Assembly (NCBI GenBank): GCA_964347325.1
Contig: CAYFYA010000004.1
Location: forward strand, 2,383 to 66,382
Reading direction: 5' to 3'
DNA from: an uncultured Methanomassiliicoccales archaeon
Lineage (GTDB): Archaea > Thermoplasmatota > Thermoplasmata > RBG-16-68-12 > JAJISG01
DNA length: 64,000 nt
In this document: piece after piece, positions 1 to 64,000 of the stretch
Numbering within the stretch: the stretch's first letter is position 1
How the letters are laid out: every line of letters begins with the position of its first letter
The notes under the pieces: model-generated
What the model was told of the DNA's origin: nothing
Databases searched by the model: none
What the model saw: the letters and a program-made list of their open reading frames with translations, nothing else
Position numbers and translations under genes: made by a program

Positions 1-1644
1 GTTGTTGGAGGCGACATTCAGGTCGAAGCTTCCCGGATAGGAGGTCGTGTAGGATGGCGTGCTGGAGAAGTAGACCCCTGTATCCATCCACGCCATGTCT
101 GTGTTCTCGAAGGTGCTGCCGGTGATGTCGATATCGACGGTCCGGAAGCCGCTGATGGAGGAGCTGAAGTAGACGGCGTAGTCGTCGAGGTTCTCCGCGG
201 TGTTCCCATCCACTAGGAGGACGAAACTCGCGGGCAAGGACCAGTCATCGAACCGGAACTGCGGGAGGTAGACTCCGTAGTCCAGGGTCGTGAAGGTCCG
301 GGTGTTCCGGAAGACGTTACCGCTTATGCTCACGCTGACGTCCTTGAACCCATCGGTCGATGATGCGGCGATGTAGAAGGCTGCCACGTCCAGGTCGATG
401 ACGGTGTTGCCCTCGACGGCCAGAACGTACTGGCTGTCCTCGGTGTCCAACCCGTAGTAGGGGGCCCAGAAAGTGTAGACCCCGTAGTCCATAATGACGG
501 AGTCTGTGTTCTGGAACAGGTTGTCGGAGACGGTCAGGGTGACGTTCCTAATGTCCCACACCTGGTCGAAGTAGACACCCGTCGAAACGAGGTCGGTGAA
601 CTCGTTCCCGGTGACCTGGAGGGTGAACCTCTGATCGGCACTGGAGAATCCCCAGAAGTCGTCGAGGTAGACACCATACGACCTACCCCCGAGGCCAATG
701 AAGGTGTTCCCGCTAATCTCCAGCGCGGTCTCCTGGAAGTAGTAGACATCGAAGGGCATGTAGACGCCGTAGGAGTCGAAGCTGCTGTTCAGCCAGTTGT
801 CGTTGAAGGTGAATCTAAAGGTGTTCCCCTCGTCCAGATCTCCGAGGTTCGTGCCCGAGAAATAGACGGCCCGGTTGGAGGCGTTGAAGGTGCTGGACTC
901 CACGGTGAGGTCGAAGTCCGCCAGCTGGAGGGAACCGAACAGGACGGCGGCCGACCCGTAGCTGGAGAAGTCGCATCCCGAGATCTGAAGGGTGAGGCTC
1001 GTGTCGATCATCGAGGAGAAGTACATTCCGTAGGAGCCAACGTTGGCGATGGTGCACCCCGTGAACGAGAGGTCGTAGGAGGCGACGGCGGAGCTGGAGA
1101 CGTAGACGCCGTAGAGCGTGATGTCGGTGATCTGAGCGTTGCTGACGGGGACGGAGACGCCGTTGAAGGTCACCCCGACCCAGGCGTATTCGATGATGAC
1201 GTCATCCAGGATGGAGTTGCCCAGATCGCCGTTGAAGATCAACCCGTCCCAGGCACCTGGAAAGGGATCTGTGAAGTTGGATGTGAATCGAATCACCCCC
1301 GCTCCCGCGGCGTCGCCGTCCGCCACCAGAGCGCCATCGAAGACCGTGATGTCGTAGAAGCCGTTGAAGCGCACCTCCACCCCTGGATCGATGGTGAGGG
1401 TCGCGCCGCTCGTGATAGTTATGTCTCCTTCCACCCAGATGGGGCTCATGGCCTGGGTCCACGTCGTGTTCGCGGTTATTAAACCGGAGACTGGTGTGTC
1501 GGCCACGGCGGGACCGCTCGCCAGGGAGAACAGTACCAATACGCCCATCAGGCCTAGGCCCAGGATGGCGAGCTTTCTAAGCGATTTCCGAAGAAGGACT
1601 TCAGTCAACCGTACGGGCTCATAATCAACAGTGGATCGAGCCAT
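1..1644 (-). CDS. Secreted or membrane-anchored right-handed beta-helix repeat protein, N-terminal 548 codons only (ORF runs off the left edge; absent from the supplied ORF track)
   Basis: The minus-strand frame starting at ATG 1644-1642 has an in-frame TAG just upstream at 1647-1645. I checked it triplet by triplet and found no stop down to base 1. The N-terminus MARSTVDYEPVRLTEVLLRKSLRKLAILGLGLMGVLVLFSLASGPAVA is signal-peptide or anchor like. The body is degenerate repeats rich in GVY, NxS/T sequons and G-N-x-F motifs (e.g. ISGNTFIG, VTGNEFTD, VEGNTVID, ISGNVFRN, VDGNTAEN). Confidence 0.75.
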   Translation of the reverse strand, partial: MARSTVDYEPVRLTEVLLRKSLRKLAILGLGLMGVLVLFSLASGPAVADTPVSGLITANTTWTQAMSPIWVEGDITITSGATLTIDPGVEVRFNGFYDITVFDGALVADGDAAGAGVIRFTSNFTDPFPGAWDGLIFNGDLGNSILDDVIIEYAWVGVTFNGVSVPVSNAQITDITLYGVYVSSSAVASYDLSFTGCTIANVGSYGMYFSSMIDTSLTLQISGCDFSSYGSAAVLFGSLQLADFDLTVESSTFNASNRAVYFSGTNLGDLDEGNTFRFTFNDNWLNSSFDSYGVYMPFDVYYFQETALEISGNTFIGLGGRSYGVYLDDFWGFSSADQRFTLQVTGNEFTDLVSTGVYFDQVWDIRNVTLTVSDNLFQNTDSVIMDYGVYTFWAPYYGLDTEDSQYVLAVEGNTVIDLDVAAFYIAASSTDGFKDVSVSISGNVFRNTRTFTTLDYGVYLPQFRFDDWSLPASFVLLVDGNTAENLDDYAVYFSSSISGFRTVDIDITGSTFENTDMAWMDTGVYFSSTPSYTTSYPGSFDLNVASNN

Positions 1645-1812
1645 CTACTTCCCTCAGGAGCTTTCATTCCGGCACTTTTGGTGCCGAGTTACCTCTGCTG
1701 GCGGAATGTCCCTTATTTCTGGATTTCGGGGTGATTACCAAACTCGAGAAAGACGTCCTTTGCACCGTGCGGGTTCATCGACCTCCTGGGCATGAGGGAG
1801 AGTGAGGAACGA

Positions 1813-1887
1813 TGGGGCCGCCCAGATTTGAACTGGAGTCTCCAGCTCCCGAAGCTGGAAGGATCGACCAAGCTACCCTACGGCCCC
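1813..1887 (-). tRNA. tRNA-Pro (anticodon CGG), no intron
   Basis: The reverse complement reads GGGGCCG-TA-...-CCAGC-TTCGGGA-GCTGG-...-TCCAG-TTCAAAT-CTGGG-CGGCCCC-A. The cloverleaf is complete with a 7-nt anticodon loop carrying CGG. Confidence 0.9.
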
Positions 1888-1914
1888 GGTCCCAGGCTCT
1901 ATTCTAGGCGGGGG

Positions 1915-1922
1915 CTAAAAGG
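1915..1922 (-). promoter_or_regulatory. TATA-like box (CCTTTTAG on minus strand) about 30 nt upstream of tRNA-Pro
   Basis: AT-rich octamer in GC-rich DNA at about -31 from the tRNA 5' end. All five tRNA genes in the window show the same spacing. Confidence 0.45.
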
Positions 1923-2063
1923 CTTCCATCCCATTTGGAGACCGGGTGGATTGGGTGAGGCGTGGCCTGAGAGGCACCTGCCCATCCCCGCAGTGAGGGT
2001 GACGATTACTGCGCAAAGGCCATATGTCGCATCTTCGATGTATCCCCGAAGTCGCTTGGGCTG

Positions 2064-2504
2064 GTGGGAATGAGTCTTTCGATCTTGCCGAGGGTCCTTG
2101 TATACACGGACGGGGCTTCCAGGGGAAACCCCGGCCCCGCCGCCATCGGCATCGTCTTCTGCGACCAATACGAAAAGGTCCTGGCCGAGCACAGGCAGAC
2201 CATAGGGCGGGCCACCAACAACGAGGCGGAGTACAGGGCGGTGATCCGAGGCTTGGAGCTAGCCACCCGCTACACACGGCAGGAGGTAGAGTGCTACATG
2301 GATAGCCAGCTGGTCTTCTCTCAGCTGACCGGCGCCTTCAGGACCAAGGAGCCTAGGATGGCGAGGCTGGCGGACACCGTCCGTCGCAGCGCAGAGAAGT
2401 ACTCCAAAGTTACGTACCGCCAGGTCTCCAGAGGGCACAGGAAGATCCGCAGGGCCGACGAGCTGGCCAACCTAGCCCTCAACGAGAGGTATGGCCGCGG
2501 GTGA
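2064..2504 (+). CDS. rnhA: Ribonuclease HI
   Basis: Motifs VYTDGASRGNPGPAAIG, NNEAEYRAVI, DSQLVFSQ and ADELANLA match the RNase H1 DEDD catalytic pattern. Size is about 146 aa. Confidence 0.85.
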   Translation: MGMSLSILPRVLVYTDGASRGNPGPAAIGIVFCDQYEKVLAEHRQTIGRATNNEAEYRAVIRGLELATRYTRQEVECYMDSQLVFSQLTGAFRTKEPRMARLADTVRRSAEKYSKVTYRQVSRGHRKIRRADELANLALNERYGRG

Positions 2505-2568
2505 TTTCGCGGATTGACGATATCCACTTCGACAAGTTTAAGTAAACCTCCGGTCTTGGCGCCAGGGA

Positions 2569-3282
2569 ATGGAGACTTCTCTCCCGGAGAAGATTGCTGG
2601 CGAGATAACACTCTCCGATAGTCCAGGGAGAACCCTGCGGAAGTGGCGAGAAGAGCTCAAGATATCCCAGAAGGAGCTAGCAACCTTCCTCAAGATGTCC
2701 CCCTCCGTCGTGAGTGACTACGAGTCGGGTCGCCGGAGGTCCCCGGGGATTAGGACCGTAAGGAGGATGGTGGAGGCCCTGCTGGAGATAGACCGCAGAT
2801 CGGGGCGAGGTCTGACCAAGAAGTACGTGGTGAACCTCCACGAGGCCATCCCCAGCATGGGGGAGTTCCTGGAACCCGTCCCGGCATCGGAGTTTGTGGC
2901 CGTCATCGAGGGAAAGGGCCTTACCCCGACCGACCCTGGCCGGCGCCCTATCCACGGCTACACGGTCATAGACAGCCTCAAGGCCATCGCCACTCTGGAC
3001 GCTAGCGACTACCCCAGGGTGTACGGGTGGAGCAGCGAGAGGGCACTCCTCTTCACGGGGGTGAAGTACGGGCGTTCTCCCATGGTGGCCGTTAGGACCC
3101 ATTTCCTGAAGCCCGCTATGGTGGTGTACGTGCAGCCTGCCAATGTGGACGAGCTCGCGCTGAAGCTTGCCCAGATCGAGAACGTCATTCTGGTGGCCAC
3201 CTACATGGAGCCCCAAAAGCTTATGGAGAGATTGGAGAACTTAACGCGTAAGGTCAGGGCTTCCCACGTCGGAAGCAGGTGA
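2569..3282 (+). CDS. XRE-type helix-turn-helix transcriptional regulator with a C-terminal uncharacterised domain
   Basis: The N-terminal [34 protein letters not shown] is a classic Cro/C1 HTH. The ORF fills the interval and ends 4 nt before the next gene. Confidence 0.7.
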
Positions 3283-3286
3283 CATC

Positions 3287-4342
3287 ATGACAGCAGGAAT
3301 AGTGAGCTACGGGGGGTACGTGCCCCGCTACCGCATAGCGCCCGAGGAAATAGCCCGGGTATGGGGTGCCGATGGCAAGGCCATCGCCCGCAACCTAGCC
3401 ATCAACTCCAAGAGCGTTCCGGGACCCGATGAGGATGTCATAACCATCAGCGTGGAGGCCGCTAGGGAGGCCATGAACAAGGTGAAGATCAACCCCAAGG
3501 AGATTGGAGCCGTGTACGTGGGTTCCGAGAGCCACCCCTACGCCGTGAAGCCAACAGCAACCATCGTCGCGGAGGCCATCGGCTCCGCGCCTGATCTCAC
3601 GGCCGCCGACTACGAGTTTGCATGTAAGGCGGGTACCGCCGCCATCCAGACCTGCATGGGCCTCGTGTCCTCGGGGATGATGAAGTACGGGATGGCCATC
3701 GGCTCCGACACGTCTCAGGGAGCGCCCGGCGACGCCTTGGAGTACTCCGCTTCCGCAGGCGGGGCCGCCTTCGTCATCGGCACGGAGAACACCATCGCCA
3801 CCATCGACCACACGAACTCCTTCACGACGGACACGCCCGACTTCTGGCGTCGGGAGGGGCAGCAGTACCCCAGCCACGGAGGGCGCTTCACCGGAGAGCC
3901 TGCCTACTTCAAACACGTCCTACGGTGTGGACAGAAAATCTTTGAGCAGATGGAGACGGAGGCTTCCGACTATGACTACGCCGTATTCCACCAGCCCAAC
4001 GGGAAGTTCCCTGCCAAGGCGGCCAAGATGTTGGGATTCGGCCCTGAACAGGTGAAGACCGGCATGCTGGTAACCGAGATCGGCAACACGTACTCTGGTG
4101 CCGTCCTGCTGGGCCTCTGCGCCATCCTGGACGAGGCCAAGGTGGGGCAGCGCATATTCATGGTCGGCTACGGCTCAGGCGCAGGCTCCGACGGCTTCGA
4201 TCTCACCGTGACCGACGCCATCGAGAGCATACCGCGCCAACCCTCTACCCACCTCTGGAACACCATTGCCGGAGGGACTTCCCTCGACTACGCCACGTAT
4301 GCAAGGTATCGTGGCAAGATCATCCTCAGGTCGGGTGGTTGA
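3287..4342 (+). CDS. Hydroxymethylglutaryl-CoA synthase (archaeal mevalonate pathway)
   Basis: N-terminus [14 protein letters not shown], active-site region YEFACKAGT and a GYGSGAGS tail. It is followed directly by thiolase and a DUF35 gene. Confidence 0.9.
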
Positions 4343-4343
4343 G

Positions 4344-5513
4344 ATGCGAGAAGTCGCCATCATAGGCATTGGGGATACCCAGTTCGGGGAGCTGTGGGAT
4401 CGCTCCTTCCGGGACCTGGGAATCGAAGCCGGATTGAAGGCTCTTGAGGACGCTGGGGTTGGAGCGGAGGACATCGACGCCCTCTACGTCGGCAACATGT
4501 CTGCTGGGAAGTTCATCGACCAGGAGCATATCTCCGCCGTAGTCGCCGACTACGCGGGCCTGGCGGACCAACATCCCCCGACCTTCCGTGTGGAGGGTGG
4601 AGGGGCCTGTGGGGGCCTCGCCCTGACCTGCGGGTTCACCGCCGTCGCCTCCGGTCTCTACGACGTGGTGGTCGTCGGTGGTGCAGAGAAGATGACGGAC
4701 GTCGGCGACGATGAGGCCAAGCGCATTCTCTCCTCCACAGCGGACCAGGAGTGGGAGACTGTCTTCGGCGCGTCGTACGCTTCTTTGTATGCCATGGTCG
4801 CCCGCCGCCACATGCATGAGTACGGTACGACGCGGGAGCAGATGGCGGCTGTGGCCGTGAAGAACCACCAGAACGGGTCGAAGAACCCCAATGCCCAGTT
4901 CCGACGGGCGATCAGCATGAAGGCCGTGTTGGGATCTCCCTGGGTGGCAGAGCCCTTGGGTATGCTTGATTGTGCGCCGCTGTCCGACGGGGCAGCCTCC
5001 CTGGTTCTCTGCCCCCTAGAGAAAGCCAGGAAGTTCACCGACACCCCCGTCAGGATCGCGGGCATAGGCGTTGCCAGCGACACGATCGCCCTCCACGACC
5101 GCCGCAGCCTGACCACCATGGACTCCACGGTGATCGCGGGGAAGCGGGCTCTTCACATGGCCAAGACCACGCCCGCGGATATCCAGCTGGCTGAGGTGCA
5201 CGACAACTACACCATCTCTGAGATCCTGGCCATCGAGGACCTGCGATTGGTGAAGAAGGGCAAGGGCGGCCCGGCGACAGAGGAGGGTGTGACCGCCCTG
5301 AACTCCAAGGTCTCCGTGAACCCCTCGGGAGGGTTGAAGGCTCGCGGTCAGCCCGTGGGCGCCACGGGTATCGCTCAGGCCGTCGAGGTGACGCGTCAGC
5401 TCAGGGGTGAAGCAGGGGACCGACAGGTCAACGGGGCCGAGCTCGGGTTGACGCACGTGATGGGAGGTTCGGGGGCCACTGCCGTCGTCCACATCCTCAG
5501 GAGGGAGAACTGA
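4344..5513 (+). CDS. Acetyl-CoA C-acetyltransferase (archaeal thiolase)
   Basis: MREVAIIGIGDTQFG start, 1 nt after the stop of the upstream gene, plus thiolase-like GGGACGG and NPSGGLKARGQPVGATG motifs. The track ORF start at 4266 looks like an upstream extension. Confidence 0.88.
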   Translation: MREVAIIGIGDTQFGELWDRSFRDLGIEAGLKALEDAGVGAEDIDALYVGNMSAGKFIDQEHISAVVADYAGLADQHPPTFRVEGGGACGGLALTCGFTAVASGLYDVVVVGGAEKMTDVGDDEAKRILSSTADQEWETVFGASYASLYAMVARRHMHEYGTTREQMAAVAVKNHQNGSKNPNAQFRRAISMKAVLGSPWVAEPLGMLDCAPLSDGAASLVLCPLEKARKFTDTPVRIAGIGVASDTIALHDRRSLTTMDSTVIAGKRALHMAKTTPADIQLAEVHDNYTISEILAIEDLRLVKKGKGGPATEEGVTALNSKVSVNPSGGLKARGQPVGATGIAQAVEVTRQLRGEAGDRQVNGAELGLTHVMGGSGATAVVHILRREN

Positions 5514-5921
5514 ATGGCAATTCCTCGATTCTGGCGGGAGATCAACAGCAGGTACAACCTCATCGGTACCAAGTGCGGTAGCTGTGGGGACATCGACTTC
5601 CCGTCGAGGACCGTCTGCGCCAAGTGCGGACGCAAGAGCATTGGCAAGATGGAGAGGCTTCCCCTCTCCGGCCACGGAACTGTGGTGTCCTACACCGTAG
5701 TCCATGATGCACCGAAGGGCTTTGAGACGACCACACCCTACGTGTTGGCTATCGTGGAGCTAGAGGAGGGCGCTCGTCTGACTGCCCAGATCATCGACTG
5801 TGCTCCCGACGAAATCGGCATCGGAATGCCCGTGAGTTCCACCTTCCGCAGGCTCGGACAGGAGGGCCAATCCGGGATACTGTACTACGGCTACAAGTTC
5901 AGACCCGTACGGGGCTCCTGA
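5514..5921 (+). CDS. DUF35 OB-fold/zinc-ribbon protein (thiolase/HMG-CoA synthase scaffold subunit)
   Basis: Zinc ribbon CGSCGDIDFPSRTVCAKCG followed by an OB-like segment. It abuts the thiolase stop. Confidence 0.85.
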   Translation: MAIPRFWREINSRYNLIGTKCGSCGDIDFPSRTVCAKCGRKSIGKMERLPLSGHGTVVSYTVVHDAPKGFETTTPYVLAIVELEEGARLTAQIIDCAPDEIGIGMPVSSTFRRLGQEGQSGILYYGYKFRPVRGS

Positions 5922-6019
5922 CTCTGGACCGCCAAGGTTCATAGGCAAGGGTTCTGTCCAGGCGCATAACAAGCAAACGGTCCCGTCGGAGGCCGGCGGG
6001 CCAGATCAGATGGATCTCC

Positions 6020-7159
6020 ATGGACAGGACCTTGGTGAGGCCCGTCATCATCCAGTTCCTCGCGGGAGCGGCCGCCTTTTCGGCGATAGTGTTCCTTCCC
6101 AACTACGCTGGGCACGTCCTAGGCGCTTCCGACTTCCAGATTGGGATCATCATCTTCGCCTTCGCCTTGAGCGCCTTCTGGGCCTCGTACCTCTTCGGGC
6201 GGTTGGCGGACACCAGGGGCCGGCGCGGCGTCCTGAGAGCCGGCTTGGGTCTCGCCGCGTTGGCCAGCCTGACGCAGATCGTGGCCCCCGACCCCTGGAC
6301 TCTTGCCCTGAGCAGGGCCCTCATTGGCATCACCTTCGGGATGTTCCCCGCCGCCCTGCTGGCCTACGCCCACGAGAGGGAGCTGCCCATGGGTCGCTTT
6401 GTCTCCTTCGGGGCGCTGGGCTGGGGAATCGGGTCCTTATTGGCAGGTATCGTCGCCAGCCTCCCCGATTCAGAGGCCCTGGGAGTGCGCATGGTCTTCG
6501 CCCTGTCTGCGGCCCTCTTCGCGGTCTCCTACCTGCTGGTCCTCCGGATGCCATTCCCCCGGCACGTCCCCCTTCGAGTGCCCCTCTTCCCTCTCGACGT
6601 CATCAGGCGCAACCTTCCTGTCTATGCCTCGATGCTCATCCGCCACACGGGCGCGAACATGATCTGGGTCATCTTCCCAATCTACTTGGAGGACAGCCTC
6701 CTGATACCAAAGTCTCTCATCGGAGTGCTGTTCCTCACCAACACCTTCACCCAGTTTCTCTTCATGATGGTCATCGACCGCTTCCGCAGCGAGAGGCTGA
6801 TGGCGGCGGGTCTCATCGGCGCCTCCCTCACATTCTTCCTCTTCACCCTGGCCCGTGACTTCTGGGAGATGCTACCTATCCAGGTGCTCCTGGGATTCTC
6901 GTGGTCGAGCCTCTACGTAGGTGGCCTGAAGTTCGTGATGAGGGAGAGCGCCGAGAGGGCGACCTCCGCCGGTCTCCTTGGTTCAGCTCTAAACCTCTCA
7001 CAAGCACTCGGACCGCTGCTGGGAGGAATCATCGCCGTCGCCGCTGGCAGGTTGGGAGTGATGTACGCAGCCTCTGCCATGGCCCTGGTCGCCTTCGCGG
7101 TGTTCCTAGCAACGTCCCGTGGTTCGCGGCGCGCCCCCGCTCCGGTCGCGAGCGCCTAA
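6020..7159 (+). CDS. MFS-type transporter
   Basis: About 12 hydrophobic segments and the MFS-like loop motif GRLADTRGRRGVL after TM2. Confidence 0.75.
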   Translation: MDRTLVRPVIIQFLAGAAAFSAIVFLPNYAGHVLGASDFQIGIIIFAFALSAFWASYLFGRLADTRGRRGVLRAGLGLAALASLTQIVAPDPWTLALSRALIGITFGMFPAALLAYAHERELPMGRFVSFGALGWGIGSLLAGIVASLPDSEALGVRMVFALSAALFAVSYLLVLRMPFPRHVPLRVPLFPLDVIRRNLPVYASMLIRHTGANMIWVIFPIYLEDSLLIPKSLIGVLFLTNTFTQFLFMMVIDRFRSERLMAAGLIGASLTFFLFTLARDFWEMLPIQVLLGFSWSSLYVGGLKFVMRESAERATSAGLLGSALNLSQALGPLLGGIIAVAAGRLGVMYAASAMALVAFAVFLATSRGSRRAPAPVASA

Positions 7160-7229
7160 CACCCCTAACCTCCAGGTCCGGACGACGAAAAGGTTGTATA
7201 CCTACTCGAGGTAGTGAGGCAGGACAACT

Positions 7230-7526
7230 ATGGAACTGCGCGTGCTAGAGGAGAAGAAGAAGTCCCTGAAGCTGGAGGTGGTCAACCCTGACGACACAAT
7301 CATCTACCCCCTCATCAGCCGCCTCCTGATGGACGATGACGTGACGGATGCCAGGTACATCACGGGCCACCCTCTCCTGGACAAGCCCTCAATCCTGGTC
7401 AAGGTGAAGCAAGGGCCCCCCAAGGAGGTAATGAAGAAGGCGGCACGAGCCCTGGCTACCAGCTACAAGTCGCTCCAGAAGAAGGTAGAGGAGGCGCCAG
7501 AGACGCCTCGGTCCACCCGGCAGTAG
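7230..7526 (+). CDS. rpoL: DNA-directed RNA polymerase subunit L (Rpo11)
   Basis: 98 aa. MELRVLEEKKKSLKLEVVNPDDTIIYPLISRLLMDDDV...ITGHPLLDKPSILVKV is the typical RpoL pattern. Confidence 0.85.
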   Translation: MELRVLEEKKKSLKLEVVNPDDTIIYPLISRLLMDDDVTDARYITGHPLLDKPSILVKVKQGPPKEVMKKAARALATSYKSLQKKVEEAPETPRSTRQ

Positions 7527-7619
7527 ATCGCGGTCACGACCTTAACAATCTCCCTGGCACTGGCCGGGAAGCCCGTTATGGATGCTGCTATCCTCCCCGA
7601 AGGACGCTCGGGAGGGAAG

Positions 7620-8891
7620 ATGGAGGAGAAGGTAGGAATCGAGGGTTATCTCACCAGCAGCCCAGGCATCGAGGGTCGTCTCAAGGCGATGGCCGAGGAC
7701 TTCAGGGTGGAGGAGGTCCCGATGGACCTTCCCCTTGCGGAGGACGGCTCCTATCTTCTGGCAGAGGTCACAACCAGGCTATGGGAGACCAACCGACTGG
7801 TAAGGGAGTTGTCCAGAACCCTCCGAATCAGCCGGCGGCGGATCGGCTTTGCGGGGACCAAGGACAAAAGGGCGGTGACGAGCCAGCGCATGACGTTCTT
7901 CGACGTCTCTTCAGAGGATCTCGAGAGGGTGAGGCTCAAGGACGTAGAGATTAGGCCGCTTTACAGGACCAGTCGGTCCCTTGCACTCGGGGACCTCCTG
8001 GGCAATCGTTTCACCGTGCGCGTCAGAGACGTACCCGTGAGAAAAGAGACTTCGTCTCGTCTGGAGGACCTCATGGGCGAGCTCAAGGAGGATGGCGGGT
8101 TCCCCAACTTCTTCGGTCCTCAGAGATTCGGAGAGGTCCGACCCATAACCCACCTGGTGGGCCGCGCCATCGTGAGGGGGGACTTCGAGGGCGCTGTGGT
8201 GATGTACCTTGGCAATCCGCAGTCGGGAGAGGCGGAAGATGTCTTCGAGGCGAGGAAGGCCTTCCAAGAGAGCGGGGACGTCGTCAGGGCCCTGAGGGAG
8301 TTCCCGAAGCGCCTGGGCTTCGAGCACGCCATCCTCAACCACCTGAGGAAGCGACCTAGCGACTTCAAGGGCGGGCTGTCCCAGCTGCCCTTTAACCTCC
8401 TCACGCTCTTCGTCAACGCCTACCAGGCCTTCCTGTTCAACAAGATCCTGAGCCTCAGGCTGCGACGCATCGGTCTCCTGGAGCCCCTCGCCGGGGACCT
8501 GGTACTCCCGATGGATAGGAACGGTCTGCCGCGTCGGGACGCACCGGTGAGGGTAAGTCAATCGAACCTGTCGAAGGTGCGGGACAACGTGGCCGCGGGA
8601 AAGGCTTGGATAAGCGGCTTGATCATGGGCTATGAGGCTCCGATGGCGGAAGGAGAGATGGGCAAGCTAGAACTACAGGTAGTCAACGAGGAGGGGGTGA
8701 GTCCCAGGGACTTCGTAATACTGGAGATGCCCCAACTCACCTCCCGTGGACAGCGTCGGGAGCTCGTGGCGCCAGTGATGGAGATGTCCTACGAGCTCGA
8801 CGAAGATGTTCGCCTCTCTTTCAGACTCAATCCTGGATGCTACGCCACCGCCTTTCTGCGGGAGATAACCAAGGGCGGCAGTTCTTATTAG
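7620..8891 (+). CDS. truD: tRNA pseudouridine synthase TruD
   Basis: Catalytic motif FAGTKDKRAVTSQ plus FPNFFGPQRFG. The ATG at 7620 follows GGGAGGGA. An alternative upstream ATG lies at 7578. Confidence 0.85.
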   Translation: MEEKVGIEGYLTSSPGIEGRLKAMAEDFRVEEVPMDLPLAEDGSYLLAEVTTRLWETNRLVRELSRTLRISRRRIGFAGTKDKRAVTSQRMTFFDVSSEDLERVRLKDVEIRPLYRTSRSLALGDLLGNRFTVRVRDVPVRKETSSRLEDLMGELKEDGGFPNFFGPQRFGEVRPITHLVGRAIVRGDFEGAVVMYLGNPQSGEAEDVFEARKAFQESGDVVRALREFPKRLGFEHAILNHLRKRPSDFKGGLSQLPFNLLTLFVNAYQAFLFNKILSLRLRRIGLLEPLAGDLVLPMDRNGLPRRDAPVRVSQSNLSKVRDNVAAGKAWISGLIMGYEAPMAEGEMGKLELQVVNEEGVSPRDFVILEMPQLTSRGQRRELVAPVMEMSYELDEDVRLSFRLNPGCYATAFLREITKGGSSY

Positions 8892-8912
8892 GGGAGGCTG
8901 GTATGCCCCCGC

Positions 8913-9125
8913 ATGGCTGCCAGGCGTGGCAAGGCTCAGACGACCTGCACCGTCCTTGAGTGCACCAACGAGTCAAAGCGGTCCCTGTCGCGCCGCAAGG
9001 TCGAGAAGGCACTCGCTGAACTCAGCCTCGAAGAAGGTCGGCGGGCCTACCTCTGCAAGGAGCACTACAAGCAGTACAAGAAGGCCACCAAGGACGAGAG
9101 GACCATAGACCGGCTGACCTGGTAG
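8913..9125 (+). CDS. Small conserved-looking Cys/His protein (hypothetical)
   Basis: 70 aa with CTVLEC...CKEH spacing that suggests a zinc knuckle. It fills the gap between neighbouring genes. Confidence 0.5.
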   Translation: MAARRGKAQTTCTVLECTNESKRSLSRRKVEKALAELSLEEGRRAYLCKEHYKQYKKATKDERTIDRLTW

Positions 9126-9131
9126 TGAGCG

Positions 9132-9584
9132 CTACTCCCGGTGAATCGTCAGCTCTTTCAGCTCGGTCCTGGGATTGAACTCCCTAGTGAGACGAACCCC
9201 CTCTAGGCGTGCGACAGAAACCTCCGCCAATACCGCCACTCTCGCTTCGAAGAGGTGTCCTCCTACCACGGCGTTGCTCTCATCGGCCAAAGAGGCGTGG
9301 AGGTGGATCTGCGGTTCCGACTCCAACGTGACGGTGCCCTGGAGGGAGACCAGCTCGTGGCTAGCCGCGTAGCGGTTGCGGATATACTCACGGGCTTCAG
9401 GGTCGAACCACCCCAGCTCGAACTCCGCGAGGGCACCGATGCCGCCGAGGATGATGCCTGAGGTCGCGCCTACCTCCCCGAGGCCCTCCACCAGGGTAGG
9501 CAGAAAGTCCTCACCCCGATCGAGCTTCACGACCACCGTTGCCCCGTCCATCCCCGCTTTCACACGAACCCTCCTCAGAACCAC
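9132..9584 (-). CDS. PPC (DUF296) domain protein
   Basis: 150 aa beta-rich protein with GIILGGIGALAEFELGWFD and HLHASLAD segments typical of PPC/DUF296. Confidence 0.6.
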   Translation of the reverse strand: MVLRRVRVKAGMDGATVVVKLDRGEDFLPTLVEGLGEVGATSGIILGGIGALAEFELGWFDPEAREYIRNRYAASHELVSLQGTVTLESEPQIHLHASLADESNAVVGGHLFEARVAVLAEVSVARLEGVRLTREFNPRTELKELTIHRE

Positions 9585-10537
9585 CCCTTTCCCAGGGTCT
9601 CCGCTCTCCGTCTCAGTCGGCTCCGGATCATACGTGCCAAGTCCTGATCATAGCCGTGGCACGTGTAGACGACCTTGGGGTTGCAGGCGTCCACAAACCA
9701 CAGCAGATCCGCGAAGTCCCCGTGATCACTTAGCGGAAACTGCGCGTCGACCGTATGGCTCCTGCTGAAGTCGAAGGTGGAACACCATCCTGAGGTGAAG
9801 GCCGTCTTCCCACCGGCATTCACCGCTTCCTGGACCTCTGGACTACCCGGCCTCCTAAGCATCCTGGAAGGTAGGACCAGGACGTAGGGCCCATCCTTCT
9901 CCTCAGTCGCGTCCCTGTAACGCGAATACCGGAGGTCGTGACCGTAGCTGTTATACACGTCTGCCAGGTCGGCGATCTTATCGTGCAGGAGGACCGGATG
10001 GTCCAGCCGGTTGCTGAGGGCAGTGAGCTCTTGCGCCTTCCCAAACTCGTAGGCTCCAAGGACGACGGGTCCGCTCTCCAGGGAGACCTCGAGCCAGGTC
10101 AAGAGGTCGTTGAGGACCTCGTCCTTCCTGGGGAAGGTGAACCTGGGCTTGCCATAGGTGGACTCGAGGATGAGGTAGTCGCACTCTTGGGGCTCACAGG
10201 TACCGCAGGTGGGGCCCCCGCTGGGGTTGACGTCCCCGGAGTAGAGGGCGTCCTCCACGCGTATCATGGCCGAACCGAAGACGTGACCGGCATCTAGGAG
10301 GGAGACGGCCATCCCGTTGACTTCCACCTCCTCCTTGTAGTCGACGCCCGTCCCCTCGCTCTTGCCTAGCCTCACCTTCATCACATCGAGGGTTTCGTGG
10401 GTCATGACGGCGCCGGGAGAGAGGTGGTCTAGGTGGCCGTGGCTGACCACGGAGTCTGGAAGCCTCCGCTTTGGGTCGAGGACGACCTCCTTCTCGCCAT
10501 CCTGGATCCGAATACCCTCGCGGTAGAAGATCCTCAT
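9575..10537 (-). CDS. Metallo-beta-lactamase fold hydrolase (small beta-CASP/RNA-processing-exonuclease-like)
   Basis: VSHGHLDH metal motif near the N-terminus, later DAGHVFGS, and C-terminal CHGYDQD. The ATG at 10537 overlaps the upstream gene's stop (ATGA). The track start at 10690 would overlap that gene. Confidence 0.7.
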   Translation of the reverse strand: MRIFYREGIRIQDGEKEVVLDPKRRLPDSVVSHGHLDHLSPGAVMTHETLDVMKVRLGKSEGTGVDYKEEVEVNGMAVSLLDAGHVFGSAMIRVEDALYSGDVNPSGGPTCGTCEPQECDYLILESTYGKPRFTFPRKDEVLNDLLTWLEVSLESGPVVLGAYEFGKAQELTALSNRLDHPVLLHDKIADLADVYNSYGHDLRYSRYRDATEEKDGPYVLVLPSRMLRRPGSPEVQEAVNAGGKTAFTSGWCSTFDFSRSHTVDAQFPLSDHGDFADLLWFVDACNPKVVYTCHGYDQDLARMIRSRLRRRAETLGKGWF

Positions 10538-10932
10538 TGCGATTTCCTCGTGAATATGTACCTCGTCGGAACACGGCGCTTCAGTCCGGTCCAGTAGGGG
10601 CAGTACTCGCATCGGTAGCCGAGGTTCACGGTCCCGCCGAAGACTGTCATGTTCTTGACCAGCTTCAGGCGGTGTCCGCAGACAGGACAATTGAAGAGGC
10701 TCTTAAGCTCGTGGGTCTCGCGACACTCGATCTCCATTCCCACGAGGCCGGAGCCGTACGCGATTTTCCGGGCCCGAGGACCGCTGACCAGGTAGTCCCC
10801 GTCCTTGGCCATAACCCTCTCTAGGAGGGCCTTGAGCTCCCTCTGGGAGGAGATTACCCGCCGCTTGCCGAGGACCTGCTTCAACGCCCTCAGAACCCTC
10901 CGCTTCGAGGGGATGTGATACCCCGGCATCAC
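10534..10932 (-). CDS. Zinc-ribbon protein (hypothetical), translationally coupled to the MBL hydrolase
   Basis: 132 aa with CPVCGH...CEYCPYW. There is a 4-nt ATGA overlap with the downstream gene. Confidence 0.55.
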   Translation of the reverse strand: MMPGYHIPSKRRVLRALKQVLGKRRVISSQRELKALLERVMAKDGDYLVSGPRARKIAYGSGLVGMEIECRETHELKSLFNCPVCGHRLKLVKNMTVFGGTVNLGYRCEYCPYWTGLKRRVPTRYIFTRKSQ

Positions 10933-11070
10933 GAACCAAATGCCTAGAGTTGGTTAAAGATTTCGTGGGTTCTGGCCAGGGCGACTCTTTAACTATGTGG
11001 TGGCTCTACGGGTTGTCAACCGCGAAAGTGGCGGAGGTGGCTGTTCATCCCCCGAAGGAGGCTCATCATC

Positions 11071-12406
11071 ATGGGTGCCGCCGGACGGGACAGCGTCGAA
11101 GGAAACCTTTCGATGCCCCGCTTTCCACAACTACAACGTCTGCTATCGGGATAGGGAGAAGTACGAGGTGGTGGCCTTCACGGCCACCCAGATCCCGAAC
11201 ATCGAGGACAGGCGGTACCCACCGAGCCTAGCTGGAAGCCTCTATCCTGAGGGCATTCCCATCCACCCTGAGAAGGACCTTCCGGAGCTCATTCGAGACC
11301 TCGAGGTGGACGAGGTGGTCTTCTCCTACAGCGACGTCTCGTATGAGCACGTCGGCCGTTGCTCTGCCATCGTCAACGCCGCGGGCGCAGATTTTACCCT
11401 CTTGGGGCCCAAGAGGACGATGCTGAAGACCGACACCCCTGTCATCGCAGTCTGCGCCGTCCGGACGGGCTCGGGGAAGAGCCAGACCACGAGGAGAGTC
11501 GCCTCCTATCTGCAGACCTGGGGAAGGAATGTGGTCATAGTCCGCCATCCGATGCCCTACGGAAACCTGGAGGACCAGGCCGTGCAGAGGTTTGCGTCCT
11601 TCGAGGACCTGGACAGACACAAGTGCACCATAGAGGAGCGGGAGGAGTACGAACCCCACGTGGAGAAGGGGATCGTGGTGTACGCTGGAGTCGACTACGA
11701 GGCCATCCTGACGGAGGCCGAGAGAGAGGCCGAGATCATCTTGTGGGACGGGGGTAACAACGACTTCCCCTTCTTTGACCCGGACCTCCACATAGTCCTG
11801 GTGGACCCCCACAGGCCAGGGGACGAGCTCACATACTACCCTGGGGAGGCGAACCTCCGTGCAGCCGATGTCGTCATAATCAACAAGGTGAATACGGCCA
11901 AGCACGAGGACCTGGAGCGGGTCCGCCACAGCGTGTCCACGACGAATCCCTCCGCCACCGTTATCGAGGCAGCCTCGCCAATAACCGTCTCACAGGAGGA
12001 GCCGATCCGAAACCAGCGTGTACTCGTGGTGGAAGACGGACCCACCCTCACCCATGGCAACATGGAGTACGGGGCTGCTTGGCTAGCCGCCAAGAAGTAC
12101 GGAGCAGGGGAGATTATCGACCCGCGTCCCTTCGCGGTGGGAAGCATCAAGCGGGCCTTCAACAAGTACTCCCATTTGCGTGAGGTCCTACCTGCCATGG
12201 GGTACGGGAAGAGGCAGATGAAGGAGCTTGAGGATACCATCAACGCGGCAGATTGCGACCTCGTCCTCAGCGGAACTCCCATAGATCTGGGGCGCGTGGT
12301 CGCGTCCAACAAGCCAATCATCAGAGTAACTTACGAGTTGCAGGAGATCGGGAGGCCGAACCTCGAGGAGGTGCTGGGCGAGTTCCTGGAGCGGATGGAC
12401 GTCTGA
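11071..12406 (+). CDS. Predicted P-loop GTPase (COG2403 / cyclic 2,3-diphosphoglycerate synthetase-like family). Proposed coding sequence is join(11071..11091,11123..12406).
   Basis: The body contains YEVVAFTATQIP, VVFSYSDVSYEHV and the P-loop AVRTGSGKSQTT. An ATG at 11071 with AGGAG 11 nt upstream encodes MGAAGRD in a different frame from the body. Removing 31 nt joins the two frames. Confidence 0.7.
11092..11122 (+). other. Candidate bulge-helix-bulge (BHB) intron inside a protein-coding gene
   Basis: Outer helix 11083-85/11124-26. Bulge CUU at 11121-23. A 4-bp helix at 11086-89/11117-20. Bulge ACA at 11090-92. A 10-bp inner helix at 11093-102/11107-116 with an AAAC loop. The predicted junctions fall between nt 2 and 3 of both bulges. 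Confidence 0.55.
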
Positions 12407-12520
12407 TGTACATCGCCTTCATAAATGGGCCGCTCTTCCGGGGGAGAGCGAGACCCTTGGGTTGTCAAGGGTTTCCTTAGTCCCCCACGCTTCCTGCTCT
12501 CGCGGTCGGGACTTGGAGCT

Positions 12521-12530
12521 AACTTTATGC
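12521..12530 (+). promoter_or_regulatory. TATA-like box (AACTTTATGC) about 32 nt upstream of tRNA-Leu
   Basis: Isolated AT-rich element at the canonical archaeal distance from the tRNA 5' end. Confidence 0.45.
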
Positions 12531-12557
12531 GTCCGCCCCTTCATGTCTGACCCAGAA

Positions 12558-12642
12558 GCGAGGGTAGCCAAGCCAGGCCAAAGGCGGCAGACTCAAGATC
12601 TGTTCCCATAGGGGTTCCCAGGTTCAAATCCTGGCCCTCGCA
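12558..12642 (+). tRNA. tRNA-Leu (anticodon CAA), long variable arm, no intron
   Basis: GCGAGGG acceptor pairs with CCCTCGC. The anticodon arm is GCAGA-CTCAAGA-TCTGT and the T arm is CCAGG-TTCAAAT-CCTGG. Confidence 0.9.
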
Positions 12643-12740
12643 CTTCCCCCGCTTGCCTCCCCTGACCCGGCCGAGGCATTGCGGCAGGCGCCAAAGCTAA
12701 GAGACTGGAGCCGTTATGGAGGCTGGGTTGGAGGAGCGCG

Positions 12741-12938
12741 ATGGACCCTCGTTCCCTCTTCCGGGACTGGGGAATCTGGGGCTGGACCTGGGCCCTCGGC
12801 TGGTTCGGATTCGTCCTTGGCCTCGTCATGATACCGGACGTAGTCAGCGGGAGCGCCCCGTTCTCAATCCTCTTCCTCCCCGTGGGTGGTGCTGCCCTGA
12901 TGTTGACATCTTCGCACCAGGCCCTGAAGGCCACATGA
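12741..12938 (+). CDS. Small Trp-rich two-TM membrane protein (hypothetical)
   Basis: 65 aa: WGIWGWTWALGWFGFVLGLVMIP and FSILFLPVGGAALMLTS. Its TGA overlaps the ATG of the next gene (ATGA at 12935-12938). Confidence 0.5.
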   Translation: MDPRSLFRDWGIWGWTWALGWFGFVLGLVMIPDVVSGSAPFSILFLPVGGAALMLTSSHQALKAT

Positions 12939-13435
12939 GAAAGCAATATCTACCTCGGGGCTTTCCACACTGGGATTCCATGGCCTTCGAGATTACCGTC
13001 ATCAGCAACGTCCCTCTGACCCCAATTAAGGATATTGAGGAGGTAGCCCTCACTTTCCTCCGCCAGGTCGGCTATCTATCTCGCGGCGGGGGACCCATCG
13101 CGGAGAAGGACTTCAGGGAGAGCATCCCCTTTCGGCTCTTCGTGGAGCACTTCCTGAAGACTATGGATCGGGGCCAGACGGTAGAGCAGATGTCGGCTAG
13201 GTTGAAGACCACCAAGGCCACGGTCTACAGGCATATAAGCAAGCTGAAGTCTCTAGACATACTAGAAGAGGTGGAGGTGAGGATGCCCGACGGAGTGAGG
13301 AAGGGTTACCGAATTCGCTACGGAAGCCTCGCCAAGGCTTGGAATTTCGTCGAGGCTCACGTGCAGGTGGCCATGGAGCACTATCGCGAGACGGTGGAGC
13401 ACCTCCAGCGTCTATCGGAGGGAGGAGTTTCATGA
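12935..13435 (+). CDS. Winged-helix (ArsR/TrmB-like) transcriptional regulator
   Basis: QTVEQMSARLKTTKATVYRHISKLKSLDILEEVE is an HTH plus wing. The longer track ORF (12716) overlaps the small membrane ORF and has a low-complexity N-terminus. Confidence 0.65.
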   Translation: MRKQYLPRGFPHWDSMAFEITVISNVPLTPIKDIEEVALTFLRQVGYLSRGGGPIAEKDFRESIPFRLFVEHFLKTMDRGQTVEQMSARLKTTKATVYRHISKLKSLDILEEVEVRMPDGVRKGYRIRYGSLAKAWNFVEAHVQVAMEHYRETVEHLQRLSEGGVS

Positions 13436-13716
13436 GGCCGAAGGATCCAGAGAAGACGTTCGTTCTTACAAAGGGCTCGAAGTACAAGATCATCTCCGCG
13501 GAGACCCGCGATAGGCCGATGGAGACCGTGGGAACCTTCAAGGGTTTCACCACCATCGGGCCCGACGAGGCCTTCGTCCTGGAGTTGGATGAGAGCCATG
13601 GCGACCTCGCGGGGAAGACCCGAATCGTACCTCTCCACATGGTCCTCGCCATCGACGTTATCGAGGTCGTGGAGGAAGAGGAGGAGGCCAGCCAGCCGGA
13701 GAAGATGTTCGGCTAG
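13432..13716 (+). CDS. Hypothetical 94-aa protein with an acidic tail, coupled to the regulator
   Basis: ATGA overlap at 13432-13435. The ORF begins MRPKDPEKTFVLTKGSKYKII and ends in an EEEEE tail. Confidence 0.5.
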   Translation: MRPKDPEKTFVLTKGSKYKIISAETRDRPMETVGTFKGFTTIGPDEAFVLELDESHGDLAGKTRIVPLHMVLAIDVIEVVEEEEEASQPEKMFG

Positions 13717-15353
13717 AGGCCGAAGGGCAGCCAGCCTGCACTGAGGGCCGTAAGAATCAGGCCCAGGATGAGCACAAACACCGAGGCTGCCAGCTTCAGT
13801 GGAGCCGTGTACGTCTTGAGGCTCCGACTGTCGTACTTCATCCGGTAGATTTCGAGGTACGGGATGACCCGACGCCTGTACCAGCCCTCTACCTCGACCT
13901 CCTTTCCTACCTTCTCTCGTGTCGCGAATATTCCAACCAGGACGTCCACCAGGCGGGACACCTGGTGGTAATCGAGGAGGAGGAGACCGGTACCGTCGTC
14001 GAGCTTGAGATCCTCTGACCAGAAGAGACCTGGCTGCCCCCTACCGATAATCTGTCCAGTTACCTTCGCTCCACGACCCTTGATGGGGCTCGCCTTTGGA
14101 TCTGTGAGGAGGTCCAGCACCTTGCCCTCTGGAAACCTCTTAGGATACCTGTAGAAGCGAAGGTAGAACGTCAGGACGAGACCCAGCGTCAGGAGGAAAG
14201 ATCCGATGGCCAGCAGGATGTCCCCCGTGTAGAGGTACGCTAGAACCCCGACGGGCAGGGACACCAGCCACGACAGCTTGGCGAGAATGTCCTTCAGGAA
14301 GTCGTCCCAGTAAGTCTCCGGCTTTTCCAGATCGAACTGGATGTAGGGGAATTGCCCCATCTCCTCTGCTCTCGTGCCGAGGGCTGCCACTCGCTTCGCG
14401 GTCAGGGGATGGGTCATCCCGAGCTCAAGGAAGAAGGCCCAGGGATTCCAGAGGTCCCAGGCCATGACCTGCTTTATCCTCTCCTTATTGACCCGCCCCA
14501 TCCTGTCGGCCGCCATGGCCGCGATGGCTCGGGACGACTTCGGACTCGAAATCATCAGAGTGCTCTCGTATCTGTTGTGGTCCTTCTCCGACTTCTCCCC
14601 CCTACCCTCCTTGGCTAGGCCGTAGGCGATGGTGAGCAAAGCGCTGGAGAGGGCGTTCGGGTTCCGGCTCGCGTCGGCGGAGAAGGAGTCTGCGTAGTAC
14701 TCCCGGAACCGGCCGACCATGAGGGCAATGAGGTTGCTTATCAGATAGACCAGGTAAGAGACAAGGGCAACGACGAGGATCGCGGCCGCCCCGCCTCCCT
14801 TCTGCTTGCCCGCACCGGCGAACCGAACGCTGTAGATGGCACCCCTGAAGACTACGTAGAGCAGCAGTGGGACGGCGGCGACGATGGTCATGATGACGAA
14901 GTCGTTGTTGTAGATATGCCCCAGCTCGTGTGCTAGGACCGCCTCCCTCTCCTCGGGGCCGCAGTACTTCATAATCCCTCGGGTGAGGACAACGTGGGCC
15001 TTCCGTCGCGTCCACCCAAAGGCGAAGGCATTGGGGTTGTTGTCCTCGATGATTCCGAAGGCAGGCACCGGGATCCCGCGCTCCTGGCAGGTCCTCTCCA
15101 TGAAGTCTGCCAAGTCGGGATCCACGGCTCGGGGTTCGGTCCATCGGATGTCGTAGATGAACTTGATGATGTAGGGGGCGACGCCCCACTGGAGGAGGAC
15201 GACGCCGAGGGCGATGGCGGCCGGGATGACTATGATGTAGATACCCGTGATTATGCCCTGAAGCATGAGCCAGTAGGCCACGGCCATGAGGAGGGCAAAG
15301 AGCAACCCGAAGAGGGAGATGATTGCCAGAGCCATTCGGGTCTTCAGACCCAT
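13713..15353 (-). CDS. M48-family (HtpX-like) zinc metalloprotease with extra transmembrane and C-terminal domains
   Basis: HELGH zinc motif (LAHELGHIYNND) and multiple TM segments at both ends. 546 aa. Confidence 0.8.
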   Translation of the reverse strand: MGLKTRMALAIISLFGLLFALLMAVAYWLMLQGIITGIYIIVIPAAIALGVVLLQWGVAPYIIKFIYDIRWTEPRAVDPDLADFMERTCQERGIPVPAFGIIEDNNPNAFAFGWTRRKAHVVLTRGIMKYCGPEEREAVLAHELGHIYNNDFVIMTIVAAVPLLLYVVFRGAIYSVRFAGAGKQKGGGAAAILVVALVSYLVYLISNLIALMVGRFREYYADSFSADASRNPNALSSALLTIAYGLAKEGRGEKSEKDHNRYESTLMISSPKSSRAIAAMAADRMGRVNKERIKQVMAWDLWNPWAFFLELGMTHPLTAKRVAALGTRAEEMGQFPYIQFDLEKPETYWDDFLKDILAKLSWLVSLPVGVLAYLYTGDILLAIGSFLLTLGLVLTFYLRFYRYPKRFPEGKVLDLLTDPKASPIKGRGAKVTGQIIGRGQPGLFWSEDLKLDDGTGLLLLDYHQVSRLVDVLVGIFATREKVGKEVEVEGWYRRRVIPYLEIYRMKYDSRSLKTYTAPLKLAASVFVLILGLILTALSAGWLPFGL

Positions 15354-15392
15354 GGTGCCCTCATCACAGGCGAAGGCAAAAAGGTTGCCAGA

Positions 15393-15764
15393 CTAGAAAC
15401 AGGGATCGAAGTTCAGCTTGAAAGCGGGGAAGATGCCCTCCGACTCCTCCTTGAAGCGCCTGATCTCCTCCGTCAACTGACGGTAGACACCCTCCTCCTG
15501 GGACGCTATCTCAAGAAGGCGATCCCTCAACCTCCCGCTCACCCGGTTCCTCCCCTCGCGTCCCAGACTTGCACGGGCATCCATGACCTTCGTCTGCAGC
15601 TCGATTAGAGAGGCGGCCACCGGGGGGGCGACGACGAAGCCCATGGCGCTCCATGTTTGAAGAAAGAGGACGAAGGTATTGATCTCCCGAACCAGCATCC
15701 TCAACCAGTTGGCCGTCTCTCTCGAGGTCTCAGGTAACGATACCTGGTCAGTGTCTCCCGCCAT
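15393..15764 (-). CDS. Hypothetical protein upstream of the M48 protease
   Basis: 123-aa ORF on the same strand, 39 nt from the protease start. I recognised no motif. Confidence 0.4.
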   Translation of the reverse strand: MAGDTDQVSLPETSRETANWLRMLVREINTFVLFLQTWSAMGFVVAPPVAASLIELQTKVMDARASLGREGRNRVSGRLRDRLLEIASQEEGVYRQLTEEIRRFKEESEGIFPAFKLNFDPCF

Positions 15765-15835
15765 GGACCTCCAGTGAAGCTGGTGCTGACTATAACCTTA
15801 ACACTATTTAGAGTCCGAGGCATTCATCCCAGTCC

Positions 15836-17362
15836 ATGGAGCCGCTGGCTGAGCTGGCAGACCGTGTCCTCGCGGGGGAGCTGACGAGCGGCGAGGAGCT
15901 CCACAGGGCGAAACTCGAGATCTGCCGAACCCACGGCTTGGAGAGGGTGCCAGGCAACCATGAGCTGCTGAGATACGTGCCTCGAGAGAAGCGGGATTCT
16001 CTCACTCTCCTGAAGAAGAAGCCGGTCCGCACGGCCTCGGGAGTGGCCGTCGTTGCTCTCATGACCTCCCCCGCTCCCTGTCCCCACGGAAAGTGCATCT
16101 ACTGTCCCGGTGGGGTGGACTGGGGGACGCCCCAGTCCTACACCGGAGCCGAGCCCGCCGCCATGAGGGCTATCCAGCACGAGTTCGATCCCGTTGCTCA
16201 GACTGAGGCGCGGCTAGCACAGCTTCACCACATCGGCCACAAGACGGACAAGGTGGACCTCATCATAATCGGTGGCACCTTCACCTCTAGGTCCGAGAGC
16301 TATAGGGAGTCCTTCGTCAAGGGGTGCCTTGAGGCGCTCAACGGGCGACGCTCCTCGTCCCTTCGGGAGGCCCAACGCCTCAACGAGGCGGCCAATCACA
16401 GGTGTATAGGCCTGACCATCGAGACGAAGCCAGACTGCTTCATCGGCGCTGAGGTGGACCACAGCCTCCGACTGGGGGTGACGCGGGTTGAGCTGGGCGT
16501 CCAGAGCCTCTACGAGGATGTTCTAGGTTCGGTGAACCGGGGCCACGGGCTGCGGGAGGTGGTCGAGGCCACTCGGAGGGCCAAGGATGCGGGCTTGAAG
16601 GTTGGGTACCACATGATGCCAGGCCTGCCTGGCTCTGACTTCGAACGGGATCTGCACGCTCTAAAGCAGCTCTTCGCCGAGCCGAGGTATCGACCGGACA
16701 TGCTGAAGATTTACCCCGCTCTGGTGATCGAAGGAACGGGCCTACATGAGATGTGGAAGAGGGGGGAGTACGAGCCGTTGGATAGTGAGGCGGCGGCCCG
16801 CCTCCTCGCCGAGGCGAAGCGCCACATTCCGCCCTACGTGAGGGTCCTCAGAATCCAGAGAGAGATCCCGGCAAATGAGATCGTCGCAGGCGTCAAGAGG
16901 GGTGATCTCAGGAGGCGCATCAGGCAGATCATGGAGGAGACGGGGCACAGGTGTCGCTGCATCCGTTGCAGGGAAGCGGGCCTCAAGACGGTGAAAGTGA
17001 ACCCGGAGGATGTGAAGCTGGGCATGACCGAGTATGAGAGTTCAGGAGGGACTGAGGTCTTCCTCAGCTTCGAGGACTTCGACAGGGAGGTCCTCATCGG
17101 GTATGCAAGGCTGCGCCTCGCTGCCAGAGCCATCCTGAGGGAACTCAAAGTCTTTGGCCAGATGGTGCCCTTTGACGACAGACCGGGGCCCAGGTGGCAG
17201 CATCGGGGATATGGGAAGACGTTGATGACTCATTGCCAGTCACTGACTGAAGACTCTGGCTACGAAGAGCTCTTCGTGACCAGTGGAGTGGGCGTCCGCG
17301 GCTACTACAGGAAGCTAGGCTACGAGCTCAGGGTTCCCTACATGGTCAAGAAGCTCGCGTAG
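15836..17362 (+). CDS. elp3: Elp3-type radical SAM/GNAT tRNA uridine(34) modification enzyme
   Basis: Radical SAM cluster CPHGKCIYCPGG and a C-terminal acetyltransferase motif QHRGYGKTLM. 508 aa. Confidence 0.88.
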   Translation: MEPLAELADRVLAGELTSGEELHRAKLEICRTHGLERVPGNHELLRYVPREKRDSLTLLKKKPVRTASGVAVVALMTSPAPCPHGKCIYCPGGVDWGTPQSYTGAEPAAMRAIQHEFDPVAQTEARLAQLHHIGHKTDKVDLIIIGGTFTSRSESYRESFVKGCLEALNGRRSSSLREAQRLNEAANHRCIGLTIETKPDCFIGAEVDHSLRLGVTRVELGVQSLYEDVLGSVNRGHGLREVVEATRRAKDAGLKVGYHMMPGLPGSDFERDLHALKQLFAEPRYRPDMLKIYPALVIEGTGLHEMWKRGEYEPLDSEAAARLLAEAKRHIPPYVRVLRIQREIPANEIVAGVKRGDLRRRIRQIMEETGHRCRCIRCREAGLKTVKVNPEDVKLGMTEYESSGGTEVFLSFEDFDREVLIGYARLRLAARAILRELKVFGQMVPFDDRPGPRWQHRGYGKTLMTHCQSLTEDSGYEELFVTSGVGVRGYYRKLGYELRVPYMVKKLA

Positions 17363-18131
17363 CCTCCCCCACGCTCCTGACGAACTCTCCGAGTTTCATT
17401 CCCCGCCTCTTGGCTAAGGCCTTCATGTGCCTCGTGACGCCGGAGCCGTATTGAGCGGCCTTTTTCGGGCGCGAAACCACCTTGGGAGGCAGTCCCAAGA
17501 GTGTGGCCACGTCCCGCAGAAGGGCCTTGCCCTCGGGCCTTCTCCGGAGCTCAGGTTCCACCGGCAGGACCTCTTCCATGACCCTTGCATGGCAATAGGG
17601 CAGCCTCAGCTCCCTGCCGCAGAAGCGGGCCATGGCGTCCTCCCTGGGGAGGGTCTCCCGAATGAGCTTCTCTAGGTCCTTCTCCATGGCCCCACGCAGA
17701 CTAGCGCCATTGAGCTTCTCATATCTGGCGTAGCCTCCAAAGAGCTCATCCGCGCCCTGGCCTGCAAGGATGACCCTGTCTTCGCACCTCTGGAGCGTCA
17801 CCCAGAGAGGGAGCTCGAAGCTGAGGGACAGAGGGTCCAGGCCTGGAAACCTGACCAACAGGCCTCTGATAGCTTCCATCAGCAGTTCATCATCCAAGTG
17901 TAGTGCCACCCACGACAGGCCCAGAGACTGGGAGGCCTCAAGCGCGTTGAGAAGGTCTTGGGAATCGGGGTAACCTGCGGTATACAGCGTAACATCCGTC
18001 ACGTCGCTGGCCAACCCCGCGAGAACGGAGCTGTCGAGTCCTCCCGAGAAGGCCAGGCTGACCGATTCAGCCTGAGAACAGCAATCGCGCGTAGCCTGCC
18101 TCAGCGCCTCGAGGACTCTCTCGGTTCTCAA
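17346..18131 (-). CDS. PP-loop ATP pyrophosphatase, asparagine synthetase C-terminal-domain-like
   Basis: SGGxDS motif (AFSGGLDSSVLAG) and GQGADELFGGY. It overlaps the GlyRS stop by 4 nt. Confidence 0.7.
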   Translation of the reverse strand: MRTERVLEALRQATRDCCSQAESVSLAFSGGLDSSVLAGLASDVTDVTLYTAGYPDSQDLLNALEASQSLGLSWVALHLDDELLMEAIRGLLVRFPGLDPLSLSFELPLWVTLQRCEDRVILAGQGADELFGGYARYEKLNGASLRGAMEKDLEKLIRETLPREDAMARFCGRELRLPYCHARVMEEVLPVEPELRRRPEGKALLRDVATLLGLPPKVVSRPKKAAQYGSGVTRHMKALAKRRGMKLGEFVRSVGEATRAS

Positions 18132-19630
18132 TCGCCCACCCTGAGGGAATCGAATGCTGTGGTTCCCTCGAGTAGCTGAGTCAGCACCGGCCGCAGCTCT
18201 TCGACGGATACGCGGACCTGATCTGTCGAGTCGCGATCCCTGACGGTCACGTCCCGATTCTCGAGACTCTCGTAGTCCACCGTCACACAGTAGGGAGTCC
18301 CAATCTCATCCATCCGAGCGTACCTCCGGCCTACGCTTCCGGAGTCGTCGTAGACCGCATCAGTCCACTCCCTGAGATCCCGATAGACCCGTCGCGCCAT
18401 GTCGGGAAGTCCGTCCTTGTTCACTAGTGGGAACACGGCGCATGCGAAGGGAGCCAGCTGCGGCGCCAGGCGAAGGACCGCCTTCTCGCCAATGTCGTAA
18501 TCGAGATCTAGGATCGCCCACACGTTCCTGTCGACTCCAAAGCTAAGCTCCAGCACGTGGGGAACGAACCTCTTTCCCTGATGGAACACCTGCATCTTCT
18601 CCTTGGAGTGTTCCTGGTGCCGTGTGAGGTCGTAGCTCGTCCTGTAGTGAACACCCCCAACCTCCCTGAAGCCCCCCAGGGACTCCATGTCGATCTGAAC
18701 GTCATAGTGGATCTCATTGTAGAAGGCCCTCTCGGCCTCCGTGAGCTCATACAGCCTGAAGGATTCGGCGGGGACCCGGAGCACATCCGTGTAGAACCGC
18801 TGGACCATGGCCAGGTGGTAAAGATAGAAGGCAGGGATATCGCCCCCCTGGAGAAGAGCCTTCACACTCTCATCCCTGATCTCCTCGCGGTCCTTCGCCC
18901 AAGTGATGCGCAACGTATCATCCTCCACCTCTCCCGTGTCGAGGTTATCCTCGAAGGTCTCGGGGTCGAAGAATATCTGGAGTTCGGCCTGGTGGAACTC
19001 ACGCATGCGATAGGTTCCCTGTCGCGGCGAGATCTCGTTCCGGTAGGCCTTCCCCACCATGGCTAGGCCCAGGGGCAGCCTCTTCCTGAGGAGCTCGAAC
19101 TCCCGCTTGAAGCTGAGATATGCACCCTGAGCGGTCTCTGGCCTCAGAAATCCCTGATCCTCTCCCTGGGGTCCCACCGCCAGGGGGAACATGATGTTGA
19201 AGGGTACGGGCTCGCCCAGTGGCCCGCCGCACCGCCGACACCCAATGTTGTTCTCAACGATGGCGGCCCTGACCTGGGCAGCATCCATCCCTTCTCCCGA
19301 GGTGCCCGTCGCAGCCTCAATCAGCTGATCGGCCCTGTGCGGCTCCTTGCACTTCGAGCAGTAGACTAGAAGGTCCGTGAAGAGGTCCACGTGGCCCGAG
19401 GCCTTGAGGGCCCGGTAGGGAAGGACGGTGGAGGTGTCGATGAGGTGGTAGTTGTCCCCCAGGCCCAGGAAGTAGCGTATCCAGAGGTCCTCCCACTTCC
19501 GCTTCAGACGGGCTCCATTGTGACCGTAATCGTAGAAGCCGGCGAAGCCGCCGTAGATCTCGGCCGACGGTATCAGGAAGCCCTTCCGCAAGGAGAGGGA
19601 CATGAGGTCGTCATACCGGCCCATTCCCAA
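18128..19630 (-). CDS. Glycine--tRNA ligase (archaeal/eukaryotic type)
   Basis: KGFLIPSAEIYGGFAGFYDYGHNGARLKRKWEDLW N-terminus, class II motifs (FRNEISPR, REFHQAE) and an anticodon-binding C-terminus. Confidence 0.88.
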   Translation of the reverse strand: MGMGRYDDLMSLSLRKGFLIPSAEIYGGFAGFYDYGHNGARLKRKWEDLWIRYFLGLGDNYHLIDTSTVLPYRALKASGHVDLFTDLLVYCSKCKEPHRADQLIEAATGTSGEGMDAAQVRAAIVENNIGCRRCGGPLGEPVPFNIMFPLAVGPQGEDQGFLRPETAQGAYLSFKREFELLRKRLPLGLAMVGKAYRNEISPRQGTYRMREFHQAELQIFFDPETFEDNLDTGEVEDDTLRITWAKDREEIRDESVKALLQGGDIPAFYLYHLAMVQRFYTDVLRVPAESFRLYELTEAERAFYNEIHYDVQIDMESLGGFREVGGVHYRTSYDLTRHQEHSKEKMQVFHQGKRFVPHVLELSFGVDRNVWAILDLDYDIGEKAVLRLAPQLAPFACAVFPLVNKDGLPDMARRVYRDLREWTDAVYDDSGSVGRRYARMDEIGTPYCVTVDYESLENRDVTVRDRDSTDQVRVSVEELRPVLTQLLEGTTAFDSLRVGD

Positions 19631-19634
19631 CCCC

Positions 19635-20483
19635 TTAGAGGAGGACCCTGATCACATCCATCTCCGTCAGGAGTCCCAGCAGCCTGTCGTGGGGATCCTT
19701 TACGGGCAGCTGTCCGAAGTCGTTCTTGTGCATGATGCGCGCGGCCTCACTCACGCTGGTCTTGGAGGAGACCGTCGTCACCTTCTTCACCATGACTTCT
19801 CGGACGGGAATCTTCGGCAGCTCCACTTTGCTGTCCTCATAGTACAACTTCATCACGTTCCGGAGCCCCTCCCAGGACCAGGGGTTCTCCTCCTCCGCGA
19901 GGCCCATGTCCCGGATGGCAGCCGTGCCGTTGATGCTGCTCATGTTGAATACGTCTCTGTCCGTGATGATTCCCGTCAACCGCCCAGAGCCGTCGAGGAC
20001 CGGAAGGGCGAAAACGTTGGCCACCCTCATAATCTCGTTGGCGGCTTCCAGCGGGGTCCCCTCGTAAACCGGAACGCAGACGGTCTTGAGGACCTGATCC
20101 ACAGGCGTCTCGAGGTTCATGGACTCCACCAGAGGGAAGATATCCGTAGGCGTGACGATGCCAACGACCTTCGAGTCCTCGCAGACGGCGACGTGGTGGA
20201 TGTCCCCCTCCAGCATGATGCGGACCACCTCTCCCACGGCGGTGTTGGGTGTCACGCTTGGGGCGTCCTTCCTCAGGAGAAGCGCCAGCTGATCCTCATC
20301 GGGTTTCGCGAAGAAGTGCTTCCTGGTCACGATTCCTGCATAGGTGCCGTCTTCCATCACCACGGGGACGCCGGTGAGCTTGTGCGTGACGAGCAGGCGC
20401 AACACATCGCTCCGGGTGCCAGGCAGGGTTCCCACTATCGGGTCGCGAGTCATTATCTCGCCGACTTTCATGTCGGTCGTCAT
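19635..20483 (-). CDS. CBS-domain protein (four tandem CBS repeats)
   Basis: Repeated h-x-x-IMT/VMx...hpVhD/E..G.hhGIVT patterns, e.g. GVPVVMEDGTYAGIVT, VAVCEDSKVVGIVT, LPVLDGSGRLTGIIT, LPVKDPHDRLLGLLT. Confidence 0.8.
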   Translation of the reverse strand: MTTDMKVGEIMTRDPIVGTLPGTRSDVLRLLVTHKLTGVPVVMEDGTYAGIVTRKHFFAKPDEDQLALLLRKDAPSVTPNTAVGEVVRIMLEGDIHHVAVCEDSKVVGIVTPTDIFPLVESMNLETPVDQVLKTVCVPVYEGTPLEAANEIMRVANVFALPVLDGSGRLTGIITDRDVFNMSSINGTAAIRDMGLAEEENPWSWEGLRNVMKLYYEDSKVELPKIPVREVMVKKVTTVSSKTSVSEAARIMHKNDFGQLPVKDPHDRLLGLLTEMDVIRVLL

Positions 20484-20484
20484 C

Positions 20485-21576
20485 CTACGCCTCCACGAGC
20501 CATCCAGTTTGTCTGACCCACACCGCAGGTCCGAGGGAAAGAAGGGCGATGTCGGCCTCGTTGGCCTTGATTACCTGGTAGGCCGCGTTCCCGGCGGCCT
20601 TGACATCCAGCACCAGGAGGTTGCTGGGACTTCCTTCCTTGATGGTGATAGGAGGGGTGCCGCTTAAAAGCTTAGCGCCGCCGTGAGCCATGGGCAGCAA
20701 CGTTTCAGGGGGAACTTTGCCCTTCAGTCGTGCGGCACGATATGCGAACTCCATCTCTCTCATCATCGACGGGTCCGTGAGCATAGCGTTGTCCGTTCCC
20801 AGATACAACTCCAACCCGGCGGATCTCATGGCCGCGATATCGGGGACCCTCCCGAAGAACATCTGGCTGCGGGGACAGATGACCACCGGAACGCCCTCCT
20901 CCGCGCACCTCACCCAGTCGTCCTCGGTGGCTGAGGTCATGTGCACGAGGAAATCGGGTTTCAGGTCAAGGACCAAGTCGAGGTCCTCCCTCCTGCCCTC
21001 ACTAGCGTGGAGGGAGAACAGCTTCCCCGCTCCCCTAGCGTGGCGACTCAGCTTCTTAAGCTCGTCGTAGGGCCAATCGGAGATGCTGCTCACCGCCAGG
21101 CCGTCCGCCGCCTCGAGAATCGCGTCGACTTCGTCCGCATCGTACTCGAGACCCACGGGCCTTCCAAGGATCATCCCCCGCAGGCGGGTGCCCTCCATCG
21201 CAGCCTCCAGCTGTCGCGAGCCCTCGGGACCTCCCTCCCGGAAGTCGCAGAAACCCGCCGTCCCAGCGTTCACCATCCTCAGGATTGTCCTCCTCATTGC
21301 CCCGACGATCTCCTCAGGCGCCGACTCACGGAGTCTCCGAAACTTAAGGCCGTCGGGCGGTCCCACGATCTCATCCAGAGTCCCCTGCGGCTCCTCCAAG
21401 ACGACGGAGTCGCCGAGGTGGGTGTGGGCGTTGAAGAAACTGGGGAGAATCAAACCCCGGGCCATGGCGTCGCGGTCCGGAGTTGAGGTGACCTTCGTCA
21501 CGAGCCCGCTCTGGAAGTGAACCGTACCCCTGGTGAACCCATCGGCAGTGTAGATGAGGCCGGATACCTTGGGCAT
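20485..21576 (-). CDS. Metal-dependent amidohydrolase (chlorohydrolase/aminohydrolase family)
   Basis: FFNAHTHLGDS (HxH), HASE, VHMTSA and GTDNAM motifs. Confidence 0.75.
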   Translation of the reverse strand: MPKVSGLIYTADGFTRGTVHFQSGLVTKVTSTPDRDAMARGLILPSFFNAHTHLGDSVVLEEPQGTLDEIVGPPDGLKFRRLRESAPEEIVGAMRRTILRMVNAGTAGFCDFREGGPEGSRQLEAAMEGTRLRGMILGRPVGLEYDADEVDAILEAADGLAVSSISDWPYDELKKLSRHARGAGKLFSLHASEGRREDLDLVLDLKPDFLVHMTSATEDDWVRCAEEGVPVVICPRSQMFFGRVPDIAAMRSAGLELYLGTDNAMLTDPSMMREMEFAYRAARLKGKVPPETLLPMAHGGAKLLSGTPPITIKEGSPSNLLVLDVKAAGNAAYQVIKANEADIALLSLGPAVWVRQTGWLVEA

Positions 21577-21606
21577 CGTCCCGACTAATGGGGTCGGCGG
21601 TTAAAG

Positions 21607-23100
21607 CTATCCCTCGGTGAGGATCATCTCCTTAGCGCGCCCGACCCTGGAGGCCCTGGTCCAACCAATCTTCCGGCGGAAGAGTACCTGGAACATCGCC
21701 CTGAAGCGGATGATGTCCCTGACCTGCCGGTACCCTATGACGAAGAGGGGGGCCAACACCACGAGCCGCAGGTCCTCGTTGTCCATGATAAGGGCCAAAA
21801 GGGAGGCCAGCGTTTCCAGGAGGATGAAGAAGCCCAGGATGGATAGGAACTGGAACAACTCGCCCGTCAGGGCCGCGATAATTCCCGATGCCAGGGCGAC
21901 GAAGCCCACCAGGGGAACGAAGACTATGGACATGAGGATGTAGGGATATCCGACCCCGCTCAGGAACCCGAATCGGCGTGGATTTCGCAGGACGTCTCCG
22001 TGCTTGAAGAGGGTCTGAAGGATGCCAGCGTACCACCGCTTCCTCTGGCGATACAGGTCGCCAAGCTTCTCGGGCGCCTCGGTGTACCCCTCGGCGAAGC
22101 TGGTGGCCTGGACCACGCTCCCCGCCTTGAGGACCTTGACCGTGGTGTCGAAGTCCTCGGTTACGGTGTCGGGATCGTAGCTGCCCACATCGACCAGGGC
22201 CGGGCGCCTGAAAGCTCCCAGCACCCCGGGGACCACCATGGTGGCCCCGAAGACGTCGAAGGCCCTCCTCACGATGTTGATGTCCCTCACGTACTCCAGG
22301 GCCTGCAATCGGGTGAGGAGGTTCACCCGGTTCAGCACCTTCACGTTGCCCGCTACGGCCATTACCTGGGGGTCGGCGAAGAGGCGGACGAGCTCCCTGA
22401 GGCTGTCTCGGGCGATTAGGCTGTCCGCATCGACGGTGACGATGATGTCGCCCTTGGTGAAGAGGAGACCCAGGTTCAGAGCCATGGCCTTCCCCCCGTT
22501 AGGCCGTCTTACGACCTTCACTCCGTGCTTCTTGAACCGGTGGGCCAACGCGTAGGTGGAGTCATCGGAGCCATCGTCAACCACCACGATCTCGTACTTC
22601 GGATAGTCGATGTCCAGCAAAGCCTCGATGGTCCTCTCGATGCACTTCTCTTCGTTGTAGGCGGGAACGATGAAGGATATCAGCGGGAAGGAGGTGATGG
22701 GCTTGGACATGCGCCTTGCCTCCATCCGCTTGTGATACAGGGCCAGGGGGAGGTTGACGAAGGTGTAGAAGAGGGTGAAGGTCAGCCCCATGAGGGAGAC
22801 GACGAAGAAGAAGCTCGCGGTGCTCAGCGGGGTGAGGATGAGGATGGTGACGGTGTAGAGCACCGGCAGGGTCAAGAAGAGGATCCAGAAGAGGACTAGG
22901 CCGTAGGCCGAGGGCGGTCTCCTCAGGGTCCTGGGCTCCCCTGCCCGGATCTCTCGCCATATGGCCAGCAGGTAGAAGGAGGCCGACAGGGCGGCGAATA
23001 TGAAGGCGAAGGGCGTGACGCCACCGTCTGGGGAGAAGAAGTAGAAGGCGACGATGGTGATGACGATGGCTGTGCCCACGGCGACGATGGCCTTTGACAT
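21607..23100 (-). CDS. Membrane-embedded processive family-2 glycosyltransferase (cellulose/chitin/PNAG-synthase-like)
   Basis: VPAYNEE, VVVDDGSDDST, TVDADS and the processivity motif QRKRW. TM segments lie on both sides of the catalytic domain. Confidence 0.8.
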   Translation of the reverse strand: MSKAIVAVGTAIVITIVAFYFFSPDGGVTPFAFIFAALSASFYLLAIWREIRAGEPRTLRRPPSAYGLVLFWILFLTLPVLYTVTILILTPLSTASFFFVVSLMGLTFTLFYTFVNLPLALYHKRMEARRMSKPITSFPLISFIVPAYNEEKCIERTIEALLDIDYPKYEIVVVDDGSDDSTYALAHRFKKHGVKVVRRPNGGKAMALNLGLLFTKGDIIVTVDADSLIARDSLRELVRLFADPQVMAVAGNVKVLNRVNLLTRLQALEYVRDINIVRRAFDVFGATMVVPGVLGAFRRPALVDVGSYDPDTVTEDFDTTVKVLKAGSVVQATSFAEGYTEAPEKLGDLYRQRKRWYAGILQTLFKHGDVLRNPRRFGFLSGVGYPYILMSIVFVPLVGFVALASGIIAALTGELFQFLSILGFFILLETLASLLALIMDNEDLRLVVLAPLFVIGYRQVRDIIRFRAMFQVLFRRKIGWTRASRVGRAKEMILTEG

Positions 23101-23104
23101 CGAA

Positions 23105-24082
23105 CTACCTCGATCTCGCCGTGCTGGTCAAAAAGAGCTCCTCCCGGAGGAAGTCGGGGAGCTTCTCGTGGACCTCTGCGAGTTCGGATTCCAGGACCTT
23201 GATGCCGTGGTAGTGAGCGTAGCCCCTGGCCGACTCCTCCATCACGGGGATGGCCAGGAATAGGAGGTTGCTGATGCCTAGGTCCTCCGCCTTGGCGAAG
23301 AAGTTGATGAGAGGCTTTGAGGAGACGGCAGTGGAGGAGATGAAGACCTCCAGGAGGACCTCCGTCTTGATGCCGGAGACCTCCTTGTAGGCGTAGAGGT
23401 CAACTCTGTGAGTGACTCCCGAGAGCCCCTCCAGATCGTGGAAGACCCTGGTGTTGTAGCCGGCGTTTCCCAGGACCTCGAAGGCGTACATGAGGACCGA
23501 GTAGACGACCGTCGGCCTGTCCTCCTCCCTCACGCGGTAGCTGTACACGGCGAGACTCTTGACCTCGTCCGGAGGGTAGTAGTCCCGGCACTGAGGACAG
23601 TGTAGCTTGAAGTCAGGGATGTAGGTGACCTCCTGGCACTCCTGGCATCTGTAGAAGTCCGCAGGCCTGCGGAAGTCCTTCCCGAGTAGCTTCAGCCTCC
23701 GCCCGCATTTGGGGCACTCCAACCCCTCGGCGGCCTTGAAGTCGGCCTCCGGAGCGATGTGCCCACATCTGAAGTGCTCGATGAGGACTTCCCTATGCAC
23801 GTCTTCTGAACTGCAGGAGGGACAGACGGTTGTGGATCTTAGGTGGGCGTTCCCGTCCTTGGGGCATAGGAGAAGCTTGTACCTGACGGCCCTCTCTAGC
23901 TCTCCGCGGGCGACGAGGGCTTCCAGGGCACCTGTCGAGGAGGGGTTGAAGCCCTCATCCTCGAGGAAGGGGTAGTAAAAGCCCTGGGGCTTGCGGAGGT
24001 CGATGACTGGGGCGACCTCTGGCCCGCCGGCTCTGAGGATAGCCTCCAGTAGTTCGTCAGCCCTCTGGGTGTCCTCCTTCAA
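23105..24082 (-). CDS. Multi-CxxC metal-binding protein (hypothetical), co-operonic with the GT2 synthase
   Basis: Four Cys pairs (CPSCSS, CPKCGRRL, CQECQE, CPQCRDY) are followed by a roughly 130-aa alpha/beta C-terminal domain. The stop lies 4 nt before the GT2 start. Confidence 0.6.
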   Translation of the reverse strand: MKEDTQRADELLEAILRAGGPEVAPVIDLRKPQGFYYPFLEDEGFNPSSTGALEALVARGELERAVRYKLLLCPKDGNAHLRSTTVCPSCSSEDVHREVLIEHFRCGHIAPEADFKAAEGLECPKCGRRLKLLGKDFRRPADFYRCQECQEVTYIPDFKLHCPQCRDYYPPDEVKSLAVYSYRVREEDRPTVVYSVLMYAFEVLGNAGYNTRVFHDLEGLSGVTHRVDLYAYKEVSGIKTEVLLEVFISSTAVSSKPLINFFAKAEDLGISNLLFLAIPVMEESARGYAHYHGIKVLESELAEVHEKLPDFLREELFLTSTARSR

Positions 24083-24166
24083 AGTCTCCTCCGTGTCGGC
24101 TCGTCAAATTGACGGTTGGAGAAGATAAGCTTTTCCCCCAACCTATCAGTAATCCTGGGGCCTGGG

Positions 24167-24176
24167 CTTTTTATGA
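24167..24176 (+). promoter_or_regulatory. TATA-like box (CTTTTTATGA) about 27 nt upstream of tRNA-Thr
   Basis: AT-rich element at the canonical spacing. Confidence 0.45.
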
Positions 24177-24198
24177 TGGGGTCGTTTACCGAGTGCTG

Positions 24199-24284
24199 GC
24201 CACTGTAGCTCAGCCGGTCAGAGCGACGGTCTCGTAACCTCGCGGGACAACCGTAGGTCGAGGGTTCGAATCCCTCCAGTGGCT
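24199..24284 (+). tRNA. tRNA-Thr (anticodon CGT) with a 12-nt intron at the canonical 37/38 position
   Basis: GCCACTG acceptor pairs with CAGTGGC. The D arm is GCTC..GAGC. The anticodon arm is ACGGT-CTCGTA[ACCTCGCGGGAC]A-ACCGT. The T arm is GAGGG-TTCGAAT-CCCTC. Confidence 0.8.
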
Positions 24285-24442
24285 CTTGGCCCACCCTGGC
24301 TTGCACGTAGGCTGCAATTGGCGGGGCTGTCGCGTTAATATACCGAAGACGTCAAGTCGTGACTTCGCCTTGCAGGTCGGGGGCGCCGAGGAAGCGTCCA
24401 AGATCCCACAGGCCTGCTCAGCAGGGGGAGGTGAGTTGAACC

Positions 24443-24634
24443 GTGAATGTAGGAAGGGTAGCTGCGGGCATCCCGATTATTGCGCTGGGAGCGATGATCT
24501 TCATCGAGGGAATCCTGGTGTACATCATGGATTCAGGATTTTGGCTCGGTGACACAAATCCAAACCTCTCGATCGCGCTTGGGATCATCGCGCTGATTGC
24601 CGGCAGCACTATCGTGGATTTAGGCAGCGATTAG
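24443..24634 (+). CDS. Small two-TM membrane protein (hypothetical)
   Basis: GTG start preceded by GGGGAGGTGAG. The 63 aa contain two hydrophobic helices. Confidence 0.45.
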   Translation: MNVGRVAAGIPIIALGAMIFIEGILVYIMDSGFWLGDTNPNLSIALGIIALIAGSTIVDLGSD

Positions 24635-24812
24635 AAGAGGCGTCCCAACGCAATACGAGGCGCGTCCGCACGAGATTCGTCTTCGCTCCTTCGTCTCGCC
24701 CGGCAACTCTTTGGCCCCCTCCTCCACCCGGAGGACCGAGGGGCATCCGTTGCGCCCCTCTCTGTTCCTCTTAAGAGGCAGGGCATGGGTCGCCCTCGCC
24801 CCGCGTCCCTAC

Positions 24813-26051
24813 CTACTTACTGTCCTGGGATGATGCATCCTTGAACTTCGCCTTCGACCTGCGCAGTGCGTCGAGCACCGGGAGAGAGCGCCCTGCCAAG
24901 AAGTGCATGAGGGATCCGCCGCCGGTGCTGATGTGGTCCATTTGCTGAGAGATCCCCAACTGCTCGACTGCGGTCACCGTGTGGCCTCCACCGATGACCT
25001 TGAACGCCTTGGACCTGGCAAGGCCTAGGAAGAGTTCCCGTGTACCCACGGAGAACTCCTCCAGTTCGAAGACACCCGCAGGGCCGTTAAGGATGATGAC
25101 CCCAGCTGTGGATATCTCGTCCAGATAACGGACGATGGTGTCTAGACCGATATCGTGGATGGGGGAGTCGGCCGGCAGATCCTCGACCGAGATGGCCTTC
25201 CTCTTGCCTTTGACGTTCATCACTACATCCACGGGCGTGAGTATACGCTCAGGGAATCTCTTGGATAGCTCCCTAGCTTCTTCGAAGACTGCGTCGAAGG
25301 CGGGGACCTCCTTCCTGAGAAACTCCTCGTTGACCTTACCCAGGTTGTGTCCGCTAGCCCAGAGGAAGAGATTTGCCGCCGCCCCCGTGGTAAGGATCTT
25401 GTCCACCATTTCCTCAGCCAAGACGTGACGGGCAATCGCAACCGGGTCCTCTACCTTCACTCCGCCCAAGATAGCGATTCGGGGTCTGGCGCCCTCCTCA
25501 AGCGCGGAACGCAGGGTCTCAACCTCCTTCTCGAGCACTCTGCCCGCCAGGGAAGGGAGGGCTTCACAGAATCCCACGAGGCTTGGCTGGGCCCGGTGAG
25601 CTGCGGCGAAGGCGTCGTTGATGAAGAGGTCAGAGAGCGGAGCTAGGGTGCTTATGAGGCGGGACGAGACCATCTCCGAGGGGTCAAGGTTCCTCAGCAG
25701 AACCTCCTCGGAGTAGAAGCGCACATTCTCCAGGAGAACGTACTCCCCGGGTCTCATCTCCCCGATGGCCCTAACGGCGGATTTGCCGAAGAGGCTGTCG
25801 ACGTAGCGGACCTCCCGTCCGAGGTGGTAGGAGAGGCTTTCGGCATGGGCCTCCATTGTGACGAAGTCATCCTTCCCTGGGCGCCCCTGATGGGCCAGGA
25901 TGGCAACCTTCGAGTCCCTCAGCTCGCGCAGGGTCGCCATGTGTTGTCGGATGCGGTTGTCGTTCAGAATCCTGCCAGTGCTGGGATCGATGGGGGAGTT
26001 GATATCAACCCGAACGAGAACGACCTTCCCTCCTAGGTCGAATTCGTCCAT
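24813..26051 (-). CDS. pgk: Phosphoglycerate kinase
   Basis: MDEFDLGGKVVLVRVDINSPID start, then AHQGRPG, FINDAFAAAHR and GGGHT. The track ORF start at 26183 adds a non-conserved-looking 44-aa extension. Confidence 0.88.
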   Translation of the reverse strand: MDEFDLGGKVVLVRVDINSPIDPSTGRILNDNRIRQHMATLRELRDSKVAILAHQGRPGKDDFVTMEAHAESLSYHLGREVRYVDSLFGKSAVRAIGEMRPGEYVLLENVRFYSEEVLLRNLDPSEMVSSRLISTLAPLSDLFINDAFAAAHRAQPSLVGFCEALPSLAGRVLEKEVETLRSALEEGARPRIAILGGVKVEDPVAIARHVLAEEMVDKILTTGAAANLFLWASGHNLGKVNEEFLRKEVPAFDAVFEEARELSKRFPERILTPVDVVMNVKGKRKAISVEDLPADSPIHDIGLDTIVRYLDEISTAGVIILNGPAGVFELEEFSVGTRELFLGLARSKAFKVIGGGHTVTAVEQLGISQQMDHISTGGGSLMHFLAGRSLPVLDALRRSKAKFKDASSQDSK

Positions 26052-26242
26052 GGTGTAGAAATCCCTCTCCACTCCCCGTCTGCTCGGACTCAACGAAAAC
26101 GGATATTGTTGAAGGCTTATATCTTGTTCCTGAGAGTTGGTAACATGACCTTCTCGATTCGGGAGGCCCTGGACCGCATCCACCTGCCTCGGGCCTCGGC
26201 TCAGGCGACAGACATTATCAGCCCTGGAACTCGCATTGGAAC

Positions 26243-26251
26243 TTTTTTAAG
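26243..26251 (+). promoter_or_regulatory. TATA-like box (TTTTTTAAG) upstream of the DnaA-like gene
   Basis: It lies about 25 nt before the TTG at 26272 and about 37 nt before the GTG at 26284. This suggests a leaderless or short-leader transcript. Confidence 0.4.
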
Positions 26252-26271
26252 AACGCCCCGGAGTTCTTTCG

Positions 26272-28218
26272 TTGAGGGCTTTCGTGATCAAAGACCTGGA
26301 ACTCCCTGAAGGGAAAGCCATCAAGGTCGCGAAGGGAGGGCCGGAAGCCCTGCGGAAGGTTCTTACACTATTGAGCAAGCGTGGCTTCACAGGATATATC
26401 AAGATTGAGTCGAAAGCGGGCAGGGGGACTGCGTTTCTGGTCCTGAGAGACGGCAGCCGGGCCATGACCCTCTACTACGGGCCCGACGGCTTCCTCACGG
26501 GTAAGGCGGCTCTCCCTGGCTTCAAGGATCTTGCCAAGGACAAGGACACCCTGATAGAGGTCCACACGAACCAGACTCTTGAGCCCTTGCTGGAGAGCCT
26601 CCCGAAGGGCCGGGGGAAACCTTCGCCTCCAGGGATGGGCGCTTTCAAGCGGAAGCTGGAGGAGTGGAAGGCCCAGGGACACGATGTAGCAGAGCTGGAA
26701 GGCAAGATGGGTCAGAGCCTGTCAAAGGTCATCAAGGCGTTTGCGGAATACAAGGAAGGGATGAAGGCACGGGAGGAGGACGAGGCAGAGGGCGCCAAGC
26801 TCATCGAGGAAGCCAAGTTCGAGCTTCTAACAGAGGAGCCTAAAGAGGAGCCGGAAGTAGCGGTCCCGGAGAAAGCAACGGCTCCGAAACGCAAGAAACC
26901 TCGCGCAAGGAAGAAGTCGACCACGAGGAAGGAGGCCGCAGAGAAGAAACCGGCGGCAAAGGAAGCCGTGGAGGCTGAGGCGGTCTCTAGGGCCCCAACT
27001 TCTCCTGACACGGGCATGCAGGACAGATACACCTTCGACACGTTCATCGTGGGAGACAGCAACCGTTTCGCCCACGCTGCCTGCACGACGATCTCCGAGG
27101 GCTCCGTTGATCCGTACAGCCCCCTGTTCCTGGTCGGTGGACCAGGACTCGGCAAGACACATCTCCTCCACGCCCTCGCCCGGCAGTTCGAGAAGAGGAA
27201 CCCGGACGCAAAGGTAACATACCTAACTGCCTCGCAGTTCCGGGACGAGATGGAGAAGGCGTCGAATGGGGGTCATTTGGCGGACTTCCGCAAGTCCCTC
27301 CTGGAGAAGGACATTCTTCTCCTGGACAATGTGCAGGATCTCGAGGGCAAGCGGAAGGTTCAGGAGGAGATCTTCTCGCTCTTCGAAGACTTCCATCAGA
27401 AGGGTAAGCCGATAGCCCTAGCGGCCGATCGCCGTCCCTCAGAGATGAGCGGCCTCGACTCTCGGCTGATCTCCAGGTTCGAGTCCGGTCTGGTTGCAGA
27501 CCTCCAGCCTCCCAACCCCGAGATAAGAATGGGCTTCCTACGAGGTCGGTTAGACGCCAGAGGGGTCTCCATCCCCGAGAGGGTGACGAAGTACCTTGCC
27601 GACAGGTATACCTTCGACCTACGAGAGCTGGAGGGAGGGTTGAACAAGGTCCTGGCCTACTCCAAGGCCACCAACAAGCCCGTCAGCCTGTCCCTTGCCA
27701 AGGAGGCGCTTGGTGCACCGCCGCCGAGTACACCACCCCAATCGCACGCATCCCTCGCCTTCGAACCAATCCCCGGGCACAGCTACCTGTGCAGAGAGGA
27801 GAGAGGAGACTCTCCCTATCGCATGTTCGCCAAGAGGATTCGGCACGTCAAGGGACTACTCATAACGAGGACGAATCCTTCGCGGGTGAAAGAGACTCAC
27901 GGTTTGGAGGGCGCCGAGATTCTCTGGTTGACGGACAAGTCGGAGTCCTCTGAGAGTACCGTGGGCCCCGTGTTGGAGAGGCTGATGTACAAGTTGGAGA
28001 GCTTCATGATCACTGGGGGTCAGGGCATCATCCTCCTGGAGGGTGTGGAGTACCTCAAGAGTAACAACGGCTTCGAGTCCGTTCTGAAATTCGTTCGTCG
28101 CCTCGTCGACGAGATCTCAGAGAGCGACTTCACATTCATACTGACTGTGAACCCAGCCACCATCGAGATGCGGGAGCTGAAGATACTGGAGAACGAGCTG
28201 GAGGCCTACCCCACCTAG
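26272..28218 (+). CDS. Three-part protein: N-terminal uncharacterised domain, K/E-rich linker, DnaA-type AAA+ ATPase module, C-terminal DUF835-like domain
   Basis: DnaA domain III signatures: RYTFDTFIVGDSNRFAHAA, Walker A GGPGLGKTHLLHA (27136..), Walker B DILLLDNVQDLEGK, SRLISRFESGLVADLQPPNPEIRMGFL, and sensor II DLRELEGGLNKV. The C-terminus (GHSYLCRE...GLLITRTNP...ILWLTD...IILLEGVEYLKSNNGFESVLKFVRRL) matches my memory of DUF835. The start is uncertain (TTG 26272 or GTG 26284). Confidence 0.75.
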   Translation: MRAFVIKDLELPEGKAIKVAKGGPEALRKVLTLLSKRGFTGYIKIESKAGRGTAFLVLRDGSRAMTLYYGPDGFLTGKAALPGFKDLAKDKDTLIEVHTNQTLEPLLESLPKGRGKPSPPGMGAFKRKLEEWKAQGHDVAELEGKMGQSLSKVIKAFAEYKEGMKAREEDEAEGAKLIEEAKFELLTEEPKEEPEVAVPEKATAPKRKKPRARKKSTTRKEAAEKKPAAKEAVEAEAVSRAPTSPDTGMQDRYTFDTFIVGDSNRFAHAACTTISEGSVDPYSPLFLVGGPGLGKTHLLHALARQFEKRNPDAKVTYLTASQFRDEMEKASNGGHLADFRKSLLEKDILLLDNVQDLEGKRKVQEEIFSLFEDFHQKGKPIALAADRRPSEMSGLDSRLISRFESGLVADLQPPNPEIRMGFLRGRLDARGVSIPERVTKYLADRYTFDLRELEGGLNKVLAYSKATNKPVSLSLAKEALGAPPPSTPPQSHASLAFEPIPGHSYLCREERGDSPYRMFAKRIRHVKGLLITRTNPSRVKETHGLEGAEILWLTDKSESSESTVGPVLERLMYKLESFMITGGQGIILLEGVEYLKSNNGFESVLKFVRRLVDEISESDFTFILTVNPATIEMRELKILENELEAYPT

Positions 28219-28307
28219 GCGGTCGACCTCCAGCCTCCCAGTTCTTGTCAGCCGATGGAACTAGGTAAAGATGCTAATAAGGTCCGGTAACAGAGTTCCC
28301 TGAAGCC

Positions 28308-29006
28308 ATGGGCATGATTCCGACCTACGTTATGGGTCTGGACGAGGCCCTGGGCGGTGGCATTCCTGAGGGCAACATCGTCCTCCTGTCTGGGAGCCCG
28401 GGGACCATGAAGACCTCCCTCGCCTTCAGCATTCTCTACCACAACTCCCTCTCGGGCCGCAGGGGTTTCTACATCACCCTCGAGGAGCGGAGTGAGGACC
28501 TGAGGGCCACCATGGGAAGGATGGGTATGGGCGACGTCCGTCGGGGGGACCTGTATCTACTGGACCTAGGCAGGGTCAGACTCGAACTCTCTGACGGTGA
28601 GATGCGGGGGGACTGGTTCGCCATCCTGCAGGGAATCATAGAGGATGCTGTTACCATTTCGGGCTACTCTCTCCTCGTCTTGGACTCTCTGGACTCCCTC
28701 TACGCCCTGGACGTCGCCCCTCATCCTCGGAGGCAGCTCTTCCACCTCTTCGGATTCCTGAAGGAGTTCCGAGTCACGACTTTCGTCATCTCCGAGATAC
28801 CCTTCGGTTCGCAGCGCCTAACTGAGCACGGGGTGGACTTCCTGGCGGACGGGATAGTCTTGCTCAGGCAGTTTGAGTTTGGCGAGTCCGATGTCCAGCT
28901 CAGACTTCGTTGTGTCAAGATGAGAAAGGTGGCTCACGATCGCGGCTACTTCACCCTGGAGTTCGACAACGGTAGGTTCGCGGCAACGAGGGCCATCACG
29001 GACTAG
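28308..29006 (+). CDS. Single-domain KaiC/RecA-superfamily ATPase (FlaH/ArlH-like)
   Basis: GLDEALGGGIPEGNIVLLSGSPGTMKTSLA (Walker A), ITLEERSEDL, and Walker B LLVLDSLDSL. 232 aa. Confidence 0.8.
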   Translation: MGMIPTYVMGLDEALGGGIPEGNIVLLSGSPGTMKTSLAFSILYHNSLSGRRGFYITLEERSEDLRATMGRMGMGDVRRGDLYLLDLGRVRLELSDGEMRGDWFAILQGIIEDAVTISGYSLLVLDSLDSLYALDVAPHPRRQLFHLFGFLKEFRVTTFVISEIPFGSQRLTEHGVDFLADGIVLLRQFEFGESDVQLRLRCVKMRKVAHDRGYFTLEFDNGRFAATRAITD

Positions 29007-29008
29007 CT

Positions 29009-30466
29009 CTAGACGCGCCTCTTGAACAACTGGAGGTATTCCAGGGCCTCGGCGTAGCCTCCCTCTTTGACGCTTGCGCTGGCCTGCTTCAGAAGCCCGA
29101 TTAGCTCGTTCACGTCACGCCCCTGCATCTTCAGCTCCATGACGGTCTGCCTGGCCCTCTTCATCTCATCTGCAATTCCCTGTTGGATCGACTCCGTCGC
29201 CTTACGTCGTGCCGTGGCGGCTAGGAGGGCTGCGTTCTCCCAGTTTCCCTTCCTCAGGGCCGCCTTCCCCTGATTGAGGACCTCCTTCACTCCGACGACG
29301 CTCACTCCAATCTGGGTCAGGTCGTTGACAAGCTCTTCCGCAGCCCTTAGGGCGTACCTAGCCTCGCTCTGGCCACTCGACTTGGAGGCCATGTCCTCCC
29401 TTGCCAGCTGTAGCTTGTCGAAGGCCTCGCCTACGCGCCCCTCCTCCAGCTGGCCAATGGCCTCCTCTAGCAGTGCCTCGGCAACGGGGTACGTCCTCTG
29501 CTTCGCCTTCTGCTCCTTGAGTTCCTCCCTCTGGACGTCCAAGCTCTGCGCTATCTGGAGGGCAACCGACTGTTCCATGGTGATCCTTGCCTGCCACGCC
29601 AGCTTAACGGCGTTCACGAGATCCCTCTTCCTTGCCCTCTGCACCGCAGCAGCAACGGCCCTCTGGGTATTCTCTACAGGCACGTGCAGCCTCTTGGCCA
29701 AGGTTACGAGCGCTTTGAGACCGCTAACCTCTCTGTGGAGCGTTGTCTGAAGGTGACGTGGGTCAGTGATCGTAGCCGCTTCACGCCGCTTCTGTTCGTC
29801 GTATTTGGCCATGATTGTTTTAACCAGGTTCCCCTCAGGGGTGCGACGCAGCGTTGAGGTCCCAGTGCGGGTGAGGGAGGTAGATCTCCCGCCCCCTTCA
29901 GGGACCCCCACGGGCTGCATCTCCAGGGGGGGATGCCTAGCCTCCAAGGATCCCGACGTCTGATCCACGAACCGGACCCCACACTGGGAACACTGAGCAG
30001 CCTCGACGGAGACGGCCGAGCCACAGACTGGACAATCGAAAATCCCTTCTTCGGCGAACAGGGCTCCACACGACGAACACTTGGAAGCGCTCTCATCTAC
30101 CTCTGCCCCGCACCCAGGACATTCAAAGGTGAGTCCCTCCTCTCCATCCTCTTCCCTGCCGAGGACGTCCTTCTCGAGAACCTCTAGCTCCAGCTTCGGC
30201 TGGTCTAAAGGTTCGTCAGGTATGTCCAGATCTAGGTCATCGAGGCCGTCTGACACCACACTCTTGGCGGGCTTAACCTCATCCCCGCCTAGGATGCTGG
30301 CCATCAGATCGTCCAGCGACTTCGAATCTCTGATGGCTTCGATATCGTCATTGGTGTCCTCTGCGTCGAAGAGAGACGTGTCTGTCCCACACTTTGGGCA
30401 GATGACCTGATTGCCCGCCAGTTCAGTCTCGCAGATGGGACACCTATTCCCCTGCTCGGAAACCAA
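29009..30466 (-). CDS. Cytoplasmic protein with three CxxC-x10-CxxCG zinc ribbons, an acidic linker and a roughly 290-aa helical-repeat C-terminal region
   Basis: The ribbons are CPICETELAGNQVICPKCG, CPGCGAEVDESASKCSSCG and CPVCGSAVSVEAAQCSQCG. The C-terminus is all-helical with repeated A/L/E/K-rich hairpin-like units. Confidence 0.65.
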   Translation of the reverse strand: MVSEQGNRCPICETELAGNQVICPKCGTDTSLFDAEDTNDDIEAIRDSKSLDDLMASILGGDEVKPAKSVVSDGLDDLDLDIPDEPLDQPKLELEVLEKDVLGREEDGEEGLTFECPGCGAEVDESASKCSSCGALFAEEGIFDCPVCGSAVSVEAAQCSQCGVRFVDQTSGSLEARHPPLEMQPVGVPEGGGRSTSLTRTGTSTLRRTPEGNLVKTIMAKYDEQKRREAATITDPRHLQTTLHREVSGLKALVTLAKRLHVPVENTQRAVAAAVQRARKRDLVNAVKLAWQARITMEQSVALQIAQSLDVQREELKEQKAKQRTYPVAEALLEEAIGQLEEGRVGEAFDKLQLAREDMASKSSGQSEARYALRAAEELVNDLTQIGVSVVGVKEVLNQGKAALRKGNWENAALLAATARRKATESIQQGIADEMKRARQTVMELKMQGRDVNELIGLLKQASASVKEGGYAEALEYLQLFKRRV

Positions 30467-30565
30467 CCAGTGTCACCTCGGCGGTGCCGAGGCGATTCTA
30501 GGCCAACGTGGTCTTAAATAACTCTCTACAAGATTTCGAGATATGATAAGGTCTCATAAGAGATA

Positions 30566-31345
30566 ATGAAGACGGAACGGTTAAGTCGACTCGCCAGGAC
30601 GTTCCCTCCAAAGGGTCACGGCGATCTTTCCATGTTCAGAAATTCCATTCCTGGCTTGGACCGCGTCTTCAAGACCGACGTTGAGCCACCGAAGGTCGTC
30701 CTGGTCACCGGACCTCCCGGCTCCATGAAGTCCGCCTTCACCTATACTCTCATGTCCCAGTACCTCAAGAACTCGGGGGAGTTCGGGCTCTACACCACCC
30801 TGGAGGAAACCGTTCACTCCCACCTGAAGAACATGGAGAGCCTCGGAGTGGAGATCTCCCTGAAGATGCAGCTCTCCGACTTCACCGACCTGAGGGAGAT
30901 CGATCAAGTGATGGAGGAGGACGACCAGACCGACTACATCACCTTCATCGAGAAGATGATAACCCACTACAGGAAGAGCCACGGCGACCGATTCACCGTA
31001 TTCGCCCTAGACTCCCTCGGAGCCCTCTACAGCCTCCTGTCTCTTCAGGGGGACATCAGGAAAAGGATGTTCTACTTCTTCAAGATGCTACGAGACCACG
31101 GCCTCACGTCTCTCGTACTCATGGAGCGCTCCCTAGGCGGTGAGAGCCAACTTCTCGGCAACGAGGGTTTCCTGGTCGATGGCATCATCATGTTGGGCCT
31201 CGATCGGAGCAAGGGCAAGATCGTCCGCTACATTCAGGTGGAGAAGATGCGAGCCTGCAAGCATAGCATGGAGAAGCACCTTTTGGAGGTGAGCGACAAC
31301 GGCCTCGTGGTACTCGGTCCGATCTTCGATTCCTCCGACCTCTAG
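30566..31345 (+). CDS. Single-domain KaiC/RecA-superfamily ATPase (FlaH/ArlH-like), paralog 2
   Basis: IPGLDRVF...VVLVTGPPGSMKSAFT (Walker A), TTLEETVHS, and Walker B VFALDSLGAL. An alternative start lies at M23 (30632). Confidence 0.8.
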   Translation: MKTERLSRLARTFPPKGHGDLSMFRNSIPGLDRVFKTDVEPPKVVLVTGPPGSMKSAFTYTLMSQYLKNSGEFGLYTTLEETVHSHLKNMESLGVEISLKMQLSDFTDLREIDQVMEEDDQTDYITFIEKMITHYRKSHGDRFTVFALDSLGALYSLLSLQGDIRKRMFYFFKMLRDHGLTSLVLMERSLGGESQLLGNEGFLVDGIIMLGLDRSKGKIVRYIQVEKMRACKHSMEKHLLEVSDNGLVVLGPIFDSSDL

Positions 31346-31443
31346 CACTCTCCCGCGGCCTAGATTCTCACCTCTGAGATTGATGGGAAAATCTACTTAA
31401 GTCGAATGAAAGAAGTCTCTGAGAACTGAGGAAAGGTGAGGCC

Positions 31444-32499
31444 TTGGCTGCAGAACAGGGAGAGGTCTGGGATCTGCTCCAGAACAAGGTCGCTGAACTG
31501 AAGGACCTTGAAAACGAGCTCAAGGAGCGAGAGAACAAGATCGAGGAGGAGCGGGCCTCAATCGGCTCCAAGATGGAGAAGATTCAGGCGGAGCAGGAGA
31601 AGCTGGCGAAGGAGAAAGCCTCCTTCGATTCCCTGCAGAAGGGCCTCGAGGCTCGAGACCGCGAGATAAGCCAGAAAGAGTCGGACATCGAGAAGCAGAG
31701 GAAGTCTGTCGAAGGCATCAAGACCGAGGCCGATGCCAAGGTAAGACAGGTCGACGAGCGCCATGAGGCCCTCCTGGCGAGGGAGGAGGAGCTAGTCCAG
31801 AAGGAGGAGGCCCTGGCCAAGGAGGCAAACGAGATCGTGGCCCTCAAAGAACGCATGGTGGTGAAGGAGCAGGAAATCGCCCAGTTCCACGAGAACTTGA
31901 AGAGCTTCGTGGAGGAGTTCTCTGGCAAGACCCAAGATTTGGCGAACCTCGAGGAGCAGGTCACCAAGGAGAGACAGGCGGTCGCCGCGGAAAGGGAGCG
32001 ACTCGCCAAGGAGGCCAAGAGGCTCATCGATCTCGAGAGGAAGATGCTCAAGGAAGGCGAACTTCCCGAGCAGCAGATTGATGTTCCCCAGCCGGAACCC
32101 GAGGTTCCCGAGGAGGTTCCCCCGGAGGCACCGCCCGAGGAGGCGGCGGAGGCCGAGGTGCCTGAGGGGCAACCCGAGCCCGAAGCACCTCCCGAGGAGG
32201 CGGAGGAAAAGGGAAAAGAGAAGAAGGGCAAAGAAGAGGAGAAGGAGGCCCCTGAGCCCGGGGACGGTGAGATTCTCTGTCCCGGTTGTGAGACCCTCAT
32301 ATCCGCTGACGCCGTCATCTGCTACGCCTGCGGTTATCAGTTGAAGGAAGGCAGTGAGGAGGAAGAGAATGAGATCCCGTGCCCTGCCTGCGGCACTATG
32401 ATCAGTGCCGACGCCGTGATGTGTTACGCCTGCGGGCAGCCGATGGGCGAGCAGGAACAGAAGAAGAAGGGGCTCAAGAAGATCCTCCGGCGGAAGTAG
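31444..32499 (+). CDS. Coiled-coil protein with a P/E-rich linker, two C-terminal CxxC-x10-CxxCG zinc ribbons and a basic tail
   Basis: TTG start after GGAAAGGTGAGG. About 210 aa have heptad-like E/K-rich sequence. The ribbons are CPGCETLISADAVICYACG (32278..32334) and CPACGTMISADAVMCYACG (32380..32436). The tail is KKKGLKKILRRK. Confidence 0.65.
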   Translation: MAAEQGEVWDLLQNKVAELKDLENELKERENKIEEERASIGSKMEKIQAEQEKLAKEKASFDSLQKGLEARDREISQKESDIEKQRKSVEGIKTEADAKVRQVDERHEALLAREEELVQKEEALAKEANEIVALKERMVVKEQEIAQFHENLKSFVEEFSGKTQDLANLEEQVTKERQAVAAERERLAKEAKRLIDLERKMLKEGELPEQQIDVPQPEPEVPEEVPPEAPPEEAAEAEVPEGQPEPEAPPEEAEEKGKEKKGKEEEKEAPEPGDGEILCPGCETLISADAVICYACGYQLKEGSEEEENEIPCPACGTMISADAVMCYACGQPMGEQEQKKKGLKKILRRK

Positions 32500-32618
32500 C
32501 CTAAGCCACTTGATTATATTCCCTGAGAATCGCTAAAGAACGTATAAATACGGTCCTTAGGGAAGCTCACCCCCACGCATGCTCAACGGGGGACGATGAC
32601 TATTCTGGCCATGGCGCG

Positions 32619-35600
32619 TTGGATCCGGGGGTCGATGTCGTGACGCAATCCAGAGGAGCTCGTCAGCCGATCGTCCTTTCCATTGTTCTCGCAGCTTCTC
32701 TCCTGCTTGGAGCAGTCGCGGGATTATTCGCCTTGAAGACCGCGTCTGCGTCCATAGTCGTCATCAATGGGGATTGGACTGTCTCGGGCACAGACAACAC
32801 TTACGACGGTGTCATCTTCAAGGTCGACGGCAACGTCACCATAGAGTCCGGAGCATTGCTGGAGATTGCGAACGGCGGCCTGACGTTCCTTCAGGACGAC
32901 TCCCACACCTACACCCTGGACATACAGGATGGCGGATCAGGCCACGGTTCTCTGGTATTGGAGAACAGCGTCCTAACCACGGAACCTCTTCAGATTGATG
33001 TCAGCCTGCGGTTGGAGGTCGCCGTGGCGGGGACCCTGATCCTTCGAGACGGCTCATTGGTGAAGCACCCTGGTAACATAACCTCGTCCGGAGACGCTAT
33101 AATCGAGGTCCGGGACTCCACGGTTAAGGGCTTCGACAGCGGCGAGATCGATGGTGTAGTGGCGGACACCGACGCCAGCGACGATGCACCCTCCCTGTCG
33201 TTCTCCAGCACATCTGAGGTCCTCATTGTCGACTCGATCATCAGCGGGCTCTATGAGAACAATGCGGACCCTCGTCCCAACCCCCTCTATGACATCCGCG
33301 TGCAGGACTCGGCGACTTTGACCATCATAGACTCCTACGTCGGTATCGATTATCATCCGGGCGACACGACCCATAACACAATCTCTGCCACGGGTTCGTC
33401 ACGAGTCTACATCTTCAACATGAGCCTGGATGAGGACCAATCGAGCCTAGCCCAACCCGTCGACTGGCTGCCGGCCTTCGTTACGGCCTCCAGTGCAGAG
33501 GTCTACATACACCGCTGGCTGGAAGCGAAGGCGGCCGATCGTTTCGGAAACGGCGTACCCAGTGCCTACATCGAATCCCGTGTGCTCCCTGAGGGACTCC
33601 TAGCCTACTACCCCCGGAACGGTGGATCCAACGTGCCGAGCCAGGATATCCTAGATCATCTGGGGGCCAGCTCATCCGACTTCAACGTTACAGGATCCGA
33701 CGGACGGGCCCTCATACCCCTTCTTACAGAGTGGATCAACAGTTCTGTAGACCAGACCGCCCCGAATTCCCACTTCATCGGCAACTACCGCATCCGGGCG
33801 AGCTTCGGCGGCGACGCCTCGGTCAGGAACGTCTCCTTCCAGGCTTATCCGGCTCTGGGTTCCAGCGTCAACACCGAAAGTCTGACTGTCAACATCGACT
33901 CCCTCGTGTGGCCCGCTCAGGACACGACTTACATCTGGTCGTCCACGATCAACATCGACTTCGACCTGCTTCTGGACGGCAACCTACTGATTACGGGGGA
34001 CGCAACCATCGATGGGTCTCAGCTGTTCATCCTTCAGAGCAACATGGATTCGGGTCGTCACTACATAATGATCGAGGGTGGCGGCAGCCTCACCATAACG
34101 AACGGTGGCCTATCCAGCAACCTGCCCCTCGTAGTGTACCTGCAAGATGGCGCCCAACTATCCACAGATAACGCCACTCTGCAGTTGAGCACGCCCGCTG
34201 GTCGGGGCATTGTATATGGTGAAGACTCCTCCGTTATCAGCCTCAGGGGCGGCTCCCTGGAGGGTGACCTTAAGGCCCTGGGCAACAGCGCCTTCATCAG
34301 GGAGGTTAGCCTCACCAACGCCAATATTACGTACGACACCTCGGGGATCTCATACCTCTGGGATCCCGTCTTTGAGGAGAATGTGGGACTCTCCTTCCTG
34401 AGTGACGACGGCGATGTGGGTACTCTGGACTTCGACATTAGGAACGCGACGGTGGATGAGAGCCTCAACGATAGCTTCGTGTTCCAAGGGACTCAATATG
34501 CTCAACTCACTAACGTCACCTTCGAGACGGGCGGCTTCTGGTGGACGGACAGGATTAGCGATAGTGCCAAGATCGGCGTCTACTGGTGGCTGTTTGTGGA
34601 GAGCCTGGACGCTGTGGGGACCACCGTGCGAGAGTCCAACATCACCCTGCAGCGGCTCAATCCCGTAACCATGCAGTTCTCGCTGATTCCAACTCCAGGC
34701 CCTGACGATCTGTACATGGGCAACCCCCAGCCTACTCACATCGAAGCCCCGGAAGGCGTGTTCCTCTACAGGGCCCTATCGCAGGAGCGGGTCCAGTCAC
34801 AGGGGTGGGCCAACAGCACATACCTCGCCAACGGTTCCAAAGTGGTTGACGCTACCACCTACTACGCCGACGCCAACGAGACGGTGGCCGTTGGGGGAAA
34901 CTCCAACCTGGAGGTCACCTTCACTGCCCTTACGCCAGCCTTCGAGATGGCTGAGCTGACCTTCCTCGGAGCCAATGGGACGGCGGACACCCAGCCCGTT
35001 GACCTCTCCCTGGACATCAGAGCCAGCGTCCAGAACGACGCGAGCATCGGCTTCTCGGGCGTCACCGTTCACTACTACCGGGTAGATGTGGATGCGAATG
35101 ACGATGGGGTGATGGACAACCCACCGGATGACTACGCACCCTTCCTCCTCGGCGAGCAGAACATCACGGTGGAGGCTCAGAGCACCTTCGTTGCGGCGAT
35201 ATCCTGGACCCCGGAGGATGTGGGGACTTACCTGATCTCCGCGGTAATAGACCAGGATGATCGATACCCCGAGTTAGTCGAGACCAATAACCTAATGAAG
35301 GCCACGCTGGAGGTCACTGCATGGCCTGACCTGAGTATCACCGAAGACGATGTCGATGTCACTCGAGTGCCCGTGGAGGATGGTGACACCCCTGTCCAGG
35401 TCAGGGTCGAGAATCTTGGCGTATCAACTGCCATGGGCGCGACGGTGGAACTCTACGACAACGGCAGTCTCTCCGACTCCACCCCGGTTAACATCGTAGC
35501 AGGTGAGGCTGGGTCGGTAGTCCTAATATGGACTCCCACTCCTGCAGGCAACCACACCATCACCGTCAAGGTCGACAGCCTGAACGATACGGCCGACAAC

Positions 35601-37046
35601 ACCGACTTCTTCTACGGTAACAACTTCGTGACTCTCGAGTTCGAGGTGCTGACCAAGCCCGACCTTGAGCTGCGGCCTTCCGAGTACCAGCCTATGGTGG
35701 TGGTCCGGGACAGGTCCTTCTCAGTATCTGTTAACGTCTACAACGTTGGGAGTACCGCCGCTACTGACTTCGAAGTCGGGTTGTACCTTGATGAGATCTT
35801 GGAGGAGAACCTAATCGCTACCGAGACCGGGATCGTCGTTGCTGCGGGGCAGAACCTCACCGTGGACGTGGAGGCCTCCCCCATCGCCGTCGCCGGCAAC
35901 TACACACTGATAATCTATGCAGACGCCGCGGAAGCCATTCCGGAGGTTAACGAGGGGAACAACCAGGTCAGTATCCAGTTGGATGTCGTGCCACCCGAGG
36001 GCCAGGTGTTCATCGACTCCCCCGCGGGCGGCTCGTTCTACAACCTCGGACAAACAGTGTTCGTCTCCGGCAGGGTGACCACTCCGACGGGTCAGCCCAT
36101 TCCCGACCTGAGGGTCACCGTCGTCATGAGGGACTCCGAAGGCGGCTTCCAAGACCAGAGGGCTGTGTTCACGGACACTAGCGGGGTCTTCCAGGTCGGC
36201 ATTCTACTGCCCAGTGAGGCTCCCAGCGGTGCCTGGTCCTTGCTTGCCTACACGGATGTGGAGAGCATACAGTCAGCCACCACCCCGCTGAACGTCGAGC
36301 GAGTCGTCCCATGGTACGACCAGCCAGTGCCCTTCGTGAACCTTCCTTTGTGGATACTGCTGGTCATTCTGGCGGTCTTCGTTGCCATCGCCCTGGCCAT
36401 TACCAGGTACATGCGCTCCTTTGGCCTGGGGAGGCTGGTGGAGTGTGGCGAGTGTGGTGCCTTCATCTCAGAATCGGCCTCCAGCTGTCCCAAGTGCGGG
36501 ACGGAGTTTGAGCGTGAGATGGTCAAGTGCAGCAGCTGCCACGCTTGGATCCCGGCAGACGTCAGGAAGTGCCCCGAGTGTGGTGTCGAGTTCACCACTG
36601 GCAAATCGAAGGGTGCCGACTACAAGGAGAGGATGAAGACGCAGTACCAGAAGGTGGTGGACAAGTACCGCGCTGAGGCGGCCATCGCCTTGGGCCACAC
36701 GCCATCTGAGAAGGAGTTCCAGGAGTGGTGGCGCAGGCAACCCACCTTCGTGACCTACAGCGAGTGGCTGAAGGAAGAGGAGGAGATGAGGAAGCTGGGT
36801 TCCAAGCCCTGCCCGCGATGTAAGACCCTCAACTCCCTGACGGCTACGGTGTGTCACAGGTGTGGAGCCCTGCTCTCAGAGGGCGCTTCCAGTGGACGCC
36901 CTCCCGGTGGCCCCTCCGGCGGCACCAATCTAACAGCTCCACCCGCGCCCCCCTCGGAAGGCGGAGCGGCCGCCAAGAGCAAGAAGGTTGAGCGCCCGAT
37001 CCTCAAGAAGATTGTGAAGAAGCCCTTCTCGAAGAGGAAGTCCTAG
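32619..37046 (+). CDS. Giant (about 1475 aa) type-I-like surface protein: N-terminal signal/anchor, beta-helix-like region, CARDB-like Ig repeats, one TM helix, and a cytoplasmic tail with three zinc ribbons
   Basis: N-terminal hydrophobic segment IVLSIVLAASLLLGAVAGLFAL. There are many NxS/T sequons. CARDB-like repeats include PDLSITEDDVDV...VRVENLGVSTA and KPDLELRPSEY...VNVYNVGSTAA. The TM helix is LPLWILLVILAVFVAIALAI (about 36344..36406). The ribbons are CGECGAFISESASSCPKCG, CSSCHAWIPADVRKCPECG and CPRCKTLNSLTATVCHRCG. The tail ends ILKKIVKKPFSKRKS. The start codon is uncertain (TTG 32619 or GTG 32640). Confidence 0.75.
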   Translation: MDPGVDVVTQSRGARQPIVLSIVLAASLLLGAVAGLFALKTASASIVVINGDWTVSGTDNTYDGVIFKVDGNVTIESGALLEIANGGLTFLQDDSHTYTLDIQDGGSGHGSLVLENSVLTTEPLQIDVSLRLEVAVAGTLILRDGSLVKHPGNITSSGDAIIEVRDSTVKGFDSGEIDGVVADTDASDDAPSLSFSSTSEVLIVDSIISGLYENNADPRPNPLYDIRVQDSATLTIIDSYVGIDYHPGDTTHNTISATGSSRVYIFNMSLDEDQSSLAQPVDWLPAFVTASSAEVYIHRWLEAKAADRFGNGVPSAYIESRVLPEGLLAYYPRNGGSNVPSQDILDHLGASSSDFNVTGSDGRALIPLLTEWINSSVDQTAPNSHFIGNYRIRASFGGDASVRNVSFQAYPALGSSVNTESLTVNIDSLVWPAQDTTYIWSSTINIDFDLLLDGNLLITGDATIDGSQLFILQSNMDSGRHYIMIEGGGSLTITNGGLSSNLPLVVYLQDGAQLSTDNATLQLSTPAGRGIVYGEDSSVISLRGGSLEGDLKALGNSAFIREVSLTNANITYDTSGISYLWDPVFEENVGLSFLSDDGDVGTLDFDIRNATVDESLNDSFVFQGTQYAQLTNVTFETGGFWWTDRISDSAKIGVYWWLFVESLDAVGTTVRESNITLQRLNPVTMQFSLIPTPGPDDLYMGNPQPTHIEAPEGVFLYRALSQERVQSQGWANSTYLANGSKVVDATTYYADANETVAVGGNSNLEVTFTALTPAFEMAELTFLGANGTADTQPVDLSLDIRASVQNDASIGFSGVTVHYYRVDVDANDDGVMDNPPDDYAPFLLGEQNITVEAQSTFVAAISWTPEDVGTYLISAVIDQDDRYPELVETNNLMKATLEVTAWPDLSITEDDVDVTRVPVEDGDTPVQVRVENLGVSTAMGATVELYDNGSLSDSTPVNIVAGEAGSVVLIWTPTPAGNHTITVKVDSLNDTADNTDFFYGNNFVTLEFEVLTKPDLELRPSEYQPMVVVRDRSFSVSVNVYNVGSTAATDFEVGLYLDEILEENLIATETGIVVAAGQNLTVDVEASPIAVAGNYTLIIYADAAEAIPEVNEGNNQVSIQLDVVPPEGQVFIDSPAGGSFYNLGQTVFVSGRVTTPTGQPIPDLRVTVVMRDSEGGFQDQRAVFTDTSGVFQVGILLPSEAPSGAWSLLAYTDVESIQSATTPLNVERVVPWYDQPVPFVNLPLWILLVILAVFVAIALAITRYMRSFGLGRLVECGECGAFISESASSCPKCGTEFEREMVKCSSCHAWIPADVRKCPECGVEFTTGKSKGADYKERMKTQYQKVVDKYRAEAAIALGHTPSEKEFQEWWRRQPTFVTYSEWLKEEEEMRKLGSKPCPRCKTLNSLTATVCHRCGALLSEGASSGRPPGGPSGGTNLTAPPAPPSEGGAAAKSKKVERPILKKIVKKPFSKRKS

Positions 37047-37110
37047 GTCGCCCTCGCCCTTTGTACGCACTCGTCGTCTCTCAGAACTTAATCATCCACA
37101 GCAAAGCGAG

Positions 37111-38796
37111 TTAGACCGATCCCAGCTCCGCACCCACGATCCTCATCATTTCCTCGGGATCCTTGAAGTATGCCGAGGCGATTCGGGCCACCTCTTTGTA
37201 GCTGGATACCCCCGTGCGACGCATGTACTCGAAGAGGTCCATCCGCCTCTTCACCTCCTGTTCCATCCTCTTGGGGGTCCAGTTACGGGCGGTCTGTATC
37301 TTCTCATAGACGTAGCTGTGACCGCTGAAGCTGAAGGTGTCGTCCGCCGGATTCCAGGTATAAGCGGAGTTGGTGATGAGTTCGTTGGACTCCGGGTCGA
37401 CGCCGATGACTTCGGTCAAAGACTTCACTCGGCGGACCATTTCGGTGCCGACCTTCACCTGAGACTGGAGCAGGACGATGTCCAGGGCTGCCACCAGGGC
37501 GCGGGGGAGGTTGATGGGATCGTTCTCCAGCCTGTGGACCATGGATTGCACGTCATCCGCGTGGAAGGTTGTATAGGCGCTCTTCCCCGTCGCCATGGCC
37601 TGGAAAACTACGTAGGCTTCTCCCCCCCGAACCTCGCCGACCATCAGGTACTGAGGCCTCTGACGAAGGGCGGCGGACAGCAGGTCGAACATGTCGATTT
37701 CACCCGCCATACGACCGCTGGCAGTTGTCCCACCGAAACCGTGGCGCGTCAGGGTGGCCACCCAGTTCTCGTGGGGAAGATTCAGCTCCCGCGTGTCCTC
37801 TATGCTGACGATCTTCATCTGAGGGGGGATGAAGAGCAGAATGGCATTCAGCGTGGTGGTCTTTCCGCTTGCAGTCCCTCCACAGATGAGCATGGACTGT
37901 CCGTTCTCGATGGCTAGCCACATGTAAGCCATCATCTCGGGACTCATGGTGAGGTTATCGATGAGGTCCAGGGGGGTGAAGGGGTTCTCTCGGAAGCGCC
38001 GAATCGTGAAGCTGGAGCCCTTCTTGGTGACGTGCTTCCCGAGGGTCGCTTGAAGCCTGGAGCCGTCGGGGATGGAGGCGTCAAGCATTGGCTGCGCTAC
38101 CGAAATGTGTTTCCCGCACCTCTGGGCTAGCCAGATGACGAAGCCGTCCAGTTCTTCGTCGGTGTCGAACTTCAGGTTGGAGGGCACGGAGCCGTACTTC
38201 CGGTGATAGATGTAGAACGGGACCTTGACGCCATCGCAGGATATATCCTCCACCTCCGGGTCGATCATAACTACGTCAATGGGTCCGTACCTCACGAAGT
38301 CCCTCACGACGTAATACATGATTCTCTCCTTGGAGACCGGATGGAGGGTTACGCCCAGATCCCTGAGGAGCTGCTGCACAGAGCTCCGGAGGTAGGACTC
38401 TCTCGTTTCGGAGTCCATCTCCTTGGTCATCTCCAGGTTCTCGATGATTAGCTCTTTCAGGACGCCCAGCAGCTCGGCTTCATCGCCGGTCAGTTTGGGC
38501 TCGATGACCTCGTAGAAGTGCTGGTTGGAGAAGTCATCGTAGAGAATCCTCACGTAGGAGTAGTTGTCGATGATGGGATCTATCTCCATCTCCTTCATGT
38601 TGGGATTCGTGACGGGTGGGATTTCCGTGATATTGCCAGCCACGATTTCCTGACGACCTCCGCCTCGCGGTGCCTTGACCTTAAGCCCCTTATCACCGAG
38701 CATGCGGGAGTACATCCTGCGCTTGAGGCGCTGGACGACTCCAATTTTGCTGGCCATCGGACGTCGACGTTCCAGCGTGATTGAAGGCCTTGACAT
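37111..38796 (-). CDS. Type IV filament assembly ATPase, FlaI/ArlI-PilB (GspE/VirB11) family, paralog 1
   Basis: Walker A CGGTASGKTTTLNAIL, Asp box IVSIEDTRELNL, Walker B/His box RQRPQYLMVGEVRGGEAY...TTFHADD. Confidence 0.88.
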   Translation of the reverse strand: MSRPSITLERRRPMASKIGVVQRLKRRMYSRMLGDKGLKVKAPRGGGRQEIVAGNITEIPPVTNPNMKEMEIDPIIDNYSYVRILYDDFSNQHFYEVIEPKLTGDEAELLGVLKELIIENLEMTKEMDSETRESYLRSSVQQLLRDLGVTLHPVSKERIMYYVVRDFVRYGPIDVVMIDPEVEDISCDGVKVPFYIYHRKYGSVPSNLKFDTDEELDGFVIWLAQRCGKHISVAQPMLDASIPDGSRLQATLGKHVTKKGSSFTIRRFRENPFTPLDLIDNLTMSPEMMAYMWLAIENGQSMLICGGTASGKTTTLNAILLFIPPQMKIVSIEDTRELNLPHENWVATLTRHGFGGTTASGRMAGEIDMFDLLSAALRQRPQYLMVGEVRGGEAYVVFQAMATGKSAYTTFHADDVQSMVHRLENDPINLPRALVAALDIVLLQSQVKVGTEMVRRVKSLTEVIGVDPESNELITNSAYTWNPADDTFSFSGHSYVYEKIQTARNWTPKRMEQEVKRRMDLFEYMRRTGVSSYKEVARIASAYFKDPEEMMRIVGAELGSV

Positions 38797-38804
38797 AGTG
38801 ACAC

Positions 38805-39803
38805 CTACAGCATCTGGAACCCAACGACGGCGATCAACAGCATGACGAAGGAGTGACGCAGGCCATTAACGATCTTCCCCGTATCCAGGATGCCAGCAAG
38901 GATGCCGTCGCCCATGGCATGGACGATGACGGCGATGAAGAAGGCCACCTGGACGTTGAAGATGATCTCCGGTATGTTCTGGGGCAGGGGACTCTGGCCG
39001 CCGAGGAGACTCCCGGAATCCCCCTCGCCGAGCTCCGCCGCCGCCTCCTCCATCTTCGGGAGGAAGGTGACGCCCAGGATCCAGATCGTTACGATGAAGA
39101 CGGCGAAGGAGATGTAGATGACCGCGATGTAGGTGCTCATGGTGATCCGACGCTCGTCCTCTGTGAGCTGGACCTCCTTGGCGTCGTGACTCACCATGGT
39201 CAGCACATCGGCCACCTCCCCGCCCGCGTCACTGGCTTTGATGATGATGGCTACGACCCTCTGCACCAAGGGCGTCTGGACCCGCTCTGCGAATAGCCGC
39301 AGGGCGTCTGTGGCGGGTACGCCCCACTCTATCTGGGCCGACATCTTCTTGATCTCGTCCGTGAGGACTCCGTAGCGGCCCTGGGCGGCGACCACAACGG
39401 CCTCTGCGAGGGTCATTCCGAATCTCCCCGCCTCCGCCACGTCCCTCAGGAAGTCGGGGAGTCTCTTCTCTATGGCGCGGATTTTCTTCTGCTCAGCCGC
39501 CATGTAGAACCCGTAAGGCCCGATGGCGGCCATGAGCCCGATGGCTAGAAAGTTGAGAAACCTGCGAATGGGATGCTCTGCGGTGTCCGCCACTCCGTCG
39601 CCGTCTAGGTCGAATCCCGTCTCGGGGTCCAGGGGCTTGAAGGAGAGGTCGAGGACATTCAGGAGGTTGAGGACGGCGATGCCGATGAAGATAACACCCA
39701 GGAAGATGCTGATTGTCTTGACGACTCGCTTCTTGTCCTTCCTCACGTAGATGGCCTGGCGTGCCTCCTCGAGCTCCTTGGCCACTCCCTTCAGCCTGGC
39801 CAC
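38805..39803 (-). CDS. FlaJ/PilC/TadC-like platform protein, C-terminal T2SSF half
   Basis: LPDFLRDVAEAGRFGMTLAEAVVVAA...YGVLTDEIKKMSAQIEWGVPATDALRLFAERV is a T2SSF-type cytoplasmic domain followed by TM helices. The GTG start immediately follows the TAG of the upstream ORF in the same frame. Confidence 0.75.
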   Translation of the reverse strand: MARLKGVAKELEEARQAIYVRKDKKRVVKTISIFLGVIFIGIAVLNLLNVLDLSFKPLDPETGFDLDGDGVADTAEHPIRRFLNFLAIGLMAAIGPYGFYMAAEQKKIRAIEKRLPDFLRDVAEAGRFGMTLAEAVVVAAQGRYGVLTDEIKKMSAQIEWGVPATDALRLFAERVQTPLVQRVVAIIIKASDAGGEVADVLTMVSHDAKEVQLTEDERRITMSTYIAVIYISFAVFIVTIWILGVTFLPKMEEAAAELGEGDSGSLLGGQSPLPQNIPEIIFNVQVAFFIAVIVHAMGDGILAGILDTGKIVNGLRHSFVMLLIAVVGFQML

Positions 39804-40862
39804 CTACCTCGCCTCCTGTTCCTGGTTCCACATGACGAATATGAAGCCGAACTGGGACAGCGGTATCATGAGACCAACGATGACGTAGAGGAGGGTGACC
39901 ACGAACCCGGCCTGGCCCTTGCTGATGAGGGCCATTATTGCCATTATGACAACCAGGAAAAGAGGGAAGGCGACGACGACCGTAACGAAGCTCTCCGCCA
40001 GGAGGCCGAGGGTCTCCATCCGCTTCTTCATCTCCAGCTTGTCCTCCTTCTCGAACTGTTCGGCCTTCATCACGAAGTAGGGCTTCATCTGGCCCCCAGA
40101 GGTTGCGGTGGTCACGACCCCCTGGAGAAACTCCTGGAACTTGACGCTAGGCGATCGACCGGCTGCCTTCTTGATGGCCGTAAGGATGTCCTCCCCCAGG
40201 AGTTCCGTATCCCTGGTTATCCACTCCGCCTCCTTCGCGATCTCGCCGTACACCTCTTGCTTGGAGAGCTCTCGGAAGATCACGTCGACGGGGACCTCGG
40301 CCGAAGCCATGGCGGATATGAAGGACATCGCTCCCGTGAGCTTCCGGTCGATTAGACGGCCTCGCCGCTTCGCCCTGGATGCTGGTATGCCCCTGTAGAA
40401 GGGCTCCAGGCCGAAGTAGACTGCCTTGGTCAATAGTGCAGGGACCGTGGCGAGGACTGGGGGAAGGATGATGAAGGGAATCAGGGGCCAGCTGAGGATG
40501 GCGAACAGGAAGAACGCCAGCGTGCCGGAGGCTGCCATGGTGCCCATGGCGACCAGCACCACTGCGGCCTTCCCCATGGCGACATACTCCTCGGGGCGGA
40601 GGCGCATGTGGGCCTTGAGGAGATCCTCCTCCAGGTCCTCGTCGACCTTACCCTTGCTGGTGCCACCCATAAGCCTCCAAGCAAGCTGCTGGAAGGGCGA
40701 CAAGCTGAGGTAGCTCGGCTTCGCTCCTGCCGCTAGCCTCACCAAGTGGGGTGTAGACCTCTTCTTGACGGTCTGCTGCGTCGCCCTGACCTCGGCCTCT
40801 CGGCGAGCTTCCAGCCTGTCCAAGACGCTGCTGGCCTCACCCCCCAAGGAGGTCACCTCCAT
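39804..40862 (-). CDS. FlaJ/PilC/TadB-like platform protein, N-terminal T2SSF half
   Basis: AMSFISAMASAEVPVDVIFRELSKQEVYGEIAKEAEWITRDTELLGEDILTAIKKAAGRSPSVKFQEFLQGVVTTATSGGQMKPYF is the FlaJ/PilC signature. The ATG at 40862 gives a 26-nt overlap with the upstream ATPase. The track start at 40994 lies inside that ATPase gene. Confidence 0.75.
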   Translation of the reverse strand: MEVTSLGGEASSVLDRLEARREAEVRATQQTVKKRSTPHLVRLAAGAKPSYLSLSPFQQLAWRLMGGTSKGKVDEDLEEDLLKAHMRLRPEEYVAMGKAAVVLVAMGTMAASGTLAFFLFAILSWPLIPFIILPPVLATVPALLTKAVYFGLEPFYRGIPASRAKRRGRLIDRKLTGAMSFISAMASAEVPVDVIFRELSKQEVYGEIAKEAEWITRDTELLGEDILTAIKKAAGRSPSVKFQEFLQGVVTTATSGGQMKPYFVMKAEQFEKEDKLEMKKRMETLGLLAESFVTVVVAFPLFLVVIMAIMALISKGQAGFVVTLLYVIVGLMIPLSQFGFIFVMWNQEQEAR

Positions 40863-42468
40863 TGGCTTCCAGGGTCTTCGCACTGGCCCAACCCATCTCC
40901 CTTCGGACCCTCGAGACGGTCTCCTCTGGGTATTGGTAGTAGCCGACAACCACTTTGGAGATGTCACGGTAGTCCATGATGTCCTTTTCCACAAGGTACC
41001 TGAGCATGTCCACCCGGCGCTGGAACTCCTCGTCCATCTCCTCGTGCGTCAGGTTCTTCATCTCCATGATTTCGTCGAAGAGGAAGCTGTGACCCTTGAA
41101 GGTGAAATCATCCGTCCTCTGGTCCCACTCGTAGACCGTGTTCGTGATTAGCTCGTTGGTCTCTGGCTCAAAACCGACTAGCTCCACAATCTGCTTGATC
41201 CTTCGGACGATGTTGGTCCCAACCCTGACCTGGGTCTGGACTATGACGAAGTTCAGAGCCGTCAGGAGGATACGAGGTGTGTTTATGGGCGGGTTCTCCA
41301 GCCTGTTGACCATGGACTTGACACTGTCGGCGTGCATGGTGCTCATGGTCGGGTGTCCCGTGGCCATGGCCTGAAACATGGTGTAGGTCTCCTTGCCGCG
41401 GACCTCGCCAACAATGATGTAGTTCGGCCTCTGCCGTAGGGCCGCCCGGACCAGGTCGTACATGTCTATCTCACCCGGTGCCTTCCCGTCGGCCCCCCGC
41501 TCCCCCGTGCCGCTGCGAGTACTCCCTGGTATCCAGTTCTCGTGGGGGAGGTTGATTTCACGCGTGTCCTCAATGCTTACGATCTTCGCTCCGGGACGGA
41601 TGAACAGGGCGGCGCTATTCAGGGAGGCAGTCTTCCCGGCGGCGGTACCTCCACAGACCATCATCGACTTGCCATGCTCTATAGCCAGCCAGATATAGGC
41701 CAACATCTCGATGGAGGCAGTGTTGAACTTGATGAGCTCCACGGGGGTGAAGGGCTTCTCCTTGAAGCGTCGGATGGTGAAGCTGGAGCCCCGGGTAGTC
41801 ACCTCGCGGGCGTAGGTCGCCTGGACCCGGTGGCCCTCTTGGGTCGTCCCGTCCAGGATGGGATTCGCCACAGAGATCGACTTCCCACACCTCTGCCCAA
41901 GGCTGATGACGAAGGAGTTCAACGATTCGTCATCGTCAAACATCACCGTCGTCTTGATGGACTCGTACTTCTGGTGGAAGACGAAGATGGGGACCTTGAC
42001 GCCGTCGCAGCTCACGTCCTCGATCTTGTAGTCGTTGAGGATGACGTCACACGGCCCGTAGCCGACGAAGTCTCGGACGATGTAGTAGATTACCTTGTTC
42101 TTAGACCGGTCATCCAGACCGATGTCCCGGGACTTCACGAAGCTCTCCACGCTCTCCCGGAGGTACTCCTCCTTGTCCTTGAGGCTCTGAGCGTGGAAGC
42201 TGTATGACAGAGTCCTGACCAAGGAGTCCTTCAAGAGGTCAAGAAGCTCCGTCTCCCGGCGATTCAGTTGAGGTTCCCAGGTCTCGTAGACGTACTCGCT
42301 GTCCGTCTTGTAGAAGAGCACCCTCACGTAGCTGTAGGGAGCCTTGATGGGGTAAATCTCCACCTCCTCGACGTTCTCCTCCGTCACGGGTGGCACGGGT
42401 GTAAGCTGCGATCCTCGGCCAGGGATCCAGACGGCCCCCTTCTGCATGGCCCCCTTTGGTAGCTTCAC
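40837..42468 (-). CDS. Type IV filament assembly ATPase, FlaI/ArlI-PilB family, paralog 2
   Basis: Walker A CGGTAAGKTASLNSAAL, IVSIEDTREINL, and RQRPNYIIVGEVRGKETY...STMHADS. GTG start at 42468, with an alternative ATG at 42447. Confidence 0.88.
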   Translation of the reverse strand: MKLPKGAMQKGAVWIPGRGSQLTPVPPVTEENVEEVEIYPIKAPYSYVRVLFYKTDSEYVYETWEPQLNRRETELLDLLKDSLVRTLSYSFHAQSLKDKEEYLRESVESFVKSRDIGLDDRSKNKVIYYIVRDFVGYGPCDVILNDYKIEDVSCDGVKVPIFVFHQKYESIKTTVMFDDDESLNSFVISLGQRCGKSISVANPILDGTTQEGHRVQATYAREVTTRGSSFTIRRFKEKPFTPVELIKFNTASIEMLAYIWLAIEHGKSMMVCGGTAAGKTASLNSAALFIRPGAKIVSIEDTREINLPHENWIPGSTRSGTGERGADGKAPGEIDMYDLVRAALRQRPNYIIVGEVRGKETYTMFQAMATGHPTMSTMHADSVKSMVNRLENPPINTPRILLTALNFVIVQTQVRVGTNIVRRIKQIVELVGFEPETNELITNTVYEWDQRTDDFTFKGHSFLFDEIMEMKNLTHEEMDEEFQRRVDMLRYLVEKDIMDYRDISKVVVGYYQYPEETVSRVRREMGWASAKTLEANGGDLLGG

Positions 42469-42497
42469 CTTCCTCTTGCGGTGGGTCAGCGCCAGTA

Positions 42498-43496
42498 CTA
42501 CACCTCCAGCGTAGACCCGCGTCTACCCACCGCGATGCTCAGGTATGCGTAGTTCACCGAGACCTTAGCGATGGGCCTGGTGGGGGGGTTGTGGACGATC
42601 TCGAGGCTGATGTTGTGAGTTTGGCCAGACTCGGCCCTCGAAAGCGTGTAGTAGGGCGTGGTTACCGTCTGACCGGCCGGGGATTCGAAGTACTGGTAGC
42701 CGGGCCCGCCGAAGTCGGAGTCCAGGACGGCGAAGGTTAGGCTCAAGGTGTTGTTCAGGTGCTGGAACCAGGCGTTGCCGTACCGGGTGGTATGGTTAAT
42801 CCACAGTGAGGACTGAAGAGCGGTAAACTCCTGAATGTCGAGCACGAGGAGCTTGCTGTGGATGCCCTCGGTTCCAGAGTCGGCGACGTTCCCAGAACCG
42901 ATGATGTTGACCATGGTGAGCGCCACCTCGATCCCATTGGTGGCGTTGAGGATGGCGAACTGAGGATCGACTCGGACCGCTTCCCCTGCAGACTGGGACA
43001 TTAGGATGCCTCCGCCTTCATAGATGAGGGAGAAGGGCACGTGGTATCGGTTCCTGACCTCCAGGACGACGTTGCCTGCGGAGGTCTGATTGACCGTGTA
43101 GACGGAGCTCTCGATGGCGTACTGGAACTGAATGGTCCAGGGGGCCTGATCGCCGCTGCCCGTGAGCTGGCCGATGGAAGGCCCAGAGAATACTGGGAGT
43201 CCAGGAGTGCCTAGCTGGACTGCGGTGTAGGTCTCCGTAGGGATGTATGTGCTCCCGGAGGTGGCGGCAACCTGGGCCGAAAGGATCTGGGTATCAACGG
43301 AGCTCTTGAAGGACCCAAACTGCCCAAAAACCGTACTCTGGTGGGCCGCCTCCGTCTCCTTCCCCCAGACGGGAACGTACTGGTTCACGAGGAGCGACAG
43401 GAACGTCAGGACGACTAGGAGGGCCATGATTGTGCCGACGGTGGAAGCCACTCCATCTTTGTCCCGCCGGAGCTTCCGAGGCTTCAGACAAGGCAT
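42498..43496 (-). CDS. Archaeal type IV pilin-like protein with a class III signal peptide (332 aa)
   Basis: The N-terminus MPCLKPRKLRRDKDG/VASTVGTIMALLVVLTFLSLLV has a basic n-region, a Gly at the putative PibD/FlaK cleavage site, and then a hydrophobic helix. The remainder is beta-rich and Ser/Thr-rich. It is the first gene of the ATPase/platform operon. Confidence 0.65.
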   Translation of the reverse strand: MPCLKPRKLRRDKDGVASTVGTIMALLVVLTFLSLLVNQYVPVWGKETEAAHQSTVFGQFGSFKSSVDTQILSAQVAATSGSTYIPTETYTAVQLGTPGLPVFSGPSIGQLTGSGDQAPWTIQFQYAIESSVYTVNQTSAGNVVLEVRNRYHVPFSLIYEGGGILMSQSAGEAVRVDPQFAILNATNGIEVALTMVNIIGSGNVADSGTEGIHSKLLVLDIQEFTALQSSLWINHTTRYGNAWFQHLNNTLSLTFAVLDSDFGGPGYQYFESPAGQTVTTPYYTLSRAESGQTHNISLEIVHNPPTRPIAKVSVNYAYLSIAVGRRGSTLEV

Positions 43497-43548
43497 GAAC
43501 TACCTCTAGAGAACCCCCTTACATTCTGGCTTCGAGTTGTGAGGTGCG

Positions 43549-43557
43549 CTATTAAAG
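43549..43557 (-). promoter_or_regulatory. TATA-like box (CTTTAATAG on minus strand) upstream of the pilin-like gene
   Basis: AT-rich element about 55 nt upstream of the ATG at 43496. Confidence 0.35.
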
Positions 43558-43622
43558 AATGTCGACGCCAGATTCAAACTTGAGAACCTCTGGCTAGGTC
43601 TGGCTTGGACTACTCCACAAGG

Positions 43623-43630
43623 GTTTTAAG
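43623..43630 (+). promoter_or_regulatory. TATA-like box (GTTTTAAG) about 30 nt upstream of tRNA-Phe
   Basis: Canonical spacing to the tRNA 5' end. Confidence 0.45.
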
Positions 43631-43656
43631 CCCCATCTCGGTTAGCTGGGACACTC

Positions 43657-43742
43657 GCCGCGGTAACTCAGTTGGGAGAGTGCCAGACTGAAGTCGTTTG
43701 GCAGACATCTGGAAGTCGCCGGTTCGAGCCCGGCCCGCGGCA
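43657..43742 (+). tRNA. tRNA-Phe (anticodon GAA) with a 13-nt intron at 37/38
   Basis: GCCGCGG acceptor pairs with CCGCGGC. The anticodon arm is CCAGA-CTGAAG[TCGTTTGGCAGAC]A-TCTGG. The T arm is GCCGG-TTCGAGC-CCGGC. Confidence 0.85.
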
Positions 43743-43774
43743 CTTCTGTTGGCACGACAAATTGTGCCGCAATG

Positions 43775-43783
43775 CTATAATAT
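43775..43783 (+). promoter_or_regulatory. TATA-like box (CTATAATAT) about 28 nt upstream of tRNA-Tyr
   Basis: Canonical spacing to the tRNA 5' end. Confidence 0.45.
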
Positions 43784-43806
43784 CCTGGGCCGATATTGAG
43801 CACCAT

Positions 43807-43915
43807 CCCGCCTTAGCTCAGTTTGGCTAGAGCGGCTGACTGTAGTGGGTTCCCGGAGGTTTCCGGTACAGCCGCTGGGATCAGCAGGTCCCCGGTTCAA
43901 ATCCGGGAGGCGGGA
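43807..43915 (+). tRNA. tRNA-Tyr (anticodon GTA) with an intron of about 34 nt in the anticodon loop
   Basis: CCCGCCT acceptor pairs with AGGCGGG. The anticodon arm is GCTGA-CTGTAG[34 nt]A-TCAGC. The T arm is CCCGG-TTCAAAT-CCGGG. I could not draw a clean BHB for exact 37/38 borders, so the borders are approximate. Confidence 0.8.
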
Positions 43916-44294
43916 CTCATCACCAAGTTCCCTCGTCGAGAGGACTACCTGACGATGGGTCCTCCAAGGGGCAGTCGGCTTCTTCCGCTCTCTCGCCGGT
44001 GGGCCCTCACCAACTTCACTGCCATAAACAGCGACTTGTTCGAGACAACACCTCCCGTGGGACGCCGAAAGACTTGCGCCCCAACAGTAAATAGACGATC
44101 CAATATGCCAGTCCCGCCATGACGCGGGGTAGCCTGAGGCGATTCAACTATCTAGCCCTCAGAATGTTAGTATTGTGATTTAGCTCATCGTTCGATGCGA
44201 GACAGTCGACCCAGCCTGCTGAGCATACCGAGAACATGGCGAGCCCTTGGCCTCCAAGTTTTTAAGTAACCGTTCTACAATTGATGGCTGTCAA

Positions 44295-44320
44295 CTGCGA
44301 TGACCTCTCGTCGCAGTTTT
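44295..44320 (+). promoter_or_regulatory. 9-bp hairpin plus TTTT in the 5' leader of the surface-protein gene
   Basis: CTGCGATGA-CCTC-TCGTCGCAG (one G-U pair) is followed by TTTT, about 32 nt before the ATG at 44352. Confidence 0.3.
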
Positions 44321-44351
44321 CGACCACCGAGAGCTCCTGGAGGAAGGAAGA

Positions 44352-47300
44352 ATGGCTTCACCCGAGAGGGCTACTAGGTTGGGCGTGGACCTCCTCGTTG
44401 TCTTGCTTTTGTCGGCGACGTTTCTGGTCGCCTTCTCAATGTTCACGCCGTCACCTGTCCTGGCCGCCCCTGGAGATCCAGTGCTTTCAGGTCAGGTGAC
44501 AGACAATGTCACCTCGCTGCCGGTTGCGAATGCGCTCGTCCACGTACAAGGCAATCTAGTCCCTTTCATTAACGAGACTTTCACTGACATCAATGGGACT
44601 TACAGCATGAACTTGCCCGTGGGCGACTATCTAGTCGGTATAGCCCACGGGAATTACTACCTCTTCCTCGACTCCTCCTTGATGATTGTCGGGGATACGG
44701 TAGTAGACGCCGCCCTTATCCCGGCCCCCCCGAGATCGGCTCGTGTTCGAGGGAACGTGACCGACAGCTCCACGTCGGGCCCCGTGACTACAGGCCTGAT
44801 GTTGGCCCTCACTCCACCCATGATGGAACCTGACTACGTGAACTTCAGCGCCCTCGACGGATCGGGTGCCTATGACATGGCGATTATCCCTGGCGATTAT
44901 CTGCTACAGTCGGACGTGAGAGGTTACATTACGAACCAGACGCTCTTTACGATCGGCAGCGGGGAGACCCTGTGGATTGACATGATCCTTAACCCCTTCC
45001 CGCCAGAGAACTCGACGATTCAAGGGTATGTAATGGAAGAGGGCACGGGACTGTCCCTCCCCAACGCAACCATCAGTGCCAGCGTTCCGGGCTACGGTAA
45101 TGCCACCACCACGAATGAGACTGGGTACTACACGATCAACGTCTTCGAAGGCTCCTGGCAGCTCCAAGCATCGGCGAGTGGGTTCAGCACGGTGAACCGG
45201 GAGGTCTTCATCAGCGCCGATGAGACGCGCTGGGAGAACTTCACCCTCATGGAGACCAACTCCACCGTTAAGGGGTACATCACGGACCAGGAGACGGACC
45301 TCGGAATCGAGGGTGCGACCATCTATCTGAGTGACATGGAGAGCTACACCAATGCAACCCAGACGAACTCGTCCGGATACTACGAGATGCGCACAATCGC
45401 CGGTACCATGGTCCTCCAGGCTTTTCAGGCCGGGTACCTCTCGAACCTGTCTTTCTTTTCCATCGCTGATGGGGAGACACGGTGGGTCAACCTCACGCTG
45501 CGACCGGAAGACGCCGTACTCAAGGGCTACGTCAATGAGACAGGCACGGGCGCCCCCCTGGCTGGCGTCTCCGTGCAGCTTGGCATGCCGCCATTCTCAG
45601 GGAACACGACCTTGTCAGACGGTACTGGGTATTATGAGATCGGGTTCGGATCTGGCCCCGTAGAGATGAGTGCCTACCTCCCAGGATATCTGTCGTTCCT
45701 GACTGACATCGACATGGTCCCGGGAGTGAACTGGTTCAATTTCACAATGTACCCCGAACTCCCCGACAACGCAGTGGTACAGGGATACGTGAATAGCTCA
45801 GGCCCCATCATTGGCGCCATGGTCACCGCGCAGGGATACGGCGAATGGACCAACATGACCTTCACCAACAGCACGGGATTCTTTGCCATGAATGTGGTCC
45901 CCGCCCCCCAGACCCTGTTCACTCGGGCTTCCAACTACGCCCCCAACTGGACTGCGTTCACTGTCGGAGCCGGCGAGACGCTATGGATCAACGTGACATT
46001 GGCCGTTGACCCGATCGCACCGAACGTGACTGCGCTAGACGCTTCCCCTTCTGTGAACGTCAGCGTAAACAACCCAACCGCTGTAACGGGATCCATCAAT
46101 GAGAGCTACCTTGATCAGGTAGCGATCTCCGTATTGGCCCTCCACAACGAATCTGGAGGCCTGAGGAACTTCTCGCTTCTGGCCACTTTCTCCGAGCGTG
46201 ACTACACCCTCGTGGAGTCCTCCCCTGGACTCTGGAATCTCGACCTCGCCTGGAACGCCAAGATCCCCGGCGGCCGAATCGGCAATGCATCGTTCCGGGA
46301 GTGGATTCCGACCTTTGGGGAGTTCCCCTTCTTCCCCTGGGACGTCGTAATGGGCCAGTACCAGAACTCCTCCCTTCCCTCGCCCGTGCAGGCCATGGCG
46401 ATGTTCTCCAGAGTCACAGGGGAGCTGGAGCTGATGTCCATCAGCGGACCGCCCGAAGCCGTTCCTACCGATCCAACCGGGATGTTCCAGACAGTCCTCA
46501 CAATTTTCACGCTTGACGCCTCCGACAACCCCATTGGGGGCCCACCGGGCCAGCTCTATGGCACATGGTTCCCGATTCTCGAGTTGGACTTTGTAAGAGA
46601 CGACCGAGTAGAGAGCGTAACTCACGGGCTGTGGCTTCAGGCCTGGGACTACGCCGATCACTACAGCCAGAGATGGTCGTTCTTGGATGTGGACAACACG
46701 CCACCGGTCGCCGACGCGGGTCCCGACCAGGCCATCCTGAAGACGCAAACCGTCGACTTTGACGGAACGGGGTCGACGGACAACATCGGTCTCACGGAAT
46801 ACACGTGGAGCTTCCAGGACGGCGGCACCGTGATCCTTACTGGTCCAACGCCCTCTCACACCTTCAATACGGCCGGCAACTTCGAGATTACCCTGGAGGT
46901 CACCGACGGCGCGATGAACACAGACACGGACATCATGTGGGTCAACGTGACAGCGGACGCAGAGCCTCCCGTCGCGGACGCAGGCCCCGACCAGACTGTG
47001 GATGAAGACACCGTTGTCGCCTTCGACGGATCCGGTTCCACGGACAACATCGGGATAGTCAACTACACGTGGGACTTTGTGGATGCCACGTCCCAAACCC
47101 TCTACGGCGTGAGTCCGTCGTATATGTTTGCCAACCCCGGGACCTTCGTAGTAACCCTCACCGCCACTGACGCTGAGGCCAACTCAGACACCGACACTGT
47201 CACCATCACCGTGAGAGACACTACAGACCCTGTGGCTGATGCTGGTACAGACATGACCGTCGTGGAAGATGTTCAAGTGGCGTTCGATGGGACCGGCTCC

Positions 47301-47753
47301 AGCGACAATGTGGGCGTCGTGAACTACACCTGGGACTTCGGTGACGGGACCACGGGTTACGGGGGGACTACCACCCACACGTACAGCGATCCTGGTGGCT
47401 ACACTGTGACCCTGACAGTCCGTGACGCCGCCGGGAACGAAGCAACAGATGCCCTGGAGGTGACGGTCCAGCTTGACACCGATGGCGATGGCGACCCTGA
47501 TGCCACGGATGCTGACGATGACGGCGATGGTATGCCGGATGACTGGGAGGAGGCACATGGCCTGGACCCCCTGGATCCAACAGATGCCACAACGGACTTA
47601 GATGGCGATGGGGTCAACAACCTGGATGAATACCGAGCTGGCACTGACCCAAACAGGCCAGCTTGGATGGACTGGGTCATCTACGGAGGCATCGCCGCGG
47701 CAGTCGGCGTGGTAGGAATCGTGGCCTTCCTCATCTGGCGCAGGCGTAAGTAG
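44352..47753 (+). CDS. Large secreted, C-terminally anchored surface protein: about six CarboxypepD_reg-like domains, a central domain, three PKD domains and thrombospondin-type-3-like Ca-binding repeats
   Basis: Signal peptide LLVVLLLSATFLVAFSMFTPSPVLA/AP. Repeated [VL][KQ]GYV.....G..L..A.V......T.S.G.Y units. PKD signatures include YTWDFGDGTTG..HTYSDPGGYTVTLTVRDAAGN. DTDGDGDPDATDADDDGDGMPDDWE...DLDGDGVNNLDEY follows. The C-terminal TM helix ends in RRRK. Confidence 0.8.
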   Translation: MASPERATRLGVDLLVVLLLSATFLVAFSMFTPSPVLAAPGDPVLSGQVTDNVTSLPVANALVHVQGNLVPFINETFTDINGTYSMNLPVGDYLVGIAHGNYYLFLDSSLMIVGDTVVDAALIPAPPRSARVRGNVTDSSTSGPVTTGLMLALTPPMMEPDYVNFSALDGSGAYDMAIIPGDYLLQSDVRGYITNQTLFTIGSGETLWIDMILNPFPPENSTIQGYVMEEGTGLSLPNATISASVPGYGNATTTNETGYYTINVFEGSWQLQASASGFSTVNREVFISADETRWENFTLMETNSTVKGYITDQETDLGIEGATIYLSDMESYTNATQTNSSGYYEMRTIAGTMVLQAFQAGYLSNLSFFSIADGETRWVNLTLRPEDAVLKGYVNETGTGAPLAGVSVQLGMPPFSGNTTLSDGTGYYEIGFGSGPVEMSAYLPGYLSFLTDIDMVPGVNWFNFTMYPELPDNAVVQGYVNSSGPIIGAMVTAQGYGEWTNMTFTNSTGFFAMNVVPAPQTLFTRASNYAPNWTAFTVGAGETLWINVTLAVDPIAPNVTALDASPSVNVSVNNPTAVTGSINESYLDQVAISVLALHNESGGLRNFSLLATFSERDYTLVESSPGLWNLDLAWNAKIPGGRIGNASFREWIPTFGEFPFFPWDVVMGQYQNSSLPSPVQAMAMFSRVTGELELMSISGPPEAVPTDPTGMFQTVLTIFTLDASDNPIGGPPGQLYGTWFPILELDFVRDDRVESVTHGLWLQAWDYADHYSQRWSFLDVDNTPPVADAGPDQAILKTQTVDFDGTGSTDNIGLTEYTWSFQDGGTVILTGPTPSHTFNTAGNFEITLEVTDGAMNTDTDIMWVNVTADAEPPVADAGPDQTVDEDTVVAFDGSGSTDNIGIVNYTWDFVDATSQTLYGVSPSYMFANPGTFVVTLTATDAEANSDTDTVTITVRDTTDPVADAGTDMTVVEDVQVAFDGTGSSDNVGVVNYTWDFGDGTTGYGGTTTHTYSDPGGYTVTLTVRDAAGNEATDALEVTVQLDTDGDGDPDATDADDDGDGMPDDWEEAHGLDPLDPTDATTDLDGDGVNNLDEYRAGTDPNRPAWMDWVIYGGIAAAVGVVGIVAFLIWRRRK
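46701..47472 (+). repeat. Three tandem in-frame repeats of about 264 nt (PKD domains)
   Basis: The units start PPVADAGPDQ (46701), PPVADAGPDQ (46965) and DPVADAGTDM (47227). Confidence 0.8.
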
Positions 47754-47804
47754 GGGGACAGTTGGAGCCCCGGGATAGTGGATCCCAAGGGCCCCCTGCC
47801 GAAG

Positions 47805-48719
47805 TCACCCTTGGAAGTCGGATGCCTTGGCCACTGCCCACGTGGTTCTGTTGCGGGTAATCTTGAAGCCAAGACTCTCGTAGAGTCTGATCGCTGGGTC
47901 GTTCCCGATGGTGACCTCGAGCCACAGGCTCCTGTACCCCCCTGCAACCAGAGAATTCATCGCCTTGAGGAGAAGCACACGGCCGAGACCCTCGCGCCGA
48001 CGATCCTCGCGGACTCCCTCCTCGATTACGAAAGGATGTCCGGCCTGAAGGCCGACGAGGCACAGACCCACGATCCCCCTCTCGTCCCGAAGAAGCCACG
48101 ACTGAGACGGAAGGCAGTGCTCCCAGATGGCCCGTACATAATCCAGCCAGTCCTCCGGAGTCCCCACGTGCATGCCGAAATCCTGCTCCAAATGGCCTTC
48201 GTAGACGCTCATCAAGAAGGATGCCATCTCTTCCACATCTCCAAGCCTGGGGTTCTCCAGCGGTACGGCGGAGTTTCCGCGCTCCCAAAGCGGTGCCTCC
48301 ATCAGCCCCCTCGAGAACCACTCCGTGAAACCGAGGTCGGCGAATTCCCTGAGGTAAGACTCGTCGAAGCTCGCCACAATCTCGTCGGCGCCCCTGGAGA
48401 TCAAGGCCTCGGTCGCGAGAACGATAGCCTGGCGGGTCCACTCGCGAGCATCCGGAGCCATCGAGAAGTTGTTGATGGCATATGGCTTCTCCACGAGGCT
48501 GTCATATCCTGGCCTCACACACCCGACGATCCTCCTCCCCTCCATGAATACGAAGTACTGCCCTTGCGCTTCAGGATCTAGGGATAAGTACATCTCCGTA
48601 TAGCCCGCAGGGTCCGACGCAAGCAGGTCGTTCCGCCCGGCCGTATAGACTTCCCAGTAGGACCTGGCGTTCGCCGGTTCCAACGGTATCATGCTGATCT
48701 CGGGCATGAACCTGGCCAC
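47805..48719 (-). CDS. GNAT-family N-acetyltransferase (two acetyltransferase-like halves)
   Basis: The C-terminal half carries RREGLGRVLLLKAM...LEVTIGNDPAIRLYESLGFK. GTG start at 48719, or ATG at 48707. Confidence 0.7.
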   Translation of the reverse strand: MARFMPEISMIPLEPANARSYWEVYTAGRNDLLASDPAGYTEMYLSLDPEAQGQYFVFMEGRRIVGCVRPGYDSLVEKPYAINNFSMAPDAREWTRQAIVLATEALISRGADEIVASFDESYLREFADLGFTEWFSRGLMEAPLWERGNSAVPLENPRLGDVEEMASFLMSVYEGHLEQDFGMHVGTPEDWLDYVRAIWEHCLPSQSWLLRDERGIVGLCLVGLQAGHPFVIEEGVREDRRREGLGRVLLLKAMNSLVAGGYRSLWLEVTIGNDPAIRLYESLGFKITRNRTTWAVAKASDFQG

Positions 48720-48790
48720 GCTACCAGGTACGCTTGCAGGATATTAATGAAGAGGTGGCCCGAAGCTGCGAGAGGACTTCATACAAACGG

Positions 48791-48798
48791 CTTTATCC
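48791..48798 (+). promoter_or_regulatory. TATA-like box (CTTTATCC) about 29 nt upstream of the radical SAM gene ATG
   Basis: The spacing implies a leaderless transcript. It lies in the divergent region shared with the GNAT gene. Confidence 0.4.
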
Positions 48799-48822
48799 TC
48801 CCACTTTCATGTGTAGAAATGG

Positions 48823-49944
48823 ATGCGACTGGCCCGTCCTGACGCCGTCTGGATATGGGGGAACGGCGTCGTCCGAGAGAACCTGGCATGGTACTATGAG
48901 GTCATGAAGGACCGCGCTCCTGCGAAGTTCCAGATATGCAAGGCTGTTGCCGTGCCGGGCCCTCTGGAGACTGCGACCACGGACGAACTCTGGCGGCTTC
49001 ACGAGAGGGCGTCGGCGAGCTTCCAGGAGGTCTGGACCGCGGTAAGAGAGGGTGAAGCTTCACCGGATCCCCCTCATGCCTATCCTAATCTCCTCGACCT
49101 GAAGGTTGAACTGGCCTTCAGGATGCTCAAGGCGTGCACCTTTTGTGAGTGGAGGTGCAACGTGGACCGGAGCGCGGACAAGTTCGGCGTGTGCAAGCTC
49201 ACGAGCACAAGTAGGCTCCACTCGGCCTTCCACCACTTCGGGGAGGAGAGCCCGCTGATAGGCGAGAACCAGGGGGGAAGTGGGACCATCTTCTTCTCAG
49301 GCTGCACCTTCCACTGCACCTTCTGTCAGAACTACGACTGCTCCCTAGACCCCATGAGCGGTCGGGATATTGCCCCCCGAGAGCTGTCCGCGGTCATTGG
49401 AAGGCTCCGACGCCGCGACGCAGCCAATGTAAACTTCGTGGGCGGAGATCCCATCCCCAACATGCACAACATCCTCGCCGCCCTGAGCACCTGCGAGGTC
49501 AACGTTCCAACGGTCTGGAACTCCAACATGTACTCCACGGAGGAGGGGATGCGGCTGCTGTTGGAGGTCACGGACTTCTGGCTCCCCGACTTCAAGTTTG
49601 GAAACGATGAGTGCGCCCGCCGCTTGGCCAGGGTCAAGGACTACTTCGGAGTCGTGAGCCGGAATCACAAGCTGGCGTATGAGAACGGGGACATGATCGT
49701 CCGACACCTGGTCATGCCCAATCACTTGGATTGCTGCACCAAGCCGGTCCTCGACTTCCTGGCGGAGGGAATGCCCGGCGTTCTCGTCAACGTCATGGAC
49801 CAGTACCACCCTGCGAACGAGGTCGTGAAGGACCCGAGGCGATGGGAGGACATCTCCAGGCGGCTGACCATCGAGGAGGTGAAGGAGGCCTGGGACTATG
49901 CTCGGGGACTGGGTCTGAACTTCGAGCCCATCTCGACGATGTGA
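48823..49944 (+). CDS. Radical SAM protein, PflX-like (pyruvate formate-lyase activase homolog)
   Basis: CxxxCxxC cluster CTFHCTFCQNYD, an N-terminal extra Cys cluster CTFCEWRC, and GGDP. Confidence 0.8.
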   Translation: MRLARPDAVWIWGNGVVRENLAWYYEVMKDRAPAKFQICKAVAVPGPLETATTDELWRLHERASASFQEVWTAVREGEASPDPPHAYPNLLDLKVELAFRMLKACTFCEWRCNVDRSADKFGVCKLTSTSRLHSAFHHFGEESPLIGENQGGSGTIFFSGCTFHCTFCQNYDCSLDPMSGRDIAPRELSAVIGRLRRRDAANVNFVGGDPIPNMHNILAALSTCEVNVPTVWNSNMYSTEEGMRLLLEVTDFWLPDFKFGNDECARRLARVKDYFGVVSRNHKLAYENGDMIVRHLVMPNHLDCCTKPVLDFLAEGMPGVLVNVMDQYHPANEVVKDPRRWEDISRRLTIEEVKEAWDYARGLGLNFEPISTM

Positions 49945-50098
49945 CACCGTCGTAGGCGGTGAGGCGAGACCATCCATCGCAGTGCTCAGAGCCCTGGCCA
50001 TTCCCCACCTGCCCGGTTATTATCAATCATCAAAACATATTTATAGACCGGATGGCCTAGCGGGGTTTCCCCGGCGCTGCCGGAGAGAGGGATGGGAA

Positions 50099-51124
50099 AT
50101 GGTATTCAGCCGAGGCAGCGGAGGTTCTCTCGCGCCGAGCTGGGTGGGGCGTCCACGTCCCCTGACCCTGCATTCCGATCGCCAGGGCCTTTACAGCTAC
50201 GATCCCGATGCTCAGAACCTCTTCCCACGGAAGAAGGCGTACTCCTTTTGGTCAGCTGTGAAGTACATCCTCATTCTCTCCCTCATGCTCTGGTGGATCC
50301 CGACCTTCGGCCAGATGATCGCAGGTTACGTCGGCGGCAGAAAGGCAGGCAATCACTGGGTGGCCGCACTGGCGGCCTTCTTCCCGGTAGCCATCATCTG
50401 GACCCTGTCTCTTATCGTTCAGGCCATGGGAGTCCACCCCGAGCTTGCCAACCTCATCGCGCTGCCCGCTTCCTTGGCCTACGCCATCGGGGACGCCATC
50501 CCCATATTCGAGGCCACCATTCGATTCCTCGTGGCCTACGTCACTTCCTTCGCCATGGCCCTGAGAGAGACGGTAAGCATGGGCATGAACGGCTACCTGG
50601 TAACCATCATCTTCGCGTACATAGGTGGCCTCATCGCGGATCAGGCCCTGCGGGAGCGGAAGGTGGAAGCGGAGTCGGAGGAGGCCCAGCTAGCCCTCCC
50701 GCCTGCGATTCCCAGCTATCAGCCCATCCAGTACCTCCCTGTTCGGTCGCGCCTGCCCTTGGTGGCTGGGCCGACAGGCTGGTACACCGCCTACAAGGAT
50801 AGGTACGACCACCTACGTCGCATCCCTGTCTCTCCTTACGGCTACGAGGAGGAACCCTCTGAGGTGTACGAGTACCCGACGAGGAGGCCCGCTCAACGTC
50901 GAGTCGACGAGGTCTACCCGCCCGAGGAAGTTTATAGACGGCCCCACCGAGAACCCTACAGGAGGCCAACCCGAGAGCCGTACCGGAAACCCTACCGGGA
51001 ACCCTACCGAGAGAGGGAGGTCCAAGAGCCGCCCCCACCTGGTCCGAGAACTCTGGGTCGAGAGGAACTCATAAAGCGGCTAGTAGAGAGGGCACTCCGG
51101 GAGTACGACCGGTCCATTCGCTGA
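50099..51124 (+). CDS. Integral membrane protein with a long Pro/Arg/Tyr/Glu-rich repetitive cytoplasmic tail (hypothetical)
   Basis: The ATG at 50099 follows GGAGAGAGGGA. There are four or five TM helices, then a tail containing HREPYRRPTREPYRKPYREPYRERE. Confidence 0.6.
   Translation: MVFSRGSGGSLAPSWVGRPRPLTLHSDRQGLYSYDPDAQNLFPRKKAYSFWSAVKYILILSLMLWWIPTFGQMIAGYVGGRKAGNHWVAALAAFFPVAIIWTLSLIVQAMGVHPELANLIALPASLAYAIGDAIPIFEATIRFLVAYVTSFAMALRETVSMGMNGYLVTIIFAYIGGLIADQALRERKVEAESEEAQLALPPAIPSYQPIQYLPVRSRLPLVAGPTGWYTAYKDRYDHLRRIPVSPYGYEEEPSEVYEYPTRRPAQRRVDEVYPPEEVYRRPHREPYRRPTREPYRKPYREPYREREVQEPPPPGPRTLGREELIKRLVERALREYDRSIR
50945..51019 (+). repeat. In-frame short tandem repeats encoding (R/K)(E)PYR units
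   Basis: cgagaaccctacagg / cgagagccgtaccgg / aaaccctaccgg / gaaccctaccga. Confidence 0.7.
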
Positions 51125-51184
51125 CGCCAGATAATCACCGGCCGAACGAAACATTGATTAGCCACACGCATCTGCTTGAACTGG

Positions 51185-51505
51185 ATGTTCTGCATCAAGT
51201 GCGGCTCCCTCATGTACCCAGAGGAGGGGAATCTGGTTTGCCATCGGGAGGGTTGCGGCTTCATCCGGGGCCTCACTGAGGAGGACAACGCCCTGTCGAG
51301 GATCGCAACGCCCGCCAAGGAGGAGCGCCCAGAACCCCTGATCTTGGAGGAGATCGTGGAGACCCTGCCCAAGACTAGGATCGAGTGCCCCAATTGTGGC
51401 AACTTCGAGGCGATGTGGTACATGAGGCAGACTAGAGCATCGGATGAGCCGGAGACCCGGATCTATCGCTGTGTTAGGTGCAGTCACACGTGGCGGGAAT
51501 ACTAG
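51185..51505 (+). CDS. tfs: Transcription factor S (TFS) / RNA polymerase subunit M-like
   Basis: N-terminal zinc ribbon CIKCGSLM...CHREGC. C-terminal TFIIS-type ribbon CPNCGN...MRQTRASDEPETRIYRCVRCSHTW carries the acidic DE hairpin. Confidence 0.88.
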   Translation: MFCIKCGSLMYPEEGNLVCHREGCGFIRGLTEEDNALSRIATPAKEERPEPLILEEIVETLPKTRIECPNCGNFEAMWYMRQTRASDEPETRIYRCVRCSHTWREY

Positions 51506-51559
51506 CTGGCTCTGAGATACAAGCAGTTGTATTATAATCAGTGAATAAATTATGAATAG

Positions 51560-51568
51560 CTTTATTAT
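51560..51568 (+). promoter_or_regulatory. TATA-like box (CTTTATTAT) upstream of the PCNA gene
   Basis: It lies about 40 nt before the ATG at 51604, with GGGGGAG as a ribosome-binding site in between. It is embedded in an unusually AT-rich 60-nt stretch. Confidence 0.4.
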
Positions 51569-51603
51569 CGGACCATCATTAGGGATTCGACTGGGGGAGC
51601 AGG

Positions 51604-52341
51604 ATGTTCGACTCGAAGATAAGGTCTGAAGTCCTACGGGAGGTCACCGACGTGATCTCCACCTTAGTGGACGAGGTCAAATTTAACATGGCTACGGACT
51701 CCATCACGGTGAGGGCTGTTGACCCCGCCCACGTCGCCATGGTGGACATGACGGTGGAGAAGGGGGCCTTTGAGGAGTACAAGGCGGACCAGGGCGAGCT
51801 GGGCATTGACCTCGACAAGGTCAAGGAAGTACTGCGTCTGGCGAAAGTTGGTGACGTCATCAGCCTTGACCACGATGAGGACAGGAATCGCCTGGTGTGT
51901 CACGTCGGTAACATCACCCGCCAGATGTCCCTGGTGGACACCGCGGGAATGTCGGATCCCAAGGTGCCCAACTTGGACCTCCCGGCGAAGGTCGTCGTCA
52001 GGACCGATGAGCTCCGGCAGGGTATCAAGGCGTCCGAGAGCGTCTCCGATCACATCGCCCTCATCGCTTCGTCCGACGGATTCGAGATGGTGTCGGAAGG
52101 AGATGCGGACACGGTGCGGCTGGACCTGCCCAAAGACCTGTTGGACGAGCTCCAGTGCAAGGAGAAGGTCAGGTCGTTGTTTCCCCTGGACTACTTCTCG
52201 AACATGGTGAAGGCCATCAGCTCGGCCTCCACAGTCACGATCTTCCTTGGCAACGACTACCCCGTGAGGATGGAATTCGAACTCGCTGGGGAGAAGGGAA
52301 AGGCTACCTATCTGCTCGCCCCGAGGATTGAAAGCCAATAG
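51604..52341 (+). CDS. pcn: DNA polymerase sliding clamp (PCNA)
   Basis: 245 aa. LREVTDVISTLVDEVKFNMATDSITVRAVDPAHVAMVDM plus a second-domain repeat and the C-terminal YLLAPRIE. Confidence 0.9.
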   Translation: MFDSKIRSEVLREVTDVISTLVDEVKFNMATDSITVRAVDPAHVAMVDMTVEKGAFEEYKADQGELGIDLDKVKEVLRLAKVGDVISLDHDEDRNRLVCHVGNITRQMSLVDTAGMSDPKVPNLDLPAKVVVRTDELRQGIKASESVSDHIALIASSDGFEMVSEGDADTVRLDLPKDLLDELQCKEKVRSLFPLDYFSNMVKAISSASTVTIFLGNDYPVRMEFELAGEKGKATYLLAPRIESQ

Positions 52342-52424
52342 TCTCCCTATCACCCCACTGGCTTCCCTGAACCCCCCGTTGGGCCCTCGCCACTAGATGG
52401 ACGCCCTCTCGTATCGCCATCAAC

Positions 52425-53408
52425 CTAGACAAATAAGCTGAAAGCTGTAACACTCAGGAACGCGAAGGCAGCGGACGCTGGAATGGTAATTAACCAGGTG
52501 AAGACGATCTCCCGAACCACTCGCCAACGGACGGCGGAGAAGCGACGTGCAGCACCGACGCCAATAATGCTGCCCGAGACCGTTTGCGTCGTGCTGAGGG
52601 GGAACCCCAGTTGGGAGCTGGCTATGACGACCGCGGCTGCGCCAGTCTCCGCGGCAAATCCCTGGTAAGGGCGTAGCTCGGTCACCTTGAAACCCATGGT
52701 ACGCACGATCCGCCACCCACCGAAGAAGGTCCCTGCAGCCAGGAAGGTGACTGCCAGGAACCGGATCTCCAGCGTCACCTCCAGCCGACCGGTGGCCCCC
52801 GCATGCGCAAAGATCAGGGCGGCCATCAGCCCGGCGCTCTTCATCGCATCGTTGGCACCGTGAGAAACGGAGAAGAAGAAGGATGACCCAATCTGGGCAC
52901 GACCGAATACCCGATTCACACGAGCGGCCGCCATGCGCTTTGCGATATGGAGGACCACGATTACCAGCCCGCCGCCAACGATGAACGCGATCAAGGGAGC
53001 GGAGGCCATGGGGATGAGCACCTTTTGGAGTGTTGAACCCACTCGGACGGCTTCGAAACCCGCCACAGCGATGCCCCCACCGATGAGGGCACCCACGAGG
53101 ACCTGCGTCTCCGAGATAGGGATTCCCCTGATGTATGTGTAGACGTCGAAGGCCAGGGCGCCCACGATGATGGCCACAACGAAAGGTGCAGTAACGATTT
53201 CCGGGGGGACAATGCCCTCTCCCAGGGTCCTGGCCACTGCTTCACCGAATAACACGCCAACGAAGTTCCCAGCGGTGGCCAACGCCACGGCGGCGAGAGG
53301 TTTGAGTACGCGGGATCCGACCACGGTGGATATGGCGTTCGCTGCGTCCGTGAACCCGCTCCAGAAGGTCCAGACAATGAGGAGTCCAAAGGCGGCGACG
53401 AACCACAA
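52425..53408 (-). CDS. Inorganic phosphate transporter, PiT family
   Basis: Signature GFTDAANAIST near the N-terminus and SHGANDAMK in the second half. About 10 TM segments. Confidence 0.88.
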   Translation of the reverse strand: MWFVAAFGLLIVWTFWSGFTDAANAISTVVGSRVLKPLAAVALATAGNFVGVLFGEAVARTLGEGIVPPEIVTAPFVVAIIVGALAFDVYTYIRGIPISETQVLVGALIGGGIAVAGFEAVRVGSTLQKVLIPMASAPLIAFIVGGGLVIVVLHIAKRMAAARVNRVFGRAQIGSSFFFSVSHGANDAMKSAGLMAALIFAHAGATGRLEVTLEIRFLAVTFLAAGTFFGGWRIVRTMGFKVTELRPYQGFAAETGAAAVVIASSQLGFPLSTTQTVSGSIIGVGAARRFSAVRWRVVREIVFTWLITIPASAAFAFLSVTAFSLFV

Positions 53409-53435
53409 ATCGAGGGCCGTAAGGAACCTCCCGTC

Positions 53436-54065
53436 TCAGCGATACTTGATGGCGATGTCACTGAGGTGGTCCGCCACGTCTTCGCAGTAGTCCGTGGCCA
53501 GCTCCATCTTCTCGTAGATGTCCTTGAGCTTGATGACAGTCAAAGCGTCGTTGCCGTTGAAGAGGTCTGCCACGGCCTCGTTAAGGACATCGTCGGCCAG
53601 GTTTTCAAGCCGGTTTATCTCCATAGACAGCGTCTCCACCTTGGACCAGTTCTTCCGGTCCCGTATGAGGCCGATGGCGATGTTGATGTGATCGCAGGCT
53701 TCCTGGATGATTCTGGAGAGCTCCACCATGGGAGGCGTCGTTGCTTTCACCTTGTACAGGTCCAACCGAACGGCCGCAGCGTAGATCATGTCCACCACAT
53801 TGTCCATGTTCGAGGCCAGGGCCGAGATGTCCTCGCGATCGATGGGCGTGATGAAGGTGCGATTGAGGGCCACGAAGATTTCGTGGACAGCCGCGTCCCC
53901 CTCATGCTCGATATCCTTTAGGGCTCTTCTCTTCCACTCAACGTCCCTAAAGTCGTGGACGAGATCATTGAGAGCTTCTGCCCCCTTGGCCAGCACCTTC
54001 CCGACCTCTGCAAGCAGCTCATAGAACCGTTTCTCCTGTGGGACAATCCACTCCTTCAGGCCCAT
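53436..54065 (-). CDS. DUF47 (PhoU-like, TIGR00153-type) protein paired with the PiT transporter
   Basis: 209-aa helical protein with HEGDAAVHEI and ENLADDVLNE motifs. It lies immediately upstream of PiT. Confidence 0.8.
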   Translation of the reverse strand: MGLKEWIVPQEKRFYELLAEVGKVLAKGAEALNDLVHDFRDVEWKRRALKDIEHEGDAAVHEIFVALNRTFITPIDREDISALASNMDNVVDMIYAAAVRLDLYKVKATTPPMVELSRIIQEACDHINIAIGLIRDRKNWSKVETLSMEINRLENLADDVLNEAVADLFNGNDALTVIKLKDIYEKMELATDYCEDVADHLSDIAIKYR

Positions 54066-54099
54066 GTCTATCGGTGCAGCGAGTAGAACTCCGTAATAT

Positions 54100-54180
54100 A
54101 ATGACTACTCAGGCGGAGGCATTGCTATATAGTATAAATAGATAGAGCTAGTCACGCTCAGACCACGGCAAATAATATGG
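54100..54180. promoter_or_regulatory. AT-rich divergent promoter region between the DUF47-PiT operon and the phoU-like gene
   Basis: GTAATATAATGA and CTATATAGTATAAATAGATAG elements sit in otherwise GC-rich DNA. Confidence 0.4.
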
Positions 54181-54195
54181 AGACGTGATAGATCT

Positions 54196-55197
54196 ATGGA
54201 AACTCGGAAGATCCAGATGACTGGGGGTGCGACGTACACGGTGTCTCTCCCGAAGCCTTGGGCGAAGGAAATGAAGCTCCAGCCAGGAGATACGGTCTTC
54301 TTCGAACACCTAGGGGACGCCCTGGTGCTCCGAGTGGGGAGGGGAGAGCGGCCGGCGCCCCGCAGTAAGGTCCTTCCTGTAGACCGAGGCGAGGCGAGAG
54401 AACACATGCTTCGCAAACTCATCGGAGCCTACGTGACGGGCTGCCAGCTTATCGAGCTTAGATTCCCAGCTGAGAAGGCTGCAATGGCGCGAAAGGTTGC
54501 CCGCGAGTTCACTCGCATGGTCATCGGGGCTGAGGTGGTGGAGGAGACGGGAGGACGGGTGCTGATTCAGGACCTGGCGAACCCTATGGAACTCTCGCCC
54601 GATAAGTGCCTACGGCGCATGTACATGACCGTCCGCTCCATGGCCGAAGACTCCGTCAGGTCCCTGGGATCGGGAGACACCCGACAGGCGCTTGACGTCC
54701 CACCAAGGGATCAAGACATCGATCGTCTATACTGGATGGTGGCGAAACAGTATCACTTGGCGGTCACAGATCCGAGCTACATGGTGGCCTACGCCCTCCG
54801 GGAAAAGCTCCACTACTTCAGTGCTGTGGCCAAGCTTTTGGAGCGCATCGGAGACCACACAGAGAAGATTGCCCTGGCCGTCCTCCAACTGGAGGGGCAG
54901 ACACCGGAGGCCTCCTTCCAGGCGGAAGTGGAGGAAGCAGTCCGCCTCGCGCTGGGCATCTTGGAGGGGGCTTTCGCGGCTCTTATGTCCGACGACCTGG
55001 ATCTGGCGAACGAAGCCCTCGACGAGTCGAAGGCTCTGGGCAAGCTCGTTGAAGGGCTGTCCAAGAGGGTCAGGGACGCGGAAGCAGACCAACTCCTCCC
55101 CCTGGCTACGGTCGTCGACAGTATCGGTCGAATCGGCGGCTACTCCTCCGACATCGCGGAGGTTGCTATCAATGGAGTCATTGGACGAGAGGAGTGA
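54196..55197 (+). CDS. Phosphate uptake regulator: AbrB/SpoVT-type DNA-binding domain fused to tandem PhoU domains
   Basis: N-terminus RKIQMTGGATYTVSLPKPWAKEMKLQPGDTVFFE. Two PhoU-like repeats carry the LERIGDHTEKIA and VDSIGRIGGYSSDIAE motifs. Confidence 0.82.
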   Translation: METRKIQMTGGATYTVSLPKPWAKEMKLQPGDTVFFEHLGDALVLRVGRGERPAPRSKVLPVDRGEAREHMLRKLIGAYVTGCQLIELRFPAEKAAMARKVAREFTRMVIGAEVVEETGGRVLIQDLANPMELSPDKCLRRMYMTVRSMAEDSVRSLGSGDTRQALDVPPRDQDIDRLYWMVAKQYHLAVTDPSYMVAYALREKLHYFSAVAKLLERIGDHTEKIALAVLQLEGQTPEASFQAEVEEAVRLALGILEGAFAALMSDDLDLANEALDESKALGKLVEGLSKRVRDAEADQLLPLATVVDSIGRIGGYSSDIAEVAINGVIGREE

Positions 55198-55203
55198 CGA
55201 CGC

Positions 55204-56550
55204 TCAGCCCAGGTCGCCCAGGTCGAAGCCGCCCGCCTTCATCTGCTTCAGGAGCTGGCGACGCATCTTCCGGTTTCCCGCCAGACCGCGGATAGCCTTC
55301 CGAGAGGCGTTGTAGTACTTCAGAAGCTCCTTCACGCGCTTCGGATCGGTTCCGCTCCCCCTGGCAATCCGCAGGATCCTAGACGACTTGATGACCTTGG
55401 GGTCCTCCTTCTCCTCCTCCGTCATGGAGTCCATGATGAATCTGAAGGATCGTAGCTTCCGTTGAGTATCCTCCAGCTGCTCCTCCGACAGGGTGCCGGA
55501 CATCCCGGGGAGCATGCTGAAGAGCTTGGAAAGGGGTCCCATCTTTGTCAGGGCCTCCATCTGGTCGTACATCTCCCGAAGGGTGAAGCGGCCCGAGAGT
55601 ATCTTCTTGGCTGTCTCCTCCATCTGCTCCTGGTCCAGCGCTTCCTGGGCCCTCTCCAGCAAGGACTGGAGATCGCCCATGCCCAGAAGCCGGGATATGA
55701 AGCGTGGGGGGTCGAACTTCTCCAGCTCATCGATCTTCTCCCCCACGCCTATGAAAATGATGGGAGCATCGGTCTCCGCCACGGCGCTCAGGGCCCCTCC
55801 ACCTTTGGCCGTGCCGTCTAGCTTCGTCAGGATGACTGCAGTGACCCCCACCGCTTCGTGAAAGGCCTTGGCCTGCGGGCCAGCCTGCTGACCCGTGGAG
55901 GCGTCAAGCACGAGAATGGTCTCATCCGGTCTGACTGTCTTGGAAAGGGCTTTGATCTCCTCGATGAGGTCCTTCTCCAGGGAGTGGCGACCACTGGAGT
56001 CGACGATTACGATGTCCTGATCTCCCAGCTGTCGCAGACCTTCCTTAGCGACCTTGATGGCATTCTTCTGTTTGGAATCCCCGTAGAAGGGGGCCTCCAG
56101 CTGCTGGGCCAGTTGCCAGAGTTGATCGTAGGCCGCCGGCCTGTGGGTGTCCGCCTGCAGTAGGCCAACCTTGAGGCCTTTCCTCTGGAGCCACTTGCCG
56201 AGCTTCGCCACCGTGGTGGTCTTCCCCTGCCCGTAGAGGCCGACCATGAGGACCCTCTGCTTGCCAAGCTTGAGCTCCCTCGTCTTGCCGAGGATTGCCA
56301 CCAGCTCCTCGTAGACGATGCGTATTACGTGTTCCCTCCCGCTCATCCCAGCGGGAGGCTTCTCCGCCAGGGCCCTCTCCTCGACGCGCCGGCTGAGCCC
56401 GAGGGCCATCTCCACCTCAACATCGGCCTGCAGGAGGGCCCTTTGGAGATCCCGAACTACCTCCTTCACCAGCCTCTCGTCAACGTGAGACGCCCTCGCT
56501 ATCTTCCTGAGGATTGCGCGGAGGGATCCGCCCAGCTTCTCCAGAACCAT
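55204..56550 (-). CDS. srp54: Signal recognition particle protein Srp54
   Basis: N domain MVLEKLGGSL, G domain GLYGQGKTTTVAKL...DSSGR...TKLDG, and a Met-rich M domain. Confidence 0.92.
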   Translation of the reverse strand: MVLEKLGGSLRAILRKIARASHVDERLVKEVVRDLQRALLQADVEVEMALGLSRRVEERALAEKPPAGMSGREHVIRIVYEELVAILGKTRELKLGKQRVLMVGLYGQGKTTTVAKLGKWLQRKGLKVGLLQADTHRPAAYDQLWQLAQQLEAPFYGDSKQKNAIKVAKEGLRQLGDQDIVIVDSSGRHSLEKDLIEEIKALSKTVRPDETILVLDASTGQQAGPQAKAFHEAVGVTAVILTKLDGTAKGGGALSAVAETDAPIIFIGVGEKIDELEKFDPPRFISRLLGMGDLQSLLERAQEALDQEQMEETAKKILSGRFTLREMYDQMEALTKMGPLSKLFSMLPGMSGTLSEEQLEDTQRKLRSFRFIMDSMTEEEKEDPKVIKSSRILRIARGSGTDPKRVKELLKYYNASRKAIRGLAGNRKMRRQLLKQMKAGGFDLGDLG

Positions 56551-56573
56551 TCAGACCACCATGCCGGCCCGTG

Positions 56574-56583
56574 CTATATTAAG
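56574..56583 (-). promoter_or_regulatory. TATA-like box (CTTAATATAG on minus strand) about 28 nt upstream of the srp54 ATG
   Basis: The spacing suggests a leaderless mRNA. Confidence 0.4.
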
Positions 56584-56749
56584 ATGACTGGCCAGGCAGT
56601 GCCCTCGTGTCGTAAGAAGAAAACAGGGAGAGGGCCAGCTTTGTCAGAAGGGATGGGATGCACTCTAACGCACTAGCCCAGTCTCCCCCACGAGATTATG
56701 CTTCATTTTCTATATAAGCGTTTTCATGTATAATACAGTCTGGCAGCAA

Positions 56750-57619
56750 TCAGAGGTAGCCTGACTTCTGCAGGATCATGAGGTCCTCGGTGCTGAGTTT
56801 TTCGCCCTTCTTGAACCTCTCGTAGATCTCCTTCGCCTCTCTTTTGGCACTGACTTCCTCCTTCCTGAAGCGTGCCTGGACTGCCTTGGCGCGGATTCCG
56901 TGGATGATCTTGTCGTAGTCGTGAACCTGGCGGATGAAGTCGATGTGCTTCTGGTGCTCCTCATCGGCCACCATCTTGGTCTTGATGAATTCCTCCTGGG
57001 CCTTGTCAGCCTCTCGGCGACGTTCATCCCCCTCCTCGTAGAGGGAGACCATGGCATCGTGGTGTACCTGGGCCTCCTCAGCCTTCTGGCCAACTTCGGC
57101 GTGAAAGGCTTCCGCCTTCTCCTTCGCCTCGTCGATCTTCTGTTGCTGGGCGACGACGTCAGAGTCCCCCTGAAGCTCCTTCTCCCGTTTCTCTATCCCC
57201 TCCTGGAGCTGCGTGATCTGCTCGACGAGATCCCTCTCCTTGTCCACGGCCAGGACGGAGGTCTGTTGACGGAACTCCAGCCCCCTCAGGTCTCTCTTTA
57301 GCTTGTCCAGGGGAACTCCACCTCTGGGGACCTTCCTCCTCTTTATCCTGTTCATCTCGTCGAGGAGTTCGGCCACCCTCCTGTTCCACTTGTCTCGCTG
57401 CGCTTTGGCAGCCTTGACCTCCTCGTTGAGCCTGTCCCGCTCCGTTTTGTGCTCGGACGCCTTCCCCAGAAGTTCCCTCACGGCAGCGTTGAGGCTGTCC
57501 CTCTTCTGTATCCACTCCTTGGTCTTGTCGTTGAGCTCGTCTCGCCGACGGCGGTGGTTTTCCGCCTGGGAGTTGGCCTTCTCCCTCTTTTCATCGAGCT
57601 CTTGTAGCAATTCAGGCAT
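56750..57619 (-). CDS. Archaeal coiled-coil protein (hypothetical)
   Basis: About 290 aa of E/K/R-rich heptad-like sequence. The start at MPELLQELDEKREK (57619) is preferred over the track start at 57685. Confidence 0.6.
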   Translation of the reverse strand: MPELLQELDEKREKANSQAENHRRRRDELNDKTKEWIQKRDSLNAAVRELLGKASEHKTERDRLNEEVKAAKAQRDKWNRRVAELLDEMNRIKRRKVPRGGVPLDKLKRDLRGLEFRQQTSVLAVDKERDLVEQITQLQEGIEKREKELQGDSDVVAQQQKIDEAKEKAEAFHAEVGQKAEEAQVHHDAMVSLYEEGDERRREADKAQEEFIKTKMVADEEHQKHIDFIRQVHDYDKIIHGIRAKAVQARFRKEEVSAKREAKEIYERFKKGEKLSTEDLMILQKSGYL

Positions 57620-57714
57620 GGGACTGGCTCGGGACACAACCCTGCCGGTGGTTAATATAATTTGTCCGCCACGGATACTTGCCAAGTGAGCTGGCGAGTC
57701 CGGTATCCGTGAGC

Positions 57715-58995
57715 CTAGCTGACGAGGGAGTAGAGCTTGTACGCCTTTTCACCTTCGTGGAAGCAGTAATGGATGGTGTTGAAGGCCTGGCGGAGGTCCA
57801 CCACATCCCTCGCCACTTTCTTCGGGTTCTCCTTCTTAACTGCGACTCTAACGATGAGGTCCGCCACCTCTTCCATCTGAGCCTCGTGCATCCCCAGGCG
57901 GGTTAGTTCCTGCGTCCCCAGCCGGATGCCGCTGGGCGAAATGGGACTGGTGTCACCGGGAAGGAGATTCTTGTTTGTAATTATGTCAGCGCTCTCCAGG
58001 TCCAAGGCGACGGGGGCCCCACCACCCTCCTGGGACACGTCCACTGCCAGGGTGTGTGACTCTGTGAACCCGAGGTGCTCCCCCAGGACCCTCATCCCGC
58101 GTTCGTGGAGGGCTTGGCCCAGCGCCTTCGCGTTCCTGACGACTTGATCGGCGTACTCGTGGCCGAAGGCTTCGAACTCGGCCAGGCATATCCCCAAAGC
58201 GGCCATGGAGTGGAGGTGGTGGTTGCTCACGACCCCCGGGAAGACGGCCCTGAGGAGCTTCCTCTCCATCTTCTCGTCCACGGGGTTGGCAAGCAGCACG
58301 CCATGCTGGGGTCCTGGCAACGTCTTGTGGGTGCTACCAGAGATGACGTGGGCACCCTCGCGGAGGGGGTCCTGGAACTTGCCCCCCGCTATGAGGCCGA
58401 GGACGTGGGCGGCGTCGTACCATACAGCGCAGCCCGCCTCCTCGAAGGCATCCTGGAGATCCCGGAGGGGGGTGGGGAACAGGAATACTGACTGCCCGAA
58501 GAGGGCTACCTTAGGCTTGACCTTTCTGATGAGCCTCGCCGTCCCGTCAACGTCGATCGTCATCGTCTCCTCGTCCCATGGGTATGTCACCGCGTCCACG
58601 CCGCGGACCCCGACGGCACCGAATTTTGCGGTACTGATGTGGGCCCCGTCTGCCAGTGCGACGGTGGTGATGGTGTCTCCGGGCTTCGTGAGAGCGAAGA
58701 GGACGGCTAGGTTCGCCACAGTGCCCGAAATTGGGCGCGGGTCAGCGTGTTCACATTCGAAGATCCTCTTGAGCATCTCCGTGATGCGTATCTCTACCTC
58801 GTCGGTGTGGATGTTCCCCTGGTAGTAGCGTTCCCCAGGCAACCCTTCTGCATAGCGGTGTCCGAAGTCGGACAGATACATCTCGAGGGCCAGGGGGCTC
58901 ATGAGGTTCTCCGAGGCTATGAGACAGAGAGACTTCTGAAACCAAGCGTGGTGCTGCTCCACCTGATGGGTGATGAAAGTAGCATCCTCGTTCAT
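57715..58995 (-). CDS. glyA: Serine hydroxymethyltransferase
   Basis: LIASENLMSP, GLPGERYYQG and the PLP-lysine region GSTHKTLPGPQ. Confidence 0.92.
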   Translation of the reverse strand: MNEDATFITHQVEQHHAWFQKSLCLIASENLMSPLALEMYLSDFGHRYAEGLPGERYYQGNIHTDEVEIRITEMLKRIFECEHADPRPISGTVANLAVLFALTKPGDTITTVALADGAHISTAKFGAVGVRGVDAVTYPWDEETMTIDVDGTARLIRKVKPKVALFGQSVFLFPTPLRDLQDAFEEAGCAVWYDAAHVLGLIAGGKFQDPLREGAHVISGSTHKTLPGPQHGVLLANPVDEKMERKLLRAVFPGVVSNHHLHSMAALGICLAEFEAFGHEYADQVVRNAKALGQALHERGMRVLGEHLGFTESHTLAVDVSQEGGGAPVALDLESADIITNKNLLPGDTSPISPSGIRLGTQELTRLGMHEAQMEEVADLIVRVAVKKENPKKVARDVVDLRQAFNTIHYCFHEGEKAYKLYSLVS

Positions 58996-59091
58996 TCGAC
59001 CACGACGTTGGTATGAGGCTACCGATTAAAAACCCTCGAGGAAACGGGCGGCCGAAGCCGGTAGCGAAGCCTTTAGCGCCGCCTTGGTCTA

Positions 59092-59784
59092 ATGGACGCG
59101 TCTATGGATGAACTTCTCGCCCTTAGGGAACGAATCGTCACCTGTCGAAGATGTCCTCGGCTGGTAGAGTATCGGGAGAGAGTATCGCGGGAGAAGAGGA
59201 GGGCGTTTCAGGATTGGACCTACTGGGGAAGGCCCGTTCCTGGCTTCGGAGACTCTGAGGCCCGACTGGTCGTCATCGGGCTAGCGCCTGCAGCCCATGG
59301 CGGCAACAGGACGGGCAGGGTCTTCACCGGTGATCCGAGCGCAGCATTCCTGATGAACGCCTTGTACAGGGCAGGACTAGCAAGCCAACCGACATCCGAG
59401 GCCGCTGACGACGGTCTTCAGATCTTCGGAACCTACATTACGGCGGCCGTGAGATGTGCTCCACCCGGGAATAGACCCTCTGCAGAGGAGATACACAGTT
59501 GTTCGCCCTACCTCTCTGAGGAGCTGGAGGTCCTCAGGCCAAAGGTCCTGCTCGTCTTGGGCCGCCTGGCCTTCGACGCCGCGATGAGGTATCTCTCCGA
59601 GCGACATGGGGTTGCGAGAAGGGAAGTCGATTTCCGTCACGCCGCAGCATATGACTTCGGTCTTGGAGTTCCGGCTCTGCACGTCTCCTATCATCCCAGC
59701 CCCCGGAATACGAACACTGGACTGATGACTCGCGAATCCTTCCAGTCGGTCGTCGACGGAGTCGCGGCCCGGCTCAGGGACTGA
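59092..59784 (+). CDS. Uracil-DNA glycosylase, Fe-S family 4/5 type
   Basis: CRRCPRL Fe-S ligands, GLAPAAHGGNRTGRVFTGD (the GLAPA form suggests family 5/UdgB), and HPSPRN. Confidence 0.82.
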   Translation: MDASMDELLALRERIVTCRRCPRLVEYRERVSREKRRAFQDWTYWGRPVPGFGDSEARLVVIGLAPAAHGGNRTGRVFTGDPSAAFLMNALYRAGLASQPTSEAADDGLQIFGTYITAAVRCAPPGNRPSAEEIHSCSPYLSEELEVLRPKVLLVLGRLAFDAAMRYLSERHGVARREVDFRHAAAYDFGLGVPALHVSYHPSPRNTNTGLMTRESFQSVVDGVAARLRD

Positions 59785-59837
59785 GGAGAGCACGGATACG
59801 CGCAGATTCGGCCAACATCTTTAACCCTAGGTCCATC

Positions 59838-61193
59838 TTGCCCCCGGGGGGAGGAGCCCTGTCCGATCCAGCGATAATGGCCATGTTCGCGATCGTCATG
59901 GTCGTGACCTACGTCCTCATCGCCTACGAGAGGATACACAAGACCACCGCCGCCCTTGTCGGGGCCGGTATCGCCATACTCCTGGGCGTCTTCCTGGGAG
60001 TGTTCCCCTACCCCACGATTTATGATTTCCTCACGGACGACCTAAGCGTCATCGGCGTCATCGTCGGGACGGGCATCCTCGTCGCCGTTACTTCCCGTTC
60101 AGGCCTTTTCCAGTTCATCGGCATCAAGATCGTCAAGGCGACGGAGGGGGACAGGGTCCGTCTCTTCCTCTACCTCAACATACTTACCTTTGCCTTCGTC
60201 AGCTTCCTCACCATTGTTCCCTCGATGTTCATCATCGTCTCGCTGACACTGGTGGCCTGCCGCGTTTTGGATTACGACCCCAAGCCCTATCTGGTGAGCG
60301 AGGCCATCGTGGCCAACGCCGGAGCCCTCACCACGTATGCTAGCAGCCTCCCGAATCTGATCATCGGGACGGCCGCCAACATCCCCTACGTCGACTTCCT
60401 CGTGGTCTCCGCTCCTTTCGCCCTCGTTAGCCTTGGAGTGGCTGTCGCCTTCCTTTATCTTGTCTCGAGGCGCAGCCTGAGTGTCGAATACTCCCAGCTT
60501 CGGTCGGAGCAGCTTCGTGCCAAGGTCGCGGAGTTCGACGAGTGGAGTGTCGTGAGGGACATGACGTTCTTCCGCAGGTCGGGGGTCATCCTTGGGGGAA
60601 CCGTCCTCGGCTTCGTTTTCGCCCAGCAGCTTGGCATCGGCCTTGAATTCATTGCCTTGTCGGGGGCCACGGCGGCCCTGCTCCTGTCAGGGATCCACAC
60701 CGAGGAGGCCATTCGTCAGGTCAACTGGCCCATAGTCATCTTCTTCGTCGGGTTGTTCACGCTCATTGCGGCCGTGCAAGCATCTGGTCTCTTGAGGGCG
60801 GCTGCCCTGGGGCTGCTGAATCTCACTGGCGGTGATGTGGCGGCAACGCAGACCCTCCTTCTCTGGTTCTCTGCCGGATCCTCGGCCATCATCGACAATA
60901 TACCCGTCTCCGCCACTCTGGTACCGATGGTCAAGGCCATAGGGGCCGCGGGGGTGAACACCACGCCCTTTTGGTGGAGTGTAATCATCGGTGCCAACCT
61001 TGGAGGGAGCATCACCCCCATAGGTAGCATCAGCTGTGTCATTGCACTGCACTCCCTCGAGACGGAGGCCAAGATTCGCGTCTCTTGGCTCGAGTTCATC
61101 AAGATAGGCGGAGCGGTTGCGGCCCTACAGATGTTGGCCGCAACGGCATACCTCCTTCTGCTGACCTCTTTCAACTTGATTCCGGCTGGGTGA
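59838..61193 (+). CDS. ArsB/NhaD-superfamily (citrate/anion transporter-like) permease
   Basis: About 12 TM segments with internal duplication. Includes AIIDNIPVSATLVPM and GANLGGSITPIGS hairpin-like motifs. Confidence 0.7.
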   Translation: MPPGGGALSDPAIMAMFAIVMVVTYVLIAYERIHKTTAALVGAGIAILLGVFLGVFPYPTIYDFLTDDLSVIGVIVGTGILVAVTSRSGLFQFIGIKIVKATEGDRVRLFLYLNILTFAFVSFLTIVPSMFIIVSLTLVACRVLDYDPKPYLVSEAIVANAGALTTYASSLPNLIIGTAANIPYVDFLVVSAPFALVSLGVAVAFLYLVSRRSLSVEYSQLRSEQLRAKVAEFDEWSVVRDMTFFRRSGVILGGTVLGFVFAQQLGIGLEFIALSGATAALLLSGIHTEEAIRQVNWPIVIFFVGLFTLIAAVQASGLLRAAALGLLNLTGGDVAATQTLLLWFSAGSSAIIDNIPVSATLVPMVKAIGAAGVNTTPFWWSVIIGANLGGSITPIGSISCVIALHSLETEAKIRVSWLEFIKIGGAVAALQMLAATAYLLLLTSFNLIPAG

Positions 61194-61197
61194 GAAC

Positions 61198-62136
61198 ATG
61201 GGCTTTGGGAGGAAAGATGTGGAGAGGATCGTCGAAGAGCACTTGGAGGCCTTCGAAGAGGCGCTGATTGGCAGGGTGGAGTTGACGGTGCCGAGGGTTG
61301 AAACAGTACTTCTGGCCCTCGACCGGTCTGAACAAGACGAACTGGTGATCGCCCTGGGCGGGCTCCTCTCTCAGAGGCTCTCTGCTTCGCTGGTAGTGAC
61401 GGGCGGGTTCCCAGAGGACATTGCCGACGCGACGGAGGAGTACATCTCGGAGGTCAAACAAAGGCTTCGCAATGTGGGCGTCGAGGCGAGGGCACTCTGG
61501 CCCACAGGCGAGGAGTCGTATGATAAGATTCTCACCACCATTGACGATGCAGAGGCCGACCTGTTGATCTTGCCTGCTCCCTACTTCCGGGATCTCGAGT
61601 CCCTAGGGGAGGAGAGTGTTGGGACGAACTTAGATGTCATCCTGGCTCGCTCCCCTGTTCCAGTTCTCGTGGTCCGAGATCCCAAGCCCCGACCAGAGGA
61701 GGTCCTGGGTCAAGTCCGCCTGGCGATTTACGATGTTACACACCTCAGTAAGGCCGCAACCGAGTGGGCAATATTGCTGTCCAGGGAGGGTCGACTGGAG
61801 ACCCTCGCTGTCGTGGAGAAGGAGGTTGTCGAGCTAATGGAGGAGGCCTTGGCTCCTGAGAGCGTTGCCGAGAGGGATCTTGCCGAGCGCCTGTCGCGGG
61901 AACTCATCCCTCTGGTTTCCGCGGTCCTCCGTCGGTGTGATGAGATGGAGGTACCCTGCGATGTGAAGTATGAGACCGAGGACTTGGTGGAGGCCATAGT
62001 GGGGGATGACGATAGGGCGGATAGGCTGATCGTAATGAGAGGGTACAGTGCCCACGATAGGCCGGGAGAGAAGGTTGCTCGCGATGTCATCCCCCGGACC
62101 CGGGCAGCCGTCCTCGTAGTGAAGGGATCCCCGTAG
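61198..62136 (+). CDS. Tandem universal stress protein (UspA) domain protein
   Basis: Two alpha/beta halves end in PVLVVR and AAVLVVKG. It starts 4 nt after the permease stop. Confidence 0.7.
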   Translation: MGFGRKDVERIVEEHLEAFEEALIGRVELTVPRVETVLLALDRSEQDELVIALGGLLSQRLSASLVVTGGFPEDIADATEEYISEVKQRLRNVGVEARALWPTGEESYDKILTTIDDAEADLLILPAPYFRDLESLGEESVGTNLDVILARSPVPVLVVRDPKPRPEEVLGQVRLAIYDVTHLSKAATEWAILLSREGRLETLAVVEKEVVELMEEALAPESVAERDLAERLSRELIPLVSAVLRRCDEMEVPCDVKYETEDLVEAIVGDDDRADRLIVMRGYSAHDRPGEKVARDVIPRTRAAVLVVKGSP

Positions 62137-62141
62137 CGGAC

Positions 62142-63368
62142 CTAGAAGACGTCTATCTCTCCCTTGACGAACCTAAAGGTGAGGTCGGAGACCTTGGCCA
62201 AGCCCGTGTCAATGATCGACTCGACCTCCGCCGCGACCTTGGAGAGAGGCACTCCCTTGGCCATGATTACCTGCGCCGTTGCAGCCTGAGGATAGTCGAT
62301 GGGCTTCCCAATCTGAGAGACAATCCTCAGGTGGACCTCCTCGATGTCGCCTTGACCCATGTCGTGGATCTCACCTGCAAGCTCCCTGGCGAGGACGTTG
62401 TAGAGCTTACCCACATGGGTGACTGGATTCTTGCCCGCGCAGGCCTCAAGGCTCATGGGTCTGTAGGGTGTTATCAGTCCGTTTGCTCGATTGCCACGGC
62501 CGACGGAGCCATCGTCCCCGTTTTCCATCGACAGGCCGGTTACAGTCAGGTAGTATACGCCAGTCTCGTAGTTGTCGCCCGTGTTGATGTCCACCGTCAC
62601 GCTCCTCTCTGTGTGTTTCTTGCTTAGATCTAGAATCGAGTCTGCCAGCTGTTCCTTCACGCTGGCGTAGTGGCCCTTGTCGGGTATGTTCCGGTCAACC
62701 ATGGCGGCTGCGATGGTAAGTCTGATGCTGTCTTGGCGACGAACCCCCATGACCTTGATGTCATGGCCTACCTCGGGGAGCTTCTTCTTCAGACCCCCGT
62801 TGATGAACCTCTCAGTCTCGAGGACCAGCTTCTCCGTCTCGCTCAGCGGAGCGAAGCTCACGCCAAAGGAGGTGTCATTGGAAAGGTGCTTCTGCGTATC
62901 GTAGAGGGCCGTGAGGTCCACCGATCCTCTGCCTATGAGGCAGTCGATGGTCACGTCCGTGTCCACATCCAGGTTGGTGCAGGTCTTCCGCAGGTAGTCC
63001 TTCGCGGCCTTCACGGCGGCTGACCGGAAGGGGAGCCTCTCACCATTCACCTCGGTGGTCGCCCTCCCGACAAGGATAATCTTGGCGGGCTCCAGTACAG
63101 CTCCACCTCCGAAGCGGGGCGCTGATTGCCCGCCGACAATCTGTAGCTCGTCCGTGTTGTGGTGGAGGATGCGGCCGAACCTCTCTATATACATGTTGGA
63201 GAGAGCTCTTGACACAGATTCAGCCAGGGCGTCGGCGATGCTGTCTGGATGGCCAATTCCCTTTCTCTCCACGATTTCGCTGTAGTGCGCCTCGATGGGC
63301 GTGTGGGCGAGTTGCTCAACGATGATGTTCCTAGCCACGTAATCCCCCCAGGGGGTGAGGCTCTGCAA
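62142..63368 (-). CDS. Archaeal-type S-adenosylmethionine synthetase (methionine adenosyltransferase)
   Basis: ERKGIGHPDSIADALAE, about 400 aa, with a GDDGSVGRGNRANGLITP loop. Start is TTG at 63368 or GTG at 63338. Confidence 0.88.
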   Translation of the reverse strand: MQSLTPWGDYVARNIIVEQLAHTPIEAHYSEIVERKGIGHPDSIADALAESVSRALSNMYIERFGRILHHNTDELQIVGGQSAPRFGGGAVLEPAKIILVGRATTEVNGERLPFRSAAVKAAKDYLRKTCTNLDVDTDVTIDCLIGRGSVDLTALYDTQKHLSNDTSFGVSFAPLSETEKLVLETERFINGGLKKKLPEVGHDIKVMGVRRQDSIRLTIAAAMVDRNIPDKGHYASVKEQLADSILDLSKKHTERSVTVDINTGDNYETGVYYLTVTGLSMENGDDGSVGRGNRANGLITPYRPMSLEACAGKNPVTHVGKLYNVLARELAGEIHDMGQGDIEEVHLRIVSQIGKPIDYPQAATAQVIMAKGVPLSKVAAEVESIIDTGLAKVSDLTFRFVKGEIDVF

Positions 63369-63380
63369 AGCTCGAGGTTC

Positions 63381-64000
63381 TTATATTTCTTTCTCCAGGG
63401 TGCGGAGTTCGCCGTCGGGATAGGGTACGCTGTACTCCAAGAAGTCGTGGGCCACCTGAGAATGCGGGAATATCTTCTTGGCCTCGGCCTCCATGGCTGC
63501 CGGGTCCCCGTATCGGGGGCTTATGTGTGTCAGAAAGAGCACCTGGGCGCCACTCTCCTTGGCGATCAGGGCAGCCTGCCGGGCCGAAGAGTGGCCATAC
63601 TCGTTGGCCTGCTCCTCCAGGGCGGACTCAACCGTGGAGTCGTGAATCAGTACGTCGCACTCGTTAGCAAAGGGGGCCAGCCGCGGGTTGGGACGCGTGT
63701 CGGAGGTGTACACAATCTTCCGACCCCGCCTGGGCGGTCCCACCACCATCTCGGGCCTGATGATCTTTCCCTTCCACTCGACGGTTTCTCCCATCTGCAG
63801 CTTCCTGTACATAGGACCCTCCGGTAGTCCCAGCTCCTTGGCCTTGTCGAGGTCGAACCTACCTGGACGCACCTTCTCCTCGAGGCAGAAGGTAAGCGTG
63901 GGCACCTGATGGTCTGACCGAATGCACCTGATGTGGTACTCGCCGCAGTCCACCTCATCACCCGAGGCCATGTCGTGGACCCTGGTCTCAAAGGTGGGCT
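63381..64000 (-). CDS. rnz: Ribonuclease Z (tRNA 3' endonuclease), C-terminal part; the gene continues beyond the right edge
   Basis: KIVYTSDTRP, LIHDSTV, EYGHSSARQAALIAKESGAQVLFLTHISPRY. The frame stays open to base 64000 and the HxHxDH motif is not yet reached. Confidence 0.8.
   Translation of the reverse strand, partial: PTFETRVHDMASGDEVDCGEYHIRCIRSDHQVPTLTFCLEEKVRPGRFDLDKAKELGLPEGPMYRKLQMGETVEWKGKIIRPEMVVGPPRRGRKIVYTSDTRPNPRLAPFANECDVLIHDSTVESALEEQANEYGHSSARQAALIAKESGAQVLFLTHISPRYGDPAAMEAEAKKIFPHSQVAHDFLEYSVPYPDGELRTLEKEI

Follow-up and report, generated by a model that had tools for sequence, protein, structure and literature searches.

A 31-nt bulge-helix-bulge element within the coding sequence of an archaeal COG2403 gene is very likely an mRNA intron

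The literature searched lists two archaeal mRNAs that are processed by the tRNA-splicing endonuclease EndA, namely the cbf5 mRNA of Crenarchaeota, which is split within its coding sequence, and the mRNA of HVO_1309 in Haloferax, which is spliced in its 5' untranslated leader (PMC2738675, PMC7714728, PMC10485636). According to a 2023 review, more such mRNAs probably await discovery (PMC10485636). Endonucleases of the (alpha-beta)2 type have been connected with the bulge-helix-bulge (BHB) motif of cbf5 (PMC10485636; Yoshinari 2006, as cited in PMC12397907), while the known endonucleases of the Thermoplasmata type are homodimeric and require strict BHBs (PMC8707768, PMC12397907). No report of a BHB intron in a COG2403-family gene was found in the literature searched.

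The window, i.e., the whole 64,000-nucleotide stretch of DNA that was analysed, contains a COG2403 gene with a 31-nt element that is very likely (probability about 0.86) a genuine BHB mRNA intron. The structure of the element, its conservation and covariation, the exact restoration of a protein motif by its removal and its restriction to a single clade are shown. As in cbf5 of the Desulfurococcales and Sulfolobales (Watanabe 2002; Yokobori 2009; PMC2738675), the intron is of the BHB type and lies inside the coding sequence, each of the two causes mis-annotation and, by analogy, removal by the tRNA-splicing endonuclease and a ligase would restore the frame. Since each is confined to one clade, a single gain is indicated for each. 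However, the cbf5 host is a pseudouridine synthase of Crenarchaeota, whereas the present host is a P-loop NTPase resembling cyclic 2,3-diphosphoglycerate (cDPG) synthetase in Thermoplasmata (Methanomassiliicoccales-type MAGs); given the different host gene and lineage, the COG2403 intron is analogous, not homologous, to the cbf5 family. It also differs in its strict canonical hBHBh' motif, that of cbf5 being described as relaxed, and in its position at the extreme 5' end of the CDS. Finally, splicing of cbf5 is experimentally known, whereas that of the COG2403 gene is only predicted.

Three further systems bear comparison. The HVO_1309 mRNA of Haloferax volcanii (Schwarz 2020; PMC7714728) is a substrate of a euryarchaeal endonuclease with canonical BHB requirements, and its element likewise lies near the mRNA 5' end. 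However, its intron occupies the untranslated leader and leaves the frame intact, whereas the COG2403 coding sequence is itself split, such that, as inferred from sequence alone, no correct protein could be made without splicing. Archaeal pre-tRNA introns at position 37/38 have identical geometry, with two 3-nt bulges, a 4-bp helix and cuts after bulge nucleotide 2, and there too the exon contributes the outer helix together with one strand (5') of the central helix; here, in contrast, the motif sits in an mRNA, with an outer helix of just 3 bp of coding sequence. The splicing of XBP1 and HAC1 by IRE1 and RtcB is also independent of the spliceosome, with a protein endonuclease cutting at paired stem-loops before ligation. 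The ligation is of the RtcB type for XBP1, and the loss of a short intron alters the reading frame of the mRNA, as is proposed for the COG2403 gene. The nuclease and recognition motif are unrelated, however, and IRE1 splicing is stress-regulated, whereas there is no evidence of regulation for the COG2403 gene.

The features of the host gene are as follows.
10986 to 10994, + strand: TATA-box-like motif CTTTAACTA, putative promoter of the COG2403 gene (promoter function inferred).
11033 to 11039, + strand: Shine-Dalgarno-like GGAGGTG, 7 nt before the ancestral start position (ATC 11047).
11047 to 11070, + strand: in-frame upstream codons for IPRRRLII, a homologue of the N-terminal beta1 strand in this family.
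11056 to 11061, + strand: AGGAGG, which may serve ATG 11071 as a Shine-Dalgarno sequence, with a 9-nt spacer (read from sequence).
11071 to 11091, + strand: exon 1, minimal coding part, ATG GGT GCC GCC GGA CGG GAC (MGAAGRD).
11123 to 12406, + strand: exon 2, FHNYNVCYRD... to the stop codon, 427 codons plus stop (ORF and translation).

The encoded protein is a COG2403 "predicted GTPase", a cDPG-synthetase-like P-loop NTPase from a Thermoplasmata lineage. Its family returns 8000 matches at E<=1e-10, the best being 61-82% identical with a query coverage of 92-100%; exon 2 by itself shows 65-82% identity to family members along its full length. The P-loop RTGSGKSQT is present; Pfam gives a weak CobW/HypB/UreG match and no NCBIfam model matches the protein. 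With the Methanothermus fervidus enzyme (PDB 8ORK/8ORU) as the characterised reference, profile searches against cDPG synthetase give E = 2e-5 to 2e-6 over only ~100-140 residues, and Foldseek with the model of an intronless homologue gives E = 3e-18, a TM of 0.45 and 15% identity. The protein is therefore likely to be a relative of cDPG synthetase, though the similarity is distant, and the NCBI name "cDPG synthetase" on some homologues is no evidence for that activity.

Unspliced, ATG 11071 opens a 27-aa ORF (MGAAGRD plus 20 codons, ending at 11154), and a long ORF runs from GTG 10997 to 12406 (469 aa) with a low-complexity N-terminus. Deletion of 11092-11122 instead gives a 434-aa protein starting MGAAGRDFHNYNV.... 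These frames, together with the AGGAG at 11056-11060, had been described in an earlier, sequence-only reading that also proposed the deletion, and all were confirmed. The insert sits between codons GAC (Asp) and TTC (Phe), which correspond to Asp15 and Phe16 of the intronless homologue P0015. Only once the 31 nt are removed is the N-terminal motif (I/L)(M/L)GAAGRDFHNFN, followed by VVAFTATQIP, complete. The family motif given in the earlier reading is borne out by 97 of the 120 best protein matches, which read ...(I/L)(M/L)GAAGRDFHNFN.... GAAGRDFH or a close variant (e.g., GAGGRDFH, VAAGRDFH) is contiguous in all 158 loci outside the clade; homologues thus neither carry an in-frame insertion here nor start at FHN, two outcomes that would have refuted the proposal.

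The RNA predicted from the interrupted region contains the following elements.
11083 to 11126, + strand: hBHBh' motif (MFE fold, RNAalifold consensus, pair counts, covariance-model score).
11083-85/11124-26, + strand: outer helix h, 3 bp (G83-C126, G84-C125, A85-U124).
11086-89/11117-20, + strand: central helix, 4 bp (C86-G120 to G89-C117).
11090-92, + strand: 5' bulge ACA, 3 nt.
11121-23, + strand: 3' bulge CUU, 3 nt.
11093-11102/11107-16, + strand: inner stem h', 10 bp including two G-U pairs.
11103-06, + strand: AAAC loop of the inner stem.
11092 to 11122, + strand: predicted BHB intron, 31 nt, with cuts after C11091 and after U11122.

Both the MFE and the centroid folds of 11075-11135 are exactly this hBHBh' structure, and the helices, bulges and loop first proposed by eye held in every detail, also in the RNAalifold consensus. 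The folding energy is -22.4 kcal/mol (z = -2.76; 1 of 200 shuffles equally stable), and the BHB is retained in a 123-nt context. In silico, cuts at C11091|A11092 and U11122|U11123 join GAC to TTC, giving GAAGRD|FHNYN and a product starting MGAAGRDFHNYN. The junction that homology requires is thus exactly where canonical cuts fall, between the second and third nucleotides of each bulge.

The fold alone is weak evidence, because the minimal hBHBh' geometry is common both in this GC-rich window (346 on the + strand) and in dinucleotide shuffles (mean 358); when the inner helix must reach 10 bp or more, the window has one versus 0.33 in shuffles. By contrast, the coincidence of BHB and homology junction is far above chance, as the frequency of a BHB with a given position and length is ~346/(64000 x 140) = ~4e-5, or ~4e-8 for one of the same quality. 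A covariance-model scan of the window found no second copy of the element (next-best score 11.3 bits). A generic BHB scan for further mRNA introns in the window was too noisy, with 236 weak "ORF-merging" candidates. The next-best BHB candidate, at 10401-10440 on the + strand, was rejected (z = -0.47, antisense to its own ORF).

The 31-nt insert occurs at the same site in 16 loci, which comprise 14 distinct sequences and come from independent assemblies (NCBI, JGI, Logan); this excludes an assembly indel, and it is 31 nt long in all 15 related loci. Nearly all matches in scans of genome and metagenome contig collections were intronless bacterial and archaeal homologues, which served as negative controls; only L001 and L002 came from these scans with an insert, the other intron-bearing loci were gathered individually, and L171 was left out for an NN gap at the insert site. 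In a neighbour-joining tree the intron-bearing proteins form an exclusive clade (22 of 119) with no intronless member inside. The codons that form the BHB, GGA-CGG-GA(C/T), occur in 14/14 clade members versus 1/154 intronless genes, and the 18 nt 3' of the ATG are identical in 13 of 14 distinct relatives, the 14th having two synonymous changes. In an intronless homologue modelled with AlphaFold (pLDDT 93), the junction falls where the beta1/Gly-rich loop ends and helix alpha1 starts; exon 1 is therefore predicted to encode a core element.

A pseudogene, inactivated by a small palindromic insertion, would account for a hairpin-forming element that breaks the frame. This possibility is all but excluded by exon 2, which is full-length and 69-85% identical across a clade of ~20% nucleotide divergence, and by the insert, which is retained without change in length and shows compensatory changes as well as G-U pairs. 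Synteny is also preserved: a divergent gene of 131 aa lies upstream, and in several relatives the contig also carries GlyRS. Moreover, no sign of relaxed selection (frameshifts or stops) was seen in exon 2 of clade members.

The inner stem shows only 54% identity between sequences, yet pairing is kept: 7 of its 10 pairs have compensatory double changes and 93.7% of cells are paired, values reached by none of 500 shuffles, while slid controls give 38-64%. G-U pairs account for 14 cells of the alignment, and the covariance model scores 71.9 bits on the + strand versus 8.4 bits on the - strand; both observations point to an RNA structure on the sense strand rather than a DNA structure. RNAalifold on the 14 sequences returns the same hBHBh' consensus, with all four central-helix pairs standard in 14/14, helix h (GGA/UCC) 100% paired (G-U in three sequences) and helix h' of 9-10 bp. 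Covariation supports the inner stem only, because the BHB core (7 bp) is invariant.

A stable hairpin directly 3' of a would-be take-off codon could also suggest that ribosomes bypass the 31 nt, as in gene 60 of phage T4. This alternative can be all but dismissed: the take-off codon GAC does not match the pre-landing codon GCU (GUU, GGC or GGG in relatives), and no stop lies behind the take-off site, the next codon being AGC. Gene-60-type bypass is not known to occur in archaea.

The insert translation is hypervariable in both frames, but none of the 14 sequences has a stop codon within the 31 nt in either frame, so that translation through the insert is not formally excluded. One such route would be a programmed +1 frameshift, in which ribosomes in the exon-1 frame read the insert until tRNA-Pro slips on CCC_C (11116-11119). 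The product, MGAAGRD-SVEGNLSMPA-FHNYN..., would have a 10-residue insertion and the diagnostic peptide DSVEGNLSMPAFHNYNVCYR. In its favour, the CCCC run is invariant in 14/14 sequences, the exon-1 frame is stop-free through every insert and the constant length of 31 equals 3n+1. Nevertheless, it is very unlikely. CCCC(G) is already demanded by the BHB, in which it pairs with CGGG of the Arg-Asp codons plus G11093; CCC is followed in the A site by an ordinary CGN codon, neither stop nor rare; and known +1 stimulators are absent. The slip site lies 3' of the covarying stem, and the 3-nt/4-bp/3-nt geometry and the GGA/UCC exon-exon pairing would be left without a role. The inserted peptide, in which only S1 and P9 are fixed, would break an otherwise invariant motif where helix alpha1 starts, and the match between cut sites and motif junction would be an accident of ~4e-5.

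Alternatively, the read-through ORF may be real, starting at GTG 10997 or at GTG 11073-75 within ATGGGTG. The protein would then have a variable N-terminal extension instead of the GAAGRD loop (diagnostic peptide CPAFHNYNVCYR), and the GAAGRD codons would be a decaying relic. This reading can point to the uninterrupted ORF in the window, to gene callers, which give MPPDGTA...FHNFN for 14 clusters, and to an extension frame that is stop-free inside the insert. It is also very unlikely. The "relic" amino acids are invariant, in another frame, in 14 sequences, and upstream of them basic and hydrophobic codons and start codons are conserved: the exon-1 frame is open and reads (R/K)3-(V/L/I)-(I/V)-(I/V)-M-GAAGRD, and most relatives have an ATG or GTG start in that frame. 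In contrast, the exon-2 frame read upstream meets stops in 5/14 sequences just before the GAAGRD codons; the 42-residue leader of the window is thus not conserved, which counts against a genuine GTG-10997 ORF, another outcome that would have refuted the intron. GTG 10997, lying 3 nt 3' of a conserved TATA-like box, is probably not transcribed. Strand beta1 and the Gly-rich loop, which do not vary among thousands of homologues, would be absent from the product, and the covarying stem and BHB would remain unexplained.

For the BHB intron, the proposed mechanism is inferred throughout, without evidence at the RNA level. Before splicing, exon-1 GGA-CGG-GAC of the primary transcript would pair with U-UCC of exon 2 and with CCCG at the 3' end of the insert, forming the strict hBHBh'. 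EndA would cut behind the second nucleotide of each 3-nt bulge, at C11091 and U11122, and an RtcB-type ligase would then join the exons into mRNA encoding ...GAAGRD|FHNYN.... The predicted junction 11091|11123 reads ...GGACGGGAC joined to TTCCACAAC, and the junction peptide would be DFHNYNVCYR. The spliced mRNA would yield the full 434-aa enzyme, or 442 aa with initiation at ATC 11047, and the 31-nt intron would probably be freed as a small circle. Without splicing, the RNA would give only the 27-aa peptide when read from its real start, or a protein with a defective N-terminus.

Evidence for the machinery is indirect and comes from the tRNA genes of the window.
24199 to 24284, + strand: tRNA-Thr(CGU) with a 12-nt intron after position 37 (Rfam tRNA 64.5 bits).
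43657 to 43742, + strand: tRNA gene with a 13-nt anticodon-loop insert (Rfam alignment).
43807 to 43915, + strand: tRNA gene with a 34-nt anticodon-loop insert (Rfam alignment).

As anticodon-loop inserts are present in three of the window's five tRNA genes, the splicing machinery is likely to be present, although neither EndA nor RtcB was found among the 10 window ORFs scanned with Pfam. In tRNA-Thr(CGU), the Rfam alignment places a 12-nt excess in the anticodon loop, and parsing by hand gives a central helix CUCG/CGGG with bulges UA|A and AC|A. This is the same cut geometry as in the COG2403 gene, as the sequence-only reading had claimed. The computational checks proposed with that reading all came out in favour of an mRNA intron; RNA cleavage and ligation and the identity of the enzymes remain inferred. 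Neither a search of 90% protein clusters for spliced, cDNA-type products nor one with a profile of spliced N-termini found a clade member with a contiguous junction, a result that is uninformative rather than negative.

If the intron is confirmed, it would be the second BHB intron known to split a protein-coding sequence and the first outside Crenarchaeota. Given its strict BHB and the homodimeric endonucleases of Thermoplasmata, it would also bear on the proposed link between mRNA splicing and hetero-oligomeric endonucleases of broad specificity. All 22 protein clusters of the clade are mis-called in public databases, with frameshifted "MPPDGTA..." N-termini or N-terminal truncations, which indicates that introns of this kind escape the gene callers used on archaeal genomes and MAGs. 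With its one gain in a single clade, the alignment of 14 sequences offers a clean test case both for gene prediction that takes BHBs into account and for intron origin.

Relatives have (A/G)GAGGTG, a 7-nt spacer and then ATG at the homologous place, and (C/T)TTAA(C/T)TA precedes the ancestral start position by ~50-60 nt, at similar spacing, in 13 of them; the AGGAGG at 11056, or a similar motif, is found only in L001 and L161. At the position of IPRRRLII, relatives read M-x-(R/K)-(K/R)-(K/R)-V-I-I, and the equivalent residues form strand beta1 in the model of the intronless homologue. The exon-1 frame of the window is open upstream as far as TAA 10990-92, but IPRRRLII could be translated only with initiation at the near-cognate ATC 11047. 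That this happens is conceivable, and part of the clade may similarly initiate the host gene at near-cognate AUC or AUA. A point against the intron is that the BHB begins 12 nt past the start codon, where ribosomes that initiate might interfere with its folding and cleavage. A bolder reading, for which the prospects are poor, makes the intron a splicing-dependent expression gate that sets ribosome loading against EndA cleavage. Were it true, endonuclease or ligase activity would set the level of a cDPGS-like metabolic enzyme, an archaeal analogue of regulated unconventional splicing of the IRE1/XBP1 type in a lineage with a strict-specificity endonuclease. Independently of splicing, GGUGGC (11036-41) in the upstream Shine-Dalgarno region could pair with GCCGCC (11077-82) in exon 1.

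A 31-nt insert (11092-11122) separates exon 1 (11071-11091, MGAAGRD) from exon 2 (11123-12406) in a gene whose family is named 'predicted GTPase' (COG2403 type) or, at NCBI, 'cyclic 2,3-diphosphoglycerate synthase'. The insert is very likely (probability about 0.86) a bulge-helix-bulge (BHB) mRNA intron spliced by EndA, the archaeal tRNA-splicing endonuclease, and an RtcB-type ligase; neither transcript nor protein data are available. The elements of the gene and of its motif with outer helix and inner stem (hBHBh') are:

10986-94, + strand: TATA-like CTTTAACTA, with GTG 10997 following 3 nt later
10997 (GTG) to 12406, + strand: long annotated ORF, 469 aa, in a different frame from the ATG 11071 ORF
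11056-61, + strand: AGGAGG preceding ATG 11071, read from the sequence
11083-85/11124-26, + strand: outer helix (MFE and centroid folds)
11086-89/11117-20, + strand: central helix (same folds)
11090-92, + strand: 5' bulge ACA (same folds)
11121-23, + strand: 3' bulge CUU (same folds)
between the bulges: inner stem of 10 bp with two G-U pairs and an AAAC loop (same folds)

The 27-codon ORF from ATG 11071 opens with MGAAGRD, and the family resemblance of the 469-aa ORF begins only at FHNYNV (11123). With the 31 nt deleted, GAC is followed directly by TTC and the product is a 434-aa protein starting MGAAGRDFHNYNVCYRD... The sequence-only reading had described this ATG, the AGGAG, the long ORF and the deletion product, all of which were confirmed.

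The protein family is very large (8000 matches at E<=1e-10), and an N-terminal x(3-8)-(I/L)(M/L)GAAGRDFHNFN is found in 97 of the 120 best matches, as the sequence-only reading had stated for the homologues. In the 22 closest clusters (69-82% identity) the N-terminus is instead 'MPPDGTA + about 10 variable residues + FHNFN', or the call starts at an internal Met (MVAFTATQ...). Since PPDGTA is GAAGRD translated one base out of frame, the interruption is present across these clusters. All entries of the clade in public protein collections are mis-called (homologous protein clusters P0001-P0014, P0016, P0017, P0019, P0022-P0024, P0055, P0105), either frameshifted to 'MPPDGTA...' by a start at the GTG that ATGGGTG contains or cut back to an internal Met (MVAFTATQ or MAFTATQ). 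Sixteen interrupted DNA loci were retrieved, among them L001 and L002, whose MAGs bear the title 'uncultured Methanomassiliicoccales archaeon', and L161-L170 and L172-L174, from NCBI, JGI and Logan assemblies. In each, GA(C/T) and TT(C/T) are separated by exactly 31 nt, with 14 distinct sequences in all; the motif, or a close variant such as GAGGRD or VAAGRD, is contiguous in all 158 fetched loci outside the clade, none of which has an equivalent insertion. An assembly indel or sequencing artefact is excluded, because the same insert recurs in many independent assemblies. A neighbour-joining tree of 119 homologues, computed on the sequence that follows the junction, groups the intron-bearing calls and the N-truncated ones, 22 in all, in an exclusive clade without any intronless member; the simplest history is a single gain.

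Folding 11075-11135 gives, as MFE and as centroid structure (dG -22.4 kcal/mol, z = -2.76), exactly the hBHBh' proposed by the sequence-only reading (11083-11126, +), which is retained when 123 nt are folded. The endonuclease cleaves a canonical BHB after nucleotide 2 of both bulges, a cut also readable from the tRNA-Thr(CGU) gene of the window. Applied here, this rule places the cuts after C11091 and U11122, which are the frame-restoring junctions, as had also been claimed. In the 123-nt fold, GGUGGC (11036-11041), overlapping an upstream Shine-Dalgarno-like motif, forms a helix with exon-1 GCCGCC (11077-11082), stacked immediately on the outer helix of the BHB. The GGT-GCC-GCC synonymous sites, although outside the BHB, are also frozen in the clade, and the two observations might reflect a more extended structure or a constraint from translation initiation.

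By itself the fold does not exceed chance: a scan of the window found 346 + strand matches to the minimal hBHBh' geometry, where dinucleotide shuffles gave 358 on average, and one with an inner helix of >=10 bp, against 0.33. Homology, however, leaves only one or two positions for the junction and a single length, 31 nt. For a minimal BHB at any one position and of any one length, the empirical frequency is ~346/(64000 x 140), roughly 4e-5; for one of the observed quality it is ~4e-8. What is improbable is the coincidence of the BHB with the homology-fixed junction and length, not the fold.

Conservation follows the RNA structure. In the 52-column alignment (A2) used for pair counts, the exon half of the BHB is invariant, as is the intron CCCCG, and the inner stem maintains pairing at 54% identity between sequences. 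Standard pairs occupy 93.7% of cells, with two-sided changes in 7/10 inner-stem pairs. Five pairing measures all exceed all 500 shuffles (slid controls pair at 38-64%), and unguided RNAalifold recovers exactly the hBHBh' structure. Because G-U pairs occur in 14 cells and the covariance model scores 71.9 bits on the + strand vs 8.4 bits on the - strand, what is constrained is the sense RNA and not a palindrome in the DNA. The seven core pairs, which show no variation, are neutral as covariation evidence; the codons forming the core, GGA-CGG-GAC, are fixed in 14/14 clade members vs 1/154 intronless genes. The effective number of independent sequences is ~4. The structure and the exact restoration of the motif are shown, as are conservation and covariation.

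Coding evidence concerns both frames. The exon-1 frame is open 5' of the insert in 14/14 sequences and reads (R/K)3-(V/L/I)-(I/V)-(I/V)-M-GAAGRD upstream, matching intronless homologues, with an in-frame ATG or GTG 7-10 codons 5' of the MGAAGRD Met in most relatives. Without splicing, it is closed in 14/14 by a stop no more than 15 codons into the exon-2 region. The exon-2 frame, read upstream, has stops in 5/14 sequences, directly before the GTG embedded in ATGGGTG, so the 42-residue low-complexity leader of the window is not conserved. The translated insert is hypervariable in both frames. Read-through from the GTG, giving a protein without the Gly loop, and a pseudogene are each opposed by the RNA-structure conservation and the coding evidence, and both are very improbable. 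The same evidence, with mismatched take-off and landing codons, all but excludes a gene-60-type bypass. A +1 slip on the invariant CCC_C would restore the frame and is not excluded by stop codons, as none lies within the insert in any sequence. However, CCCCG is already demanded by the BHB, no +1 stimulator is present, a motif that never varies would gain a hypervariable decapeptide, and the register of the BHB would be a coincidence without explanation; a slip is thus most unlikely.

Under the BHB-intron reading, EndA would cleave both bulges of the hBHBh', an RtcB-type ligase would join the exons and the spliced mRNA would encode the complete enzyme. The earlier proposal of an archaeal mRNA intron held at the sequence level, where the element fulfils all the criteria for a canonical BHB intron; that it is cleaved and ligated, and by which enzymes, is inferred by analogy with the established behaviour of archaeal splicing endonucleases and with cbf5 and HVO_1309 (PMC2738675, PMC7714728, PMC10485636). 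The open-access literature searched gave only two archaeal mRNA substrates: cbf5, whose coding-sequence intron in Crenarchaeota has a relaxed BHB and is linked to hetero-oligomeric endonucleases, and HVO_1309 of Haloferax, with an intron in the 5'-UTR; no report linking Methanomassiliicoccales, an intron and the splicing endonuclease was found in that text. By analogy, the 31-nt element may work in the same way as these introns, but it is not homologous to that of cbf5, as gene and lineage both differ.

In the AlphaFold model of an intronless homologue (P0015, 71% identical, pLDDT 93), residues 4-10 form strand beta1, 11-13 a Gly-rich turn, and helix alpha1 starts from D14/F16. The junction is therefore predicted to split a core nucleotide-binding-type element that the protein could not plausibly lack. 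A PDB profile search matched characterised cyclic 2,3-diphosphoglycerate (cDPG) synthetase over ~100 residues (E ~2e-6), as did Foldseek with the homologue model (E = 3e-18, TM 0.45, 15% identity); the host protein matched no NCBIfam model. The product is probably a cDPGS-like P-loop NTPase of unknown substrate, only distantly akin to cDPG synthetase.

A TATA-like (C/T)TTAA(C/T)TA is conserved ~50-60 nt 5' of the ancestral start (window, L001, L002, L161-L169, L172, L174) and, as inferred from sequence alone, is probably the archaeal TATA box of the gene. Given this conserved box 3 nt before it, GTG 10997 probably lies 5' of the transcription start; the motif is placed downstream of nothing permitting GTG 10997 as an ORF start. 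In six relatives (L164, L165, L167, L168, L172, L174) the ancestral start is an ATG; it lies 8 codons 5' of the MGAAGRD Met, and 7 nt separate it from a preceding (A/G)GAGGTG Shine-Dalgarno-like motif. The position (11047) is ATC in the window, L001, L161, L163 and L173 and ATA in L162, and these loci keep the motif, spacing and open frame (window region 11033-11073). Initiation at ATG 11071 would lose most of strand beta1. Near-cognate AUC/AUA initiation and, in the ATC/ATA subclade, a shortened N-terminus via AGGAGG 11056-61 are both possible, and the start codon of the window is unresolved.

The host is an uncultured Thermoplasmata archaeon of Methanomassiliicoccales type that, to judge from its tRNA genes, probably splices BHB introns: 3/5 tRNA genes of the window carry anticodon-loop inserts (12, 13 and 34 nt). 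A Pfam scan of 10 window ORFs did not locate endA or rtcB. The genes concerned are:

18128-19630, - strand: GlyRS gene, best named relatives in 'Thermoplasmata archaeon' MAGs
24199-24284: tRNA-Thr(CGU), 12-nt intron after position 37, bulges UA/A and AC/A (slash, cut)
43657-43742: tRNA gene, 13-nt anticodon-loop insert
43807-43915: tRNA gene, 34-nt anticodon-loop insert

GlyRS shares a contig with the intron gene in several relatives. The 13-nt insert shows an apparent A-G mismatch in the central BHB helix, and ARAGORN mis-assigns insert-bearing tRNAs (tRNA-???; Leu for an apparent GAA/Phe anticodon) and misses the third entirely. A TackOD1 (Thaumarchaeal output domain 1) protein (23105-24082, -) and an ELP3-like radical-SAM protein (15836-17362, +) lie nearby; they fit an archaeal host and are otherwise unrelated to the intron. 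Two + strand ORFs in different frames, 6010-6858 (282 aa) and 6020-7159 (379 aa), overlap almost completely and may be merely GC-rich shadow ORFs.

Follow-up and report, generated by a model that had tools for sequence, protein, structure and literature searches.

The CdiP machinery of Cuniculiplasma divulgatum, described in 2025, is a type IV pilus system with two ATPases and a split platform (PMC12448462). The machinery goes together with a genuine PilA-type pilus, and C. divulgatum pili show hook-like densities at their tips. In the archaeal type IV pilus (T4P) census of Makarova et al. (2016), the same operon is recorded for Aciduliprofundum, where a giant 'Zn-ribbon domain containing protein' converges on it, and KaiC-family ATPases were already linked to archaeal T4P loci (PMC4858521). 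Archaeal T4P loci normally contain neither a prepilin peptidase nor a major pilin.

The locus described here lies in a window, the whole stretch of 64,000 nucleotides that was analysed, from an uncultured Methanomassiliicoccales archaeon. We rate the chances as about even that it encodes a CdiP-type archaeal T4P assembly machine combined with a conserved, undescribed accessory module. The pilus machine is of a known but poorly understood kind, with two motor ATPases and a split membrane platform. The accessory genes (g6, g5 and the KaiC-like g4) are found beside the operon in many related uncultured archaea and probably regulate or anchor the pilus. All eleven ORFs (g1 to g11) listed in an earlier note on this DNA are present at the coordinates given there, and their domain content was borne out by Pfam, with corrections to the terms 'beta-helix' (g6), 'FlaH-like' and 'DnaA-like' that are discussed below.

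The minus-strand operon starts with g11 (42498..43496, minus strand), a pilin-like protein. A class III signal peptide, R.D..G|VASTVGTIMALLV..., is shared by this protein and every orthologue, and the N-terminal pattern R.D..G|VASTVGTIMALLVVLTFLSLLVNQYVPVW is kept in all orthologues. The window copy matched no Pfam or NCBIfam family, and distant orthologues match PF23960 (DUF7289). By position, its equivalent is the arCOG02911/DUF7289 minor pilin, as arCOG02911 occupies the same place in the A. boonei operon. The two motor ATPases, g10 (ATPase 2, FlaI/PilB3 type; 40837..42468, minus strand; T2SSE 3e-32 and PilB3_C in Pfam) and g7 (ATPase 1, with an N-terminal extension; 37111..38796, minus strand; T2SSE 7.8e-33 and PilB3_C), are 50% identical, and g10 scores 419 bits against the ArlI model, under the cutoff of 550. 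All catalytic motifs of g7 are kept across 66 orthologues. Walker A, Walker B and the His box are retained in nearly all of the 53 g10 orthologue ORFs scanned, and the Asp-box pattern was found in 41 of these 53, a set in which some ORFs are truncated by contig ends. Judged by their motifs, both ATPases thus appear catalytically intact in nearly all orthologue ORFs, and the exceptions may be truncated ORFs. The order of the g7-type and g10-type genes is retained even in a Methanomethylophilaceae MAG, and the operon was complete in 38 of 38 loci.

Between the ATPases lie g9 (39804..40862, minus strand; T2SSF 2.5e-12; CdiPFa/TadB-like) and g8 (38805..39803, minus strand; T2SSF 7.7e-17; CdiPFb/TadC-like), which align to positions 26-243 and 315-541, respectively, of the 555 positions of the ArlJ model. 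No pairwise similarity was found between them; the two halves recognized earlier are not duplicates, but the N- and C-terminal halves of a single platform. The g9 ORF reaches 40994, and its start is probably M45 at 40862, which reduces the overlap with g10 from 158 nt to 26 nt; g9 orthologues are about 350 aa long. Apart from this revised start, the gaps and overlaps in the operon match the earlier description. Residues 39-313 of C. divulgatum CdiPFa,b align with g9 (35.7% identity, E=7e-39) and residues 360-599 with g8 (30.6% identity, E=1e-32), which identifies g9 as a homologue of CdiPFa and g8 as one of CdiPFb. Given the domain content, this homology and the published CdiP layout, we regard the operon as a CdiP-type machine. 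What had been presented as a novel composition, a 'duplicated type-IV-filament core', is the published CdiP architecture of two ATPases and a platform in two genes (PMC12448462). The statement that no such system had been described does not hold for the pilus operon, which is already known from CdiP and from the Aciduliprofundum layout; it does apply to the accessory module. None of the window ORFs tested was recognized as a prepilin peptidase, an archaellin or a PilA-type pilin, in agreement with what had been noted for archaellin and the peptidase. The major pilin and prepilin peptidase would be encoded outside the locus, and in Cuniculiplasma and Haloferax they are likewise located away from it.

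Within the accessory module, g4 (30566..31345, plus strand; KaiC 4.6e-34 in Pfam) is a single-domain KaiC-like ATPase. Its start is probably M23 at 30632, giving 237 aa, and its orthologues have 237-240 aa. The designation 'FlaH-like' is valid only at the superfamily level; scores against the ArlH model are about 34 bits (35 bits for g4) and the cutoff is 215, and g4 is not an orthologue of the archaellum protein ArlH. The P-loop has the variant form GPPGSMKS, with Met or Leu in place of the glycine in every g4 orthologue, unlike in PDB homologues, and the status of g4 as an ATPase is therefore uncertain. At least 120 g4 clusters (90%-identity level) among those listed are 68-90% identical to the query, and g4 is conserved to the same degree as the two motors, with 63-76% identity in comparisons in which the ectodomain of g6 reaches about 30%. 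The neighbouring g5 (31444..32499, plus strand) encodes a cytoplasmic protein with coiled-coil matches over residues 8-203 and two C-terminal zinc ribbons (DZR/Zn_ribbon_3 in Pfam). It ends with the motif GLKKILRRK (32470-32496), which is kept in orthologues.

The largest component, g6 (32619..37046, plus strand; 1475 aa; CARDB 4.9e-28, MG2 and DZR in Pfam), is a type I membrane surface protein. A signal peptide is followed by an ectodomain of about 1200 aa, which holds three CARDB domains as well as MG2, by a single TM helix and by a tail in the cytoplasm. The 'beta-helix' part named earlier was not confirmed; residues 1-727 match no Pfam family. The tail domain (36420..36878, plus strand; about 150 aa) comprises a double zinc ribbon, a helical segment (FQEWW...EWL...EEEMRK) and a third zinc ribbon. 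It is constant in length and 50-77% identical between orthologues, compared with about 25-35% for the ectodomains. At E<=1e-30, 152 clusters (50% identity level) contain the tail, about 150-330 aa from the C-terminus of apparently full-length proteins of 900-4499 aa; shorter listed matches, down to about 150 aa, look like fragments. As proposed earlier, the zinc-ribbon module is common to the g6 tail and soluble neighbours: its DZR aligns with that of g3 (hhalign probability 98.6%), and Pfam finds it in g5. At the C-terminus, comparison of orthologues revealed a basic-hydrophobic motif, RPILKKIVKKPF (36993..37028, plus strand), which is present in nearly all listed g6 orthologues, often doubled and followed by an acidic end, and is lacking in the ORFs of L066 and L024. 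The same basic motif ends g5. At the sequence level, the conserved tail and the common C-terminal motif point to a cytoplasmic partner shared by g5 and g6.

The gene neighbourhood is widely conserved. When anchored on ATPase 1, g6 lies beside the operon in 33 of 36 species-level genomes, and with the g6 tail as an independent anchor, ATPase 1 is at most 3 kb away in 37 of 41 metagenome contigs. Directly upstream of g6, g4 and g5 accompany it in 20/21 loci of the ATPase 1-anchored set and 30/39 of the tail-anchored set. The adjacency of g6 and the operon survives changes of flank (FTHFS or GyrA beside g4), is kept in the Methanomethylophilaceae MAG and in an Aciduliprofundum-like context, and holds in one locus whose operon has been inverted and so lies on the strand of g6. 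In some loci, MFS transporter, methyltransferase or SDR genes are inserted between g7 and g6, and in L057, L059 and L061 the operon occurs by itself. The plus- and minus-strand blocks, which the earlier note had joined in one locus, are evolutionarily linked, and since they stay together in relatives, the objection that they might be unlinked there fails.

The two blocks could still be independent neighbours by descent, with a pilus machine on the minus strand and, on the plus strand, a KaiC-centred signalling hub controlling something else, for example the envelope or the cell cycle. We consider this unlikely, while noting that the blocks are convergent and that a TATA-like box precedes each plus-strand gene, so that they are separate transcription units. 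KaiC-like ATPases are general archaeal signalling hubs, in L156 neither g6 nor a pilus gene lies within 10 kb of g1-g3-g4-g5, and the operon and g6 occur with no adjacent g4 or g5 in L130, L141, L149, L162 and Aciduliprofundum. Also, PGK, surely unrelated in function, is an equally stable neighbour of g1, and synteny within the soil clade is therefore partly mere inheritance. Independence is harder to reconcile with the fact that most loci keep g4 and g5 immediately before g6, whether GyrA, FTHFS or g3/g1 lies further out, and with the zinc ribbons and terminal motif common to g5 and the g6 tail. KaiC-like proteins moreover recur by the pilus operon in distant lineages, including unrelated KaiC-like/coiled-coil fusions in the Methanomethylophilaceae MAG. 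Shuffled domains also connect these themes. In L160, the pilin gene is immediately preceded by a gene for a coiled coil fused to an inactivated KaiC, and g6 is preceded by one for a g5-like coiled-coil protein that is zinc-free. In L158, g1-g3-g4-g5 continue into giant proteins with pilin signals.

This L158 arrangement, in which g6 is replaced by proteins of 2323 aa and >1861 aa with class III signal peptides and VWA/CARDB domains, also bears on the function of the machine itself. It would suit a bindosome-like or T2SS-like apparatus that does not, or not only, assemble a pilus and instead displays or secretes giant surface proteins, with g6 or the pilin-signal giants as cargo or tip. Lineages with two g6 paralogues have a Pilin_N protein of 570-620 aa in between, and the tip densities of C. 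divulgatum pili fit as well. We regard such a function as improbable: the signal peptide of g6 is of the Sec type and not of class III, and a TM segment anchors the protein at its C-terminus; the 183-216 bits of g7 and g10 against the bindosome BasE model are far under the BasE and BasF cutoffs of 1000 and 1300, and the homologous CdiP machine goes with a true PilA-type filament.

Being a type I membrane protein of large size with CARDB and MG2 domains, g6 might alternatively act chiefly in the envelope, as a structural protein or adhesin of a disordered exterior protein layer, with g4 and g5 serving its placement or turnover from the cytoplasm and the proximity to the pilus genes reflecting surface-gene clustering and co-regulation. 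The closest cultured relatives, the Thermoplasmatales, have an unordered glycoprotein layer of about 20 nm and neither an S-layer nor S-layer genes, S-layer-like or large adhesin-like proteins are frequent in archaeal T4P loci, some lineages carry two g6 paralogues, and further large surface proteins flank the locus (44352-47753 and 1-1644). Nevertheless, we hold this to be quite unlikely, as g6 adjoins specifically the ATPase 1 end of the operon through inversion and flank turnover, and the strongest constraint acts on its cytoplasmic tail, not the ectodomain. A strongly conserved tail next to a variable ectodomain is more easily explained by a specific partner inside the cell than by the role of a passive coat. 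The Aciduliprofundum boonei protein arCOG01917 matches g6 by position and architecture.

We return to a pilus machine with an accessory module, in which g11, the paralogous FlaI/PilB3-type ATPases g10 and g7 and the split platform g9/g8 form the pilus part. The accessory core of g6, g5 and g4 would supply the motor with a cytoplasmic regulator or scaffold and with an anchor across the membrane. By analogy to ArlH acting on ArlI, g4 may be a nucleotide-dependent switch on the motor, and g5 may be a coiled-coil scaffold comparable to ArlX or ArlC/D/E. With its variable ectodomain outside and its zinc-ribbon tail in the cytoplasm, g6 could dock onto the cytoplasmic partner of g5 through the common zinc ribbons and basic motif. 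This would tie the motor to a large protein embedded in the protein layer that covers these archaea, and g6 might then hold the machine in place as its anchor or stator, or be an adhesin signalling surface contact.

The remaining genes, g1, g2 and g3, had been read as integral parts, but they are additions at the periphery, limited to particular clades, and do not belong to the core. In the clade of the window they would probably form a second tier, an input or switch layer into KaiC made of a zinc-ribbon helical scaffold (g3), a DnaA-type AAA+ protein fused to an inactivated KaiC domain (g1) and g2. The latter (28308..29006, plus strand; KaiC 4e-35 in Pfam) is a second KaiC-like ATPase limited to L001, L002, L062, L068, L076, L077, L150 and L157. 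It shares the Met P-loop with g4 at 27% identity and is a lineage-specific addition of the nearest relatives only. The view that each core part occurs in two copies or halves is misleading for the KaiC pair.

Both g1 and g3 are add-ons specific to the clade of the window. In g3 (29009..30466, minus strand), three zinc ribbons (Pfam) and disordered linkers are combined with an alpha-helical repeat scaffold of 280 aa. The repeat (residues 210-485) is predicted with an AF2 pLDDT of about 90, and the model had no match in the PDB. A word-based search retrieved only 18 g3 homologues; g3 is always accompanied by g1, and a g3-like protein is encoded in L160, 7 kb from the operon. The g1 protein (26272..28218, plus strand; Bac_DnaA 4.5e-51 and DUF835 1.8e-25; Pfam, NCBIfam) is composed of an N-terminal alpha/beta domain, a charged linker, a DnaA-type AAA+ module and DUF835, an inactivated KaiC (PMC5847659). 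'DnaA-like' is correct for domain III and the lid, but the DNA-binding domain IV is missing. The N-terminal domain was modelled confidently, and the model had no PDB match. In 8 of 13 loci, g1 follows g4. The g1 family comprises >120 clusters (90%-identity level), and all those with a source naming the organism come from Thermoplasmata, Thermoplasmatota or a 'Methanobacteriota archaeon'. Its members often carry the name 'chromosomal replication initiator DnaA'.

The minus-strand genes of the locus constitute an assembly operon for a type IV pilus (T4P) of the CdiP type, that is, of the two-ATPase, split-platform kind known from Cuniculiplasma divulgatum. All eleven ORFs that the earlier note had reported within 26272-43496 were found at the coordinates given, GC content is even across the window (56-63%), and Pfam bears out the domains proposed for g1 to g10. 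ATPase1 (g7) and ATPase2 (g10) each match T2SSE and PilB3_C, and the two platform genes, g9 and g8, each encode a single T2SSF domain; going by orthologue lengths, g9 most likely starts at 40862. Models of ArlJ/FlaJ-type platforms (NCBIfam) map g9 to the N half and g8 to the C half. In BLASTP comparisons with the CdiPFa,b reference sequence, taken from the supplement of PMC12448462, g9 aligned over residues 39-313 at 35.7% identity (E=7e-39), g8 over residues 360-599 at 30.6% identity (E=1e-32). A recent duplication of the platform is ruled out, as g8 and g9 show no pairwise similarity and map to different halves.

The pilin-like g11 has no family match in Pfam. It carries, like every one of its orthologues, a class III signal peptide of the canonical archaeal type, and its distant orthologues match DUF7289. 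Clade-2 euryarchaeal T4P (PilB3/PilC3 type) are recognized by a VirB11/FlaI-family ATPase, a TadC platform and the arCOG02911 signature pilin; the locus has such a platform and two such ATPases, both with PilB3_C. From its position, which is the same as in Aciduliprofundum boonei, we infer that g11 is the equivalent of this pilin. No CdiPB-like (PilA-type) pilin was found in the window; PilA-like genes adjoin g11 in the related loci L034 and L036.

The duplicated core pointed out in the earlier note is a known architecture, because the CdiP operon and the Aciduliprofundum loci share the operon layout. In C. divulgatum (Thermoplasmatales, ISME J 2025), the CdiP operon encodes the ATPases CdiPE1 and CdiPE2, the second of which its authors called enigmatic, and the platform CdiPFa and CdiPFb, while the pilins lie ~500 kb from the machinery locus (PMC12448462). 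The operon described here likewise holds two paralogous assembly ATPases and an N-half followed by a C-half platform gene, has its major pilin outside the machinery locus and belongs to a host of the class Thermoplasmata. It differs in that platform identity is only 31-36%, in that it opens with a 332-aa pilin-like gene and in its KaiC-like, zinc-ribbon and giant surface-protein partners, which are not part of CdiP as described (PMC12448462). CdiP comes with a pilus filament, whereas the window organism belongs to an uncultured lineage and its machine is known from genes alone.

The likeness extends further in two Aciduliprofundum genomes, for which Supplementary Table S4 of the 2016 T4P census lists an arCOG02911 pilin, FlaI, TadC, TadC and FlaI, converging on a 'Zn-ribbon domain containing protein' (arCOG01917) of 1503 or 1720 aa with two TM segments; a signal peptide is flagged for the 1503-aa A. 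boonei copy (PMC4858521). The main text of the census says of these loci only that there are 'two distinct ATPases in the same locus' (PMC4858521), and arCOG01917 is, per literature listing, a widespread uncharacterized family. The clade-2 locus of A. boonei thus has the identical gene order and likewise converges on a giant zinc-ribbon protein, which we liken to g6, the giant surface protein of the window, by annotation and position. Unlike in the window, no KaiC or coiled-coil neighbor is listed for the A. boonei giant, and 3.2 kb without annotated proteins follow it. The same census recorded no secretion ATPases in Methanomassiliicoccus; L160, also of the Methanomassiliicoccales, carries the full operon.

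Both ATPases appear to be catalytically intact. They are 50% identical to each other, both are kept in 38 of 38 complete loci, and nearly all of their orthologous ORFs retain Walker A, Walker B and the His box, which rules out that one of them is a degenerate regulator. The Asp-box pattern is matched in 64 of 66 g7 and 41 of 53 g10 ORFs, some of which end at contig edges. ATPase1 (37111-38796; orthologues for example at 4394-6208 of L012) has an N-terminal extension that is missing from ATPase2. In most lineages it is made up of a coiled coil of ~60 aa and, after this, a basic stretch that is conserved, KKRYF.RLLG.KG.KVKAP; the window's clade has a shorter version.

Two better-known machines were considered and rejected. 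Against the NCBIfam ArlI model, g7 and g10 scored 437 and 419 bits, both below the cutoff of 550. The KaiC-like ATPases g2 and g4, which had been labeled FlaH-like, are not ArlH/FlaH orthologues (34-35 bits, with g4 at 35, vs an ArlH cutoff of 215). Among the locus genes Pfam finds neither archaellin nor ArlF/G, in agreement with the earlier note, and an archaellum is ruled out on these grounds. In the locus as in the archaellum, a KaiC-superfamily ATPase, a cytoplasmic coiled coil and an envelope-anchored component surround a FlaI/FlaJ-type core, these parts being ArlH, ArlX or ArlC/D/E, and ArlF/G in the archaellum. None of the accessory genes is orthologous, and the two are alike only by analogy, in their architecture. 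With the bacterial Tad/Flp pilus the operon shares a platform made of two single-T2SSF genes and an ATPase of the FlaI/TadA/VirB11 branch; TIGR03819 (TadA family) matches the two ATPases at 1e-44 and 2e-39, below cutoff. The likeness ends there, as the locus has two ATPases instead of one, a class III pilin signal, an unrelated accessory module and no secretin, TadZ, RcpA or TadD, so that a Tad pilus is ruled out as well.

Linkage between the operon and its plus-strand neighbors was assessed from two anchors. A scan anchored on ATPase1, with one genome per GTDB species and synteny around this gene scored with HMMs, yielded 69 loci, all from uncultured Thermoplasmata/Thermoplasmatota MAGs. The operon is complete in 38 of 38 of these loci, g6 lies within 3 kb after g7 in 33 of 36, the coiled-coil zinc-ribbon gene g5 and the KaiC-like g4 follow g6 in 20 of 21, and g1, which encodes the DnaA-AAA+/DUF835 protein, follows g4 in 8 of 13. 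The other KaiC-like gene, g2, is limited to the closest relatives, and beyond g4, FTHFS or GyrA stand in for g1 and the zinc-ribbon helical protein g3 in other clades. With the g6 tail as anchor, JGI metagenomes yielded 80 loci; ATPase1 is no more than 3 kb away from the last g6 in 37 of 41, and g5 and g4 lie upstream of g6 in 30 of 39. Linkage is strongest between the operon and g6, followed by g5 and g4, then by g3 and g1, and last by g2. The two strands, whose association the earlier note had proposed, are indeed linked: operon and g6 stay together in relatives, the giant zinc-ribbon-tailed membrane protein is evolutionarily tied to the CdiP-type operon, and a KaiC-like ATPase and a coiled-coil zinc-ribbon protein usually adjoin it.

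This adjacency persists where the surroundings have changed. In L160, a Methanomethylophilaceae MAG (GCA_029982165.1), GyrB, GyrA, a coiled-coil protein and a g6-like gene converge on an operon ordered DUF7289 pilin, ATPase2, platform A, platform B and ATPase1, with g7- and g10-type orthology kept. L161 has GyrA, KaiC, a 302-aa protein and a g6-like gene, after which the operon is inverted onto the g6 strand, and in L162 a g6-like gene converges on the operon between Aciduliprofundum-like flanks (eIF5A, arginase). That g6 and the operon have stayed adjacent through flank turnover and inversion argues for selection rather than mere inertia. Some loci depart from this pattern: the g1-g3-g4-g5 block of L156 has no pilus-related gene within 10 kb, L130, L141, L149 and L162 have g6 without adjoining g4 and g5, and in L057, L059 and L061 the operon stands alone. 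PGK is another stable neighbor of g1, and the synteny of the soil clade is therefore in part simply inherited. Such loci would fit neighboring but independent systems, a reading that we consider unlikely.

Genes for an MFS transporter, a methyltransferase-like protein and SDR proteins are inserted between ATPase1 and g6 in L012, L013, L050 and L155, and also in L063 and L161. The blocks are not separated by these unrelated genes, so the g7-g6 junction tolerates insertions. In the window, tRNA genes flank the locus at 24199-24285, for which ARAGORN gave no anticodon, at 43657-43743 and at 43807-43915; the last is 109 nt long, was detected by Rfam only and probably contains an intron. A mobile element bracketed by the tRNAs at 24199 and 43657 is ruled out by the uniform GC content and by the place beside PGK, which is kept across species.

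The most constant part of g6 is its tail. Pfam finds three CARDB domains and MG2 in g6 and a double zinc ribbon with Zn_ribbon_3 at its C-terminus as well as in g3 and g5. The label 'beta-helix' for its N-terminal 727 residues has no profile support; relaxed Pfam scans of residues 1-727 came back empty, as did those of the g1 N-terminus, the g3 C-terminus and g11. The tail is ~150 aa long, constant in length, and consists of a TM helix, the GLGKLVECGECG double zinc ribbon, a helical segment FQEWW..EDWL..EEEMRK and another zinc ribbon, the third. Between lineages its identity is 50-77%, where the ectodomains reach only ~25-35%. An exhaustive phmmer search found it in 152 clusters (50% identity level) at E<=1e-30, placed ~150-330 aa from the C-terminus of seemingly full-length proteins of 900-4499 aa; shorter matches look like fragments. 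The tail defines a cytoplasmic domain common to hundreds of giant archaeal surface proteins. The double zinc ribbons of g6 and g3 align with an hhalign probability of 98.6% and 37% identity, and searches of g11, g3 and the tail against PDB sequences returned only generic zinc-finger or ribosomal zinc-ribbon matches. A class III (pilin) signal on g6 is ruled out, as its orthologues have a Sec-type n-h-c region ending in AxA.

Both g5 and g6 end in a short basic-hydrophobic motif, such as LKKILRRK or VKKVLKKKVI in g5 and PILKKIVKKPF or VVQKKVIKKP, often doubled, in g6. It occurs in almost every orthologue examined, including that of the Methanomethylophilaceae MAG; two listed g6 ORFs are without it. 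Large adhesin-like or S-layer-like proteins are known from archaeal T4P loci (2016 census, PMC4858521; a 2026 preprint). That the operon encodes a machine for the display or secretion of giant proteins we regard as very unlikely.

The KaiC-like g4 (Pfam KaiC PF06745, 5e-34; 4e-35 for g2), which going by orthologue lengths most likely starts at 30632, is as conserved as the motor ATPases, with 63-76% identity where g5 has 22-33%, and across at least 120 clusters listed it is 68-90% identical to the query. The Walker A motif of g4 and g2 reads GxxGx[M/L]K[S/T], whereas all aligned PDB homologues have GxxGxGK[S/T]; neither has lost the catalytic LEE or the Walker B Asp. Both clearly belong to the KaiC/RecA fold and, with the conserved Walker A glycine replaced, are putative ATPases. 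Being only 27% identical to each other, they are not the product of a recent KaiC duplication.

We posit that g4 may act as a nucleotide-dependent switch on the pilus motor, by analogy with ArlH on ArlI, with g5 as a scaffold. Using the zinc ribbons and terminal motif that g5 has as well, the g6 tail would compete for, or share, the partner of g5. The motor would in this way be joined to a large protein of the exterior protein layer, which takes the place of an S-layer in Thermoplasmatales. The giant protein might then be an anchor or stator, or a contact sensor, and g1, g3 and g2 a clade-specific upstream layer. As a family, such switch, scaffold and anchor explanations of the accessory module (g6, g5 and g4) have, in our judgment, about an even chance of being right. 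Alternatively, g4 and g5 could serve g6 as a protein of the envelope, its tie to the pili being one of co-regulation only; we think such a division of roles quite improbable. A bolder version of the switch and anchor explanation is equally improbable: the accessory genes may be an independently evolved archaellum-like superstructure, in which g6 would be a stator or mechanosensor in the exterior layer, its tail and basic motif plugged into a ring of g5 and g4 hexamer that gates which ATPase engages the split platform (extension vs retraction, or rotation), with g1 and g3 as an upstream nucleotide-dependent switch. If true, this would represent a new class of regulated, envelope-anchored archaeal pilus and would explain the 'enigmatic' second ATPase of CdiP-type machines.

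Part of this had been described before: the machine with two ATPases and a split platform (2025), the presence of two ATPases in one Aciduliprofundum locus and a link of KaiC-family ATPases to archaeal T4P loci (both 2016, PMC4858521), and DUF835 as an inactivated KaiC (2018, PMC5847659). Our literature search did not find the conserved pairing of the two-ATPase machine with an arCOG01917-type giant protein, the g6 tail domain with the shared terminal motif, or descriptions of the Met/Leu P-loop KaiC subfamily, its pairing with a zinc-ribbon-tailed giant, the g3/g1 add-on and the fusion of DnaA domain III with DUF835. The 2017 mBio paper on KaiC hubs lay beyond this search and may describe the fusion. 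Single-domain KaiC-like ATPases combined with inactivated KaiC domains (DUF835) and varied partner domains are reported for these hubs (Makarova, Galperin & Koonin 2017, as relayed in PMC5847659), which also tend to lie near T4P and archaellum loci, and the locus is like them in both respects. In many Thermoplasmatota, among them Aciduliprofundum, groups from soil and sediment, and a Methanomethylophilaceae MAG, the two-ATPase machine is accompanied by conserved partner genes, which are candidate regulators and a candidate envelope anchor. The KaiC, the coiled-coil protein and the zinc-ribbon tail are predicted to dock on the motor, which can be tested in cultured relatives.

The DnaA-like character ascribed to g1 (26272-28218, +; Pfam Bac_DnaA 4.5e-51, DUF835 1.8e-25) holds for domain III and the lid, with no similarity beyond these. 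Its match to TIGR00362 covers positions 68-335 out of 437, with a score of 270 bits that falls short of the 343.9 cutoff, and a C-terminal DUF835 takes the place of domain IV. A DnaA/Hda replication initiator is ruled out by the missing DNA-binding domain and the score below the equivalog cutoff. The family is large and, among the clusters listed, restricted to Thermoplasmata, and in JGI and NCBI records of Thermoplasmata MAGs its members (26272-28218 in the window; P0002-P0120) are often named 'chromosomal replication initiator protein DnaA' or 'DnaA/Hda family protein'. For the same two reasons this naming is, judged by domain content, a systematic misannotation, and a routine error is thereby exposed for a widespread protein of archaeal MAGs. 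Walker B reads D-N in the window copy and D-D in the family consensus. AF2 models an alpha/beta domain at the N-terminus of g1 and an alpha-helical repeat scaffold at the C-terminus of g3, both confidently; neither had a fold match in the PDB (best E 0.05 and 0.13).

The themes of the locus are tied together by domain shuffling in other lineages. Directly upstream of the pilin gene of its two-ATPase operon, L160 encodes a 583-aa fusion (20541-22292) of a long coiled coil with a degenerate KaiC-like domain (P-loop GPSFVGKE; Pfam KaiC and DUF7504), and upstream of g6 a zinc-free g5-like coiled-coil protein. In L158 (12033-20723), g1-g3-g4-g5 are followed by giant proteins of 2323 aa and >1861 aa in place of the zinc-tailed g6, which look like giant pilin-like adhesins because they have pilin class III signals and VWA, CARDB and Big_5 domains. 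One soil lineage (L070, L072, L096, L106, L117, L122, L125, L128, L129 and L132) has two g6 paralogues of ~940 aa and ~1530 aa, both with the conserved tail, and between them on the opposite strand a 570-620-aa Pilin_N protein with a class III signal.

Further genes of the window were noted. Two genes upstream of g1, a stand-alone multi-zinc-ribbon TackOD1 protein (23105-24082; 3.9e-39) lies beside a membrane GT2/BcsA-like glycosyltransferase (21607-23100, -); TackOD1 has been reported from thaumarchaeal T4P loci (PMC5847659), and it is not kept beside the locus in the relatives checked. Nor is either of two other large surface proteins kept beside the operon in relatives. One, of 1133 aa (44352-47753, +), has five CarboxypepD_reg and three PKD domains, is anchored by a C-terminal TM segment and points away from the pilus operon; the other (1-1644, -) is a right-handed beta-helix protein truncated at the edge of the window. 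A DUF7121 protein with ZapB-like coiled-coil similarity (56750-57685, -; 9e-42) is unrelated to the locus, and an ELP3-like radical SAM/GNAT protein of the tRNA modification type (15836-17362, +) belongs to the housekeeping context.

Follow-up and report, generated by a model that had tools for sequence, protein, structure and literature searches.

The 64-kb window (the whole stretch of DNA analysed here) belongs to an uncultured Thermoplasmata archaeon and contains a gene that fuses a DnaA-type AAA+ module to a DUF835 domain, followed by genes for KaiC-like ATPases, Zn-ribbon proteins, a surface protein and type-IV-pilus-like modules. The features of this region are:

26243..26250, + strand: TATA-like box TTTTTTAA, read directly from the sequence
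26272..28218, + strand: fusion gene, 648 aa, TTG start (N-domain, helical segment, basic linker, DnaA-type AAA+, DUF835)
26305..26601, + strand: N-terminal alpha/beta domain, putatively a divergent DUF2226/DUF4388 (PATAN-type) domain, aa ~12-110
26635..26820, + strand: helical segment, aa 122-183, with model helices at 122-134, 140-145 and 150-183
26821..27012, + strand: disordered K/R/E/A/P-rich linker, aa 184-247, containing KRKKPRARKK (pLDDT below 50)
27013..27717, + strand: DnaA-type AAA+ module (domain IIIa and lid IIIb), aa 248-482, by Pfam, NCBIfam, PDB and structure matches
Within this module, mapped to E. coli numbering: Walker A, aa 289-296; Walker B, D352-N353; sensor I, D386; Box VII, R398 and R402; sensor II, R451
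27766..28215, + strand: DUF835 domain, aa ~500-648, alpha/beta fold with no P-loop (pLDDT above 90)
28308..29006, + strand: accessory KaiC-like ATPase, 232 aa, 90 bp downstream of the fusion gene (PF06745, E=4e-35)
29009..30466, - strand: Zn-ribbon (three CxxC pairs) and helical protein, 485 aa (Pfam DZR, Zn_ribbon)
30566..31345, + strand: core KaiC-like ATPase, 259 aa (PF06745, E=4.6e-34)
31444..32499, + strand: coiled-coil protein with C-terminal double Zn-ribbon, 351 aa (Pfam DZR, Zn_ribbon_3)
32619..37046, + strand: CARDB and MG2 surface protein, 1475 aa, TM near aa 1235-1269, three-Zn-ribbon cytoplasmic tail
37111..43496, - strand: two type-IV-pilus-like modules (Pfam T2SSE, PilB3_C, T2SSF)
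37111-38796 and 40837-42468, - strand: PilB3-type T2SSE ATPases (Pfam)
38805-39803, - strand: T2SSF/TadC platform gene, after the first PilB3-type ATPase gene
42498-43496, - strand: 332-aa ORF with one TM segment and no Pfam match, after the second PilB3-type ATPase gene

The initial annotation had taken the host to be archaeal. This is supported by PCNA and the PilB3-type ATPases encoded in the window and by SRP54, whose nearest named relatives are from Thermoplasmata MAGs; since PCNA is encoded here, the replisome is archaeal. All motifs quoted in that annotation were found in the ORF at 26272-28218. An alternative GTG start at 26284 gives a protein of 644 aa with the N-terminus 'MIKDLELPEGK', as in homologs. 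PGK and the fusion gene are divergent, with 88 bp between them; in this intergenic region the TATA-like box, a putative promoter element, precedes the TTG at 26272 by ~22 nt. The best explanation of the gene product is a soluble cytoplasmic four-module protein; its AlphaFold model has a mean pLDDT of 84.

Domain architecture of the fusion protein

DnaA is the bacteria-specific replication initiator, and archaea use Orc1/Cdc6. A DnaA-type AAA+ module and a DUF835 domain had nevertheless been proposed for this single archaeal ORF, and we found both with Pfam. Bac_DnaA (PF00308) matches aa 250-409 over almost the full profile (positions 2-161 of 162), with E=4.5e-51 and 173.7 bits, where the cut-off is 23. 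DUF835 (PF05763) matches aa 516-643 over profile positions 9-136 of 136 (E=1.8e-25), and its 89.8 bits exceed the gathering threshold of 33.1.

The initial annotation had called the AAA+ module DnaA-type, and we found it to be nearest DnaA by profile, structure, sequence and tree, well ahead of Hda and DnaC/IstB. NCBIfam DnaA (TIGR00362) aligns with aa 213-480 over profile positions 68-335 of 437 (270.3 bits, below its cut-off of 343.9); hence, the alignment covers neither domain I nor domain IV. The best solved-structure match is B. subtilis DnaA (8btg, E=2e-64), with Hda at ~1e-10 to 1e-11, and superposition of the AlphaFold model on domain III of B. subtilis DnaA gives a TM of 0.91, an RMSD of 2.0 Å and 44% identity. 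The initiator-clade AAA+ fold with its lid is shared with the bacterial domain III structures (B. subtilis 8bv3/8btg, Thermotoga 2z4r, Aquifex 1l8q/3r8f). Hda (TIGR03420) reached 110.2 bits, below its cut-off of 194.8, and weak extra matches of the module were to IstB_IS21 (33 bits), Hda_lid and the PHROG 'DnaC-like helicase loader'. Orc1/Cdc6 gave no Pfam or NCBIfam match to the fusion protein and no PDB match at E up to 0.01.

The claim that the domain IV helix-turn-helix is absent also stood: there was no Bac_DnaA_C match in the fusion protein at E up to 0.1 (Pfam), and the C-terminus is DUF835 instead. The DH[ST][ST]V signature is on the bacterial loci fetched for comparison and is missing from the archaeal loci. 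Domain I (DnaA_N) had no Pfam match in the fusion protein either, and the protein has no QL[SD]LF-like clamp-binding motif and no PIP-like motif.

In an NJ tree, whose bacterial DnaA sample is biased by the pattern 'PGLGKTHLL' used to collect it by genome scan, the archaeal modules and bacterial DnaA grouped apart from E. coli Hda and DnaC (83/100 bootstraps). The mean distance of the archaeal modules was 1.0 to bacterial DnaA and 2.8 to DnaC. With Kimura distances, archaeal monophyly received only 39/100 bootstraps, the NJ tree did not resolve the bacterial donor, and adding truncated and degenerate sequences made it worse; hence, we draw no conclusion on the donor or on a single origin. Descent of the module from bacterial DnaA via horizontal transfer is most likely.

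The only P-loop of the fusion protein is at aa 289, and there is none in aa 483-648. In an hhalign comparison with the neighbouring KaiC, DUF835 lines up with it at the Walker A and B positions, though at E=0.14 the match is not significant; its top PDB profile match is KaiC-like FlaH (4yds, E=0.062, also not significant). DUF835 has been interpreted as an inactivated KaiC, 'iKaiC' (Galperin et al. 2018, PMC5847659). The same study describes REC-DUF835 response regulators, which occur in Thermoplasmata and Methanomicrobia (PMC5847659). The fusion protein likewise has DUF835 at its C-terminus, presumably for output or coupling, but its upstream switch is a DnaA-type AAA+ ATPase and not a phospho-receiver.

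A separate small N-terminal domain had been proposed, and the model agrees, predicting an alpha/beta fold at aa ~12-110 (pLDDT above 90) with the topology b-a-b-b-b-b-a-b-a. We found no Pfam match for the window's own N-domain at E up to 10, nothing significant for its model against the PDB with Foldseek (best E=0.066) and nothing in a PDB profile search. A search with the profile of the N-domain family recovers 367 representative proteins. DUF2226 (PF09987, best 6e-6) is matched by 8 of 35 homologous segments and DUF4388 (PF14332, best 1.9e-5) by 6, and in protein P0167 the N-domain profile and Pfam hit overlapping residues. These remote and transitive matches suggest a divergent PATAN/DUF2226-type domain. 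The gene contexts of the stand-alone N-domain proteins P0167 and P0169 were uninformative.

The architecture recalls the PatA-type PATAN-REC regulators that act on type IV pili (Synechocystis PixE/PixG/LsiR), with a putative N-terminal PATAN-superfamily domain on a switch module and PilB/PilC-type genes nearby; unlike them, the fusion protein has no REC domain, and its PATAN homology is remote and transitive. In cyanobacteria, the PATAN domain binds PilB1 and PilC (bioRxiv 10.1101/2021.06.11.447907). By analogy, the N-domain may contact the archaeal PilB3/TadC proteins.

The segment between the N-domain and the AAA+ module had been described as a single linker of 140 aa. The model instead divides it into helices (122-183) and a disordered stretch of basic character (184-245). 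A conserved motif, L..W[KR]..G[YF]DV[ST].[VL]E, occupies aa 129-143, with its W in 102/120, its G in 95/120 and its V in 94/120.

Gene neighbourhood and family distribution

We found a conserved array in the order PGK, fusion gene, Zn-ribbon protein, KaiC, coiled-coil protein and CARDB-Zn-ribbon membrane protein. The fusion gene is next to PGK at the same chromosomal position in 13/13 loci, and an ortholog of the 485-aa Zn-ribbon gene, which is convergent with it, is directly downstream in all 13. The core KaiC and the 351-aa coiled-coil protein have orthologs in 10/10 loci each (for KaiC, those reaching that far), and the 1475-aa CARDB protein in 7/9. The core KaiC is 70-72% identical to its orthologs in genomes whose fusion protein is ~35% identical.

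Two KaiC-like ATPases had been noted beside the fusion gene. Both are real (PF06745), but only the one at 30566-31345 is a conserved partner; the accessory KaiC does not occur at the corresponding position in other genomes, and its orthologs in L001 and L084 are upstream of PGK. The fusion gene is not co-directional with the core KaiC and, since it points away from PGK and towards the DZR gene, lies outside the KaiC operon. Since an amidohydrolase, a tRNA synthetase and PGK are also syntenic, the gene order may partly reflect shared ancestry and not function. Pilus-type genes are near the array in L082, L084, L085 and L086, with none within 10 kb in L087, and it is uncertain whether the pilus-like modules are part of the fusion/KaiC system.

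The fixed position beside PGK in all 13 loci also bears on the idea that the fusion protein is a mobile-element or defence ATPase (an IstB-like helper or a STAND/AAA+ protein) or an assembly artefact, which we regard as scarcely credible. The weak IstB_IS21 match (33 bits) and a weak PADLOC mad8 match (E=5e-5 over 69 residues around the P-loop) are in its favour, but there is no transposase or integrase near the fusion gene, and the region has no composition anomaly (GC 0.58-0.60 throughout). We rejected a defence or phage origin, as the PADLOC and PHROG matches are generic P-loop similarity. The conserved synteny and the recurrence in independent assemblies effectively refute the mobile-element reading, and we rejected an assembly artefact because the architecture recurs in >120 clusters.

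Specifically, the fusion architecture is common to >120 full-length protein clusters from Thermoplasmata/Thermoplasmatota MAGs. Related architectures are giants (N-coiled-coil-DnaA-DZR, ~1250-1650 aa), N-DUF835 and N-N proteins, and split genes. A homology search with one giant, P0218, found only 10 relatives. The giants share the N-domain and the DnaA module with the fusion protein and their DZR type with the array, and the DZR of the CARDB protein is homologous to their C-terminal DZR (E=7.6e-16); their context differs, being POR, giant and IMPDH, without KaiC. The DnaA-module contexts L092-L095 also have no KaiC nearby. In L093, an N-DUF835 gene is followed directly by a separate Bac_DnaA gene, and this split DnaA-like gene is clearly degenerate (R285V, D269E).

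We found no description in the literature of a DnaA-DUF835 fusion or of archaeal DnaA-like or DUF2226 proteins of this family. Database names for the family are automatic only, and some are wrongly 'replication initiator DnaA'.

Residues kept and lost in the AAA+ module

As in DnaA, the fusion module keeps Walker A, the Walker B Asp, the sensor I Asp, the R281/R285 equivalents, the sensor II Arg and the AID-2 Leu. Over 120 homologs, the GKT, D352, D386, R398, R402 and R451 vary little or not at all, the arginine finger and sensor II are kept in all family members, and Ec L290 is kept in the fusion family. The statement that essentially every DnaA landmark is present was correct for the quoted motifs but overstated for the window protein, which has N353 in place of the second Walker B acidic residue (DILLLDN), Ser for Ec E204, Leu for Ec R227 and Glu for Ec V211. 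The Walker B change (D to N), E204S and R227L suggest that ATP hydrolysis in this protein is slowed or lost and that its ATP-bound state is long-lived.

These substitutions are also what a Hda-like negative regulator or a degenerate relic might show, that is, a catalysis-dead, domain-III-only paralog serving as a structural spacer. E. coli Hda, another DnaA-family AAA+ protein without domain IV, likewise carries Asn as its second Walker B residue, and the weak Hda_lid match and the degenerate split gene of L093 point the same way. However, Walker B D-D is kept in 115/120 family members (Asn in 5/120), along with the arginine finger and sensor II in all. Hda also scores far below DnaA (110 vs 270 bits, 1e-10 vs 2e-64), and unlike Hda the fusion protein lacks the clamp-binding motif and has extra N- and C-terminal domains. 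To our knowledge, archaea have no DnaA for such a protein to regulate. Between two clades of the fusion family the DnaA module is 43% identical and among the best-conserved parts, which argues for selection on a nucleotide-dependent function. We consider the Hda-like or relic reading very unlikely.

The residues for ssDNA are different. Ec V211 (H-motif), which is I/V/L in 38/38 bacterial DnaAs, is replaced by A/E/N/R/Q in the fusion family. At Ec 246, 36/38 bacterial DnaAs have T/S, and the fusion family has V/I/L/A (V in the window protein). Ec K243 is present in the window protein and only partly kept over the family. The ISM region has the same length as in bacterial DnaA.

Could the protein still act on DNA as a DnaA-like replication or chromosome factor, assembling on it through the AAA+ module and starting or controlling replication or some other DNA transaction, with the linker or a partner supplying DNA binding? 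The automatic annotations 'chromosomal replication initiator protein DnaA' imply this, and we judge it quite improbable. The module is strongly conserved, with an ISM of unchanged length, sensor II and the two Box VII arginines, and this fits a retained DNA-related role just as well, but no member of the fusion family has kept the hydrophobic H-motif residue or T/S246, and domains I and IV are both missing. The basic linker with its KRKKPRARKK could still bind nucleic acid, but it is the least conserved part of the protein (17% identity between the clades). PCNA is encoded in the same 64-kb window, but neither a PIP-box nor a clamp-binding motif was found, and the genes around it encode KaiC, Zn-ribbon, surface and pilus proteins, with none for replication. 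No Orc1/Cdc6 gene was found within the 64 kb; this is uninformative on the whole genome, and known Thermoplasmata encode Orc1/Cdc6. One fact that cuts against a loss of DNA function is that the giants, with the same N-domain, retain the bacterial ssDNA residues (I/L211, K243, T246, E204).

Proposed role and meaning

From these domains, residues and gene orders, we infer oligomerisation, lack of DNA binding and all partner interactions of the fusion protein. The reading we favour, at somewhat better than even confidence, is an ATP-dependent self-assembly switch or scaffold coupled to KaiC-like ATPases and not a replication initiator. The DnaA module would be kept for ATP binding and for head-to-tail assembly via the Box VII arginine finger. 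Its DNA functions would have been lost with the domain IV helix-turn-helix, domain I and the ssDNA-contact residues. DUF835 would link the switch with the conserved KaiC-like ATPase, whose gene is two genes away, and the putative PATAN-type N-domain would recruit another partner, for which the PilB/TadC-type pilus motor encoded next to the array is a possible candidate. Domain-fusion links also favour this reading: the N-DUF835 gene of L093 has Bac_DnaA as its neighbour, and the DZR of the giants is homologous to that of the array. A non-replicative switch had been proposed from the outset; it is still an interpretation, now strengthened by the absent domains I and IV, the replaced ssDNA residues and the conserved KaiC array. 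In contrast to DnaA, the fusion protein has an archaeal host, lacks those domains, has V211 and T/S246 replaced, carries PATAN-type and DUF835 domains, and is encoded in a KaiC/Zn-ribbon cluster and not beside dnaN.

Among AAA+ proteins, DnaA is related to DnaC and IstB. KaiC is grouped in one RecA-like assemblage with DnaB, whose ring is opened by DnaC. The assembly-switch explanation can be made more specific: the fusion protein would load or remodel a KaiC-like hexamer as DnaC does DnaB, the spiral of its AAA+ module opening or reshaping the RecA-fold ring and DUF835 serving as an inserted pseudo-subunit. This analogy is attractive in that the module also matches IstB_IS21 and the PHROG 'DnaC-like helicase loader', the conserved neighbour is a KaiC-like RecA-fold ATPase, and DUF835 has KaiC-like FlaH as its top PDB profile match (E=0.062) and has been described as an inactivated KaiC (PMC5847659). 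Like the DnaC/IstB loaders, the fusion protein would pair an initiator-clade AAA+ module with a RecA-fold hexamer; unlike them, it is far closer to DnaA in sequence and has no helicase gene nearby. We hold the loader version to be unlikely, as it is an analogy only, the DUF835-KaiC homology is not significant (hhalign E=0.14), the fusion gene and the core KaiC are not co-transcribed, and the giants and the L092-L095 contexts carry the DnaA module without KaiC nearby.

Taken further, the remodelling idea would make the bacterial DnaA engine, once captured by Thermoplasmatota, a nucleotide-timed assembly module in signalling centred on KaiC, an account that is speculative and, like the loader version, unlikely. 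The ATP-bound spiral would dock through the pseudo-KaiC DUF835 on the KaiC-like hexamer and remodel it, paralleling DnaC on DnaB. The PATAN-type head would relay its state onward to the type-IV-pilus motor or to Zn-ribbon-tailed surface receptors, and the ssDNA-competent giants would be evolutionary intermediates.

A widespread archaeal family has an AAA+ module that differs from bacterial DnaAs about as much as these differ among themselves; it has gained signalling-type domains and apparently lost every feature for DNA recognition. If the assembly-switch reading is true, the family would offer a DnaA variant in which nature has separated two functions, keeping ATP-dependent assembly and dropping DNA binding, and would inform the AAA+ initiator clade; the giants with their ssDNA-contact residues offer a comparative series on how DNA function was lost. 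It would also fix the 'chromosomal replication initiator DnaA' labels, which could cause errors when origins are predicted and metabolism is reconstructed from Thermoplasmatota MAGs. For the little-understood archaeal signalling networks of KaiC and DUF835, it would add a new input module, and if the KaiC-remodelling reading is true, the fusion protein would represent a new class of archaeal signal-transduction ATPase.

Domain architecture of the fusion protein

The reading frame that the initial annotation had placed at 26272-28218 (+) was borne out; it encodes 648 aa from a TTG start, and the homolog N-terminus MIKDLELPEGK corresponds to a GTG at 26284 in the window. By reading the sequence, we found a TATA-like element (TTTTTTAA, 26243-26250) in the 88 bp that separate the divergent PGK and fusion genes.

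The same annotation had described a DnaA-type AAA+ module joined to a C-terminal DUF835 domain, with DnaA domain IV absent, and all three parts of this description hold. Pfam placed Bac_DnaA at aa 250-409 over the full model (E = 4.5e-51) and DUF835 at aa 516-643 (E = 1.8e-25), both far over the gathering threshold. The NCBIfam DnaA equivalog gave 270 bits, under its cut-off of 343.9, and aligned only over model positions 68-335 of 437, the domain I and domain IV portions being unmatched by the fusion; Hda gave 110 bits. Among PDB sequences, the top match was B. subtilis DnaA (E = 2e-64), followed by Thermotoga and Aquifex DnaA, then Hda (about 1e-10 to 1e-11) and RuvB (0.008). No Orc1/Cdc6 chain was matched in this search, and DnaA stood far ahead of Hda. 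An AlphaFold model built from a 64-sequence family alignment had a mean pLDDT of 84 and three confidently folded domains, and its AAA+ part superposed on B. subtilis DnaA domain III with a TM of 0.91, an RMSD of 2.0 Å and 44% identity. By Pfam, PDB sequence match and model superposition, the DnaA-type identity is far beyond chance; the fusion is placed within the DnaA/Hda AAA+ family and is not a new category.

The DUF835 domain was modelled as a compact alpha/beta domain (pLDDT >90) and lacks a P-loop. DUF835 has been described as an inactivated KaiC ('iKaiC') that provides the output of the REC-DUF835 response regulators found in Methanomicrobia and Thermoplasmata (Galperin et al. 2018, PMC5847659). 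Our own comparisons seem to point the same way, without significance: hhalign against the neighbouring KaiC proteins set the Walker A and B positions in register (E = 0.14, not significant), and the top PDB match of the DUF835 profile was the KaiC-like FlaH (E = 0.06, not significant).

The N-domain (aa ~12-110) has the topology b-a-b-b-b-b-a-b-a; that of the window's fusion has neither a direct Pfam match nor a significant structural match among PDB entries. Its family profile found 367 representative proteins among 1.84 billion, many of them with two or three tandem copies that Pfam labels DUF2226 or DUF4388. Homologous N-segments carried DUF2226 in 8 of 35 cases and DUF4388 in 6 of 35, with no further recurring family, and in a Theionarchaea 'DUF2226 domain-containing protein' Pfam and the N-domain profile cover overlapping residues. 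DUF4388 (PF14332, now PatA_N) is the PATAN domain. Directly after the N-domain stands the motif L..W[KR]..G[YF]DV[ST].[VL]E (aa 129-143, window 26656-26700), found in no other window protein; among 120 homologs, W is kept in 102, G in 95 and V in 94.

Family, residue pattern and relatives of the AAA+ module

A search of 5.8 billion proteins found at least 120 clusters of the fusion at 90% identity (612-745 aa), drawn from NCBI, JGI, ENA and Logan assemblies, and in every cluster listed both Bac_DnaA and DUF835 are among the precomputed domains. In GTDB species representatives, the fusion is present at 12 archaeal loci at least. Two clades make up the family: B, where the window's protein is joined by relatives of 42-72% identity, and the larger A, about 35% identical. 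Between clades, DUF835 (47%) and the DnaA module (43%) are conserved best, and the N-domain (29%), helical segment (22%) and linker (17%) less. The fusion diverges much more quickly than housekeeping genes do: one 117-kb contig carries an SRP54 that is 86% identical to that of the window, vs 52% for its fusion. These sequences are already public under automatic names and hence not new. The names include 'DnaA ATPase domain-containing', 'DUF835 domain-containing' and 'DnaA/Hda family'; 'chromosomal replication initiator protein DnaA' (P0006, P0030, P0033, P0037, P0038 and others) is misleading, since its bearers are without domains I and IV.

We aligned 62 archaeal modules and 38 bacterial DnaAs from the fetched loci with E. 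coli DnaA, Hda and DnaC. Invariant or near-invariant in the family are K178/T179, D235, D269 (sensor I), L290 and R334 (sensor II; E. coli DnaA numbering), as are Box VII and the arginine finger (R281, R285). Unlike bacterial DnaA, the fusion family is substituted at two ssDNA-contact positions: 211 is I/V/L in 38/38 bacteria vs A/E/N/R in clade A and Q/E in clade B, and 246 is T/S in 36/38 bacteria vs V/I/L/A. The ssDNA-contact K243 is partly kept, and E204 is lost in clade B. The residues kept and replaced reveal selection on nucleotide binding and on inter-protomer contacts, and none on DNA-contact features. That the fusion retains a role in DNA transactions or replication is improbable.

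Like E. coli Hda, the window's fusion has Asn at the second Walker B position (D236N), a change present in only 5 of 120 homologs; R227L is a further change. With D->N, E204S and R227L together, this variant may be impaired in hydrolysis. A reading of the module as Hda-like or degenerate is improbable. In neighbour joining, Hda and DnaC were excluded from the grouping of archaeal modules with bacterial DnaA in 83 of 100 bootstraps, and mean distances were 1.04 between archaeal and bacterial modules, 0.86 among bacterial ones, 2.16 to Hda and 2.83 to DnaC. Archaeal monophyly was recovered in only 39/100 bootstraps, and the tree leaves the deep branching order unsettled. One degenerate module was found at locus L093 (8001-12518), where an 832-aa N-DUF835 protein is directly followed by a separate 661-aa Bac_DnaA protein with R285->V in the arginine finger and D->E at sensor I.

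The N-domain occurs in several further combinations.

Architectures among the best 150 of 367 N-domain representatives
N only (many fragments): 70/150
N-DnaA-DUF835: 29/150, 10 having a Zn-ribbon after N
N-N or N-N-N: 27/150
N-DnaA: 12/150
N-DUF835: 8/150
N-coiled-coil-DnaA-double-Zn-ribbon giants (~1350-1420 aa): 3/150
N-Zn-ribbon: 1/150

The giants, about 1250-1650 aa overall, combine this N-domain with a DnaA-type AAA+ module and a very long coiled coil; in most of them the C-terminus is a double Zn-ribbon, which was not detected in P0257.

Giant relatives
L092:8001-12263: P0218
L094:10001-14182: P0277
L095:10001-14251: P0275
Further giants: P0159, P0189, P0257, P0270, P0274, P0278

They lie between POR and IMPDH genes, no KaiC is close by, and their lineage has a GC content of about 40%. 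Their C-terminal Zn-ribbons are homologous to all three Zn-ribbon proteins of the window cluster (37-47% identity, E down to 7.6e-16). By evidence other than gene order, these fusions place the DnaA module, the N-domain, DUF835 and this type of Zn-ribbon in a single functional network. In contrast to the DUF835 fusions, giants retain the bacterial ssDNA residues I/L211, K243, T246 and E204, and may still bind ssDNA. The distance to bacterial DnaA is 0.85 for the giants, vs 0.86 among bacterial DnaAs, and rises to 0.96 for clade A and 1.23 for clade B. This order suggests progressive divergence from DnaA, from giants through clade A to clade B, for which the tree gives no direction.

Gene array and archaeal host

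We compared gene context in two ways, from precomputed calls around five distant homologs and by phmmer of window proteins against 14 archaeal loci, and found that the array around the fusion is fixed.

Gene array around the fusion
PGK, (-), directly upstream of the fusion: 13/13 loci
Fusion, 26272-28218 (+): query of the comparison
Zn-ribbon/helical protein, (-), convergent with the fusion: 13/13 loci
Core KaiC-like ATPase, 30566-31345 (+): 10/10 loci reaching that point
Coiled-coil protein, (+), double Zn-ribbon in the window: 10/10 loci
CARDB surface protein, (+), cytoplasmic Zn-ribbon tail: 7/9 loci

Part of this conservation may be inherited gene order, because the flanking housekeeping genes are syntenic too. 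The core KaiC, which equals housekeeping genes in conservation (70-72% identity between genomes whose fusions are about 35% identical), is not co-directional with the fusion gene. It shares 24% identity with the accessory KaiC (28308-29006, +), which belongs to a separate orthologous group and differs in position between genomes. We rejected a mobile element, defence system or artefact, which is scarcely credible given conserved synteny, uniform composition and no specific PADLOC or PHROG match.

Type IV pilus genes (Pilin_N, PilB3-type T2SSE, T2SSF) often follow the array. In the window they occupy 37111-43496 (-), with two tandem PilB3-type T2SSE genes (37111-38796 and 40837-42468), the first followed by a T2SSF/TadC gene (38805-39803) and the second by an ORF of 332 aa that has a single TM segment and no Pfam match; the arrangement resembles a duplicated type-IV-pilus-like assembly module adjoining the KaiC/Zn-ribbon cluster. 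The window's CARDB surface protein (32619-37046, +) is 1475 aa long and also contains MG2; its TM helix lies near aa 1235-1269, and its three Zn-ribbons are cytoplasmic and of a type that three cluster proteins share and that could serve as a docking module common to them.

The host is archaeal. The window encodes PCNA (51604-52341), SRP54, PilB3-type T2SSE ATPases and a TackOD1 protein; the nearest named SRP54 relatives (79-83% identity) are from Thermoplasmata or Candidatus Thermoplasmatota MAGs, and all named fusion homologs come from these groups, including one Methanomassiliicoccales MAG. TackOD1 has been described chiefly in TACK archaea and at their pilus loci; in this Thermoplasmata genome, the TackOD1-domain protein (E = 3.9e-39) adjoins a BcsA-like family-2 glycosyltransferase (21607-24082, -). 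A 109-nt tRNA at 43807-43915 (+), found by Rfam and missed by ARAGORN, probably contains an intron, and the tRNA at 24199-24285 (+), reported by ARAGORN as 'tRNA-???' with a two-base anticodon, is probably a non-canonical or intron-containing archaeal tRNA. A 304-aa ORF (19602-20516, +) overlaps a CBS-domain gene (19635-20483, -) almost completely and is most likely a high-GC antisense artefact, because related loci retain the CBS gene. Cumulative GC skew has a shallow maximum of small amplitude at the fusion gene (~26000-28000), probably due to gene-strand changes.

Predicted role of the fusion family

On the best-supported reading, which we hold with slightly better than even confidence, DnaA domain III has given rise to an ATP-governed self-assembly switch or scaffold whose action on DNA has ceased. 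Domain identities, residue pattern, family distribution and the conserved array were observed directly; we infer oligomerisation, absent DNA binding and all interactions. The module would self-assemble under ATP control, DUF835 would couple the fusion to KaiC-like ATPases, and the N-terminal head, probably of PATAN type, would bind an additional partner, perhaps the pilus motor encoded nearby. A sub-case, in which the fusion is specifically a loader or remodeller of KaiC, is unlikely.

A literature search, with Makarova et al. 2017 outside its reach, found no publication on the fusion, the PATAN-type head, the lost DNA-contact residues, the conserved cluster or the giants. Misnamed family members are a likely source of error for origin and replication inference in Thermoplasmatota MAGs. 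A widespread archaeal DnaA-type module would surprise a specialist in replication or AAA+ proteins, and the family, its function so far a prediction, is a testable case of separation of function.
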